Under the pieces are notes generated by a model, which ran no database searches, was not told the DNA's origin, and was given only the letters and a program-made list of their open reading frames with translations. A stretch of 64,000 bases of DNA from Heterodontus francisci (taxonomy: Eukaryota), in NCBI RefSeq assembly GCF_036365525.1, contig NC_090393.1:26940190-27004189 (forward strand), written 5' to 3'. Made by a program: the position numbers and the translations under genes. Shown piece by piece: positions 1-64,000 of this stretch. Position 1 is the stretch's first letter; every line of letters starts with the position of its first letter.

Positions 1-313
1 CCAAAATGATCTCTGATAAAAATTGTTCAGTGCTTATTAATGTGTTGTTTAATTATTAAGGAACATGTTATGACAAGCATCTCATGAAGGGAAGGGGTAA
101 AGGTTCATCTAGTATAATGAATAATAACTGGGAGAAGGTATTAAAATATGATTGGTCCCTTTTCTCATGCCAAGTTATAAGTTTTATTGTAGTATTATGA
201 CATTTCCTTAAGTCTTCAGTTGCTCCTGCAGCAAGTGCACAAACTCCATAATCGCAGCTGGTATTTATATTTCTTAAATGAATCATTGGCTGAACTATTG
301 ATCTGTTTTCCAG

Positions 314-413
314 AAACGTCGTCGTCCAACTCTTGGCCTACAGCTGGATGATAAACGCAGAGAAATGTTAAAACGGCACCCTCTGTCTGTTACTTTAGAC
401 CTGAAATACAAAG
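314..413 (+). CDS. THOC5: THO complex subunit 5, internal coding exon (first in window; gene starts upstream)
   Basis: ttttccag acceptor, gttag donor; encodes [33 protein letters not shown], matching vertebrate THOC5/FMIP; 100 bp, ends phase 1. Confidence 0.96.
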
Positions 414-1089
414 GTTAGAATTGACTTGTCTACCACCCCGCCCCCCCCCCGCAATCATCAAACAATATTACTGACAACAAGGCCTGCTGCTTTCCCTTCA
501 CATTATCTAAAGTCACAGAAACCAGTTGTGCAAATACCAAAGGCAAAACAGGTTATGTGAAATCAAAACTGCTGTTTGTCCTTAATGTACTATCTCTATA
601 GCTTTTTGGTGTGCTATTATCTTCAAACAGGAGTTGGTGCCTGTGTGTGTAAGAATGGAACTGCATCAAAGTTTTATGTGCTAGATAAATACTGTGCTGA
701 AAATTTTAAAGACCTGTAGCTCACATCTATTTCAAAAATTTGGATTCCTCTGGTATTATATTGAAATTGACACAATATATAGCAAACCAAAGATTTTTTT
801 TAAAATCTTTAAGTTTTGCATTATTTGTGGAATTTGTAATTCTTTGTAGTTTAGCATCTTAATGCATGCCTAGTTATTTCCTATTGCAGGAATTGAAGTC
901 TTCAGTGAAACATCACGTATTACTGAACACTTGTGATATTGGATACTTTCAGATGATAATATTACAACCCTACTTGTGTTCTTTAATATTTTTTCAAGCA
1001 TTCCTGCTTTCATCAAGTGTATGCTGAAGTACCCATTGATCAGATTTATAGTTTGTTTCTAATTTTGAGTTATCTTCCTCTTTTGGTAG

Positions 1090-1198
1090 ATGGCAGTGTC
1101 CTTCATCTTTACTTCTACTATTTGATGAACCTCAATATAATGACTGTCAAGACTAAAGTGACCACAGCTACTGAAATGTCCATAGCTATCAGTGCAGG
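1090..1198 (+). CDS. THOC5: THOC5 coding exon
   Basis: tag acceptor, gtaag donor; (D)[36 protein letters not shown]; phase 1->2. Confidence 0.96.
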
Positions 1199-1542
1199 GT
1201 AAGGGCTGAGGAGAGCAAAACCTAAATATTGTGCCTGTGTTTATTTAAGTCCTTTTGGTTATAGCATTGGCTTGCATAAATAGAGTTGAGTGCTAAGAAT
1301 TCCAGCTCCCAGGGACTACTACTCATCTATGAGCAAAGCTTAGTTGGTCTATAATTAGCAATACTCTACAGACCTACCTGCCTTAGACAAATTGCAACCA
1401 AAATGGGATGGAAATTGCACTGGTTTGGTTGCAGTTCACATTTCTGATATAAAAAAATTATTTGCATAATCAGAAATGTAAAATCTTCTATGAACCAGCA
1501 CAATCGGGCGGCATAATATAACGTCGTTTCTTACCATTACAA

Positions 1543-1860
1543 TGGGGCTGTCCAACCTTTTCGCATGGGGCGGGCCACGTTACAATTTTTGGCCTACATA
1601 GGGGGCCGGGGAGAGAATTTCAGAAAGATAAAGAAATTAAAAATTTATCTTGATATTAATCAAAACAATAACAAACATGCATTTTTGTGAAGAAGCTTTA
1701 AATGAGAAGACTGATTTATTGACTTACTCTCTCATCACTATGTTGAACACTGATTTAGTGACACATCTGGCAGTGTTTTTGCTTGCATAAGTACTCAATC
1801 TCTACCCACACACTTGATGTAGCGATGCGGAGTATTCTGGATACTGTTAGGAGTGATCTT
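1543..1860. mobile_element. hAT (Charlie-like) non-autonomous DNA transposon fragment
   Basis: starts ggggctgtccaaccttttc, resembling CAGGGGTGTCCAACCTTTT hAT ends; other end not found. Confidence 0.4.
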
Positions 1861-1867
1861 GATCTCT

Positions 1868-2047
1868 TACTCTCCCCGCTCTCTCTCTCCCTCCCCTCTC
1901 TGCATCTATCTCTCTCCCCTCTCTCTCTCTCTCTTTCTTTGTCTCTCTCTCTCACCCCTCAATTTGAAGAGCCTTCCCTAACCAGCACAGACTCGGTGGG
2001 CCGAAGGGCCTGTTTCAGTGCTGTATCTCTAAACTAAACTAAACTAA
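1868..2047 (+). repeat. (CT)n microsatellite followed by HE1/HER1 3' tail
   Basis: CT-rich run, then gcacagactcggtgggccgaagggcctgtttcagtgctgtatctc(taaac)n, the same tail as the SINE at 9248-9591. Confidence 0.75.
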
Positions 2048-2646
2048 ATCAGCAGAATCTCTCAATTTTGGCCTGGGGTAGTGACCAGTATTGTGGTTGG
2101 GGCCTGATCCGAGCGAACTGAATCTTAAACCAGCATAAAAGATCACGGAAAAGATGAACATGGGTGATTTTGGGTGTAACCCGCGTTTAAAACTCCCCAA
2201 TTTTTTACGCTGGTTCAGCCAATTCTGCCCAAATTGCCTTGATATTATTGGCGTAAACAAACGAAAACTGTACACCCAGATTGCAGAGTCTATCACATTT
2301 CTGTTGTCAGGCATGTTATCTTGGACCTAACCTGACCTGAAACAGACCCTACTTACCACCCCTTCGAGGACAATTGTCACTGATCATTAGATAATTATGG
2401 GTTTGAGCATTTAAGAGACAAATAGCAAAATTCATAAAATGTGAGGGCACTATGACCATTCTTCTCATTTAATTTTAAGAGGCTTTTATGATGCACAGGA
2501 ATATCTGGCTTGCCTTGGATCTAAGTCCTAATTACAAAAGAAATTATATTTTATTTAAAACATATTAATTACTGTTCATTTTTTCTAAACAACTTAGTAA
2601 TGGCTTCATGCTCTGTTTATTTTTTTTTAATCTTTTGCAAATGCAG

Positions 2647-2748
2647 AGATCTATTGTCTCCAGCCTCATTACTGAGTTGCCTGTACCCTGGAGACCATGG
2701 CAAGAAGACTCCAAATCCTGCTAATCACTATCAGTTTGATAAAGTTGG
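2647..2748 (+). CDS. THOC5: THOC5 coding exon
   Basis: cag acceptor, gtaag donor; [34 protein letters not shown]; phase 2->2. Confidence 0.96.
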
Positions 2749-3189
2749 GTAAGTATTTTCTTTCTTTACCTTTCGCTACCATAAGCTAAAGTATGTCAAT
2801 TAAACAGCATCTCAATATCACAAATTTGTTGGAAATGTGTAGTACTCATTGAAGTATTCTTTCTGAATTACTTTGCTTGGTGACTGTGTTAGCGATGCTG
2901 TGGCAGGATTCATTCATAGGTTTCTCTAGGTGGATGAGCAAAAATAGGCTGAATGGCCTTCCTCATCTGTCTAGTTTGTGTCTAGTTAGCTAGCAGAGGT
3001 AGGTATTTATCCTATCAGCTTGCACTGGATTAAAGTCAGATTCCAGAGATGAAATGATCGTATGCTAAGCCTTTGCCTCTAGTTTCCAAAATCTGTGTTT
3101 TAGCAAGGAAAATCTGACCTAAGAACATAAATTAGAGTCCAGATATTCTGATATTATATATCTATATATTGATCTTTTTTTCCCCCTAG

Positions 3190-3286
3190 AATCTTAACTT
3201 TCAGTGACTACATTGGAGAGCTGGGGCACCCCTATGTTTGGGTTCAAAAGCTTGGAGGACTGCATTTTCCAAAGGATCAGCCACAG
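3190..3286 (+). CDS. THOC5: THOC5 coding exon
   Basis: polypyrimidine tract + tag acceptor, gtgat donor; [32 protein letters not shown]; phase 2->0. Confidence 0.96.
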
Positions 3287-3989
3287 GTGATGTTTTGCAA
3301 TTTAGAGAGGTGTTCATTAAAATGTTGGTGGAATGTTGCTCACTTAATGCCAAGATTTTGTTTGCCTTAAGTTAAAACATGGAGAGGAGTTTTTTTGATG
3401 TGGGAGGGAAGAGGCACCAAGCAGAAAGACCATGTTCTATCTAACGTTCAAATTATTGTGAAGAGATTGTTTTTTCTGTATGGATTCACTTAAGAAACAG
3501 TAAACAACCTGTGTTCTTTAAGTGGCCATGGTTTGTCCATCTGCCATTGAGCAATTTTATATTAAACCTCCTTTAGTCATGGCAGATAGGGTGTTGTACC
3601 AGCTCCATTAGATAATAAACGCTGGGCCACCACCTCTACTATCAGCTACAGTGGATCTTGGCTTTTGACTTTTTATTTTACTGTTTGATATGGGAGACTA
3701 ATTATAGCGAATTCTGTAACACAATGAGCAAAATACATGACTGCTATATGAGGGAGGGCGGTATAATTGTTAGTGATCAAGATTTATTTGTCAACATAAA
3801 TTATGTTGTAATAGCAAGCAGCTATTCTCAGGATGACTTGTATGATTGAAACTTTGTAGTAAAGAGTGACCACACTACTGTGAAATCGTCTTACATATAG
3901 TAAAACTTCCACTTCTCATCCAGCAAATGATTTTGTTGGAGAAAGTCATTTGTATATAGTGCCTTTCTTATTTCTTCCTGGGGTATGGT

Positions 3990-5015
3990 GATTAGTTGAG
4001 ACGTTGGAAATAGAATTAGGGGTAAAGGAAATGTACTGTGACTGGAGGTATGTAACAAGTGGTGTTCCCAGGGATCTGAACTGAGGCCTCAGCTTTTCAC
4101 CATAGATATCAATGACTTGCATGAAGGATTAGAGAGTTCTATATCCATGTTTGCAGATAACACCTAGTTCGGAGGCACAGTAAGTTGTGCAGATGAGAGC
4201 AGGAAGTTGCAAAGGGACATAGATTAAGTAAATGCAAAACTATGGCAGTTGAAGTTAACTGTGACGTTTGGATCTGACAAAGGCAAATCATAATATTTTC
4301 TTAATGGGGTGAGACTAGGAACTATGGAGGAGCAGAGAGATTTGGGTGTCTACATAAACAAAACATTAAAAGCTAGTACCTGAAGCGCAAGTACATAATG
4401 GAATAATGGCCTTTATCTCAAGGGGACTGGAATAAAAAGGGGAGGAAGTTATGCTTCAGTTATAAAGTGCCTTTTTCAGAGACCCCATCTGGAGTACTGC
4501 ATTCAGTTTTGGGCATCGCCTCTTAGGAAGGCTATATTGTCCTTGGAGGGTACACATTAGATTTGCCAGAATGATACTAGGGCTTAAAAAGTTAAGTTAT
4601 GAAGACAAGCTGCATAAATTTGACCTGTATTCCCTTGAGTTTGAGAATTGAGGAGTGATCAAATTGAGGTCTTGATGAAGGGATTTGATAGGATAGATAC
4701 AGAGAAACTATTTCCTCTGGTGGGGAATCCAGAACAAAAGTGTGCAATCTTATTCTCAGAACAAGGCCATTTAGGAATGAAATCACAAAGTACTTTGTCA
4801 CACAAGGGTAGGTAGTGGTAATTTGGAATACCTTTCTCTAAAAGGCTGTGGATACTCGATCAATTGAAATTTTCAAGACTTAGATCGAAAGATTTTTGGT
4901 AGGAAGGGATATCCAAGGATACAAAGCCAGGTCCATGGAGTTGAGGTACAGCCATGATCTGATTAAATGTTGGCATAGGTTTAACATGTTGAGTGACCTA
5001 CTCCTGCTCCTATAT
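3990..5015 (+). mobile_element. Degraded CR1 (HER1-like) LINE, 3' part
   Basis: decayed RT motifs (GVPQGS, FADN, HLEYCIQFW) and ctactcctgctcct tail; many stops. Confidence 0.8.
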
Positions 5016-5307
5016 TTTCTACTGGCAGGGTCGTCTTTATTGCTAATCCCTCATCGTTTTGAGGGCATTAACGAGGACTGGTCATGTGTAGGGCAGATCT
5101 GAGTAGAGATAGCAGGTTTCTTTCACTGAAGGTCATTAGTGAACAATTGTGTTTATGGAATTCAGTGAGTTTTCTGCATGACAATGTACGCCATTATAAA
5201 TTTTGAGAATGTTGTAAATTATTCTACAAAATTATGTTTTTGGAATATACTCCAAGATTGTTCTGCATTGAGTTTTTGTACTTTTTTTGTTTCTGCCCTT
5301 CTGACAG

Positions 5308-5422
5308 AAATTTGTGATGGCTGACAATTCTTTGAGTGCCAGTCACATGGAAACTACAATAAAACTGCTGCGTGTGAGGTTGCAGTCCCGACTGGCTCTG
5401 CAGAAGCAGTTCGCTTCACTTG
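5308..5422 (+). CDS. THOC5: THOC5 coding exon
   Basis: cag acceptor, gtgagt donor; [38 protein letters not shown]; phase 0->1. Confidence 0.96.
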
Positions 5423-5935
5423 GTGAGTATCAGTAATTAGTTTCCTTTTCCAAGCTCTTAGGGACCGTGATATAATATGAGGTCCTCGTACTGATCAGGT
5501 AGAGTAGTGCCACAGCAAAGGCTGGGGCAACTATTGATTATGTAGTTTTCTAGCTTGTCATTTTTGTGAGGGTAGAAATTTTATTTTTTACCTAGTTTTC
5601 TGACTGCACATATCCTGCATTCTAACTGAGAGGGTGTCCCGCTCACAGTGCCATTCTGGGATAGCCTGTATGAGACGTGAACACAGGGCATTGTTTTCTT
5701 CATTGTTCCTTGATTGGTTGTTTTATTGTTGAGTTGTACTGTTCTGTGCATCTGTTCAGCATTTCACCAAGGGTAACATGGCTCTCACCCATGTGCTATG
5801 CAGCTATAGCTTGTTCTTGTTATCTCGGAAGTTTTCCTTAGCTAGGATCTTGCGTTCAGATTCCACTTCCTATTACTGCCTTCACTGGACTTTTCTCTGC
5901 TTTTACTTGGTAGTAATTGTATTTTTGATTTCCTG

Positions 5936-6908
5936 TGTTTCAACCGAGGTGGGAGCAATGCACTGTCAATTCAGTCCCATCACTCCACAGGTTGCAGCAT
6001 ATTATTAAAGTTTTCCCACCCAACCAGAAAACAGCCAAATTAAGACTCTAGTAACCCCCAGAATAAAATAGACCCAAACCAGGTATCTTTAGACAACAAC
6101 AAATTAACTATTTATCAAAACTAAATCTTAAACACGATTAGGATAAACTTATGTCTAAAGACCTTTTAACTTATTTTAAGCTAACTCCCCCATTCTCACA
6201 CACACAAAAATCGACAGTTAACCGGTTTTTAAAAAGATTGATGTTTTAAAAATAAGCTGTTTCTTAAGAATAAATAACTGGGTTGTTAGTCTTTGTGAGT
6301 TACGTTCCTGATGGGTGAGCTGTCCTAGTGTAAAAATAATCAAATGCCACTCGAAGTCTTCACACCGATTTGATGAAATAGTCCTTCAATAGATAGGCAT
6401 TCAAAACACTTCGGCTCCAGCAGGGGTCACACAGTTCTTTCAACGATGAGCACAGCGATATGTCTGCTTGCGTTTTTAAAAATCGGCAGTCTTTTGATAA
6501 AAACTTTACTGCGAATTCCAGAAACCACAATCAGTCAAGAGAGAGTCAATCTTGACGCAAGGACTCTTAGATTGGAAGTAAAGAAAGGAAATTTTGCTAC
6601 CTCCGATGCAAATGGTCTCTTCAAAGGGATTTTTCCTCCTTAGGCAATTAACATGGCCTGTAGCTCATTGTAGAATTTCTGCTGAGAGAAAAAGACAGCT
6701 CTTTCCTTCAGTAAGCACACTTCGCTGGTGTCTCTCAAAAACTGTTGTAGCTGTTTTTTTTCCACACAGTTAAATTGAACCATTATGCCATGTGACCTCC
6801 TCATTCTCCTGCTGTTGCCTGGGTAACAAATGCAGCACACTGTTTTTAAACAGAGTCTTAAAGGCACACTGTTTCAAACAAAGGAGAAAAAAATGCATTT
6901 CCATGACA
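5936..6908 (-). mobile_element. Solo LTR (Gypsy/ERV-like) in a THOC5 intron
   Basis: TG...CA termini (tgtttcaacc ... ccatgaca) with perfect 4-bp TSD CCTG at 5932-5935 and 6909-6912. Confidence 0.8.
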
Positions 6909-7415
6909 CCTGGTAAATTGGGAATCTTGTTAACCAACCTGGGTGGGTGTGTGTCATGTTCCTTTTACACGTCCCATGTCCACTTAGAACATTTGTCATG
7001 AACTGTTTTCGATGGACATACTAATTGCAGAACATAAAAAATGAGCTAGAGCCGATGTTTGAATCATTTACTACATTTTTCTAAATTGACTGGCTCATAA
7101 CTGGAGAAGATGTAAAAGATTAGAAAATCTTTTATACCCATCCTTCAATTTGTGTGTCTTTTTACGCCTCTATGACTCTATGAATGTTAAGATTAATAAA
7201 TATGAAATGCATTGCTGCTGTTTTCTTACTGGAATCCAAATATCGAAAAGTCAACTGTGTTGGTGCTTATTGAGGAGTTTGAGAAAATCTGAAAACTTTG
7301 CTAATACGGTTCAATGCTTTCCTGGTTTTGTTTTATTTCATTGATAAATTTGTGATTCAGAGGCAAGATTTTCCTATTTTGGATCTTCAAGTGCTGATAA
7401 ATTATTCTTTTATAG

Positions 7416-7519
7416 AACACAGTATTGTGCCAATATCCAGTGAATGTCAACATCTTTTCCCAGTGAAGATCATATCTAGATTGATAAAATGGTGTGCCAT
7501 TTCATATGAAGACTATGTG
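7416..7519 (+). CDS. THOC5: THOC5 coding exon
   Basis: tag acceptor, gtatg donor; EHSIVPISSECQHLFPVKIISRLIKWCAISYEDYV; phase 1->0. Confidence 0.95.
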
Positions 7520-8519
7520 GTATGTGTGTGTTTTTTTCCTACATTATTTCTGCCATCTCTTCCTCTTAATATTCTTATTCTTTCTGTGATGACTGCACTT
7601 CCTGGTGTAGCTGTGAGGGTCAGTGTGCTTTGCTCTAGACTTAACTGATCAGTATCATCATCGAGTGTAATGCTCTTCCCTCAGAGTGACTAGCTCCTCA
7701 GTTGCAATAGTCATACTACAGTGTGACCTGTCACATTGACTTTCATGCTTTTTTGACAGCTGACAACTGAGTACCTCCGAACAGTTGTCCTAAGGGTGGC
7801 ATAAGCAGAGGTCTAGGAACAAAACTTATATTCCTCATCTTTAGTGTGGTGAATCTAGAGTTTAAAGGCCAAGGGAGAAAACAGCCAGATATAATGACAC
7901 AAAATCTGGTTTGTACTGTAGTTTTCAAAGCATTAAATTTTAGTTTATATTCAATCAATGTTTTTCATTCATGTTGTTCTACATAATTAATAAACAGTGC
8001 CAAGGCCCTTCCATCGTGATACAGCCAGAAACCCCAAAATGTGACCTAAGGACTGAATCGGTATGTCATGTAGTATACAATGTATTATTCTGCTGCTCAG
8101 TGAGAGCTATGTTCGTCCCGGCCTGTGCTTTTAAGAAAATAATGTTTGGCATATGCCAGTCTAAATTAGAGGCTAATTGCAGGTAAGCATATTACAGTTT
8201 ACAAAACTAAGATGATAGATGGAGTTAAGATGCAAATCAGCCATGATCTAATTGAATAGCGAAACAGACTGAAGGTGCTGAATGACCTACTCCTTTTACT
8301 ACATTCCAACATTACTGAGCTAAATTAGTGGCTAATTACTGTTACTGAGAGAAGATTGGATTAGCAAAAGAATTAGAAAAGAAAACCAAGAAAGAGAGAA
8401 ACAGAAGAGGACATTGGGAGAATCTGAAAGGACAGGCAAAAAGAGAGAAAATTCTCTCTTAAAATGAAAGTCATTAATAAATCCACTAATGAAAGCAGGA
8501 GAAACTTTACTCACTTTTT

Positions 8520-10020
8520 TTAGTTCATTCTTGGGATTTGGGCATCGCTGGCAAAGCCAGCATTTATTACCCATCCCTATTTGCCCTCTGGAAGGTGGTG
8601 GTGAGTCCCCTTATTGAAGCGCTGCAGTCTATGTGGTGAAGGTAATCCCACATGCTGTTGGGGAGGGAGTTCCAGGATTTTGACCTAGTGAAGATGAAGG
8701 AACAGAATTATAGTTCCAAGTCAGGATGCTGTGTGGCTTGGAGGGGAACTTGCAAATGGTGGTGTTCCCGTGCGTCTACTGCCTTTATCCATCTAGGCAG
8801 TGAAGGTTGTGGGTTTGGAAGGTGCTGTCGAAGAAGCCTTGGTAAGTTGCTGCAGTGCATCTTGTAGATGATGTCCACTGCAGCCAAAGTGCACGAGTGT
8901 TGGAGGGAGTAGATGTTTATGGTGGTGGATGGGGTGCCAGTCAAATGGCTGTTTTGATTTTGGATGATGTTGAGCTTCTTGGCTGTTAACGGAGCTGCAC
9001 TCATCAAGACAAATGGGGAGTATTCCATCACACTTCTGACTTGTGCATTGCAGATGATATAAAGTCAGGAGGTGAGTCACTCGCTGCAGAATAACTAGCC
9101 TCTGACCTGCTCTTGTAACCACAATATTAATGTGTCTGGTCCAGTTCCGTTTCTGGTCAATGGTAACTCCCAGGATGTTGAAGATGGGTGATTCAGTGAT
9201 GGTAATGTAATTGAATGTCAAGGGGAGGTGATTACAGATTCTCCCAAGGGGCGGCGCAGTGGTTATCACTGCAGCCTCACAGCTGCAGCGACCTGGGGTC
9301 AGTTCTGGGTACTGCCTGTGCGGAGTTTGCAAGTTCTCCCTGTGTCTGCGTGGGTTTCCGCTGGGTGCTCCGGTTTCCTCCCACAGCCAAAAACTTACAG
9401 ATTGATAGGTAAATTGGCCATTGTAAATTGCCCCTCGTGTAGGTAGGTGGTAGGAGAATGGTGGGGATGTGGTAGAGAATATGGGGTTAATGTAGGATTA
9501 GTATAAGTGGGTGGTTGTTGGTAGGCACAGACTCAGTGGGCCAAAGGGCCTGTTTCAGTGCTGTATCTCTAAATAAAAAAATAAATAAATACACCCTCTC
9601 TCTCTGGTTGGAATTGGTCATTGCTTAGCACTTGTGTGGCACAAATGTTACTTGCCACTTATCAGCCCAAGCACGGATGTTGTCCAGGGCTTGATGCACG
9701 CGAACATGGACAGCTTCATTATCTGAGGAGTTGCATGTGGAACTGAGCACTGTGCAATCATCAGCAGACATCTTAATCTCTGGCCTTATGATGGAGGAAG
9801 GTCATTGATGAAGGATTTGACGATGGTTGGGCCTAGGACACTGCCTTGAGGAACTCCTGTAGCAATATCCAGAGACTGAGATGATTGGCCTTCAACAACC
9901 ACAACAATCTTCCTTTGTTCTAGGTATGACTTCAGCCAATAAGGAGTTTTCCCCCAGTTGACTTCAATTTTAGTTGGGTTCATTGATGCCACATTCAGTC
10001 AAATGCTGCCTTGATTTCAG
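8520..10020 (-). mobile_element. CR1-group (Zenon/T1-like) LINE 3' portion, interrupted by an HE1 SINE
   Basis: [27 protein letters not shown] and MEYSP fragments; same 3' end as the copies ending near 20457, 32750 and 52670. Confidence 0.8.
9248..9591 (+). mobile_element. HE1 SINE (tRNA-derived V-SINE of elasmobranchs)
   Basis: tRNA-like head, V-domain core (gtgcggagtttgcaagttctccctgtgtctgcgtgggtttcc...ggtttcctcccacag), HER1-like tail and A-rich end. Confidence 0.88.
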
Positions 10021-10256
10021 CATCTCGAGTGAGATGAAGAAAGATTGGAGGAAGCTCGTATGGAGTATAAACATTGGCAAAGACCAGTTGGGCTAAGTGA
10101 CCTGTTCCTGTGCTGTAATCTCTTTGTAATTCTTTTATTGTTACTGTTCAGACAATTTAAGAAGTCAGGTTTTACATAAGTGTTGTGTATGGTCTTATTG
10201 AATCTGTTCTTTTAAGTTTAGAAGCTGAAGAATTAATCTCTTGATTGCTGTCTTAG

Positions 10257-10344
10257 GCTCTGCCTTTTACCAAGCATGTCATAGAAGCAGACATGGCTCA
10301 AGAGACAGACCTCTTCTTTTCAGCTTTGATAGAACGAGGAACAG
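10257..10344 (+). CDS. THOC5: THOC5 coding exon
   Basis: tag acceptor, gtagg donor; ALPFTKHVIEADMAQETDLFFSALIERGT; phase 0->1. Confidence 0.93.
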
Positions 10345-11102
10345 GTAGGAGCCAAGTCCCTTTAAAACTGGTTACAGCTGCAGTTATAAGTCTTTATTGT
10401 AGCATAACCACCTTATAAACGATTGACACAATGAGCATTTTTGCACTTATATAAATGAAGTTATGATTTAAATAATCTAGTATAATTTGCAATTTTCCAA
10501 TAATTCTTGCTTTGAAATTCCAAAGTAATCTCTTACAGGGTATATTGTAGTGATCTTGTTACTTTGGAGTAACCTGACAATTGCTTCGCAGTTTTCAAGG
10601 AACCTCCAGCCCTACATTGAACTGTACCGCTACATTTAATTTAACACAAGCAAATGTGCACTTTTTTGGGTCAAAAATAAATCTGAGAGCTCTAGGTTTA
10701 ATCAAACAAACAATTCTGCAGAGAAGGAATTGTTTAGTCAGAAATACAGCTGTCTTTACAATGCATGATGCCAACAGGAGCTAGCATTCATCCTCAGTGA
10801 CCCCTCCTTACTTGGAATAATTAATATTTTAATCTGTTTCATTTTTTTCCCTGAAAGAAGAAACTTATTTCTTCAGAAATCATTCCTAATTGACGCATTG
10901 TGGATATTTTGAGCATTGTGTGAGCTCAAATGTATTGGTCGCTTAGCTTTGTCAAATGCTAGTACTCCCTATGACTATTTAATTGTAAATAAATATCCTG
11001 CTTTAGCCTGGATAAATTACAGCCTGTGTTAAATATCTAACAACTCAAAAAATTTGTAACATACAGCAAAAATACTGCTAATTGAAATGGCTGCAAACAT
11101 AC

Positions 11103-11466
11103 AAGATTCTGAAGGGGCTTGACAGAGTAGAAACTGAGAGGTTGTTTCCCCTGGCTGTGGAGTATAGAACACAGGGGCACAGTCTCAGGATAAAGGGCTG
11201 ATCGTTTAGGACTGAGATGATCAAAAATTACTTCACTCAAAGGGTTGTGAATCTTTGGAATTCTCTACCCCAGAGGGTTGTGGATACTGCATCGTTGAAT
11301 ATATTTAAGGCTGAGATAGACAGATTTTTGGTCTTGGGGAATCAAGGGATACGGGGAGCAGGCGGGAAGTGGAGTTGAAGCTGAAGATCAGCCAAGATCG
11401 AATTGAATGACGGAGCAGGCTCGACAGGCCGTATGATCTACTCCTGCTCCTGTTTATGTTCTTATG
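11103..11466 (+). mobile_element. CR1 LINE 3' fragment
   Basis: decayed NYFTQRVVNLWNSLP-type coding end plus ctactcctgctcctgtttatgttcttatg tail. Confidence 0.8.
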
Positions 11467-11745
11467 AGTACTTATTAGTGCTTAAGTTACTCACCTTTGT
11501 TAAGACCAGAATATCAGAAAGTTGCAGCCTCTGGTTCATAAAAGGCATGGGCCAATACAAGAACCACTGGTAAAGTATTGCAGGAGAAAATTATTCTATT
11601 AATAACTGCAAATTATAACACATGTAGCACTAGCACTGTAAAGTGCAAGAGTAAACAATTTTAAATTACAGTAGCAAGTGAGTTTGCCTTTGATTAAAAC
11701 AACGTCTGTGTTTACTTAATTTAAGTGTTCATTCTTTGCGCTTAG

Positions 11746-11861
11746 CTAAGCTCCATGTGGCGATAGTGTTGAATCCTGGTTATTCTACCATCCCCCCTAT
11801 CTTCAGCATCTGTTTAAGTTGGAAGGGAGAGAAATCAAGCCGTAATGATGATAATCTAAAG
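11746..11861 (+). CDS. THOC5: THOC5 coding exon
   Basis: tag acceptor, gtaaag donor; [39 protein letters not shown]; phase 1->0. Confidence 0.95.
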
Positions 11862-12369
11862 GTAAAGTGTTAAACTGCTAACTGTTATTTTAACGATATA
11901 GCAGACTGTCAAAGTCTTAATAGCGTACACTATATGGAGTTTCTCTGACACTTGAATACTGTACCAATTAAAAATCTGAATGCATATTTCTTTATTTCTT
12001 TCCCCCAGTGTTCCTGAAATCAGTTGATTTCTTGTCCTGTTGCTGCTACGCACTTAAAGCTTTAAAATTCCAATTAAAGTTAATTGTTTTATATGTTTTA
12101 TGTAATTTATATAGTCCACGTTGGTTATGTTCTACAAAGTCATTGTACATTTTCAAAACTTTATTGTTCAGTGGTCAAGGACTATGTGAATTGGTACCAC
12201 ACATAGCTGTCTGGAAAATAATTTGTACATGAATATGCAGTAATTTAGTTATCAGAGTAGTCATATCAGTCTTATGTCTTACCTTGCATTTATTATGTTC
12301 ATACCTCTAAAGTATTACGAGGGACAAAAGATTTGCACACATAACCTCTCCTTATTAAGTTTGCTGATT

Positions 12370-13101
12370 AGTTCTGTCTCTTTCCCTGGCCACTGTCACA
12401 GGTTGAACCAAACTGTTCACAATCTCAGCTACCTTTCAATCGGAGCTGAGCACCCGATAATCTCTTCACCACCTACTTCCATCTCATTAACTTTGCCTGC
12501 TTCCACCCCTACATCAGCGCATCTGCTACTGCAACTCTTGTCCATACCTTTTTCACGTCAAGATTTAACTATTTCAATCCTCTCCTAGCTATCTTCCACC
12601 CTCTACAAACTTCAGCTTATCCCAAACTCTAGTACTCATATCCTAACCCACTCACTCATCACCCCTGTGCTCGCCAAACTTAATTAGCTCCCTGTCCACC
12701 AGCACCTCAATTTTAAAGCTCGCATCCTTGAGTTCAAATTTTCCATGGCCCCCCTCCTCCCTATCTCTGTAATGTCCTCCAGCCCTACAACACCCCCCCG
12801 CTCTCTTCCCCCCCCCCCCACCCCCCCGTCACTCTCCATTCGTCCAACTCTGACCACCTATACACCCCACCCCCTTGTCCTACTATTGGCGTTCATGACT
12901 TCAGCGATCTAGTTCCCATGCACTGCAGTTCCCTCCCTTAAATTCCTTCGCCTCTCCACCTCCCCCTCCTCCTTGAACACATCTTTTTGACCAACCTCTG
13001 CTAATGTCACTCTTTGGTTAGGTGTCCATTTTTTGTCTGATTGCTCCAATGTAAAGTACCTGGAGACATTTTTCTATGTAAAAGATGCTATATAATTGCA
13101 A
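12370..13101 (+). mobile_element. L2 LINE 3' fragment
   Basis: L2-type end (aaagatgctatataattgcaa); similar to 48110-49017. Confidence 0.7.
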
Positions 13102-14135
13102 AACCATGCGAGACACGTAGAATGCCCCAAATCAAAACATGGAGAAAGACAAAGCAAAAACAGTGTACAGAAAAGGAGGAGGGAGAGAAGTTCGGAGTGA
13201 AGTAAAGACGGTGAGGGCAACTGAAAGAATTAGAATATGGGAGTAAGTAGAGAATCTGTTTCCAAAAGACATGATATTCTTCCAATTGTTAATGAGCAGC
13301 ACAAAGGATTTACAATTATGTTTTATACATATGAATGCATTGTACAATTCATGATGAATTGTTCACATTATTATAAAACAGCATATCCTTCCAAGCTACC
13401 TTGAGCAGCACCACAGGAAATCTGATATTTTGTTCTATTTATCCTTCTTGCTGTTTTCAAAAAGCATAGGCCTTTCTGTTCAAAACTGAAAATTTTTGAA
13501 GTCTCTTTTGGCAAATATTATGAAGGAAAAAAATATAATTTTGATAGCGAAGTGTTACTGCTGCTTTGAGTGGACTCTGCAGACTGGACAGTTTCCTAGA
13601 ACTAAAATTCACCATCAACCTTAAAATTTGTGGCAACTGCACATTTCTGAAAGTGTGCTCCGCTGTTGACGAATAACTCAGGAAAAAAATCATACTTTTA
13701 GTCTTCACTGTATTTCTGTGAGATGGAGGAGAGGGGAAAGATTGCACCATAGTTGAGGTGTGCCTATTTTTACTGACCCATTAATACAGTGCAAGGTACA
13801 CTGCTGGCAGCAGATGTAGTAGGCAGTGGGTAGGGGTGATGATGAGGCCAGCCAGTCACAGTAGTGAAAACAGCAAGGGATGCAAATACATGGTATTTCT
13901 GTCAGCATCTGAAGAGAAGAAAATACTCTGGGTGTTGATGTTTATTAGAACAAGAAACTGCCTCTTATGAGATCACCCTATTTAAGAAGATTTACTAAAT
14001 GGGATGAATTAAAGCATTGTGCCTTGCCCAGTGAAAAATGTTCATATTTGTGTTTGTGATCACTATCTAAAACTTGTTCAGGGTGACTTTGATTATATAT
14101 ACTTTGACCATTTCTATGTGGATTATTTCTTTCAG

Positions 14136-14326
14136 GCTATAGAAGGTGAGGTTAATGTATGTTTCAAGGAATTGCTGGGTCCCAAACCAGGCCATCAGTT
14201 GCTGACAAATCAAATCCAGCGTTTATGCATGTGTCTAGATGTGTATCTGGAAACAGAGACTCATGATAACAGTGTGGAGGGGCCTAAGGAATTCCCACGA
14301 GAGAAGATGTGTCTGCGCCTTGTTAG
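14136..14326 (+). CDS. THOC5: THOC5 penultimate coding exon
   Basis: cag acceptor, gtaa donor; [63 protein letters not shown]; phase 0->2. Confidence 0.97.
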
Positions 14327-14419
14327 GTAATTTTTTTTGAAGTATCCTATGTGAAAGAATATCCTCTGACAGATATTCAGCTAGCACATCAGTTTAGAAC
14401 GTCATTCAAAAAAACTACC

Positions 14420-14800
14420 AATTTTCTCCCCATCTCTTATACAGTCATGACTTCCACTTAGAGCACAATATTACGAGTGCTTGTCAGCCTCTGTTACCAC
14501 ACCCAAGTGGCCAATATGTGCGAGCCCAAATCATCGCTGTCGACAGTCTGCTTAACCACTGGGTGCACCACAGCCAAGTTTATTTTTTGTCCTCTCCTGC
14601 ACCACCTGTACACGCTTCCAGTACGGTCATTGGATAACAGTCAGGAGCAGAAAACTTAGCTGATTCTTGCCTCCTTAACCCAGAGTCGCTGAGGGCAGTT
14701 CTAGCCTCTGACTGTTGCCGCAGCTGAGGTTAACTCACTCAGCACAGACTGAAGTTTCAATCTGCACCCTTCCTCGTCTGTATGGCTGATCAAATCACTG
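14420..14800 (-). mobile_element. Old tRNA-derived SINE
   Basis: similar to fragments at 21560-21700 and 39040-39350; degenerate B-box-like head. Confidence 0.5.
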
Positions 14801-15112
14801 TGTGAACTCAATAAACATAAATTAATGGTGTTACAAGAACAAGTCAGTATTGCAGTAGCTTGCAAAGCAACATTTAAATAACGTGACAGAATTTTTCATT
14901 GTATTTTGCACTTTTTTGTTGCACTTGGTGTAGAATACTGTTTGTTTTGCTGTAGCATATTTGTTTTCCTCATGTGTCATAGCTTGTTAAAATTAATGTG
15001 TTGCAGTGTATTTATGCAAAATTTGCAGTATCAAACCTGAGCCTTCAGGAAAAACTAAAGTGTTTGCTTATTGGATAAATGCTTCACAGGTGATACTAAA
15101 CAATATAGACAT

Positions 15113-15478
15113 TTATTAATTCATGGGATTTATTGTCCATCCTTAATTGTCTTAGAGAAGGTGGTGGTGAATACAATTGAGTGGCTTGCTAGGCAGTTTC
15201 TGAGGGCAGTTAAGAGTCAACCACATTGCTGTGGGTCAGGAGTCACATGTAGGCCAGACCGGATAAGAATAATAGATTTCCTTCCCTAAATGACATTAGT
15301 GAACCAGATGGGTTTTTATGGCATTCCAGTAATTTTGTGGTCACCGTTACTGATACTGGTTTTTTAATTCCAGATTTATTTTTAATAAATTGAACTTAAG
15401 TTCCCCAGCTGCTGTGGTGGGATTTGAACTCTTGTCTCCTGGATCATTAGTCCAGTGACATAGCCACTATGTTACCGT
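15113..15478 (-). mobile_element. tRNA-headed SINE carrying both the 5' region and the 3' tail of the Zenon-like LINE
   Basis: gagttcaaatccc B-box on - strand; body matches 28041-28146; tail matches the LINE 3' end. Confidence 0.75.
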
Positions 15479-15990
15479 AACCCTTGAAAGACCTAGATTT
15501 GACTTGCAGTCAAGTTTTGCTAATCTCAGCTGAAGAAATATTTAGGACTCAGTTGACCTCAGCCCCCTGGGCTCGTGAGGTAAACATGTGTTTCCACTCC
15601 TCATGAGTAAGTATTGACGACTGCTGCAAGGTACATGGGGGACAGGCTTTGCTGTGATGTTCTCCACTATTAAATAATCTTCCGGCGCATGTTCTAAGAT
15701 CACATAAGAAATAATGTGGCCACTTGAATGAGGAAACAGATGACTGTCGCAAACCTTGGATCTTCAGAAAAAAGGGGGAAAGATTGAAGAGGCGGGAAGA
15801 AAGAAAAGCCTTTAGGAATACCAAAAGCATTTAATCGTTCGTGAAGGATGGAGAAGCGCTGTAATGTGGAAGCGATTATGTTTAATTTATCCATTTTACT
15901 TCAAACTGAATCTATTTTTGTCAGTTGCTGTAATCCCAAGTGCTCTGAAACCCTCATGTTTTGACTCTTTCCTTCTTTTCCCCCTTTTAG

Positions 15991-16054
15991 AGGTCCTAAT
16001 CGAATCAAGCCTTTCAGATATAATCATCCACAGGGATTCTTCACACACCGGTGA
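15991..16054 (+). CDS. THOC5: THOC5 terminal coding exon
   Basis: long pyrimidine tract + tag acceptor; (R)GPNRIKPFRYNHPQGFFTHR* with TGA at 16052-16054, the conserved THOC5 C-terminus. Confidence 0.97.
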
Positions 16055-16071
16055 ATCAGCAGCAGTAATTG

Positions 16072-16077
16072 AATAAA
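16072..16077 (+). promoter_or_regulatory. Candidate proximal polyadenylation signal of THOC5
   Basis: AATAAA 17 nt after the stop codon, followed by GT-rich sequence. Confidence 0.45.
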
Positions 16078-16213
16078 GCCTCTGCATGTGGTAGTCTGGT
16101 GCACCTGTTAACTGTTTGATGGATCTTTCACAGCAATTTGGGTTAGAATTTAGATGTGGAAGAAAGAAAACTACAAGCATCAGTATTGCAGCTCTGGGGT
16201 TTGTTCATTGGTG

Positions 16214-16219
16214 AATAAA
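16214..16219 (+). promoter_or_regulatory. Candidate distal polyadenylation signal of THOC5
   Basis: AATAAA followed by U/GU-rich downstream element (tttttgttgcgggatctgttttttgtc). Confidence 0.55.
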
Positions 16220-17124
16220 ATTAAGTATACCATATTTTGTTGCGGGATCTGTTTTTTGTCTCCCAAGATTGAATATATTTGCAACTTAATTTTGGTATGT
16301 GCTATTTTTGAGGATATGTTGGTATTTGTTATACAATATCTGTTTCAATTGTCATTGAAACTGAATTCAAGTCAACATGTTTGAGTCTAAATTGCAAATA
16401 ACTGTTTGAACTGATTTTTTAATGTGGACTTTTATCATTGAAGAGTAAAGGTCTGTATAGCTTGGTCACATGACTAGCAACAAACCAGTTAGTATTTGTA
16501 TTGTAATTTAGAGCTGAAGAGTTTTAGTAAAATGATTATATTCCCCACTATTGAGTGCAGTGAGAAAATTATTTTAATAGTGTACTTGGATTTAAAGCAG
16601 TCTCATTTGTTTCAAAATGACAGTTAAACTCTGCTCAGAATTAAAGCTCATATGCTGTGTATATTATAGAACTGCAATGTTATGAACTAAAATCACACAC
16701 TCCATGGATTTAAAATCTTCATTTGCAGACTGAAAACCAATTTATTTAAGAAAAGACAAAAATTGTCTTCAGGAATCATTAATGCAGTAACTTTATTTCC
16801 AATGTGGATGTAGGTTAATTTTCATTTGTTCAGGTTGCTCTTTTCTATCCCACTTGGTATTTTGTAGGTCAAATCATATAATACTTTTCACTTCTGGAAA
16901 GAGACAAAGTTTTTCTAACTTTTCTTGAACACTCTCTGACACTACCAATCAACTTTGCACTTCCCCTGCTCCAAAGAACTGATCACAAATAAGAAAGAAA
17001 ATGGAAATACTGAAAGCCTGAAATATAAACAAATACAGGAAGTACACAATAGGCCCATGGGCATCTGAGAAGAAAAGACAAGTTAACATTGTGGGTGTAG
17101 ACCCTGTAGGAATGGCCAAAAGAA

Positions 17125-17490
17125 ACAACTTGCCCTTGTATATCCCCTTTCACATCCTCAGAACATCCCAAAGCACTTCACAGCCAATGAAATACTCTTA
17201 AAAGTGCAGTCACTGTTGTAGGACAAAGCAGCAGCACGGTCCTACAAATAGCAATGAAATACAAGAACCAATAATCATCTTTAGTGATGCTGGTAATTAT
17301 TTACTAGCACGCTGAGAAAACTCTGGTCTTCAAATCGTGTCATTTGATATTTTATATTCATCTGAGAGGGCAGACGGGGACTTGGTTAATCTGTCATCTA
17401 AAAGATAACATCTCTGGCAGTGCAGCACTCCCTCCGTACTCCAGTGTAGTGTCAGCCCAGGATATGTGCTGAAGTCTCTGGAATGGGGCA
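17125..17490 (-). mobile_element. SacSINE1-like DeuSINE
   Basis: Deu-domain-like text (gcagtgcagcactccctccgtactccagtg; catctgagagggcagacgggg) and L2-type tail. Confidence 0.7.
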
Positions 17491-19077
17491 AGATAGACAA
17501 GTGCTTTGTAGGGGTACACAAAATGAAAAAAGCAAAGGGACAAGACTCAAGACTGTTGACTTCTGTCACAGGGAAACGGCAAACATGATTTTTTTTTTTA
17601 AACCTGGAATGACGTACAAAGACGGCAGTGAGGCAATGAAATGTGTTAACAACATATGAAAATGATGGATGGAAAAGGCCTACTGGTCCATCAGGCTCTT
17701 CTATATAGCTATGATGCCTTTTGCATCATAATACATACATTTCCCAATAAAAGAGCTAAGTGAGGTGAAAAGACAGGGAGATGATGTAAAAGAAAATAGC
17801 GCCAAAATGGAGGGGAAAGGGAGAAAAGGACAAAAATGGGGGAAGTAGCTAACTCCCAAAGTTGCAAAAATCAAAACTGAAACAGCCATAGGTGGTTGTG
17901 ATCACTTTTCCCTTTCTCGCCCAACTCTCATTGTTTTAGTCATCTCTGTAAAGGTACATCTTTGAACTTTCACATCTGCCACTGTCATTGACTCCTCAGC
18001 ACAGAATATTATCAGGTTTCTATAATTAGTCACCTGTTATCTGCAAACTTGGTTCAATGAATGTCTTTGTATAACCTACCTTTTAGTCTTTTCCAAGGAT
18101 TTTGCGATATCATTTTATTCTGGCGTATTCGATGAGACAAACACCAGAAATCTGTGTTACTGTTTCTAATAAGTTTGTATGGTGTGTGGTCTGCCATGGC
18201 TGTTGTTGCATGGACAAGGTAAATATTGACTTAACAGTGTTTTAACTGGCGTTAAAGCTAAAACTGCTCAGAATTGTATTGTTTAAGAAGCATGGTTGGC
18301 CATAGGCTTGGTGTAATCATTTCATACATTTATGCTTTTTGATTTTGTTGAAGTTCCATCCCTTGTGTTGTCTTCTCACAAATAATTTCATCAGTATAAG
18401 CTGCAACAGCTCGATTCTCCCAGATCTCTAAGTCTTGCGATGTCTTCATTCTTAGTCCTCTGACTGAAAGATTGTTTCATTACATCTGGCAACTTCTCTA
18501 AATCTGTAAGTTTCCAAATAATGGCAATGGGAATTTAGCTCTAGCTTAGGCAGATATAAGTGTTGTTTATCTTTCAACCCCTTTCTTGACTAGTCCACTT
18601 TGTAGCACCTTGCACTTTATTGAAATACATCTACTATAGTTCTGTCCACTTGCAGATTTGTTTATAAGCCCCACGTCAATGCTCTTATTGCCCATCCAAA
18701 TTTGGTATTATTTACAAATTTGACCAACTTTCGTTGTGTTTCTGAATCCTGATAATTTATTTAGATTAGAAACAGTATTAGTCCCTATGCAATTCCACTC
18801 AATATATCTCCACAGTCCAACATCATTGCCTTAACTCGTACCTCTGCTTCACCTCTGTTAATTCTTTAACCACCTCCAAGTCTTAGGTAGAAAATTCAAT
18901 GCCTTGTAGAACTTTCTCAAAGGCTTTCTAGCTGCACTGCATTGTAGAACTTTACAGTGTCTTTGAGATGCTACTCGGGGGGGTGGGGGGGGGCACGGAG
19001 GGGGGCAGAAAGGTAGTTGGTGAAGTAGCAGCTGCATTGTGTAAAACTAAAAGCTGCCGCTTACTAGGTTCATAGGG

Positions 19078-19526
19078 TCATAAGAACTAGGAGCAAGAGT
19101 AGGCAATTCAGCCCCTTGAGCCTGCTCCGCCATTCAATGCGATCATGGCTGATCTCATTTCGGCCTCAACTCTACTTTCCTTCCTGTTCTCCATAACCCT
19201 TTACTAATTAAAAATCTGTCTGAGTCCTCAAATTTACTCAATGTCCCAGCATCCACCGCACTCTGGGATAGTGAATTCCACAGACTCACGACCCTTTGAG
19301 AGAAGTAATTTCTCCTCATCTCTGTTTTAAATCTGCTACCCCTTATCCTAAAACTATGACCTAGATTGCCCCACAAGAGGAAACATCCTCTCTACGTCTA
19401 CTTTGTCAAACCCCTTAATCATCTTATGTACCTCGATTAGATCTCTCATTCTTCTAAACTCTAGAGAGTAAAGGCCTAAACTGCTCAATCTCTCTTCATA
19501 AGGCAAACCCCTCATCCCTGGAATCA
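19078..19526 (-). mobile_element. CR1 LINE 3' fragment
   Basis: MIPGMRGLPYEERL...RVVSLWNSL; closely similar to the 3' end at 39353-39830. Confidence 0.88.
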
Positions 19527-20047
19527 TTTTTATGTAGGTAACCCTCAAGTTTGTTCCTAATTAGTTCCAATATTTTGCTCATTAACTGATATAAGAGTAA
19601 TGTAGTTACTTTAAAAATTCTGTATAATGTTATACCAAGTTTGTAGTTGTTCCTGCCCATGAAAAACTTGTAACTTAGCTTGAAGTCATATTCTGTCATG
19701 ACTGTTTCAAAACAATTCAACCACAAACGTTGATCATGTCCAGATTTGTACAAACTTTTTTTTTTACTTCTGTCACTTTTTTTTTAATACAGTCTGCTTT
19801 CATCAATCATTCAGTTGTACTTGACCTGGTAAAGGCCTCCTTTGCAAGTGATGCCAAAGTTGTAAGTTTAGTATCGCCGCTGAACACTTTTGGAAGTACT
19901 TTGATATGTTAACTATTTTTAATCCATCCTCAGTTTCAACCCTGTTTGCATCATCATGGCATCTTAATTTTCTTTTGCTAACTTTTCAACTGTTAATATT
20001 GGAATAATAAATTTCTAAAATCAGCTAACCCACTGCAAGAAATAGGG

Positions 20048-20142
20048 ATAAAAACAATAAATGCTGGAAATACTTAGGTCTGGCAGCATCTGTGGAGAGA
20101 AAAGCAGAGTTAACGTTTCAGGCCAGTGACCCTTCATCAGAA
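20048..20142 (-). mobile_element. 95-bp Penelope-derived unit (solo pLTR) containing a minimal hammerhead
   Basis: 12-bp TSD caagaaataggg at 20036-20047 and 20143-20154; matches the terminus of the Penelope element at 30734. Confidence 0.8.
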
Positions 20143-20143
20143 C
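20108..20143 (-). ncRNA. Minimal type I hammerhead ribozyme motif
   Basis: GUU CUGAUGA AGGGUCACUGGCCU GAAAC GUU/AACU: intact core, stem II, palindromic ACGU stem III. Confidence 0.7.
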
Positions 20144-20179
20144 AAGAAATAGGGTCCTGCTGCAAATAAGCAATAATAT

Positions 20180-21451
20180 GTGGAGGCATATGAGATACTT
20201 GCCTTTATTAACCGAGGCTTAGAATATAAGAGCAGGGAGGTTATGATGGAGCTGTACAAAATGCTAGTTAGGCCACAGCTGGAGTACTGTGTACAGTTCT
20301 GGTCGCCACACTATATGAAGGATGTGATTGTATTGGAGGAAGTGCAGAGGCGATTCACCAGGATGTTGCCTGGGCTGGAGCATTTCAGCTATGAAGAGAG
20401 ACTGAAAAGGCTAGGGTTGTTTTACTTAGAGCAGTGAAGGCTCAGGGGGGACCTGATTTTTTTTTTATTCCTTCATGGGATGTGGGCATGGCTGGCCAGG
20501 CCAGCATTTATTGCCCATCCGTAATTGCCCTTGAGAAGGTGGTGGTGAGCTGCCTTCTTGAACCGCTGCAGTCCATGTGGGGTAGGTACACCCACAGTGC
20601 TGTTAGGAAGGGAGTTCCAGGATTTTGACTCAGCGACAGTGAAGGAACGGCGATATGGTTCCAAGTCAGGATGGTGTGTAACTTGGAGGGGAACTTTCAG
20701 GTGATGGTGTTCCCATGCATTTGCTGCCCTTGTCCTTCTAGTTGGTAGAGGTCGCGGGTTTGGAAGGTGCTGTCTAAGGAGCCTTGGTGCGTTGCTGTAG
20801 TGCATCTTGTAGATGGTACACACTGCTGCCACTGTGTGTCGGTGGTGGAGGAAGTGAATATTTGTAGATGGGGTGCCAATCAAGCAGGCTGCTTTGTCCT
20901 GGATGGTGTCGTGTTTCTTGAGTGTTGTTGGAGCTGCATCCATGCAGGCAAGTGGAGAGTATTCCATCACACTCCTGACTTGTGCCTTGTAGATGGTGGA
21001 CAGGCTTTGGGGAGTCAGGAGGTGAGCTACTCGCCACAGAATTCCTAACCTCTGACCTGCTCTTGTAGCCACGGTATTTATATGGCTACTCCAATTCAGT
21101 TTCTGAAAAATTATGAAGGGCATAAATAGGAAGAAACTTTTTCCCTTAGCGGAGGGCTCAATAACCAGGAGGCATAGATTTACGGTAAAGGGCAGGAGGT
21201 TTAGAGGGGATTTGAGGGAAAAAAATTCACCCAGAGGGTGGTTGGAATCTGGAACTGCCTGAAGGGGTGGTAGAGGCAGGAACCCTCACAACATTTCAGA
21301 AGTATCTAAATGAGCACTTGAAATGCCATAGCATACAAGGCTACTGGCCAAGTGCTGGAAAATGGGATTAGAATAGATAGGTGCTTGATAGTCAGCATGG
21401 ACACGATGGGCCGAAGGCCTGTTTCTGTGCTGTATAACTCTATGACTCTAT
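20180..21451 (+). mobile_element. CR1 (HER1-like) LINE 3' part, interrupted at ~20457-21105
   Basis: AYEILAFINRGLEYKSREVMMELYKMLVRPQLEYCVQFW; (actctatg)n tail. Confidence 0.88.
20457..21105 (-). mobile_element. Zenon/T1-like CR1-group LINE 3' fragment nested in a CR1
   Basis: open frame KLNWSSHINTVATRAGQRLGIL...VMEYSPL; A-rich end. Confidence 0.85.
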
Positions 21452-22068
21452 GTTGCTTTTGTGTTTTTAGCCCATGGACCTGCAAAATAGTCCAGTCCCA
21501 TAGCAGCAGTGGGAGATGCAATAAAGTCCTGTATGCATAGTCAAGAAAGGGTATTCAACTGATTTTTTTTCTTCCTTTGTCTAGGAACACCGAGTTCAAG
21601 TGTATTCTCACTACCCCAGGTAAGGACGGCTAATTTAACACAAACCTGGCACTCAAACCTTGGTCCATATAACTTAATGCTACACCCTGTGCTATATTTA
21701 CCCACTGAAATGATTCTTTTTGCTGGGATCCTCTGGTGGCTTTTTTTAAAGATAGGTTTGTACAAATGTGGACATGATCAACATTTGTGGTTGAATTGTT
21801 TTTAATCAGTCATGACAAAATATGACATACAGCGCCTTCAAGCTAAGTTAAAAGTTTTTCATGGACAGCAATAACTACAAACGTGGTATAACATTAAACA
21901 GAGCTTTTATTTATCAATCATATCAATATTAAAGTTTCCTCTCTGACATGCATTCTAATTAATGCAGTGCTATTAGCCATACTGTGTCAGGCACGCATAC
22001 ATAAAAAGGGTAATAACAGGTTTGGTGTAAACTTTATAATCCACCAAAACAAGGCTCAATGAATGTTT

Positions 22069-22546
22069 AATAATAAAAACAAGAAATGTTGGAAATACTC
22101 AGCAGGTCTGGCAGCATCTGTGGAGAGAGAAGCAGAGTTAACGTTTCAGGTCAGTGACCCTTCATCAGAACTGGCAAATGTTAGAAATGTAATAGGTTTT
22201 AAGTAAATAGAGTGGGGGTGGGGCAAGAGATAACAAAAGGCAAGGTGTTGATAGTACACAGGGTCACAGAGAATAACTGACCAGAAGGTCATAGAGCACA
22301 GTTATTCTCAGTGACTCTGTCCTATCAACACCTTGCCTTTTGTTATCTCTTCCCCACCACCCTGCCCACTTTATTTACTTAAAACCTACTACATTTCTAT
22401 CATTTCTACCAGTTCTAATGAAGGATCACTGACTTGAAACATTAACTCTGCTTCTCTCTCCACAGCTGCTGCCAGACCTGTTGAGTATTTCCAGCATTTC
22501 TTGTTTTTGTTTCAGATTTCCAGCATCTGCAGTATTTTGCTTTTAT
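22069..22546. mobile_element. Palindromic Penelope-derived element (inverted pLTRs)
   Basis: ~200-bp imperfect inverted arms around a 19-nt loop (22280-22298); ~38-nt extra tail on the right arm; 14-bp TSD ctca(a/g)tgaatgttt at 22055-22068 and 22547-22560. Confidence 0.85.
22136..22172 (-). ncRNA. Minimal type I hammerhead ribozyme motif
   Basis: AGUU CUGAUGA AGGGUCACUGACCU GAAAC GUU/AACU; stem I AGUU/AACU; the mirror copy at 22411-22447 has a mutated core (CUAAUGA). Confidence 0.75.
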
Positions 22547-22626
22547 CTCAGTGAATGTTTCTGTTAGTCTGTCATGTTAGATCAGTCTATATGCAATTTT
22601 CAGGGATGGAGCTACAATGAGCAGGG

Positions 22627-23519
22627 AGTCATGCTAGGCCTCCACCTGCCAAGAATGAGGCACATTAATTTTGTCATGAACATTAATTTTAAACTGTTAC
22701 TGGAGTGAAGAAAGGGCTTGTTAAGTAGATCAGCCATGGCTGGAAAAGACATTTGCATATTAACAGACAGTGTTTGGAAGGACAAAGCAGCCATTCCCTG
22801 ACACATTCAACCCACAATGGACCTTGATCACCAGGCGTTGAAAGTGGGGGAGCTCATATTCCAGGTTGACTGCTAAGATGGCCAAATACACAAATGGACA
22901 TGGTCAAACCAGCTAGTCACATGACTAACCTGCTGGACAATCTGAGTTTTTTGAATTTGTACAAACAGTGTGGGCAGAAAGTCTGTTTGCTCCTGGACTG
23001 AGAAGATCTCTCTCCTGTCCGCTCCCATCTCTTTCTCACAAACTTCATGAAGACACATGAACCCCAAGAGAGAAAAGACTCCTACAGCGACCAAGGTTTA
23101 AGAAGAATACTGGGCCCCAACGAAAAGCGAGATCTACTAACAATCAAGAACTCTACAGTGAGCTCAAAGAACGGTAACAATAACTTCAGATATTGCCTCA
23201 AACCTTTTCCACTTTATTTCTTCTGTTCTCTTTCTGTCTCTATCTGCATGTGTGTATCGTGTGTGCATGCTAGCATGAGCGTGTCATGTATCCATAGGCG
23301 TTAACCAAATTAGAGTTTTAAGTTTAAATAAATTTCAACTTTTCTTTAAACCTAAGAAACCCTCTATGTGCTGGTTTCTTTTCCTTATAATTGGAAAGCG
23401 GTAAACAAGGATTCACCAAGGGGGAGCTGAAAACACTGTGTTTAAAATTAAACCGTTACAGTAAGACCAGGTGAAGGCTGAGAGGGAACCCTAGACCTCT
23501 TTCTCACCTGGTCATAACA
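22627..23519 (+). mobile_element. Solo LTR (Gypsy-like)
   Basis: colinear and highly similar to 56374-57279; ends cacctggtcataaca; internal AATAAA. Confidence 0.78.
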
Positions 23520-24008
23520 CGAGCTATAGCCAATTTCTTTCTGCTAGTGTCAGCATTAATAACAGCACTGATGTACATCCAAGCAGTCTATCACTAAATG
23601 TTATTCTTTGAAATCAAGCAAAACAAAAACTTGATACAGTAAAATGTTTACATCAACTCCATAACACTTAACATCTTTTTTGAGACTTTGTGATGTAACC
23701 TGACAGTTAAACAGATGTGAATATGTTCTATTGCCCAATGGTTTATGCCATAATTAAGAATTGACTGATTAGTAGACTAGCATTATCAATGTACCAGCTG
23801 AGGACAATCAATCCTTTTCAGACCATGTGTTTGGTATAATTTAATTCATCAAGCTGTAAAATGTGGATGAATAAATCAGTGAGTATCTTTTCACAATGAA
23901 AGACTGGAAGCCACCTTTAACTACTCCTGGAGTGCAACCAGTACATTGTGCAACAAACAGGTAAAAAGGTCTTTTAATTAGTGTCTTCAAATTTAATCCA
24001 TTTGACCC

Positions 24009-24620
24009 TTCTTCTTCTTTGGCCTCCTTGTCTCAAGAGACAATGGGTAAGCGCCTGGAGGTGGTCAGTGGTTTGTGGAGCAGTGCCTGGAGTGGCTATA
24101 AAGGCCAATACTAGAGTGACAGACTCTTCCACAGGCGCTGCAGATAAAATTGGTTGTCGGGGCTGTTACACAGTTGGCTCTCCCCTTGCGCTTCTGTCTT
24201 TTTTCCTGCCAACTGCTAAGTCTCTTCGATTCGCCACACTTTAGCCCCGCCTTTACGGCTGCCCGCCAGCTCTGGCGATCACTGGCAACTGACTCCCACG
24301 ACTTGTGATCAATGTCACAGGACTTCATGTCGCGTTTGCAGACGTCTTTAAAGCAGAGACATGGATGGCCATGATACCAGTGATGAGCTCGCTGTACAAT
24401 GTGTCCTTGGGGATCCTGCCATCTTCCATGCGGCTCACATGGCCAAGCCATCTCAAGCGCTGCTGACTCAGTAGTGTGTATAAGCTGGGGATGTTGGCCG
24501 CCTCGAGGACTTCTGTGTTGGAGATACGGTCCTGCCACCTGATGCCAAGGATTTTCCAGAAGCAGCGAAGATGGAATGAATTGAGACGTCGCTCTTGGCT
24601 GACATACGTTGTCCAGGCCT
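24009..24620 (-). mobile_element. 5'-truncated RTE-clade LINE (AviRTE-like), older subfamily
   Basis: EAWTTYVSQERRLNSFHLRC...CGRVCHSSIGLYSH; (GAA)n tail; 10-bp TSD catttgaccc at 23999-24008 and 24621-24630. Confidence 0.92.
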
Positions 24621-25289
24621 CATTTGACCCATGCAAGACACAAATCATAGAATACAGAGGGGATAGAATGTAGTGGCATTATATTGCTTTATAAGGCCCC
24701 TAAATACATAACTTTAGATTAAAAGAAATTTTGTGAACTTTCAGTGATGTTGAAATTAAAATTGTTTCTTAAAATGATGAGAGTAAGCTGGGTGTCCTAT
24801 TTGGTAGACACTACTGTGATACTTTGTGTCAAAGTCAAGAAAATATCATTCTTACAAATAGATTAAGAAGAGCATGCAAAACATTGTGTTCTCACAACAA
24901 CCCGGTTAGCAAGAGTTTTGGTAGAATTAGATGAGTGGTTAATTTGATGTAGAAAGATTTTACAGAATAACGCTGGAACCATCTGGTAAATCATGGAAGC
25001 AGAGGACAGTTTTACATCACAATGTAATAATTTTTGTTTACTTTGCGACATAATCTAATTAGGTGCACATTTAATTTTGGCATAAATTGACCAAGAAAAT
25101 CGGCATACAAATGTAGAAAAGTTCAAAAATATACTGCTGCAAGAAATTGTACCCCTTGTTTTGGATCTCCTTAATTTGTTTCTTTGCTGTTTTTGACTAT
25201 TGAAGAATGTCAACAAGTATGAAAATTTAGTGCCCCCCCTTTACCAAGTAAACTTTGCCAACCTCATGGTTTTGTTAGCAGACTAGTAA

Positions 25290-25695
25290 TGCAGAGCGGT
25301 GGAGGGAGAGGGAGAGTTGGAAAAGAACCAAAGGGAAGGTCTTTGATAAGGTGGAAGACAGGAGAGATTAAATGACAAAAGGGTTGGTGGTGCAAGGTCA
25401 AAGGAAACAAAAACAACTAGAGGAGGTGTGAATGGCAGAAGGATGAACAGCTGCTGCCTGAAAGCAAAGAAAGAGGCAAAACAAGACAGTAAAACCAAAA
25501 CCTGCAAAGATAAAGGAAACAAATGGGGGCAGAAGTTACAGTCTGAAATTGTTGAACTCAATGTTGAGTTTGGAAGGCTGTTAAGTGCCAAAAGTTGAGA
25601 TGCTGTTCCTCAAGCTTGCGTTGAGCTACATTGGAAAACTGCATTAGGCCAAGGCCACAGAGGTGAGATCAAGGTGGAGAATTAAAATGACAGGC
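25290..25695 (-). mobile_element. Penelope-like element fragment
   Basis: similar to 30870-31255 of the GIY-YIG-bearing copy. Confidence 0.65.
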
Positions 25696-25699
25696 CTAT

Positions 25700-28040
25700 A
25701 AATTACTCCCACTAGCATTTTCTGATCCTTGTTATTCCTAATCTCCATCTATGCTGATTCTACTTCCTGATGTTCTGAGGCAAGATCCTTTCTGAGTACT
25801 GTCCTTATGTCATCCTTTATTATCAGAGATACTCCCCCTCCTTTTCCATTCTGTCTGTCTTTTATAAATGCTAAGTACCCTGGAATATTTATTTCCCAAC
25901 TTGCAACCATGTCTCTGTAATGGCAATTAGATCAGACCCATTTATCTTAATTTGTGCCACTCGTTCATCCATCTGGTTACAAATGCTTTGCGCATTCTGA
26001 TAAAGATCCTTTAATTTTATTTTTTACCACTATTGCATGGACCTTATTTGCTGATGCACTATTATTATTAAACTCTCTGTCCCTTCCTGTCCCACTCAGC
26101 TTGAGTTTACTCAAATCGCTACACCGCTCCATCGCCTGACCTTTCTCTTTAGATTTCTAAATTTCCCTTCACCTGACCCATCAACACCCCCTCCCCTCCA
26201 CTTTTAGCTTAAAGCCCTATCCACAGCCCTAGTTATATGATTCGCCAGGACACTGGTCCCAGCCCAGCTTAAATTCAGCCCATCACAATGGAACAGCTCC
26301 CTCTTGAACACGTACTCACATCATCACCCTCTATAAAAACAAAGGTGACCGCGGTGACTGCAACAACTACCGTGGAATCTCCCTGCTCAGCATAGTGGGG
26401 AAAGTCTTTGCTCGAGTCGCTCTGAACAGGCTCCAGAAGCTGGCCGAGCGCGTCTACCCTGAGGCACAGTGTGGCTTTCGTGCAGAGAGATCGACTATTG
26501 ACATGCTGTTCTCCCTTCGTCAGATACAGGAGAAATGCCGTGAACAGCAGATGCCCCTCTACATTGCTTTCATTGATCTCACCAAAGCCTTTGACCTCGT
26601 CAGCAGACGTGGTCTCTTCAGACTACTAGAAAAGATCGGATGTCCACCAAAGCTACTAAGTATCATCACCTCATTCCATGACAATATGAAAGGCACAATT
26701 CAACATGGTGGCTCCTCATCAGAGCCCTTTCCTATCCTGAGTGGTGTGAAACAGGGCTGTGTTCTCGCACCCACACTTTTTGGGATTTTCTTCTCCCTGC
26801 TGCTTTCACATGCGTTCAAATCCTCTGAAGAAGGAATTTTCCTCCACACAAGATCAGGGGGCAGGTTGTTCAACCTTGCCCGTCTAAGAGCGAAGTCCAA
26901 AGTACGGAAAGTCCTCATCAGAGAACTCCTCTTTGCTGACGATGCTGCTTTAACATCTCACACTGAAGAATGCCTGCAGAGTCTCATCGACAGGTTTGCG
27001 TCTGCCTGCAATGAATTTGGCCTAACCATCAGCCTCAAGAAAACAAACATCATGGGGCAGGATGTCAGAAATGCTCCATCCATCAATATTGGCGACCACG
27101 CTCTGGAAGTGGTTCAAGAGTTCACCTACCTAGGCTCAACTATCACCAGTAACCTGTCTCTAGATGCAGAAATCAACAAGCGCATGGGTAAGGCTTCCAC
27201 TGCTATGTTCAGACTGGCCAAGAGAGTGTGGGAAAATGGCGCACTGACACGGAACACAAAAGTCCGAGTGTATCAGGCCTGTGTCCTCAGTACCTTGCTC
27301 TACGGCAGCGAGGCCTGGACAACGTATGCCAGCCAAGAGCGACGTCTCAATTCATTCCATCTTCGCTGCCTTCGGAGAATACTTGGCATCAGGTGGCAGG
27401 ACTATATCTCCAACACAGAAGTCCTTGAAGCGGCCAACATCCCCAGCTTATACACACTACTGAGTCAGCGGCGCTTGAGATGGCTTGGCCATGTGAGCCG
27501 CATGGAAGATGGCAGGATCCCCAAAGACACATTGTACAGCGAGCTCGCCACTGGTATCAGACCCACCGGCCGTCCATGTCTCCGTTATAAAGACGTCTGC
27601 AAACGCGACATGAAATCGTGTGACATTGATCACAAGTCGTGGGAGTCAGTTGCCAGCATTCGCCAGAGCTGGCGGGCAGCCATAAAGACAGGGCTAAATT
27701 GTGGCGAGTCGAAGAGACTTAGTAGTTGGCAGGAAAAAAGACAGAGGCGCAAGGGGAGAGCCAACTGTGCAACAGCCCCAACAAACAAATTTCTCTGCAG
27801 CACCTGTGGAAGAGCCTGTTACTCCAGAATTGGCCTTTATAGCCACTCCAGGCGCTGCTTCACAAACCACTGACCACCTCCAGGCGCGTATCCATTGTCT
27901 CTCGAGATAAGGAGGCCCAAAAGAGAAGACAATGGAACAGCTCCCTCTTGAACACGTACTGCTGCCAGTGTCCCATGAATCAAAACCCCTTCTTCCCATT
28001 TAATTCTGTAATCTGCTTGACTCTATGCCAACTCGTGTGT
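25700..28040 (-). mobile_element. Old CR1 5' part (ORF1 esterase / endonuclease junction), split by an RTE insertion
   Basis: aligns by eye to 46560-47280 on both sides of the RTE. Confidence 0.75.
26317..27928 (+). mobile_element. Young 5'-truncated RTE-clade LINE (AviRTE-like) with intact RT frame
   Basis: open frame to 27873 with NYRGISLLS, QCGFR, FIDLTKAFD, GVKQGC, LFADD and a C-terminal CxxC..H..C finger; 32-bp TSD at 26285-26316 and 27929-27960. Confidence 0.96.
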
Positions 28041-28734
28041 GGAAAGGCAATCTGCCATCCTCACCCGGTCTGGCCTATTTATGACTCCAGACGCACAACA
28101 ATGTGGTTGATTCTTAACTGCCCTTTGAAATGGCCTAGCAAGCCATACAGTTGTACCAAACCGCTGTGAAAAATTATATGAATAAAAGTAGACAGAGCAC
28201 CTGACATCAACCTAGGCACTGGATTCTGACATGATACAGATCCACCAACCCTGTCAACCCTGCAAAGTCCTCCTCACTAACATCTGGGTACCTGTGCCAA
28301 AATTAGGAGAGCTGTCCCACAGACTAGTGAAGCAACAGCCTGACATAGTCATACTCTCAGAATCATACATTTCAGCCAATGTTGCAGTCTCATGGCATCA
28401 GGTCAAACATAGGGAAGGAAATCTCCTGTTGATTATCACTTACTGCCTTCCCTCAGCTGCTGAATCTGTACTGCTCCATATTGAACATCACTTGGAAGAA
28501 GCATTGAGTGCAGCCAGGGCACAGAACATATTCTGGATGGGGAACTTCAATGTGAATCACCAAAAGTGGCTCAGTAGAGCCACCACTTGTTGAGTCCTAA
28601 AGGACATAGCTGCCAGACTGGGCCTGCAACAGGTGGTGAGAGAAGCAACATGAGGGGGAAACCTACTTGACCTAGTCCTCACCAACCTACCTGTTGCTGA
28701 TGCATCTGTCCATGACAATATTGGTAGGAGCAAC

Positions 28735-29577
28735 CAGGGTCAGTCTGGGTGAACTTGTACTTTGGTACCATTTCTTTGAGTTTACTGATGTAATATTAGC
28801 AAAAAGAAACCATGCTTTTAAATATCTAAACCCTCTTGCCTTCATTAGAAACAAAGTCAATCTGCCAACAGGTTTGCAATCTCTAAGAAAATTTCACCTG
28901 TGACTAACAGAATGATTCTTTACCAACTACTACATAATTAAATGTTTTAAAAAGTACTCCCCTCTATTGAACAAGGCTCAGCAAAAGTCTATGCATTAAG
29001 CACAGAGGTTCTTTTGTATATTTTATGGATCGATTGATTGAGGAATCTGTCTGAACTCGCCTGATGCCCACCACCAGCCTCAGCAACTGCGGGTCTATCT
29101 GGTGACCTTCATGCTGCTCTTAGCGCTCCTCCTTGCATGTTCCCCTACATAAGACAGCCAGCCCTCTGCACTGCACATGTGGTGGCCGCACTCCACTCCC
29201 ACCTTCTGGCTTACATCAAGTCTGCCCCTGGCTGCCACTCATTCGCTTACTCGTTCGATTCCCATGGCAATGCTGATTGTTCCGCCCATGGCTGTCCATC
29301 AAATAAACTGATAGCCTACTCTTGGCACTCCCTATTGAAGGGTTTGGGGGTGGTGAGCGAGGGATGTTCTGTCCAACCTGAATGCAGAGCAATTCACTAC
29401 TCACACTGCTGCTAATGATCTGTGTAAAAAAGAGTAATTACTGAATCAACATTCTTCTTAACCATCATTTGAAGGTTTCCTGCCATGTCATCTTTCGCAC
29501 CACCTCCCACAAACCCCACCACCACCACCATCACCCTGGACTGTTGCCCATTTCACCCATCCATAAGGCCAGCCCGA
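28735..29577. mobile_element. hAT-like non-autonomous DNA transposon
   Basis: decayed TIRs cagggtcagtct / aggccagcccga; degenerate 8-bp TSD (ggagcaac / gggatgac); host LINE resumes on both sides. Confidence 0.5.
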
Positions 29578-30733
29578 GGGATGACTACCACACAGTTCTT
29601 TTGAAGACAAAGTCATGTCTTCACACTGAAGGCACCCTCTTTCAGATTGTTTAGCACTATCACTGTGCTAAATGGGATAGATTCGGGAAAGATCCAGCAG
29701 CTCAAAACTGGACATCCAAGAGGGGCTATGGACTATCAGCAGCAGCATAATTGTATTCAACCACAATCTGTAACTTCACAGCCTGGGATATCCTTCATTC
29801 TACCATTACCATCATGCCAGGGCACAAACACTGATTTAATGAGTGTAGAAGAACATGCCAGGAGCAGCACCAGCATACCTAAGGATGCAGTGCCAACCTG
29901 TTGAAGCTTCAACATAGGACTATATGCCAGCTAAACAGCAGTAGCTACATGTTACAGACATGTTCTAAGGGGTTCCACTCCAACGGATCAAATCAAATTT
30001 CTGCAGTCCTACTCATCCAGTCGTAAATGGTGGTGGACATTTGAACAACTAATGGGAGGAGGAAGCTTCATAAACATCCCCGAACGCAATAATGGTGAAG
30101 TCCAGAACGTTACCACAAAAGACGAGGCTGAAGCGTTTCTAACCATCTTCAGCCAGAAGTGTTGCATGGATGATCCCTCTTGGCCTCCTCTAGTGGTTCC
30201 CATCATCACAGAAGCCAGTCTTCAGCCAATTTGATTCACTCCATGTGATATCAAGAAGTGGCTGAGCACATTGGATACAGCAAAGTATAGGGGCCCCAAT
30301 TACATCTCGGTGTAGTACTGAAGACTTGTGCTCCAGGACAAGCCGCACCCCTAGCCAAGCTGTTCCAGTACAGCTACAACACTGACATATACCCGACAAT
30401 GTGGAAAATTACCCAGGTATGTCCTCTTCACAAAAAGCAGCACAAATCCAGTCCAGCCAATTGCCACCCCATCAGTCTGCTATCAAGTGGCATTTACTCA
30501 CTGCCACTCAGTTTGGATTCTGCCCGGATCACTCGGCTTCTGACCTCATTACAGCCTTGGTTCAACCATGGACAAAAGAGCTGAACTCAAGCAGTGAGGT
30601 GAGAGTGATTGCCCTTGACATCAAGGCAGCATTTGCCCAAGTGTGGCATCAAGGAGACCAGTAAAATTGGAATCAATGGAAATTGGGAAAGGTCTCTCCT
30701 GGCTATAGTCATACCTCACACAAAGGAAGATGG

Positions 30734-31791
30734 AATGAAAACAGAAAATGCTGGAAATACTCAGCAGGTCTGGCAGCATCCGTGGAGAGAGAAACAAAGT
30801 GAACATTTCAGGTCGATGACCTTTCATCAGAACTGGAAAAAATTAGAGATGTAACAGGTTTTAAACAGTACAGAGGCAAAAAAAGGGAAGAGGAGGGTAA
30901 GAACAACAGCTAAAGATCTGTGATAGTGTGGGAAACAGGAGAGATTAAATGGCAAAAGGAGTAATGGTGCAAGGCAAAATTCGATGGTAATGGAACAAGA
31001 AACAACACATGGGTCTAGGAGAGGTGTAAATGGGAATAGCAGAATCATTACCAACAGCTGCTATCTGAAAACGTGGGAGCCAAGGATATCATCTTAATTT
31101 GTTGAACTCAGTGTTGAATCCAGAAGGCTGTAAAGTTCCTAATCAAAAGATGAAGTACAGTTCCTCAAGCTTATGTCGAGTTTCATTGGAACACTGTAGG
31201 AGGTTGAGGACAAACAGGTCAATGTGGGATCGGGATGGAGAATTAAAATAACAGGCAACTGGTAGCTCGAGGGCATGCTTGCGAACTGAATGGAGGTGTT
31301 CCGCAAAGTGGTCACCCATTCTGTGTTTGGTGTCCCCAATAAAGAGAAGACTGCTCCATGAGCAGTGAATGCAGTACACTAAATTGAAAGAGGTACAAGT
31401 AAGTTGTTGTTTCACCTGGATCCCTGGATGGTGGGAAGGGAAGACTTGAAAGGGCAAGTGCTACACCAGTCGCGCTTGCAAGGAAACGTGACGTGGGATA
31501 GGGAAAGGGGTGATGGGGATGATTGAGGAGTGGATCAGGGTGTCACAGAGGGAACAGTCCCTTCGAAATACTAAAAGCTGAGTTCTGGCATCACACTGGA
31601 GGTGGTGGAAGAGGTGGAGAATGATCCATTGAGTTTGCAGGTTGTTGAGATGTAAGGTGAAGACAAGGGGAAAACTACCATGGTTCTGGGAGGGAGTGGA
31701 AAGGGTGAGAGAAGTAGTGGGTAAATGGAATGGACATGGTTCAACTATGGTGGAGGTGAGTGGGTGAGAATCCTCAGTTGTGGAAAAAAAG
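30734..31791 (-). mobile_element. Penelope-like retroelement 3' part (GIY-YIG endonuclease remnant plus pLTR with hammerhead)
   Basis: TCTSFNLVYCIHC...FIGDTKHRMGDHFAEH...PVACYFN at 31143-31457; hammerhead-like motif at 30798-30834; 10-bp TSD aggaagatgg at 30724-30733 and 31792-31801. Confidence 0.9.
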
Positions 31792-33033
31792 AGGAAGATG
31801 GTTGTGGTTGTTGGAGGCCAAGCATCTCAGCCCTAGGATGTCTCTGCAGGAGTTCCTCAGAGCAGTGTCCTAGCCCAACCATTTCCAGCATTTCATCAAT
31901 GGCCTTCCCTCCATCATAAGGTCAAAATGCGGATCTTCACTGATGATTGCACAGTGTTCAGTTCCATTCACAACTCCTTGGATAAGTGTCAGGTAATGCC
32001 CATCTCCAACAAGAGAGAATCTAACCAACTCCCCTTGACATGCAACAGCATTACTATTGCTGAATCCCTCACCATCAACATCCTGGGCTCACCATTGACC
32101 AGAAACTTAACTGGACCAGCCACATAATTACTGTGACTACAAGAGCAGGTCAGAGGCTGGAAATTCTACAGTGAGTAACTCACCTCCTGACTCCCCAAAG
32201 GCTGTTCACCAGCTGCAAGGCACAAATCAGAAGTGTGATGGAATATTCTCCACTTGCCTGAATGAGTACAGCTCCAACAACACTCAAACAGCTCAACATT
32301 ATTCAGGACAAAGCAACCCCCTTGATTGACATGCCATCCACCACCTTAAAAATTCACTTCTTCCACCACTGGTGCACTGTGGCTGCAGTGTGTAGCATCT
32401 ACAAATGACCAAGGCATTTTCCACAGCACCTCTCAAACCTGTAACCTGTACCACCCAAAATGACAAGAGCAGCAGATGCACGAGAACACTACCATCTCCA
32501 AATTGCGCCCCACCACCACCACCACCCCGCCCCGCCCCAAGTCACACACCTGACTTGAAAATATTTCGCTGTTCCTTCATCGTTGCCGGGTCAAAATCCT
32601 GGCACTCCCTACCTAATTCGGAAGTACTTTAATCATGCAAACTGCAATGGTTCAATAAGGCTGCTGACCACTAACTTCTCAAGGGCAATTAGGGATGGCA
32701 ATAAATGTTGGCCTTGCCAGCAATGCCCACATCCCATAAATGAATGAAAAAATATGGTGAGTAACTAGGTCATAAAAGGCCCTGTGTGCAATCTGATTCA
32801 GTGGATGCTCATCGATTTTCTGGGCCATTTCAGATCCTGTCATTATTACAAAAACTCTGCAGTATTAATCTGAATTTGCTTCTATTTGTAGCCTGCATCT
32901 CAAATTGGTGAACACAATCCATCAAACTCATACCATATAATGCCACGTTTGTTGTTTGTATTGCGTGTAATCTTGAGCAATACTGTTTTCACACTGTGAT
33001 TATTAATTCTGTTTTGGAAATATTTGCAAGCTT

Positions 33034-33945
33034 TGTCATGAAAACCACACCTGCCAAAATGAGACATATTAGTTTTAATTTACATTAATTTTAAACTGTT
33101 ACTGGACTGGAAAAATAGCTTTCTTCAAAAGACCACTGAAACGTGACTGCTTGTTTTGCATTCTAAAAGACAGTCAAAAAAAAAGACAATGGGAACTGCT
33201 CACTGATTCAATTAACAGAGATTGGTCTGGGCAACAGTGATCCACATCTTGTCTGTGTAAGAGACAACACTGAGAGCTTTGAAATCCAGTAACCACAGGA
33301 GCGGTTGTTCCAAATAAGGAGTTGGTCACATGATTAACCTGCTGGCCAACTTGGAGTTTTGAAATGTGCTCACAGAACAGTTTGAAGACAGACTGCAATT
33401 TGAAGACAACAAAGAAGGAATGTCTCTCCCTCTCTCTCTCTCTCTCTCTCTCAAAGTTCTAGGGGGATCCACTGAAGCCACTCAAGCCTCAAGAGAGAAG
33501 ACTCCTGCAATGAAACAAGTTTGAAAGTGTGCACTGGGCCCCAACGAGAATTGCAAGCCAACTGCAATCCAAGACTTTACATCAAACCCAAAAGCTAGTA
33601 ACTGAACTCCAACTATTACTTTAACCCTCTCTCCTTCTTTCTCCTCCTCTGTTTCTATTTGCATGTGTGTTTATCGCGTATGCATGCTAGCGTGGTTGCA
33701 TCGCGTATTTCTAATAGTTTTAAGTGAATTTGAGTTTTAAGGTAAATAAACTTACATCTTTCTTGTTTAAATCTAAGAAAACCTGTCTGGTTGATTACTT
33801 TGCCATTACAATTAGAGAACAGTGAACCAGGATTCAATGAGGGGAAGCTTAAAACACGGTGTTTTAAAAGGTAAAGCCTGTTATGGCCAAACCAGGCAAA
33901 GACTGAACGGGAACCCCTAGCCCCCTTTCTCACCTGGTCATACCA
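33034..33945 (+). mobile_element. Solo LTR, diverged relative of the 22627/56374 family
   Basis: tgtcatg ... cacctggtcatacca termini; shared internal blocks. Confidence 0.7.
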
Positions 33946-33954
33946 CATTGTTAT

Positions 33955-36900
33955 CTTCTTTGGCCTCCTTGTCTCAAGAGACAATGGGTAAGCGCCTAGA
34001 GGTGGTCATTTATTTGTGAAGCAGTGGCTGGAGTGATTATAAAGGCTAATTCTAGAGTGACAGACTCTTCCACAGGTGCTGCAGATAAAATTGGTTGTCA
34101 GGGCTGTTGCACAGTTGGCTCTCTCCTTGCGCTTCTGTCTTTTTTCCTGCCAACTGCTAAGTCTCTTCGACTCGCCACTCTTTAGCCCTGCCTTTATGGC
34201 TGTCTGCCAGCTCTGGCGATCACTGGCAACTGACTCTCATGACTTGTGGTCTATGTCACAGGACTTCATGTCGCATTTGCAGACGTCTTTAAAGCGGAGA
34301 CATGGACGGCCGGTGGGCCTGATACCAGTGACGAGCTCGCTGTACAATGCGTCCTAGGGGATACTGCCATTTTTCATGTGGCTGACATGGCCAAGCCATC
34401 TCAAGCACTGCTGGTTCAGTAGGGTGTATATGCTGGGGATGTTAGCCTCCTCAAGGACTTCTGCGTTGGAGATACAGTCCTGCCACCTAATGCCAAGGAT
34501 TCTCCGGAGGCAGCGAAGATGGAATGAGTTGAGACGTCGCTCTTGGCTGACATACGTTGTCCAGACCACGCTGCTGTAGAGCACGGTACTGAGGACATAG
34601 GCTTGATACACTCGGACTTTTGTGTACCATGTCAGTGTGCCATTTTCCCACACACTCTTGGCCAGTCTGGACATAGCAGTGGACGCCTTTCCCATGCGCT
34701 TGTTGATTTCTGCATCGCGAGACAGGTTACTGGTGATAGTTGAGCCTAGGTAGGTGAACTCTTGAACCACTTCCAGAGCGTGGTCACCGATATTGATGGA
34801 TGGAGCATTTCTGATGTCCTGTCCCATGATGTTCGTTTTCTTGAGGCTGATAGTTAGGCCAAATTCATTGCAGACAGCCACAATCCTGTCGATGAGTCTC
34901 TGCAGACACTCTGTGTGGGATGTTTATGCAGCATCGTCAGCAAAGAGGAGTTCCCTGATGAGGACTTTCCGTACTTTGGTCTTCACCCTAAGACGGGCAA
35001 GGTTGAACAACCTGCCATCTGATCTTGTGTGGAGGAAAATTACTTCTTCTGAAGACTTGAACGCATGTGAGAGCAGCAGTGAGAAGAAGATCCCAAACAC
35101 TGTAGGTGTGAGAACACGGCCCTGTTTCATGCCACTCAGGATAGGAAAAGGGTCTGATGAGGCAATTCTGGTCACCACACTACCAGAAGGACGTGGAGGC
35201 TTTGGAGAGGGTACAGAAGAGGTTTACCAGGATGTTGCCTGGTCTGGAGGGCATTAGCTATGAGGAGAGGTTGGATAAACTCGGATTGTTTTCACTGGAA
35301 CGACGGAGGTGGAGGGGCAACATCATAGAGGTTTACAAAGTTATGAGCGGCATGGACAGAGTGGATAGTCAGAAGCTTTTTCCCAGGGTGGAAGAGCCAT
35401 TTACTAGGGGACATAGGTTTAAGGTGAGAGGGGCAAAGTTTAGAGGGGATGTGCGAGGCAAGTTCTTTACACAAAGGGTGGTGAGTGCCTGGAACTTGTT
35501 GCCGGGGGAGGTGGTGGAAGCAGGTACCATAGAGACGTTTAAGAGGCATCTTGACAAATACATGAATAGGATGGGAATAGAGGGATACGGACCCCGGAAG
35601 TGCAGAAGGTTTTAATTTAGGCAGGCATCAAGATCGGCGCAGGCTTGGAGGGCCGAATGGCCTGTTCCTGTGCTGTACTGTTCTTCTTTCTTTGTTCTTT
35701 GAGGCACCACTGTGCTGAATTGTGCCTTTCATATTGTCATGGAATGAGGTGATGATACTTAGTAGCTTTGGTGGACATCCGATCTTTGCTAGTAGTCTGA
35801 AGAGACCACGTCTGCTGACGAGGTCAAAGGCTTTGGTGAGATCAATGAAAGCAACGTAGAGGGGCATCTGTTGTTCATGGCATTTCACTTGTAGCTGGCG
35901 AAGGGAGAACAGCATGTCAATGGTGGATCTCTCTGCTCGAAAGCCACACTGTGCCTCAGGGTAGACATGCTCAGCCAGCTTCTGGAGCCTGTTTAAAACG
36001 ACTCAAGCAAAGACTTTCCCCACTATGCTGAGCAGGGAGATTCCACGGTAGTTGTTGCAGTCACCTCGGTCACCCTTATTCTTATAGAGGGTGATGATAT
36101 TGGCATCGTGCATGTCCTGTGGTACTGCTCCCTCATCCCAGCACAGGCAAAGCAGTTTATGGAGTGCTGAAAGATAGGCTTGGCACTCGTGATTATTTCA
36201 GGGGTAATGCCGTCCTTTTCAGGGGCTTTTCTACTGGCTAGAGAATCAATGGCAACACTGAGTTCCGATTTTGTTTGCTGTTCGTCCAAATCATCTATGA
36301 CTGGCAGAGACTGGGCTGCATTGAGGGCAGTATCAGTGACAACATTTTCCCTGGAGTACAGTTCTAGGTAGTGCTCCACCCAGCGGTCCATTTGCTTGTG
36401 TTGGTCAGTGATCGCGTCACCTGATTTGGACTTGAGGTGGGTGATCTTCTTGATGGTTGGCCCAAAAGCTCTCTTAATGCCATCATACATTCCTCTGATG
36501 TTTCCGGTGTCGGAGACCAGCTGAATACGACTGCATAGGTGTTGCCAATAGTCATTTGCACAGCGCCTGGCTGTTCTTTGTGCAGCACTTCTGGCTACTT
36601 TAAGTGCTACGGATGTTTACTTGCTGGGGGCTTTCTTGTAGTTCAATAGTGCAGTGTGCTTAGCGGCTATGACACGTTCCAGCTCTTCAAAGTGAGATTG
36701 AAACCAGTCTGCATTCTGCTTCTCACGTTTGCCAAAGATGATCATTGCTGAACCATAGATGTTGTCTCTGATGTGGGCCCACTTGGTCTCTGCATCCCCT
36801 GCAGGAGTGTTCTGAAGGGCTTTTTCAGGTGAATTTAGAAACTTATGTAACAGCTGTGGATAAGAAATTCTGTGAGTGTTGATGCGTGGGCGGCCCTTCT

Positions 36901-38693
36901 GCTTGGAGTGATGCAGCTTCTTTGGTTTGAGTCTAACTTTGCTGCACACCAGGGAGTGGTCGGTGTCGCAGACCACACTCTGGAAGCTACGTGTGATTTG
37001 GACACTGTTTATAGAGGTTCGCCTTGTGACGATGAGCTCCAGCTGGTGCCAACGACGTGATCTTGGGTGCCTCCATGAAACCTGGTGAAAGGATTTAGTA
37101 TGAAAGAACGAGTTGGTGATGCAGAGGTTGTGATAGGTACACAATTCCAGCAGTCTCTGTCCATTCTCGTTCATCCTTCCAATTTTATAGCGCCCAAGGC
37201 AGGAGGGCCATGAGTCATGGTCGGCCCCAACCCTGGCATTAAAGTCCCCCAGCAGGAACAAATGTCCAGTATTAGGAATGCTACTAATGATATTATGGAG
37301 TTCCTCGTAGAACTGGTCTTTAACTCCAGGTGGGGAGCAGAGTGTTGGAGCATAGATGCTGAGTAGGTGTACTGGACCAGAGGCAGTGAGCAGTCGAATG
37401 GACAGTTCCGAGCCATTTGAAGGTGGATCTATCATGCTGAGCAAAGAGTTTCTGATGGCGAAGCACACTCCATGCTGTCTTGGTTCTTCAGGACTCCTAC
37501 CCTGCCAGTAGAAGGTGTAGTTTTGCTCTCTGAGAGATCCGCTCGCACGGAGGCGTGTCTCCTGAAGTGCTGCAATGTCCACATTGAGTCTACTGAGCTC
37601 GTTGTTAATGATGGCAGTCTTCCGAGAGTCGTTGATTTGTGTAAGGTCTTCTGACAGGCCAGGATACATAGTTCTGATGTTCCAGCTTGCAAAACGAAGG
37701 GCTGGTACCTTCTTTTCTTTTTTTGTCGTGCTGTGGTGTCGTGTTCCAGTCCACTTCTCGGGTAATGACTCTGAGCTCCAAGCAGCTATTGAAGCAAGTG
37801 GACTGTGGCGGGACAGAACCTTACTGACCAGGGGCTGCCCGGTTTGAGGCGGGCAGTAGCTGTCCAGTGAGATGCGATGACCGCTCCCACCGACAAAGGC
37901 AACCCGTGGCGCCCAATCTCTAAGCCAATTGAGCTGGACTTATAACCCACAACTGCTGCCTTCCGTGTTGTTTTGTTCGCTGTGAGGCGACTATGGAGTG
38001 ACCTCTCCATGGCGCATGGCTGGCCGGATGTATGGAGGTTGTGAGTTGCCCAAGCGTCAAAACCCCCCTCTCGGCCTTCCTAGTGGGGTCCAAAGGAGTG
38101 CAGAGACTGATGTTTGGCACCGGTATGGCTGCAGGAATTGCCAGAAACATGCCAAAGGTGACACATGACCGCCTTCGGGGTTCCGCTCCGGATTTTCTGT
38201 TAGGGTTTACTTCCTTCGCCTTGATCTCTGCAGCAGGTGGCCTGAGTGCCCATGAGGCGGTCGTCGAGGCTCAGGGCCTCAATCCGTCCTCAGTCGCCCT
38301 TCCGCCATCACAGCTGGGAGCCGGGAAAGAAGCTCCACTGTGAGCTGGATGGCGACCACGAGCGCAGCCTGGAAGACACCGACATCGAGGAGGCCGTGCA
38401 GGCTGTGGGCTGGCCCGCTCGCCAGGATCATGACCCCCACCGATGCCTCCCCCCACCACCCCCCCCCCCCCCGTACCACCTTCCCCCCTCTCACCCCCTT
38501 CCCCCCCACCCCCCGGCATCTCCTGCTCCCCCTTCCCCCCACCCCATCGCACCCCTCCCCCTCGCACCCTCTCGTCCTTGCACCCCCTCCCCCCTTCCCT
38601 CTCCCTCCATGAAATCGCACAGTTTACTTGTTAGGGCCCCTGCTCAGGGATAGGAGCTAACAACCCCACTGCCTTGTGGGCGTCTCGAGAGAG
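33955..38693 (-). mobile_element. Full-length decayed RTE-clade LINE (AviRTE-like) with inverted 5' segment and a nested CR1
   Basis: APE (SWNIRT, DIAALQETR, LGDFNARVG, TDH) at 36617-37700; frameshifted RT at 34000-36500; 10-bp TSD acattgttat at 33945-33954 and 38694-38703. Confidence 0.93.
35165..35699 (+). mobile_element. CR1 (HER1-like) 3' fragment nested in the RTE
   Basis: QFWSPHYQKDVEALERVQKRFTRMLPG...; 7-bp TSD tgaggca at 35158-35164 and 35700-35706. Confidence 0.92.
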
Positions 38694-38785
38694 ACATTGT
38701 TATATGCAACATTAGGGTATTTTAAATACAATGTTTTCTGCCTTTTGTGACAAATGTTTGAAAGAGACTCAAAATTACTACATAG

Positions 38786-39013
38786 TGTCAAAACTCAGAC
38801 AGCCAGGTGGTGAAGGATAAAATACTGGATCCTAGTCATTATTCACATTAAAGCTTTTATTTACGGAGACAAACATTGCATACCATGCACCTCCAACCAA
38901 AAATAAATCCTCTTTCAATCTGGTCCTATATACATATATATGAGCAGAGATGAGTCCCCAATTAATACCCACTATCTGTATACAATTAACACCCAACTGA
39001 TATAAAATTCACA
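38786..39013. mobile_element. Possible short solo LTR
   Basis: TG..CA ends, imperfect flanks catag/gatag, AATAAA on - strand. Confidence 0.3.
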
Positions 39014-39085
39014 GATAGCTCCCCTGATTGGTCCATGGTTTTAACCAGTATTTAGCTGAGTCATATGGCTCAGAAAGGTCAAGCG

Positions 39086-39238
39086 TAAAATAGTATGGAT
39101 GCTGGAAATCTGAAATAAAAACAGAAAATACTTGAAATCTTATGATGAAAGGTCATCAACCTGAAACATTAACTCTGTTTACTTCTTCACAGATGATGCC
39201 AGATCTGCTAAGCGTTTCCTGCATTTTCTGCTCTTATT
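39086..39238. mobile_element. Short inverted Penelope pLTR remnant with a degenerate hammerhead, inside an old SINE
   Basis: atgatgaaaggtcatcaacctgaaacattaact at ~39142-39175, flanked by inverted pLTR ends. Confidence 0.7.
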
Positions 39239-40199
39239 AGTTCAAAAAGGTCCCTGGTTCGATGCCTAGTTTATGCTGAGTTAGCTGATAACAACAGGAG
39301 GTGTAGTAGAAGTACTACAATTGGCCTCAGCAACTGGGGTTGGGGAGAGGAAGAACATAAGAACTAGGAGCAGGAGTAGGCAATTCAGCCCCTCGAGCCT
39401 GCTCCGCCATTCAATACGATCATGGCTGATCTCATCTCGGCCTCAACTCCACTTTCCTGTCCATTCTCCATAACCCTTCAACCCATTGCTAATTAAAAAT
39501 CTGTCTATCTCCTCCTTAAATTTACTCAATGTCCCGGCATCCACCGCACTCTGGGATAGTGAATTCCACAGACTCACGACCCTTTGAAAGAAGTAATTTC
39601 TCCTCATCTCTGTTTTAAATCTGCTACCCCTTATCCTAAAACTATGACCTCTCGTTCTAGATTGCCCCACCAGAGGAAACATCCTCTCTACGTCTACTTT
39701 GCCAATCCCCTTAATCATCTTGTATCCCTCAATTAGATCTCATCTCATTCTTCTAAACTCTAGAGAGTAAAGGCCTAAACTGCTCAATCTCTCTTCATAA
39801 GACAAACCCCTCATCTCTGGAATCAATCTGGTGAATCTCCTCTGAACTGCCTCCTATGCAACTACATCCCTCCTCAAGTAAGGGGAGCAAAACTGTACGC
39901 AATACTCCAGGTGCGATCTCATTAATGCCTTGTACAGTTGCAGCAAAACTTCCCTACTTTTATACTTTCCTTTAGCAATAAATGCCAAAATTCCATTTGC
40001 CTTCCTTATTACCTGCTGTAGCTGCATACAGGTTTTCTGCGATTCATGCACGAGGACACCCAGGTCCCTCTGCACCGAAGCACTCTGAAGTTTCTCTCCA
40101 TTTAGATAATAATTTGCCTTTTTATTCTTCTGACCAAAATGGATAACCTCACACTTATCCACATTAAACTCCATTTGCCAAATTTTGGCCCATTTACCT

Positions 40200-41741
40200 T
40201 CTTTTGGGCCTCCTTATCTCGAGAGACAATGGATACGCGCCTGGAGGTGGTCAGTGGTTTGTGAAGCAGCGCCTGGAGTGGCTATAAAGGCCAATTCTGG
40301 AGTAACAGGCTCTTCCACAGGTGCTGCAGAGAAATTTGTTTGTTGGGGCTGTTGCACAGTTGGCTCTCCCCTTGCGCCTCTGTCTTTTTTCCTGCCAACT
40401 ACTAAGTCTCTTCGACTCGCCACAATTTAGCCCTGTCTTTATGGCTGCCCGCCAGCTCTGGCGAATGCTGGCAACTGACTCCCACGACTTGTGATCAATG
40501 TCACACGATTTCATGTCGCGTTTGCAGACGTCTTTATAACGGAGACATGGACGGCCGGTGGGTCTGATACCAGTGGCGAGCTCGCTGTACAATGTGTCTT
40601 TGGGGATCCTGCCATCTTCCATGCGGCTCACATGGCCAAGCCATCTCAAGCGCCGCTGACTCAGTAGTGTGTATAAGCTGGGGATGTTGGCCGCTTCAAG
40701 GACTTCTGTGTTGGAGATATAGTCCTGCCACCTGATGCCAAGTATTCTCCGAAGGCAGCGAAGATGGAATGAATTGAGACGTCGCTCTTGGCTGGCATAC
40801 GTTGTCCAGGCCTCGCTGCCGTAGAGCAAGGTACTGAGGACACAGGCCTGATACACTCGGACTTTTGTGTTCCGTGTCAGTGCGCCATTTTCCCACACTC
40901 TCTTGGCCAGTCTGAACATAGCAGTGGAAGCCTTACCCATGCGCTTGTTGATTTCTGCATCTAGAGACAGGTTACTGGTGATAGTTGAGCCTAGGTAGGT
41001 GAACTCTTGAACCACTTCCAGAGCGTGGTCGCCAATATTGATGGATGGAGCATTTCTGACATCCTGCCCCATGATGTTCGTTTTCTTGAGGCTGATGGTT
41101 AGGCCAAATTCATTGCAGGCAGACGCAAACCTGTCGATGAGACTCTGCAGGCATTCTTCAGTGTGAGATGTTAAAGCAGCATCGTCAGCAAAGAGGAGTT
41201 CTCTGATGAGGACTTTCCGTACTTTGGACTTCGCTCTTAGACGGGCAAGGTTGAACAACCTGCCCCCTGATCTTGTGTGGAGGAAAATTCCTTCTTCAGA
41301 GGATTTGAACGCATGTGAAAGCAGCAGGGAGAAGAAAATCCCAAAAAGTGTGGGTGCGAGAACACAGCCCTGTTTCACACCACTCAGGATAGGAAAGGGC
41401 TCTGATGAGGAGCCACCATGTTGAATTGTGCCTTTCATATTGTCATGGAATGAGGTGATGATACTTAGTAGCTTTGGTGGACATCCGATCTTTTCTAGTA
41501 GTCTGAAGAGACCACGTCTGCTGACGAGGTCAAAGGCTTTGGTGAGATCAATGAAAGCAATGTAGAGGGGCATCTGCTGTTCACGGCATTTCTCCTGTAT
41601 CTGACGAAGGGAGAACAGCATGTCAATAGTCGATCTCTCTGCACGAAAGCCACACTGTGCCTCAGGGTAGACGCGCTCGGCCAGCTTCTGGAGCCTGTTC
41701 AGAGCGACTCGAGCAAAGACTTTCCCCACTATGCTGAGCAG
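40200..41741 (-). mobile_element. Young 5'-truncated RTE-clade LINE, near-identical to 26383-27925
   Basis: identical RT protein in the ORF track; 7-bp TSD tttacct at 40193-40199 and 41742-41748. Confidence 0.96.
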
Positions 41742-42435
41742 TTTACCTAACCTATCCATATCCATTTGTAAATTTCTTATTTCTTTATTGCAACTTACTA
41801 TCCCACCTATTTTAGTGTCATTTGCAAATTTGGCTATAGTACCTTCTATCCCTGCATCCAAGTCATTAATATGGATTGTAAATAGCTGGGGCCTGAGGAC
41901 CAAACCCTGTGGCACCCCACTAGTTACATGTTGCCAACCAGAAAAAGACCTATTTATCCCGACTCTCTGTTTTCTGTTGGTTAGCCAATCCCCTATCCAA
42001 GCTAATAATTGCCCCTCACCCCATGTGATCTTACCTTGTGTATTAGCCTTTTGTGCAGCACCTTATCAAATGTCTTCTGGATCCCCATTATCCACTTTGT
42101 TTGTTACATCTTCGAAGAACTCTAGCAAATTAGTCAAACACGATTTACCCTTCATAAAACCATGCTGACTCTGATGGATTGCATTTAGACTTTCTAAATT
42201 CCTGTTATTACTTCCTTAATAATGCATTCTAACAATTTACCAACGACAGATGTTAAACTAACCTACTTTCCGCCTCCATCCCTTTTTGAATATGTACGTT
42301 ATATTAGCTTTTTTCCAATCCACTGGAACCTTTCCTGCATCCAGGGAATTTTGGAATATTATAATCAATGGATCCACTATCTCTGCTGCCACTTCATTTC
42401 AGACCCTAGGATGTAGGCCATCAGGCCCTGGGGAC

Positions 42436-44667
42436 ATATAGAACATAGAACATAGAACATACAGCACAGAACAGGCCCTTCGGCCCACAATGTTGTGCCG
42501 ATCCTTTGTCCTCTGTCAAGGACAATTTAATCTATACCCCATCATTCTCCTTTATCCATATACCTATCCAAAAGCCTTTTGAAAGTCCCTAAAGTTTCTG
42601 ACTCAACAACTTCCCCGGGCAAGGCATTCCATGCCTCGACCACTCTCTGGGTAAAGAACCTTCCCCTGACATCCCCCTTATATCTCCCACCCTTCACCTT
42701 AAATTTATGACCCCTTGTAACGCTTTGCTCCACCCGGGGAAAAAGTTTCTGACTGTCTACCCTATCTATTCCCCTGATCATCTTATAAACCTCTATCATG
42801 TCACCCCTCATCCTTCTCCTTTCTAATGAGAAGAGGCCTAGAATGTTCAGCCTTTCCTCGTAAGACTTATTCTCCATTCCAGGCAACATCCTGGTAAATC
42901 TCCTCTGCACCCTCTCCAAGGCTTCCACATCCTTCCTAAAATGAGGCGACCAGAACTGCACACAGTACTCCAAATGAGGCCTTACCAAGGTCCTGTACAG
43001 CTGCATCATCACCTCACGGCTCTTAAATTCAATCCCTCTGCTAATGAACGCTAACACCCCATATGCCTTCTTCACAGCCCTATCCACTTGAGTTGCAACT
43101 TTCAATGATCTATGCACATAGACCCCAAGGTCTCTCTGCTCCTCCACATGCCCAAGAACCCTACCGTTAACCCAGTATTTTGCATTCATGTTTGTCCTTC
43201 CAAAATGGACGACCTCACACTTTTCAGGGTTAAACTCCATCTGCCACTTTTCAGCCCAGCACTGCAACCTATCCAAGTCCCTTTGCAGACGACAATAGCC
43301 CTCCTCGGTATCCACAACTCCACCAACCTTTGTATCATCTGCAAATTTACTGACCCACCCTTCGACTTCCTCATCCAAGTCGTTAATAAAAATCACAAAC
43401 AGGAGAGGACCCAGAACTGATCCCTGCGGCACGCCACTGGTAACTGGGCTCCAGGCTGAGTATTTACCATCTAAGACCACTCTCTGCCTTCTATCAGTTA
43501 GCCAATTCTTAATCCAACTGGCCACATTCCCCACTATCCCATGCCTCCTGACTTTCTCCATAAGTCTACCATGGGGGACCTTATCAAATGCCTTACTAAA
43601 ATCCATGTACACCACATCCACTGGTTTACCCTCATCCACTTGCTTGGTCACCTGCTCAAAGAATTCAATCAGGCTTGTGAGGCAAGACCTACCCCTCACA
43701 AAACCGTGCTGACTGTCCCGAATCAAGCAGTGTCTTTCCAGATGCTCAGAAATCCTATCCCTCAGCACCTTTTCCATCAACTTGCCTACCACCGAAGTAA
43801 GACTAACTGGCCTGTAATTCCCAGGGTTGTTCCTATTCCCTTTCTTGAACAGGGGCACAACATTTGCCACCCTCCAATCACCTGGTACCACCCCCGTCAG
43901 CAGAGAAGATGAAAAGATCATTGCCAGCGGCTCTGCAATTTCATCCCTTGCTTCCCATAACATCCTTGGATATACCCCGTCAGGCCCGGGAGACTTGTCT
44001 ATCTTCAAGTTATTCAAAAACCCCAACACATCTTCCCTCCTAACGAGCACTTCCTCGAGCTTACCAATCTGTTTCACACCGTCCTCTTCAGTAATACACC
44101 CCTTCTCATTCGTAAATACCGAAGAGAAGTACTCATTCAAAACCTCACTTATCTCTTCCGGCTCAACACACAGTCTCCCGCTATTGTCCTTGACCGGACC
44201 TATGGTCCCCCTGGTCATCCTCATATTTCTGACATACGCGTAAAAGGCCTTGGGGTTTTCTTTTATCCTACCCGCCAAGCATTTTTCATGCCCTCTCTTA
44301 GCTCTCCTAATCCCTTTCTTCAGATCCTTCCTGGCCATCTTGTATCCCTCCAGAGCTATGCCTGTGCCCTTTTTCCTCAACTTTATATACGCATCCTTCT
44401 TCTTCCTAACAAGACTCTCAACCTCTCTTGTCAACCACGGTTCCCTCACATGACCATCCCTTCCCTGTCTGACAGGGACATGCTTATCAATGGCCCCTAC
44501 TATCTGCTCCTTGAAAAAGTTCCACATTTCGACCGTGCCCTTCCCTGCCAGCATATGCTCCCAACTTATGCTCCTCAGTTCCTGCCTGACAGCATCATAT
44601 CTACCCTTCCCCCAATTGTAAACCTTGCCCTGTTGCACATACCTATCCCTCTCCATTACCACAGTGA
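42436..44667 (-). mobile_element. Young 5'-truncated CR1 (HER1-like) LINE with an intact ~700-aa ORF2 part
   Basis: uninterrupted [41 protein letters not shown]; (catagaa)n tail. Confidence 0.95.
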
Positions 44668-45107
44668 TGTCTGCCTTCAATCCTGATAGTTTGCTCAGTA
44701 CTTTTTCCCTAGTGATGATTATTGTTCTAAGTTCCTCCCTTTCTATAACCTCTGCATTACCTGTTACTATTGGGATGGTACTAGTGTCCTCCACCGTAAA
44801 AACTAAGGCAAAATACTGATTTAGTGTCTCCGCCATTTCTGTGTTCCCCTCTGCTAACTCCCCAGTCTCATTCTCCACGGGATCAACATTCACTTTAGCT
44901 ACTCTCTTCCCTTTTATATATTTATAGAAGCTTTTGTTATCCATTTTTATATTTTGCGCTAGTTTCTTTCATAATTTACCTTTGCTCTTTTTATTACTTT
45001 TTTAGTAACCCTTTGTTGATCTTTAAAGGTTTCACAATCTTCCATCCTGCCACTGGCCTTTGCAATATGATATGCCTTAGTTTTTGTCTTTATGTTATCC
45101 TTAACTT

Positions 45108-45373
45108 AGACTCATAGAGTCATAGAGTTATACAGCACAGAAACAGGCCCTACAGCCCATTGTGTCTATGCTGGCCATCCAGCACCCAACTATTCTAATC
45201 CCATATTCCTGCATTTAGCCCGTAGCCTTGTGTGCTATGGCGTTTCAAGAGCTCATCTAAATTCTTTTTAAATGTTGTGAGGGTTCCTGCCTCCACCACC
45301 TCTTCAGGCAGTGCGTTCCAGATTCCAACCACCCTCTGGGTGAAAAAACCTTTCCTCAAATCCCCTGAAACCT
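45108..45373 (-). mobile_element. CR1 3'-end fragment
   Basis: (catagagt)n tail; 4-bp TSD actt at 45104-45107 and 45374-45377. Confidence 0.8.
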
Positions 45374-45945
45374 ACTTCCTTGCTTAGCCATGGATATTTC
45401 TTCCCCCTCTTACAATCTTTCTTCCTCTCTGGAATATATTTTAGTTGGGAGGAATTGAATATCTCCTTAAACATCTGCCACTGCTCATCAACTGTCCTAC
45501 CTTTTAGTCTTCCTGCCCAGTCCACTAGGGCCAAATCTGTCCTCATGCCTATGTAATTACCTTTGTTTAACTCCAGAACGCTACTGTGGGACTCCAGTTT
45601 CTCGCCCTCAAACTGAATTTGAAATTCTAGCATGCTATGATCACTCTTCCCAAGAGGATCCTTTTCTATGAGATCATTAATTAATCCCACCTCATTACAC
45701 AATACCAAATCTAGAATTGCCTGCTCCCTGGTTGGTTCCACAACATATTGCTCCAAAAAACAATCTCTCATACATTCAATGAACTGTCCCTCGAGGTTAC
45801 CCTTGTCAATTTTATTAATCCAGTCTATATGCATATTAAAACCACACATGATTATTGCCATACCTTTCTTACAAGCCCCCAGTATTTCTTGGTTTATACT
45901 GTGCCCCACTAAGGAACTGCTGTTTGGGGACCTATAGATTATTCC

Positions 45946-46557
45946 TGTTGTAGGGTATTCCCAACCTGCAGTAAATATCCTACTGTTTAAATATTATTTG
46001 AGTAACCAGTAACATATAATAATAGTGAACAGTGAGGAGGTTGCAAAGCACCATGGGGCTCAGTGAACTTGACCACATTCCACAGGAGCTGAGTAATCCA
46101 ATCTCAAACAAAAGGCTAATTAAAATGAAAAGCAGACATCCTTGTGGAATGCTGACAAAGGTGCTAGCCTGTAACGAGGTGAAAACATCATGAGTAGTCT
46201 CCTATCTATGTATGGGCCGGTAACGAGGTGAAGATAAGGGGGTATGGAAAACATCATGAGTAATCCCCTATCTGTGTATGGGCCGGTCATGCAGCCCCTC
46301 TATGCCTGGTAACCGCTTCTATTGGCTCTAATAATCAATGTATATAATCGATAATCATTGTGATTGGACCATGTCCGGCCGGGATGGGCTGAGTAACTGT
46401 TTGAAAATGTATAAGTATGGATGATTTTCCTTTGTTCAGTGGAGAGACATCTGGACAGCCCAGTGACCTGCCCCCCGCTGGCGTAACTAAATAAACTGTT
46501 TGACATTGGAGCAAACCTGAGTGTCGAGTGATTCTTCTAGATTCATTCCCGCTAACA
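45946..46557 (+). mobile_element. ERV-like solo LTR (612 bp)
   Basis: TGTTG...TAACA ends; near-TSD ttcc/ctcc; two ATTGG boxes, TATAA, AATAAA at ~46490; internal ~40-bp direct repeat. Confidence 0.75.
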
Positions 46558-48109
46558 CTCCCACCAGGGACTTCTTTCCCTTGCTATTTCTTATTTCTAC
46601 CCAGACTGATTCTACGTCTTGATGTCCAGTGCCTATATCGTTTCTCACTACAGCACTGATCTCTTCCTTTACTAACAAAGCTAGACCACCTCCTTTTCCT
46701 TCCCGCCTATCCTTCCGAAATACTGAGTACTTCTGGATATTCAATTCCCAAACCTGGTTTCCCTGCAACCAGGTCTCAGTGATCACCACTAAATCATACC
46801 CATTTGTTTCTATTTGTGCTGTTAACTCATTTATTTTATTCCGAATGCTTCGTGCATTCAGATACAAAGCCTTTAAGTTTGTTCTATTATCAAATTTCCC
46901 TACTATTGTACAATTCCATGGTGCAATATGACGTTCACACGTTCTGTCCCTTCCTTTTATTTTCTGGTAACACTCAGCCTCATCACTAACCTTCACTCCT
47001 ACCTTCTCCTTTAACTTTGACTTCCTAATTTTCCATGCAACTGAACCTTCCCCCCACTATTTAGTTTAAAGCCCTATCTACAGCCCTAGTTATGCGATTT
47101 GCCAGGACTCTGGTCCCAGCATGATTCAGGTGGAGCCTGTCCCATCAGAACAGCTCCCTCCTTCCCTAGTACTGGTGCCAATGTCTCATGAATTCGAACC
47201 CATTTCTCCCACACCAATCTTTGAGCCACGCATTTACCTCTTTAATCTTATTGACCCTGTGCCAATTAGCTTGTGGCTCAGGTAGTAATCTGGAAATTAT
47301 TACATTTCTGGTTCTGCTTTTTAATTTAGCCCCTAGCTGCTCATATTCCCTCAGCAGAACCTCTATCCTCATTCTAAGATAAGGTTGCTACTCTAATCAA
47401 GATCCCTTGATAAAAAAATGTGTGTGTGGAAAATGGGGGAGGAATAATTGAGTTTGTCTGTTATGGCCTTCACAGTTCATTAGCCTAATGACAGTCACTG
47501 TCGAGACTCTAACATGTACACCCATTCTTACAAAGGTAACAATGCCTAGAGAATGGGATGCAATTGGCAACAAAAACATCTTCAGAAATCCTTGTAGTAA
47601 TTTTAAAAACTGATTCGCAAGGGAAATTCAGTAGTGCTGGAATTGCAAAATTGCATTTCATTTAGAATATTCTGTAGTTTGTATTATTTCATTTTGGATG
47701 AGCAGAAAAACTTGGGAGTGAAGATTATATGCCTGACCCAGGGGAAGTCGTGAATACAAAAAGGACAAGTTTCTTTTGCTCTCTGTGCCTTTTGGTGCAC
47801 TTATCGTTGTTATATTTTGCTGAATTCCCTTTATTTCTTTTCTCCAGGGATATAACCCTTGAGTAAAAATAACCATTACTGATACCTGCACTGCAGCACA
47901 AAAACCTACTTGCATACTTTGGTGGGATGCCAACTGACTAAGCAGAAACTAACAATAAATCAAATGAACATTGAAATCCAAGTTCTGGTGTTGATTATTT
48001 CCCAGTGTATGGTACAAACTGCAACATTTAACAAATACTGATTGTAAAAGATATAAAGGTCATTATTATTCTGTTTAGCTCTGTTTGGAAAGCTTTCATT
48101 TTAGGCCCT

Positions 48110-49017
48110 CTCAACCCCTCCACTGCGTCTAAATTGTCACACTGCTTGTCTGACATCTAGTACTGGATGAGCAGAAACTTGCTCCAACTAAGTATTGGAA
48201 CGACGGAAGCCATTGCCTTCTGTCCCTGCCATAAACTCTATCTCTATCCACTGACTCCGTCCCTCTTCCTGGCAACTGTCTGAGGCTGAACCGAACTGTT
48301 CACATCCTTGATGCTGTACATGACGATCGAGATGAGCTTCCGACCATGTATCCACGTCATCACTAAGAGTGCCTACTTATCCCTCCGTAACATTGCCTGA
48401 CTTTGACCATGCCTAAGCTCGTTTGCTGCAGAAAGTCTCACCCATGCCTTTGTTATCTCCAGACTTGACTATTCCGAAGCACCCCAGCTGGACTCCAATC
48501 TTCTACCCTCCATAAACTTAACCCCATCCAAAATTCTGCTGCCCATATCCTAACTCCTATTCGCTCATCACTCCTGTGCTCGTTGACCGACATTTGCTCC
48601 CACTTGAGCAACACCTTGATTTTAAAATGTTCATCCTTGTTTTAAAATCCCTCTCTGGCCTTGCCCCTCCCCATCTCTGTAACCTCCTCCAAGCCGACAA
48701 CCCTGCAGGCTTTCTGCCCTCCTCCAATTCTGGTTTCTTGCTTATCTCTGATATTAATTGCTCCACCACTGGCAGCTGTGCTTTCAGCTACCGAGGCCCT
48801 AAGCACTGGAATTCATTCCCTAAACCTCTCCATATTGCCACCTCTCTTTTCTCCTTTATTATGCTCTTTAAACCTACCTTTTTGACCAAGCTTTTCATTA
48901 TCTGTCCTAATAGCTGCTTAGGTAGTTCGATATCAAATTTTGCTTTATAACACTCCTGTGAAGTGCCTTATGAGGTTTTACTATTTTAAACGTGCTATAT
49001 AAATGTAAGTTGTTGTT
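48110..49017 (+). mobile_element. L2 LINE 3' fragment
   Basis: SRLDYS-like coding remnant, ITPVL..H.LP....DFK, and gtgctatataaatgtaagttgttgtt end. Confidence 0.8.
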
Positions 49018-49984
49018 ATATATACGAGACATTTTTTTTTCTAAATGCATTACTTATATATTCCAAGGCCATTGCATCCATTCTGCCTCTGCGAAACGGT
49101 AAAGATTATCCCCTTTTCAGGCCCAGAAACTAAAAAACTATATGTCCTAATAATTAAACCCATATCTGACATTGTACTGAGCAAGGATACACATAACTTA
49201 TGTCCAAATACTATAGTCTGTAGCACTATTACTCTGAAATGAAACATCTTTGTTATTTTTGGACATGAAAAATACATTTTGAAATTTATGCATGTTTTTA
49301 GAAATTTTGTTCCAATTTATTAGTCAATTGTGTTTAAAAAAAAACTCATGCAAAAGATGCATTGGTGATAAACGTTGAATAGTACTGTTTGAAGTAATAT
49401 TGTGGTGAAGACTCCACTTTTGCACCATTAAACTCCCATGCAAATGAATTGATGGCTCAATACAATCAATTCAATGCCATGAGCACTATGCTCAGATAAA
49501 TTCTGACAATCTCTTTCTCTGTCTGTTGTGCAGTTTTAATAACTGCAAATTCACTTAATATTAAAATCTGGTAACTCGGAACTGTGATTTTGGGGCTTGG
49601 GGATCAGTAGAAGCTTCAGTTTCATATGATGCAAATTATGATTGCAAATGTTGGAACTTGATGATAAAAGGTAACCAAATCATCAATCTTATAATAATGA
49701 TAGTAAATGTTCATTCTAAATGAACAATGAAATCTCTTCATTATAATGGTTGTACATCAATTCTGCAGTGATAAAATAGATTTAGGAATCATATTGCAGT
49801 ATTCACAAAGCTTATTTTGTTTTACTAATTTAGAGTGATTGCATGTTCATTGGTTTCTTTGGAAACCAGCGATGAACCAGACATTGCCTGTGTTTGTGGC
49901 TGTTTTGTATTTTTCCCTTCTCCCTCCTCCTTGTTCTGTTCCTTTTGAAATGCTGCACATCTTGAATATGCACAAAAAATTAGT

Positions 49985-52672
49985 TAGGGTACAGAATGTA
50001 CTCACGGAGGGGGATTTCAATGTCCATCACCAAGCGTGGCTTGGTAGCACCACTACTGACAGAGCTGGTCGAGTACTGAAATGCATTGCTGCTAGACTGA
50101 GCCCTCAGCTGGTAGTGAGAGAACAAACTCAAGGGGAAAAACTCACCCTCATCAATCTACCTGTTGCAGAAGCATCTGTCCATGGCAGTATTGGTAGGAG
50201 TGACTGCCGCATAGTTCTTCTGGAGATGAAGTCCCATCTTCACACTGAGACAATTTCCATCATGTTGTGTGGCACTACCATGTGCTAAATAGGATAAATT
50301 TGGAATAGATCTAATAGCTCAAAACTGGGCATCCACAAAGCACTGTGGGCCAGCAGCAGCAGCAGAATTGTATTCCACCATAATCTTGTTATATCATGGT
50401 TGCCATATCCCTCACTCTACCATTACCAACAAGCCAAGAGACCAATCGTAGTTCAATGAGGAGTGTAGGAAAGCATGCCAGGAGCAGCACCAGGCGTACC
50501 TAAAAATGAGGTACCAACCTGGTGAAACTACAACACAGGACTGCATGCATGCTAAACAGCAGAAACGGCATGCTATAGACAGAGCGAAGTGATCTCACAA
50601 CCAGCAGATCAGATCCCAGCTCAGTAGACTGCCCTGGTAGCTGTTCTGGAGACATGAGTTCAAATCCCAGCATGGTATCTGGTGAAATTTGAATTCGATT
50701 GATAAAATCTGGAATAAAATGCTAGTATCAGTAATGGTGACCGTGAAACTACTAGATTGCTGTTAAAGACCCATGTAGTTCACTAATGTTCTTTAGGGGA
50801 GGAAATCTGCTGACCTACCTGTGACTCCAGACCCACAGCAAGCCATTCAGAAGGCAATTAGGGATGGGCAGTAAATGTAATTCTCGCATCCCAGTTATGA
50901 ATGCTGGACAATTAAGGACGAGACGGCTCCATTCCAACCTCCTCATGAGTTCCCCAGCATCATAGAAACCAGTCTTTAACCAATTCAATTCACTCCATGT
51001 GATATCAAGAAATGGCTGAGCACATTGGATACAGCAAAGACTATGGGCCCTGACAATATTTTTTTATTCATTGATAAGATGTGGGCTTCACTGGCAAGAC
51101 CAGAATTTATTCTCCATCCCTAGTTGCCCTTGAGAAAGTGGTGGTGAGCCACCTTCTTGAACCATTGCAGTCCATATGATACAATCCAGCTGTAGTCATG
51201 ATGATTTGTGCTTCAGAACTAGCTGTGCCTCTAGCCAAGCTGTTTCTGTACAGATACAACACTGGTATCTACCCAAAAGCGTGGAAAATTGCCCAGGTAT
51301 GCCCCATCCACAAAGGACAGGACAAATCCAATCCAGCCAATTACCACCCTATCAGTCTACTCTCAATCATCAGCAAATTATTGGCTGCTGTCATTGACAA
51401 TGCTATCAAGCGACACCTACTCACCAATAACTTGCTCACCAATGCTCAGTTTGCATTCCAGATCTCATTACATCTCAGCCTGGGTCCAAACATGAACAAA
51501 AGAGCTGGGTTCCACAGGTGAGGTGAGAGTGATTGCCCTCGAATTCATGGCAGCATTTGACTGTGAGTGGCATCAAGGAACCTGAGTAAAACTGAAGTCA
51601 ATGTGAATCAGAGGAAAACCCTCCACTGACTGGAGTCATACCGAGCACAAAGGAAGATGGTTGTGGTTATTGGAAGCCAATCATCTCAGCCACAAGACCC
51701 TGCTGTGGGAGACCATAAGGGCAGTATCACAGGCCCAACCATCTGTAGCTCCTTCATCAGTGACCTTCCCTCCATCATAATATCAGAAGTGGGGATGCTC
51801 GCTGATGATTGCACAATGTTCATTTCCATTCACAATGTCTCAAATAATGAAACTGTCCGTGCCCACATGCAGCAAGACCGGGACAATATTTAGGCTTGGG
51901 CTAATAAGTGGCAAGTAACATTCATGCCACACAAGTATCAGGCAATGACCATCTCCAACAAAGAGTCTAACCACCTCCCCTTGATATTCAAAGACATTAC
52001 CATCACCAAATTCACCACCATCAACATCATAAGGGTCACCATTGACCAGAAACTTAACTGGACCAGCCACATAAATACTGTGACTACAAGAGCAGGTCAG
52101 AGGCCGGATATTATCTGCTGAGTAACTCACCCCTGACTCCCCAAATCCTTTCCACCATCTAGAAGGCACAAGTCAGGAGTGTGATGGAATACTCTCCACT
52201 TGCCTCGATGAGTGCAGCTCCAATGACTCTCAGGAAGCTCAACACCAACCAGACAAAGCAGTCTCCTTGATTGGCACCCCATCCATCACTTTAAACATTC
52301 ACTCCCTCCACCACCAGTGCAATGTAGCTACAGTGTGTACCATTGCCAAGACTTCTTCAACAGCACCTCTCAAATCTGTGATCTCTAACACCTAGCATGA
52401 CAAGGGCGGCAGGCACATGGGAACAGCATCACCTGCAAGTTCCCCTCCAAGTTGCACATCATCCTGACTTGGAAATTTATTGCCATTCCTTCATTGTTAC
52501 TGGGTCAAAATCCTGGAATTCCTGACCTAAAAGCACTGTGGGTGATCCTTCACCATATGGACTGCAGCAGTTCAAGAAGGTGGCTCACCAACAACTTCTC
52601 AAGCACAGTTGGGGATGGGCAATAAGTGTTGGCTTTGCTTGCAATGCCCACATCCCATGAATGAATAAAAAA
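49985..52672 (+). mobile_element. Degraded Zenon/T1-like CR1-group LINE with nested SINE pieces (~50625-50900, 51060-51180)
   Basis: GDFNVHH, WKIAQVCPIHK..NYHPISLLS, LADD, KLNWTSHINTV; 3' tail. Confidence 0.85.
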
Positions 52673-53809
52673 CACTGTGCGTGGTTTGTAGATTTAGTTT
52701 GTATTGCCAGTTTATAAGATACTATCTGGCACTGTAGCCATACACAAAAGTGCAGAAGTTGGTTGTACTAGTGACAAATTAATGGTATTCTTATTCTTAT
52801 GTATAAGATACAAATTTTTCATGGTAACTTGAATGACATGCTGTTTTATAAGAATGGGAGCATTATACCTTGCAATATATTCTAATTTATGGCCTATTCC
52901 TTTAGGCCACAATGGTAATTATGATATATGAAATCAACTGTTATTGGGGACTTACTGAATTCTAAGGCAAACTAGGTGTTTTCTCTCTGCTGGGAAAGCT
53001 TGTTTGTTGAATGGAAATTGTTGGCTTTCTTTGTTTTTTTTTAAATTTAAAAATGTGTCTCCTGAAGTTAATTAGGTATGTTCAGTTGCTAGGGAACTTT
53101 GTTTGTAGATTGGAAATGATATTCTTGCCTTCGCTTCAATCATCATCCTTTAGTCTTTGGTACAGATGCAGAACATTCTTTAAAATTATATATAAGCTAG
53201 CAGATCTCCAATAGGATTGATTTTGATGATTCAGAGTTACTTGTTGATAACTCCCTGGAAGATAATGGTTTCCTTATCCACTGCAGCCATACATTTATTC
53301 CTGTTGCAAACCAATAGTATAAACAAACATCAATATGCAATATGAGGGAGTAGCTCTTTTTTTACTATTAATGTGTTTAATGTGCTTTTTTCTATAGTGA
53401 AGGTCAAGACATATATAAAAATTTAAAACATTAATTCAATGTGTATCTTTCCCTTATCAAATATCTGTGGAACAGGCATCAATACAAAATTCTAGATAAG
53501 TAAACATACACAATGCCAGGACTTTTGATCAGAACTTTCCTCCAAACTTGAACAACAGTAAAGTCAGATAGCTGTTTTATTAAGTACTTTGTACTGTAAT
53601 TTGGTCACTGGTCTTCCCAGTTTACAGATAATGGATGAATAATCACTATGTCAGACCATAAGGCTTAGGTTCTTATCTATGAAGCAGGTTTATTAACAGG
53701 AAAAATTAAACAGTAGCAAAAGATCAAGATAGTGGATTCTACTAGAATACATTTAACTTACAACTGTTTGGTTTTTAAAAATCATGAAAGATGTGAGGGA
53801 TTGTAATAG

Positions 53810-54628
53810 CACTGAACCTGCGTCAATGCTCGTAACAACCGCTCGTTGCAGAGCCACCACGATATTCACCGCGGTGGTGCATTTATATGGCCGGGGTGGT
53901 ACCGCCCCGTTTCCCCACCCCGATGACATGGAGGGTGAGGGCAGTCCGTACCCAGCAATGGCATCCGGCGCCATTGTGCAGGCACTGACACCATTTTTAA
54001 AGGGTTTCCAGCCCTTATATTTTGTTTAAATAGTTAAAGGAATAGGTATTTTAGATTGAATTTAAAAACTTAAAGAAATGTTTCTATCCCCTCTCCACAC
54101 CCGCCTCAATATCCATTCAGTTCATTCCTTGCCCTCTCACCCCCCAAAATACTTACCTTGTGTACCTGACCTCCCCCCCCCCGCCAAAAGTTCATTAACG
54201 TTTAACTTCAAATCCCTTCCCACCATCCCCGCCAATCAGAATAATTTGACTCTGCTCACCATCTCCCCCACCCCCACAAGCACTGAAACACTTACCTGCT
54301 CCCCCCTCCCCACCAGTATCCCACATCGGATCTCTGAAAGGAGATCCAAAGGCGCTGCAGGCCGGCCGCCAGCACCAATATGGCACTGGAACAGATGACG
54401 GGAGCGGGTAAGTATTTAATTCATTCATTCGCATTTTGGTTTGACTATGTTAATGCAGCTCCCGTCGCTGAGCAGCGGGGGAGGGGCGGCCACGAGGCCT
54501 CGCCACTGCTGGCAATATTGGGCAGGGCCTTCCCGGCGTCGAAGCCCATGGTGGGCCTCTTGCGGAGCCATTTTCCACCCACTCCCCACCACGACCCCCG
54601 ACATCGAGGGGTCTGTAAAATCCAGCCC
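53810..54628. mobile_element. GC-rich non-autonomous Harbinger-like element (MITE)
   Basis: right end gtaaaatccagccc (rc gggctggattttac) resembles the end at 60036; shared subterminal motif; left TIR not found. Confidence 0.55.
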
Positions 54629-55554
54629 ATGGAGCCAAAATATGCTCATCTCCACATGGGCTATAATGCAGCAGGAAGAACAAGCAAGTGAAAAATGTTT
54701 CTGTGGTTATTTGTTCTTCGTGATCGCAGAAGCCTGAAGTGTGATTGACAGTTAGATATCATATACAAGTGAACAAAGTTATCAAATTAAAGTGATTGTT
54801 TCTTGCACCTATTACTAATGTTAGATACAATTCCACTCACTTGTATTTCCAAGCACCTACAATTGATTATTTTCATGACAAAGCAACTGGATTTACAGGA
54901 AGCCTTCTGACAAAAATCCTTGGAATTCCAAACATTAGCATATCAATATATCTTGTCCCTTCAAATGGTTACTATGGCTACATTACGGCCAGAGGTAAAT
55001 CTATATTCTATTTGCAGTAAACACATCAAAGAAGTCTCAGCAGAATAGATGTCCCGAAGGCTTTAATATATAAGAAAACATTCTATGACATTAATAATTT
55101 CTGATTTGTCACAGTCACTGCATGCTTCACCTTGTATTTATGATTTGCACAAAAATATTTTCAATGTGAATGTTGCTCGTAGTCATTCAGATAATATGCT
55201 GCTTTACATAAACAAGCATTTTATGCCATGCAATGCACGAGATATTATTCTGTTGCTAAGCTGAAATTGTGTCCCTTTAAGGCCTTAAGTGTAGTTGCTG
55301 TTAACAAAACACTGGATGTATTCATTTAGAGATCAACTGCTATTCAGACTGCAGGTCAGAACCCTGGCTTTGCCTTTTTAAGCATGATCAGTATGTACAA
55401 TGTCATGAATAGATGAGAACCCACTGTAAATTGTGTTTTGTGTAGTTCAGTATGAATGTCAACCACCATTTTTATACAGCATGTTAAGTTTTAGCTGGGT
55501 TCCACTTGTTAAAATGGAAGAGAGTGATCATGGGACAGCAACTTGAAAGGGTCT

Positions 55555-56291
55555 AGTTTTAGGACCTATGAAACCCCAATCCAACCTGCCTGGACTTGAA
55601 ACTGTAACAGTTTGAGGGTACAGCCTGTTTTCAATTCACAGCTGCCTTTGTTGAGTTTAGCACAGCTGCCAGAAGCTGCAAACTTCTCTCAAAGACACAA
55701 TCTGCAAAAGCCAGAAAATTAAAGACACAGACTGCAAACAGTGAAGAAAATTAAAGACACAGTCTGCAAAAATAGCAAGAAAACCTGCTTCTGCTATCTT
55801 CCTCTCCATCTAAGGAAAATGTTACTTCAGCCAATCAAGCTACCTCCATTTACTTTTGAGAGTGCAAAGAAGAAGAAATTTGTAAGTGATATTTCCAACA
55901 GCTCCTTCCCCAATTTGGCTTTTCTAGTCAGTGACCTCCAATTTTTTGGATCTTTTTGATAACTTAAACGGACACTAGTGTTAATTGAAATTCTTGTTAG
56001 TTTATAGTTCTATTTAGTAAATGTCCTTGTCTGTTTATGCCTTTTAACCTTTTCTTGTATGTTTGTAAGCATGCATGGCGAAGTTAAACCCCTTTCTGAA
56101 TTTAAAAGTGTGTAAATAAACCCTAATTCTTTGGCTTAACTCTAACACTGTGTTGTTGCTGTGGTCATTTATTATCAGGGTTTAAGGGAGGGGAAAAATT
56201 CAATCACTAATCTGTTTATGGACAGGTAGTTGGAAAAACAGAGAAATTTGTTCAGAGAAAATAAAAAGATTAACTACCTGTTCGTGACCAC
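55555..56291 (+). mobile_element. Degraded LTR-like element
   Basis: aataaa and 3' block (acctgttcgtgaccaca) similar to neighbouring LTR ends; internal aaaattaaagacacag duplication. Confidence 0.4.
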
Positions 56292-56373
56292 AAGTAAGAG
56301 CCAGCATACACTCAGCCACAGGAACTTTCTATTCTTGGAGAGTAACTTTGTACAGACAGGAATTACATACTCG

Positions 56374-57279
56374 TGTCATGCTAGGCCCCCATCTGCCAAG
56401 AATGAGGCACATTAATTTTTTCATGGACATTGATTTTAAACTATTACTGGAGTGAAGAAAGGACTTGTTAAACAAATCAGCCATGGCTGGAAAAGACATT
56501 TGCATATTAACAGACGGTGCTTGGAAGGACAAAAGGACCATTCCCTGACACATTCAACCCACAATGGACCTTGATCACCAGGTATTGTGTGTAAGAGTAG
56601 CATTCCAAAGACTGCTAAGGTGATACAATCCAAGACATGGTCAGACCAGTTAGTCACATGACAAACCTGCTTGGCAACCTGGATTTTTCTGAATTGTACA
56701 AACAGTTTGAACTCAGAGCACGTCTGTTTGCTCCTGAACTGAGAAAATCTCTCCTGTCTGCTCCCATCTCTTTCTCATGGAACTCCACACCCACTGATGA
56801 CACATGAACCCCAAGAGAGAAAAGTCTCCTTCAGCGAAAAAGGTTTAAGAAGAATACTGGGCCCCAGTGAAAAGTAAAATCTACCGACAATCAAGGACTC
56901 TACAGTGAGCTCGAAGAACTAGAACAACAACTCTTCAGATATTGCCTCAAACCTTTTCCACTTTATTTCTTCTGTTCTCTTTCTGTCTCTATCTGCATGT
57001 ATTTATCACGTGTGCATGCTAGCGTGGACGTGTCGTTTATCCGTAGGTGTTAACTGAATTACAGTCTAAGTTTAAGTTTAAATAAATTTAAATTTTTCTC
57101 CTTTAAACCAAAGAAAGCCTGTTGTGCTGGTTTCTTTGCTTTATAATTGGAAAGCGGTGAACAAGGATTCACCAAGGGGGAGCTCAAAACACAGTGTGTT
57201 TAAAATTAAACTCTGTGATGGTAAGACCAGGTGAAGGCTGAGAGGGACCCCTAGACACCTTTCTCACCTGGTCATAACA
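56374..57279 (+). mobile_element. Solo LTR (Gypsy-like)
   Basis: TGTCATG...CATAACA; near-TSD ctcg/ctag; homologous to 22627-23519. Confidence 0.82.
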
Positions 57280-57639
57280 CTAGATATATGATATATAAGT
57301 GTACACTGTTTGTAAATCCTGGAGTAAAATGGTTATCAAGGGCAGAAAAAAAATCCCAGCTTTTTCTTTCTTTTATTCACCACTTTGACGATGAAGTGTG
57401 ATCTGTGAAGTATATTACATATAAATATAAATCTCTGCCTATGGTGTATTAGTGCATACTTTTCCTTAGTAATCTTTGCAGAAAGTAATTAAAGTTAGTT
57501 TTTCAGTGTTTTATGACAGTCTGTAACTGAGACATGTTGGCTCCACAAATATCTACATCTATGATTTCTCTATGTGTCTAAATATATGCCCCCAACAAGA
57601 AAAGGCCCAATCATCACAACCTGATCAACAATGGCACCA

Positions 57640-58290
57640 TTTTTGAGATCTCACCATCAACATCCTAGATGTCACCATTGGCCACAAGCTTAACTGGACT
57701 AACCATTTCAATAATGTGACTACAAGAGCAGAGGCTGAGTACTCTATGGCAGTGGCTCAACTCCTTTTCCCCTGATGTCCTCCAATATCTGTAAGGTTCA
57801 TGTTGGGAATGTGATAGAGGCCCAAAAGAAAGAAGAAGAACATGTAACAACATTCAAGTTTGACACCATTCAAAGCCAAAGCACTCTATTTGATTGGCAC
57901 TTGTGCATTGAACTTAATATTTACCCCCTTCACTATCAGCACACTGTAGCTATAGTTATGTACTATCCACAGGCTGAACTGCAGCAACTCACCAAGCCTA
58001 CTTTGACAGCATTTCCCAGCCTATGATATCTGCCACCAAGAAGGACAAGAGCAGCAATGTAATGGGAACACCATCACCTCCAAATTTCAAGTCACACATC
58101 ACCCTGACTTGCATTGATGGGCCATTTCATCATTACTATATCAAAATGCTGGTGTTCCCTCTCTAACACCAATATGGGAGCACACCACAAGGCCTGCAGT
58201 GGAAGTGGAAGGTCCACCACTACTTTTTCAGAGTAACTAGGGACAGGCAATAAATACGGCCGTGCCAATGTTGCTTACATCCCAAGAAGA
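57640..58290 (+). mobile_element. Highly degraded Zenon-like LINE 3' fragment
   Basis: cttaactggac, gactacaagagcag and ggcaataaat motifs shared with the other copies. Confidence 0.65.
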
Positions 58291-58580
58291 AATCATACAT
58301 TCTTATTGAATATCTGGACTGTTATAGAAACTTTAAATGGTCAAAAATCAAGGAATTGATTAACCTCAAAAAGAATGTGAAGCATCTAACCTTATGGGAT
58401 AGTTCGATTGTTAAAATTGAGCCACTAAAGTTAAAAGTGGAACAAATAAATCTGTTGTACTCAAACTAGGAAATACATCAGTGCCTCTATAGAGGAAGAA
58501 CATTCAAACAGATTGTTGTTTTGGAAGTTGGGTACATGTATAACAGAGAGCTTACAAACTGTAAAAGATTAGATCCACCT

Positions 58581-59560
58581 TTTTACCACTTGCGGTATGG
58601 CCAAGTGAGGAGGGGTCGAAGGGCTTCCCTCTTTTCCCTCTCCTTGTTTGACCACAACAGGTTTAATTCTTTTTTAAAGTGAATGTGCTGGCCAATTCAG
58701 TAGGTGTTTGATTACTTACTTGCTATGATCATTACAAGAACCAATTGGACAGGTTTTCTTGAGTTAACAATGAAAGAGTTTAACTTTATTGTACCTAAAC
58801 TGAACTAATAAAAAGAAAAACCAATGCGCCAACTTTCACTCACAGATACAAACTAGAGGTTTACACATAGAAAAATAGATTAAAGAGTGGTGAAAGGTAG
58901 ATTGGTTGAGTTAGAGTCCATAGAAAAATGGAATATACAGTCTGTGGAGTTTGGTGGTTCAACTGACTTCTAGCTGAATTCAGTGGTCCTGAGGCTTTTG
59001 ATTTGAAGAGGTAGATGACTGGTGCGGTGGGTCTCTTGGAGACAGTGATGTGGATGATTTCCTCCACAGGGTTTCTGATTGTAGCCGGAGTATGCAAAGG
59101 TGGTCAGTCAACAGACAGGATTTGAAAGCTTTTAAGGTCGCATGGAGAGAGAGAGAGAGGGACCCCCACTTGGGTTTGCACGTGTCAGAGTCAAGTTGCT
59201 TCTCCTCGCTCTGCTGCAGAAAGACACAAGCTTAAAACCACAGATGGGGAGGGGCTTGTCACATGACAGTCACTCAGTGATTCAAACATAGCAATTAGCA
59301 GTATTTCTCTCTTGCTAAAAAGAACAGGTAGTTCCTTTAAACTTTCTGGATCTTGGGTCTTGCTGTAGCATGAGCAGACATTTCGTCTCCCTCCTCACAA
59401 GCATTGCAGTTTTGCAAATTAGATAGCCATCTTAAGCTGTCAGCAAAGTTATCCTTTTAGCTGGTCTTTTTAAAAATGTCTTTAAAAAAATATATAAACT
59501 CAGAACTCCAGTCATTGGATTAAAGAAAATTATCATTCAACAAAGCACATTGGTGTAACA
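58581..59560 (-). mobile_element. Solo LTR-like element
   Basis: ends gtgtaaca; AATAAA on - strand; LTR-like size; TSD unclear. Confidence 0.5.
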
Positions 59561-60360
59561 CTTGCATGTGTTGTATAGTGCCTGGAATATGAATGCGTGA
59601 CGTAGCAGAATCACTGCATCTTGGTCGCTTTCAGATATATATTTACATACATACGAACGTACGAATTAAGAGCAGGAGTAGGCCACTTGGCCCCTTAAGC
59701 CTGCTCCATCATTCATTAAGATCATTTTACTTTTACTGTTGTGCAAGTGCAGATAATGATACTTTTCTGGAATAGTGCTTTGATTTTTTTGCAGAGGAAT
59801 AGATTCTAAATTATGAGATCTAAATGATGGAACCTCATCATAGCAATCAATCATTCAGAATCATCCTACAATTCCTGTTAAATGATTTGTAAATGTATTC
59901 TTTCCTCAGTTTAATGTCATCTTTAATTCCTCTAAGTGTTCTTTTCCTTTACATACTAAGTGTGGGTTAAATTACGATTATGTTTCCCTAAAATTAGCTA
60001 TCAAAGCACTGAAAAAAGCAATGAGTTAAGACAATGTGCTGAATTTTATTGGCACGCTGCCGAGATTGGCGCGTGCTTTAAAAATGGCAGTCCACCTGTG
60101 CAGACCGCCCATTGTGGAGCTGCCGTGGTATTTAGCACAGCAGCTCATTATAATAGACGCAACGTACTGCCCCCCCAAAAGACATGGAGGGGGTGGGATT
60201 TTCAGCGCCAGTATCTGCGTTGGGTCAGATGAGCATCAGTTGCTAGGACCCTATTTAAAGAGCAGTCAGCACATCAGTGATGCCTCCACTGCCAGAACAG
60301 AGCTACCGAGAGAACCCCTTGTCTGCTGAAGTTTGATCTCTGTGTGGACATCCCAAAAGT

Positions 60361-61076
60361 TTGAAGATAGCATCAGAGGGACATTCCAGGGTGGCCCCAT
60401 GGTTCAGTGATGCCTCCCTGCTCACTCTCCTCCAGGATGTACGGGCAAGGCAGAAGGTCATCTTCTCCAGCGATGGCAAGAAGAGGCCCTCCCGTCTGAC
60501 CAAGGCAGCCTGGCTAGAGGTGGCAGAGGAGGTCAGTAGCCGTGGGGCTATCAGGCGCAATTGGGTCCAATGCTGAAAGAGGATGAACAATCTGCTGCAC
60601 ACCGCAAAAGTAAATGGCACTTTAGATCAGGGCTCCACTAAGCCTGGGTGTGCCCACACAGAGTGGCACATGCCACTGCCATGCCAAAAACATGGAGGTT
60701 GGGCAGGGAGGAAAGACATGACAAGAATGGAAGAATGTATGACAGAACTTACCTTTGTCTGCTGCTCAGAACATGGCACCTACATGAGTGGCTCACTCAG
60801 TAGTGCACACCGAGCATCCCCCGCCTTTGTGCCCAGCACCCCTCTTGTGACATGTGTTGTGCAATTGATCTGCCGTGCTTAATATCTGCCTCCTTGCTCC
60901 TCCAGGCAAAGACAGCACACAATGCAAAGGGGGCCAATTTTACTGGTGGAAGAATGCCAGACATTAGCAGGCTCACAGACGCTGAGGAGGAGGCCTTGGA
61001 GATATCGGCTAGCCATGTGGAACATGCATTCGGTGACGTAGACCTCGGGGTCCTGGATGAACATATGTCCACTTGA
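60361..61076 (+). pseudogene. Harbinger Myb/SANT-like DNA-binding protein, spliced (exon to 60609, exon from 60906), premature TGA at 60574
   Basis: RVAPWFSDASLLTLL..V..RQKVIF...AWLEVAEEVS...RRNWVQC*KRMNNL, gt..ag intron, then KTAHN...TGG..P...LTDAEEEALEI. Confidence 0.75.
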
Positions 61077-61159
61077 TATAAACAATGATCACTGTGAAAT
61101 TGTTGTTGTGTGATACAATGCTGTTATAATTGTGACATGCGCAACATCAAGACTGACAG

Positions 61160-61262
61160 AAATAAAAACAAGAAATGCTGGAAATACTCAGCAGGTCTAG
61201 CAGCATCTGTGGAGAGAGAAGCAGAGTTAACATTTCAGGTCAGTGACCCTTCTTTGGAACTG
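61160..61262 (-). mobile_element. 103-bp Penelope-derived unit with a decayed hammerhead core
   Basis: 11-bp TSD aagactgacag at 61149-61159 and 61263-61273; same unit as 20048-20142. Confidence 0.82.
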
Positions 61263-62123
61263 AAGACTGACAGTGTGTTCTTCCCGTTATACCTTCCAGG
61301 TCAATGTTCTGAGTCAACCCCGACTGCACACAACAACTCCCATGACACTAACGTACCTTCCACCAGTGCAGATACTATCACCTTGGCAGGTATCCATTCG
61401 GCCTTAGAGTCTGGGTCACAAGCTGGTGAGAGTGTCCGAGCAGCTGCCTGACGCTGAGATAGCCAAGGCCCCTGACAGAGTCTGCTGAGCCCCAGGCTAC
61501 TGATGACCCTCGGCTGTGGACAGCACATGGTACATTGGAGTTGCTGCAGCAGTCCTGCCAACATCTGGCAGAGATGCCAGAGGCAATGCACAGCGACAGC
61601 GGCGGCCCTCTTGGTGAGCCAGATTATGTTAATACACACTGACTTGCAATCCCTCACCACAGCCATAACATCCAATCAGCAGTGACAAGGCAAAAGAGGG
61701 ACCAGGGGCATGGAGACTCCTGGGAGAGCAGAGGGGTTCAAATGGAGGAGGCGAGCCTGCACACCATAACTGGCGTCCCCCCTTAAGTTGATTCTGGTAT
61801 AGATGCCGACCCCCTCCACACCTCTGCCAGTGAGTTAAGCTCCAGCAGCCACGATGTCTGAGGAGAGTTCTGCGCTGACTCCGGATTCCCCCAGCCAGCC
61901 AGGGCCCTCCAGGCCTCAGTGCGCAGAGGACAACCACCAAAGTCATCCAAAGCCAAAAGGCAATCAAATCAGCGCCTCCCTCCAGTCATGCTGCTAGTGC
62001 AGAGGTGGCACCGTGAAGGAGCACCCGCAAGCATTTAAAAAAACACACTGTCACAAATGGGAATGCACGGGTGACACAACACTGCAAATAAGTATATCAC
62101 TAATTGTTCTTCACTAACATGTG

Positions 62124-63498
62124 AACATAGAACAGTACAGCACAGTACAGGCCCTTTGGCCCATGATGTTGTGCCGAACCTTTAACCTACTCTAGGATCA
62201 AACTACCTACATACCCTTCATTCTACTATCATCCATGTACCTATCCAAGAGTTGCTTAAATGTCCCTAATGTATCTGCTTCTACTACCGCTGCTGGCAGT
62301 GCATTCCATGCACCCACCACTCTCTGTGTAAAGAACCTACCTCTGACATCTCCCCAAAACCTTCCTCCAATCACCTTAAAATTATGCCCCCTGGTGATAG
62401 CCCTTTCCACCCTGGGAAAATGTCTCTGGCTATCCACTCTATCTATGCCTCTCATCATCTTGTACCCCTCTATCAAGTCACCTCTCATCCTTCTTCGCTC
62501 CAATGAGAAAAGCCCTAGCTCCCTCAACCTTTCTTCGTAAGACATGCCCTCCAGTCCAGGCAGCATCCTGGTAAATCTCCTCTGCATCCTCTCTAAAGCT
62601 TCCACATCCTTCCTATAATGAGGCGACCAGAACTGAACACAATATTCCAAGTGTGGTCTAACCAGGGCTTTATGGAGCTGCAGCATAATCTCGCAGCTCT
62701 TAATCTCCAGCAACCTTCGTGTCATCGGCAAACTTGCTAACCCAGCCTTCCACTTCCTCATCCAAGTCATTTATAAAAATCACAAAGAGCAGAGGTCCCA
62801 GAACAGATCCCTGCGGAACACCACTGGTCACCGAGCTCCAGGCTGAATACTTTCCATCTACTACCACCCTCTGTCTTCTATGGGCCAGCCAATTCTGTAT
62901 CCAGACAGCCAACTTTCCCTGTATCCCATGCCTCCTTACTTTCTGAATGAGCCTACCATGGGGAACCTTATCAAACGCCTTGCTAAAATCCATATACACC
63001 ACATCCAGTGTTCTTCCTTCATCAACGTGTTTTGTCACATCTTCAAAGAATTCAATAAGGCTTGTGAGGCATGACCTGCCCCTCACAAAGTCATGCTGAC
63101 TGTCTCTAATCAAACGATGCTTTTCCAAATAATCATAAATCCGGTCTCTCAGAATCCTCTCCAATAATTTGCCCACTACCGACGTAAGACTGACTGGTCT
63201 ATAATTCCCAGGTTTATCCCTATTCCCTTTCTTGAACAAGGGAATAACATTTGCCACCCTCCAATCATCTGGTACTACTCCAGTGGACAGTGAGGACGCA
63301 AAGATCATCGCCAAAGGCGCGGCAATCTCTTCCCTCGCTTCCCGTAATATCCTTGGGTATATGCCGTCTGGCCCCGGGGACTTATCTGCCCTCATGTCTT
63401 TCAAAATTTCCAGTACATCCTCCCTCTTAACATCAACCTGTTCGAGCATATCAGCCTGTTTCACGCTGTCCTCACAAACGACCAGGTCCCTCTCACTA
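62124..63498 (-). mobile_element. CR1 (HER1-like) LINE 3' part with an internal deletion, nested in the Harbinger
   Basis: RT frames 62700-63464 and 62207-62705; atgtg flanks at 62119-62123 and 63499-63503. Confidence 0.92.
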
Positions 63499-63779
63499 AT
63501 GTGTTGTTGTTACTGTGTGAATGACGTGTGCCAGCATGTACCACTCATGTTTCATCCCTTTACATCATTGGCCTTTCAGAACTGCCGATGTATGGAATAA
63601 CATCATTGCCGTGCTAGCATTACTCAAGTACGTATCCACGGAAGCAGTAACAAGGACAATGGCTCAGTCTGCTGCTGCCTCTAATGGTTTAGAGAAAGAT
63701 GTTGCAGATGTGGACTGCTGCACAGCAGGTGAGCGAGGGTGCTACATGGCTCATGGTGCATCCTATGGAATGGAGAACC

Positions 63780-64000
63780 TTTGATCAATAAGGCACTGCC
63801 GTGCATCGCTAGCTCACTGTTCGCCCTGCATGCGGTACCTGGGTGCTCTCAGTCCTCCCATGCGCCTTTCCTGCTGTAAGACCTCAGCGTCCTCATCGTC
63901 TGAGGAGAAGTCCTGCTCACGTCTCTCCTCATCTTGCGAGGCCTCCCACATATTGAGTGCATAGTTGTGCAACGTGTAGGGAGGTACAACAAACAGCAAC
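63780..64000 (-). pseudogene. Harbinger (HARBI1-like) DDE transposase C-terminal remnant
   Basis: TLHNYAL motif (cf. CxLHN) followed by an acidic tract (QDEERREQDFSSDDEDAE), convergent with the Myb-like ORF. Confidence 0.55.

Follow-up and report, generated by a model that had tools for sequence, protein, structure and literature searches.

EN+ Penelope-like elements (PLEs) of the Neptune/Nematis type, in the description given by Craig et al. (2021; PMC8557442), encode an RT followed C-terminally by a GIY-YIG domain, the two separated by the CX2-5CxxC linker that defines the type, and they show partial tandems, an inverted 5'-truncated arm, a 30-40-bp tail at one end and a hammerhead in the pLTR. 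For the green anole element PAc/Poseidon, Frangieh et al. (2024; PMC11167929) established that priming occurs internally, at two RT start sites which define the tail, that both DNA strands are extended, and that uncleaved RNA serves as the principal template in vitro, no reads being found at the cleavage site; in its text we found neither a transcription start nor a distribution of genomic 5' ends. Metazoan PLE hammerheads, as characterised by Cervera and de la Pena (2014; PMC4209133), have a 4-bp helix I, an extra unpaired base after A9 and a palindromic ACGU replacing helix III, and are mostly single motifs “probably related to truncated PLEs.” Non-LTR retrozymes are likewise non-coding, carry a hammerhead and either derive from PLE pLTRs or are related to them, but they are described as families of their own, consisting of tandem repeats of ~150-450 bp that give circular RNA (Cervera and de la Pena, 2020, PMC7229834; Li et al., 2026, bioRxiv 10.64898/2026.07.22.740005). 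The PLE literature names as open questions both the transcription and copying of Penelope elements and the contribution of the hammerhead (PMC8557442, PMC11167929).

In the window analysed here, 64,000 nucleotides of the Heterodontus francisci genome (NC_090393.1, positions 26,940,190 to 27,004,189), the first-pass annotation had described two ~100-bp units, below called stubs, between perfect 12- and 11-bp TSDs. Both are borne out (Table 1), and an exact 11-bp repeat at such boundaries, with a slack of ±5, occurred in 7 of 20000 random placements. On a scale that counts C3 of CUGAUGA as 0 and puts the predicted cut at +28/+29, the 5' ends of the units, whose hammerheads are both on the minus strand, are at -3/-2 for the 20-kb unit (a G being common to element and TSD) and at -5 for the 61-kb unit. 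They thus lie at the 5' edge of the ribozyme and not at the predicted cut, as had been claimed, and the junction at ~39141 was also rightly placed near this edge. The core of the 61-kb unit had been called decayed, which probably accounts for only part of the sequence CCAAAGA: G5A is a CpG transition, whereas U4C seems to be an inherited subfamily trait, CCGAAGA being present in 13 of 88 copies.

Table 1. Hammerhead-bearing copies and their TSDs in the window (+/- numbers refer to C3 = 0)
Feature	Position	Strand	Remarks
TSD, left copy, 12 bp	20036..20047		exact repeat
Stub, pLTR -3/-2 to about +95 (short tail start)	20048..20142	-	3' hairpin with 3-bp deletion
Minimal type I hammerhead	20108..20143	-	C3 at 20140; predicted cut 20112/20111; from sequence and fold pattern
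TSD, right copy, 12 bp	20143..20154		first base is also element position -3
TSD, left copy of two-armed insertion, 13 bp	22056..22068		1 mismatch against 22548-22560
Short-tail arm, -128 to +97	22071..22298	-	hammerhead core intact
Long-tail arm, -109 to +132	22299..22547	+	hammerhead core decayed
TSD, right copy of two-armed insertion	22548..22560		pairs with 22056..22068
TSD copy, 10 bp, at 3' end of long element	30724..30733		pairs with 31792..31801
Older 5'-truncated Neptune-type copy, 1.06 kb	30734..31791	-	GIY-YIG remnant 31149-31688, 3' UTR, TATA-like box, hammerhead, short tail
TSD copy, 10 bp, at 5' end of long element	31792..31801		pairs with 30724..30733
Long-tail arm of old two-armed insertion, about +75 to +133	39083..39139	-	other arm at 39140..39239
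Short-tail arm of old two-armed insertion, start about -2	39140..39239	+	degenerate TSD near 39070-82 / 39241-53
TSD, left copy, 11 bp	61149..61159		exact repeat
Stub, -5 to about +98	61160..61262	-	core CCAAAGA; C3 at 61257
TSD, right copy, 11 bp	61263..61273		pairs with 61149..61159

The stubs represent the start (~100 or ~135 nt) of the pLTR that belongs to an abundant Neptune-type Penelope element with RT and GIY-YIG. The link to Penelope RT proposed from the window holds in the genome as a whole. The parent unit measures 3.3 kb and is repeated in tandem with a period of 3296 bp. In one tandem copy (L181) it has a single ORF of 896 amino acids in which RT is followed by a C-terminal GIY-YIG domain, as in EN+ PLEs, the Pfam matches to RVT_1 (E 2e-05) and GIY-YIG (E 0.0019) both being below the curated cut-offs. 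The GIY-YIG copy at 30734 in the window matches this ORF at 51% identity (tblastn, E 1e-39), is flanked by a 10-bp TSD and does terminate in the same unit as the stubs. Tandem and partial-tandem pLTRs, inverted 5' arms and the tail of EN+ PLEs are all present, and a C-x4-C-x2-C linker precedes GIY-YIG in the translation, in agreement with the zinc-finger motif of the Neptune/Nematis type. The linker suggests Neptune for the parent, a label that may here cover Neptune and Nematis alike. The ATG lies at +168, so the transcription start site must lie in this pLTR; one review places it in the pLTR of the upstream partner (PMC6765202). In PAc, by contrast with the shark element, the ORF starts inside stem II (PMC11167929).

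With a CUGANGA/GAAA/UH core, helices I and II and a palindromic helix III, the motif is a minimal type I hammerhead. It shares helix I length, the extra base after A9 and the ACGU palindrome with the metazoan PLE hammerheads described in PMC4209133 and differs from them in its 5-bp helix II and in the U4C core of the youngest subfamily, a variant reported to have much lower activity in vitro (PMC3088659). Pairing is maintained in 97.8% of cells, a level reached in none of 500 shuffles, which is not a probability as the sequences are related. The closing pair of helix II is GU in 38, AU in 32, GC in 16 and AC in none of 88 copies; most other pairs scarcely vary, and covariation rests on this one pair. 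An Rfam search with these hammerheads matched no model and returned two chance matches on the 22-kb palindrome.

Copies were gathered by sequence patterns and arms were sampled by an anchor downstream of the cleavage site (220 scored); the first 30 loci, which had been anchored on the core, were left out of the breakpoint statistics, incidental copies excepted. Among the arms reaching the hammerhead edge, 61 of 136 end at -6 to +1 (0.056 per nt) against 0.002-0.004 per nt at -15 to -200 (Fisher p 7e-35), i.e., the stop rate at the edge is about 20 times background, and ends pile up at -4/-3, the modal base being the A of YCAGTT. The breakpoint plot had been named beforehand as a test, with a uniform spread as the contrary outcome; genome-wide, the spread is not uniform. 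In the youngest subfamily, a hand count among 100 matches listed gave 39 ends at the edge, 46 longer copies, 11 ends falling within the hammerhead, 4 from +33 onwards and none at +26 to +32. Exact genome-wide counts of apparent ends in this subfamily are 2450 at -2, 3958 at -3, 4346 at -4 and 844 at -5 (A/G flank only), with 14410 copies reaching -15; long copies make up 10, 1, 21 and 3, respectively, of the first 100 matches listed for -2, -3, -4 and -5. These counts place a sharp upstream edge at -4. Such a pile-up was not found in print in our literature searches, nor among the EN+ PLE features described above (PMC8557442), whereas here about 45% of the arms reaching the edge stop there. 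Short re-copies of the first 6-10 nt are visible at some junctions.

At their 3' ends, copies show two modes, about +95-98 and +130-136, matching two internal RT start sites as in the PLE “tail.” Arms with short and long tails stop at the edge alike (28/63 and 33/73), so the stop is set by position and not by distance, and a distance-defined stop is ruled out. Ends defined by cleavage were also considered and rejected: 9 of 207 fall at +26 to +33 (0.005 per nt, compared with 0.003 per nt at +34 to +50) and none in the 100 matches listed for the youngest subfamily. By eye, several of these nine apparently reflect the later insertion of another repeat into TTAA. Of the proposal that the hammerhead sets the insertion boundary, the coincidence in position thus stands, whereas a role of cleavage in setting it does not. 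On balance, these sequences favour a 5' end of the RNA itself at the hammerhead edge.

The reading that we prefer, with a probability of about 60%, is that stubs arise when RT primed at the tail runs off an uncut, likely capped transcript whose predicted start is at the hammerhead 5' edge. Transcription would begin at A(-4)/G(-3), directed by a TATA-like box and an Inr-like CAGTT, and the transcript would carry a cap. RNA left uncut by the hammerhead would serve as template, RT would prime at either of the two tail start sites near the RNA 5' end, and run-off at that end would leave a TSD-flanked stub of ~100 or ~135 nt, which, being without the TATA-like box, would likely be a dead end. Priming at the 3' pLTR, or within tandem read-through RNA, may account for longer copies. 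In L1, priming takes place at the poly(A) 3' end and run-off yields a full element, whereas internal priming near the 5' end would give a ~100-nt product here. If the run-off reading is true, thousands of stubs map a vertebrate PLE transcription start within 1-2 bases, the in vivo template is uncut RNA, a large part of all events is lost to 100-nt dead ends through internal priming, and the abundance of single minimal hammerheads in such genomes is explained.

A TTATAA/TTAAAA-like box is found 24 nt upstream of CAGTT, and hence outside the stub, in 38 of 46 non-redundant long copies, and YCAGTT resembles what we take to be the Inr consensus; as this spacing is conserved among related subfamilies, it is modest evidence. 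No Pol III boxes were recognised by eye in the stub. A G stands directly 5' of 30 of 41 non-inverted -4/-3 ends and of 15 of 59 ends at other truncation points (p 4e-6), and 6 of 12 loci not picked by junction patterns have it (p 0.08); the -2 end class seems, by eye, to have an excess of C in place of G. In L1, an extra G marks cap copying, and full-length L1 insertions resemble the stubs in that the extra junction G is confined to the presumed RNA 5' end (PMC11702581). The G excess can also come from target microhomology or self-templated additions, or could reflect fold-back onto the mirror of stem I in the cDNA, which puts a G at -5. A drop in contig depth and loose ends at -4/-5 were rejected as a sign of the RNA start, as they mirror genomic copies in assembled contigs whose RNA status is mostly guessed.

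It is possible, if doubtful, that the RNA extends further upstream and that the hammerhead fold, or an RT RNP gripping it, halts the cDNA where stem I has its outer edge, and that the RT slips and re-copies there, much like a telomerase template boundary. The most frequent end coincides exactly with the outer pair (A-4 with U+32) of the 4-bp stem I, the end rate rises through the hammerhead, being already 0.010-0.020 per nt at +2 to +25, the first bases are re-copied at junctions, and the anole PLE protein is reported to depend on the first 172 nt of its ORF, which bear the hammerhead (PMC11167929). Freshly primed arms also stop at the edge more often than copies carrying the ORF start (61 of 136 against 5 of 28, p 0.01), the latter share being itself above background; for the run-off reading, this lower share requires the extra assumption of tandem or circular templates. 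However, a helix should stall RT on entry, at its 3' side, and not once unwound, folding of the hammerhead region is no stronger than that of shuffles (z -0.81), with stem I missing from the minimum-energy fold, and both the Inr/TATA-like geometry and the confinement of the G excess to -4/-3 are left unexplained. If true, such a boundary would tie PLE RT to telomerase-like template definition.

The sharp upstream edge with its tail of shorter ends would also suit a processed template 5' end, produced by 5'-to-3' decay halted at the base of stem I or at a bound protein, or by a splice acceptor (CAG/TT after a branch-point-like CTAAY), an explanation that we hold to be improbable. The acceptor-like sequence is conserved, and in D. 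virilis Penelope an intron of 75 nt is described as ending at the 5' end of helix I (PMC4209133), transcription starting 46 nt before it (PMC2377424), so that the start in that element is not at the hammerhead edge. Against processing, no shared upstream exon was seen by eye among the matches listed, TSDs mostly abut the stub end directly or within about 10 nt, and no matching splice joint was present in the 15 listed of 30 joints. For an intron between hammerhead and ATG, no spliced retrocopy was found in 41 rows with a pattern that misses exon ends with C at -3.

The first-pass annotation had offered, as another possibility, a discrete non-autonomous ribozyme-SINE or retrozyme-like unit of ~100 bp, transcribed and mobilised as its own family. 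Stubs do have a discrete length, their own TSDs and very many copies (roughly 100,000 simple stubs if extrapolated from the 13 counted in 0.74 Mb), and the genome contains short tandem arrays whose junction is repeated (L140, L142). In a tree of 93 rows (37 stubs and 56 long copies, 94 columns), however, both kinds are intermixed, with 30 label changes compared with a mean of 29.1 after shuffling, and four sets of identical sequences span stubs and long copies; the SINE-like pattern of a lineage descending from short master copies is not seen in this test. Stub ends are ragged on both sides, the TATA-like box is absent, and unlike retrozymes, with a hammerhead in each tandem unit (PMC7229834), each window unit and sampled stub stands alone between its TSDs. 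The alignment thus points away from an independent lineage, although a small subfamily could hide in 94 columns, and we regard the ribozyme-SINE or retrozyme proposal as very improbable. Even less credible is the loss of the element body from full-length copies starting at -4 by recombination between short terminal direct repeats. The same TSD-flanked product would be expected, and rotifer solo pLTRs have partly been ascribed to recombination or deletion (PMC3846280), but the stub share is no lower in young copies (41/96 at an anchor identity of at least 95%, 20/40 below it; 39/85 in the youngest subfamily), the same end point is found in 24 of 34 arms belonging to inverted insertions, and a start at -4 is still required.

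In 26 of 27 two-armed insertions (4 double entries merged), a long tail is combined with a short one, and an arm-versus-arm comparison in inverted insertions did not tell fold-back and independent priming apart. A rather unlikely view would see in the hammerhead less a nuclease than a template boundary for a telomerase-related RT, which would halt at the stem I edge, realign and re-copy, while a dimeric RT would fire the two tail sites, one per DNA strand. The spread of the youngest subfamily with its weakened U4C core would be expected if cleavage is dispensable, and the pairing of long and short arms would reflect the firing of one site per strand. Within the window, the two-armed insertion at 22071-22547, absent from the first-pass annotation, has both arms extending more than 100 nt beyond the hammerhead edge.

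Positions are numbered here in hammerhead sense from C3 of the core CUGAUGA (0), with the predicted cut (GUU) between +28 and +29. Both ~100-bp units that the first-pass annotation had placed between perfect target-site duplications (TSDs) are borne out; flanking repeats of this kind arise at 7 of 20,000 random placements. It was also right that these units and a copy at ~39140 begin near the 5′ edge of the hammerhead, not at the predicted cut, and that the same unit terminates a GIY-YIG Penelope copy. The 39140 copy belongs to an old two-armed insertion (an inverted pair of copies), of which it forms the short-tail arm. The core of the 61-kb unit had been called decayed; its CCAAAGA is most simply a subfamily core, CCGAAGA, in which only one CpG change represents decay. 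The two inverted LINE-like copies either inserted very recently as a pair or have undergone conversion.

Repeat features of the window
Feature	Position	5′ end	Remarks
20-kb unit	20048-20142	-3/-2	Exact 12-bp TSD
Two-armed insertion	22071-22547	-128 and -109 (arms)	Found by window self-comparison
Older fragment, same Penelope family	25336-25705		GIY-YIG end and 3′ UTR; neither hammerhead nor tail detected alongside
LINE-like element, two inverted copies	26383-27924 and 40200-41741		99.9% identity over 1542 bp, 12 kb apart
GIY-YIG Penelope copy	30734-31791		1.06 kb, TSD-flanked
Short-tail arm	~39140	~-2	
61-kb unit	61160-61262	-5	Exact 11-bp TSD

In the 6.0-Gb genome of this shark, exact motifs of the parent element have 3558, 20163, 5225 and 44876 occurrences. 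A tandem array of the element has a period of 3296 bp, and its 896-aa ORF begins at +168. The product gives Pfam RT and GIY-YIG matches, both weak, and carries a CX2-5CxxC linker, which PMC8557442 describes as a trait of Neptune/Nematis elements. At L181, a sampled locus, the ATG is preceded by a polypyrimidine tract and AG that resemble a splice acceptor; the 41 matches listed included no spliced retrocopy. The 3′ ends of sampled arms are bimodal (~+95-98 and +130-136), in agreement with the optional tail of Penelope-like elements (PLEs), which Frangieh et al. attributed to RT starting at two internal sites (PMC11167929). Long and short tails are paired, one per arm, in 26/27 two-armed insertions (four double entries merged by hand).

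The hammerhead is predicted, being type I by sequence and pairing pattern, and conforms to the minimal type I form of PMC4209133. Covariation of its stems holds in part: the named structure is 97.8% paired and the closing pair of helix II covaries (GU, AU or GC, with AC in 0/88 copies), but little else varies. In the youngest subfamily, which is the most recently amplified, a U4C core (CCGAAGA, e.g., L181:5563-5569, minus strand) accompanies a G-C closing pair of helix II. In another context, U4C has been found to make the hammerhead less active in vitro (PMC3088659).

The sample of 5′ breakpoints consists of 229 tail-bearing arms, almost all on one chromosome (157 retrieved with patterns that lie 3′ of the cut, 68 met incidentally, and 4 from the window), an inversion counting twice when both arms hold the anchor. 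Plotted against the core, as had been suggested, the ends pile up at the hammerhead edge, where 61 of 136 arms reaching +1 stop at -6 to +1, with the mode at -4. With one duplicate dropped and 8 arms ending beyond +50 left out, the end rate is 0.056/nt in this zone, 0.010-0.020/nt at +2 to +25 inside the hammerhead, 0.006/nt around the predicted cut, and 0.002-0.004/nt at -15 to -200. Edge ends amount to 37/102 in non-inverted, 24/34 in inverted, and 21/50 in incidental arms, and to 28/63 with short and 33/73 with long tails. Among the matches listed for the youngest subfamily, a hand count of 100 copies gives 46 long copies running upstream past the edge, 39 ending at the edge (-7 to +2), 11 inside the hammerhead, 0 at +26 to +32, and 4 at +33 or beyond. 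Genome-wide exact patterns for this subfamily, each with an extra upstream condition (A/G only before a -5 end), give 2450, 3958, 4346 and 844 apparent ends at -2, -3, -4 and -5, and the leading 100 matches listed for each contained 10, 1, 21 and 3 long copies, respectively; 14410 copies extend to -15. The upstream edge is sharp, as most of the apparent -5 ends could be -4 ends next to a base that matches by chance. At the cut site of older copies (L202, L223, L224, L231, L232, and L234), another repeat with a common terminal motif lies in TTAA, where it appears to have inserted; such insertions may imitate truncation at the cleavage site.

The simplest model for the pile-up is run-off on a transcript starting at -4/-3, a start suggested by DNA alone. 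Most often the end falls on the A of YCAGTT, which we take to be an Inr-like motif; of 46 non-redundant long copies, 38 have a TTATAA/TTAAAA-like box 24 nt upstream of it, 5 lack a recognizable box and 3 have other spacings. Non-inverted -4/-3 ends are directly preceded by G in 30/41 cases vs 15/59 at other truncation points, in 21/40 and 26/51 when counted by hand among longer sets of matches listed, and in only 6/12 loci chosen independently of junction pattern; many junction Gs are common to the target or possibly self-templated, and at -2 ends it is C that is in excess. An extra junction G in L1 is regarded as a trace of the RNA cap (PMC11702581). With a transcript beginning at -4/-3, the tail site would lie ~100-135 nt from the cap; RT primed there would run off the RNA end and the short cDNA would then be integrated. 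Ordinary long 5′-truncated copies would come from RT primed at the 3′ pLTR or in tandem read-through RNA.

Copies carrying the ORF start stop at the edge in 5/28 cases, above background and below tail-primed arms (p 0.01). This deficit, like the short re-copies seen at junctions, would suit the main rival, a template boundary at stem I that stops copying; however, the fold is weak (z -0.81) and the stop falls beyond the helix, not ahead of it. Splicing at CAG|TT gained no support as a source of ends: no exon is shared, and TSDs adjoin the ends. Returning to run-off, L125, L193, L195, and L185 are chimeras in which ORF sequence abuts a unit that begins at -4/-5, three of them with G before A; these are likely template jumps after run-off. 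With this positional signal, the PLE start site and what the hammerhead does become open to direct testing, the key step being inferred from genomic copies.

The idea that the units form a mobile family of their own, a ribozyme-SINE or retrozyme, is not supported. On a tree of positions 0 to +95, built on few columns, 37 stubs (TSD-flanked insertions of the first part of the pLTR) are intermixed with 56 long copies, giving 30 label changes vs a shuffled mean of 29.1 (352-366 of 500 shuffles had as few), and four identical sets hold both. Stubs are present in every subfamily; 13 simple stubs in 0.74 Mb, in regions picked near other copies, extrapolate roughly to ~100,000 per genome. The signal is a strong, real positional pattern among the remains of a known type of element, not of a new mobile RNA family. 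Full-text literature searches, mostly of openly available papers, found no report of a 5′-end pile-up at the hammerhead edge. Minimal hammerheads, the tail, internal priming, inverted and solo pLTRs, and retrozymes from pLTRs are already in print (PMC11167929, PMC4209133, PMC8557442, PMC3846280, PMC2377424, PMC6765202, PMC7229834, bioRxiv 10.64898/2026.07.22.740005).

Short head-to-tail repeats of ~260-270 nt with an identical, repeated junction, joining the ORF-start region to the stretch just upstream of the hammerhead, occur at L140 and L142 (around 1250-1650) and resemble genuine retrozyme-type tandems to which the Penelope element gave rise. Recurring junctions of the ORF-start region (+210 to +237) to the pLTR at L126, L134, L140, L142, and L191 lie on the TATA-like AT-rich box or slightly below it; here the element may have inserted into its own pLTR.
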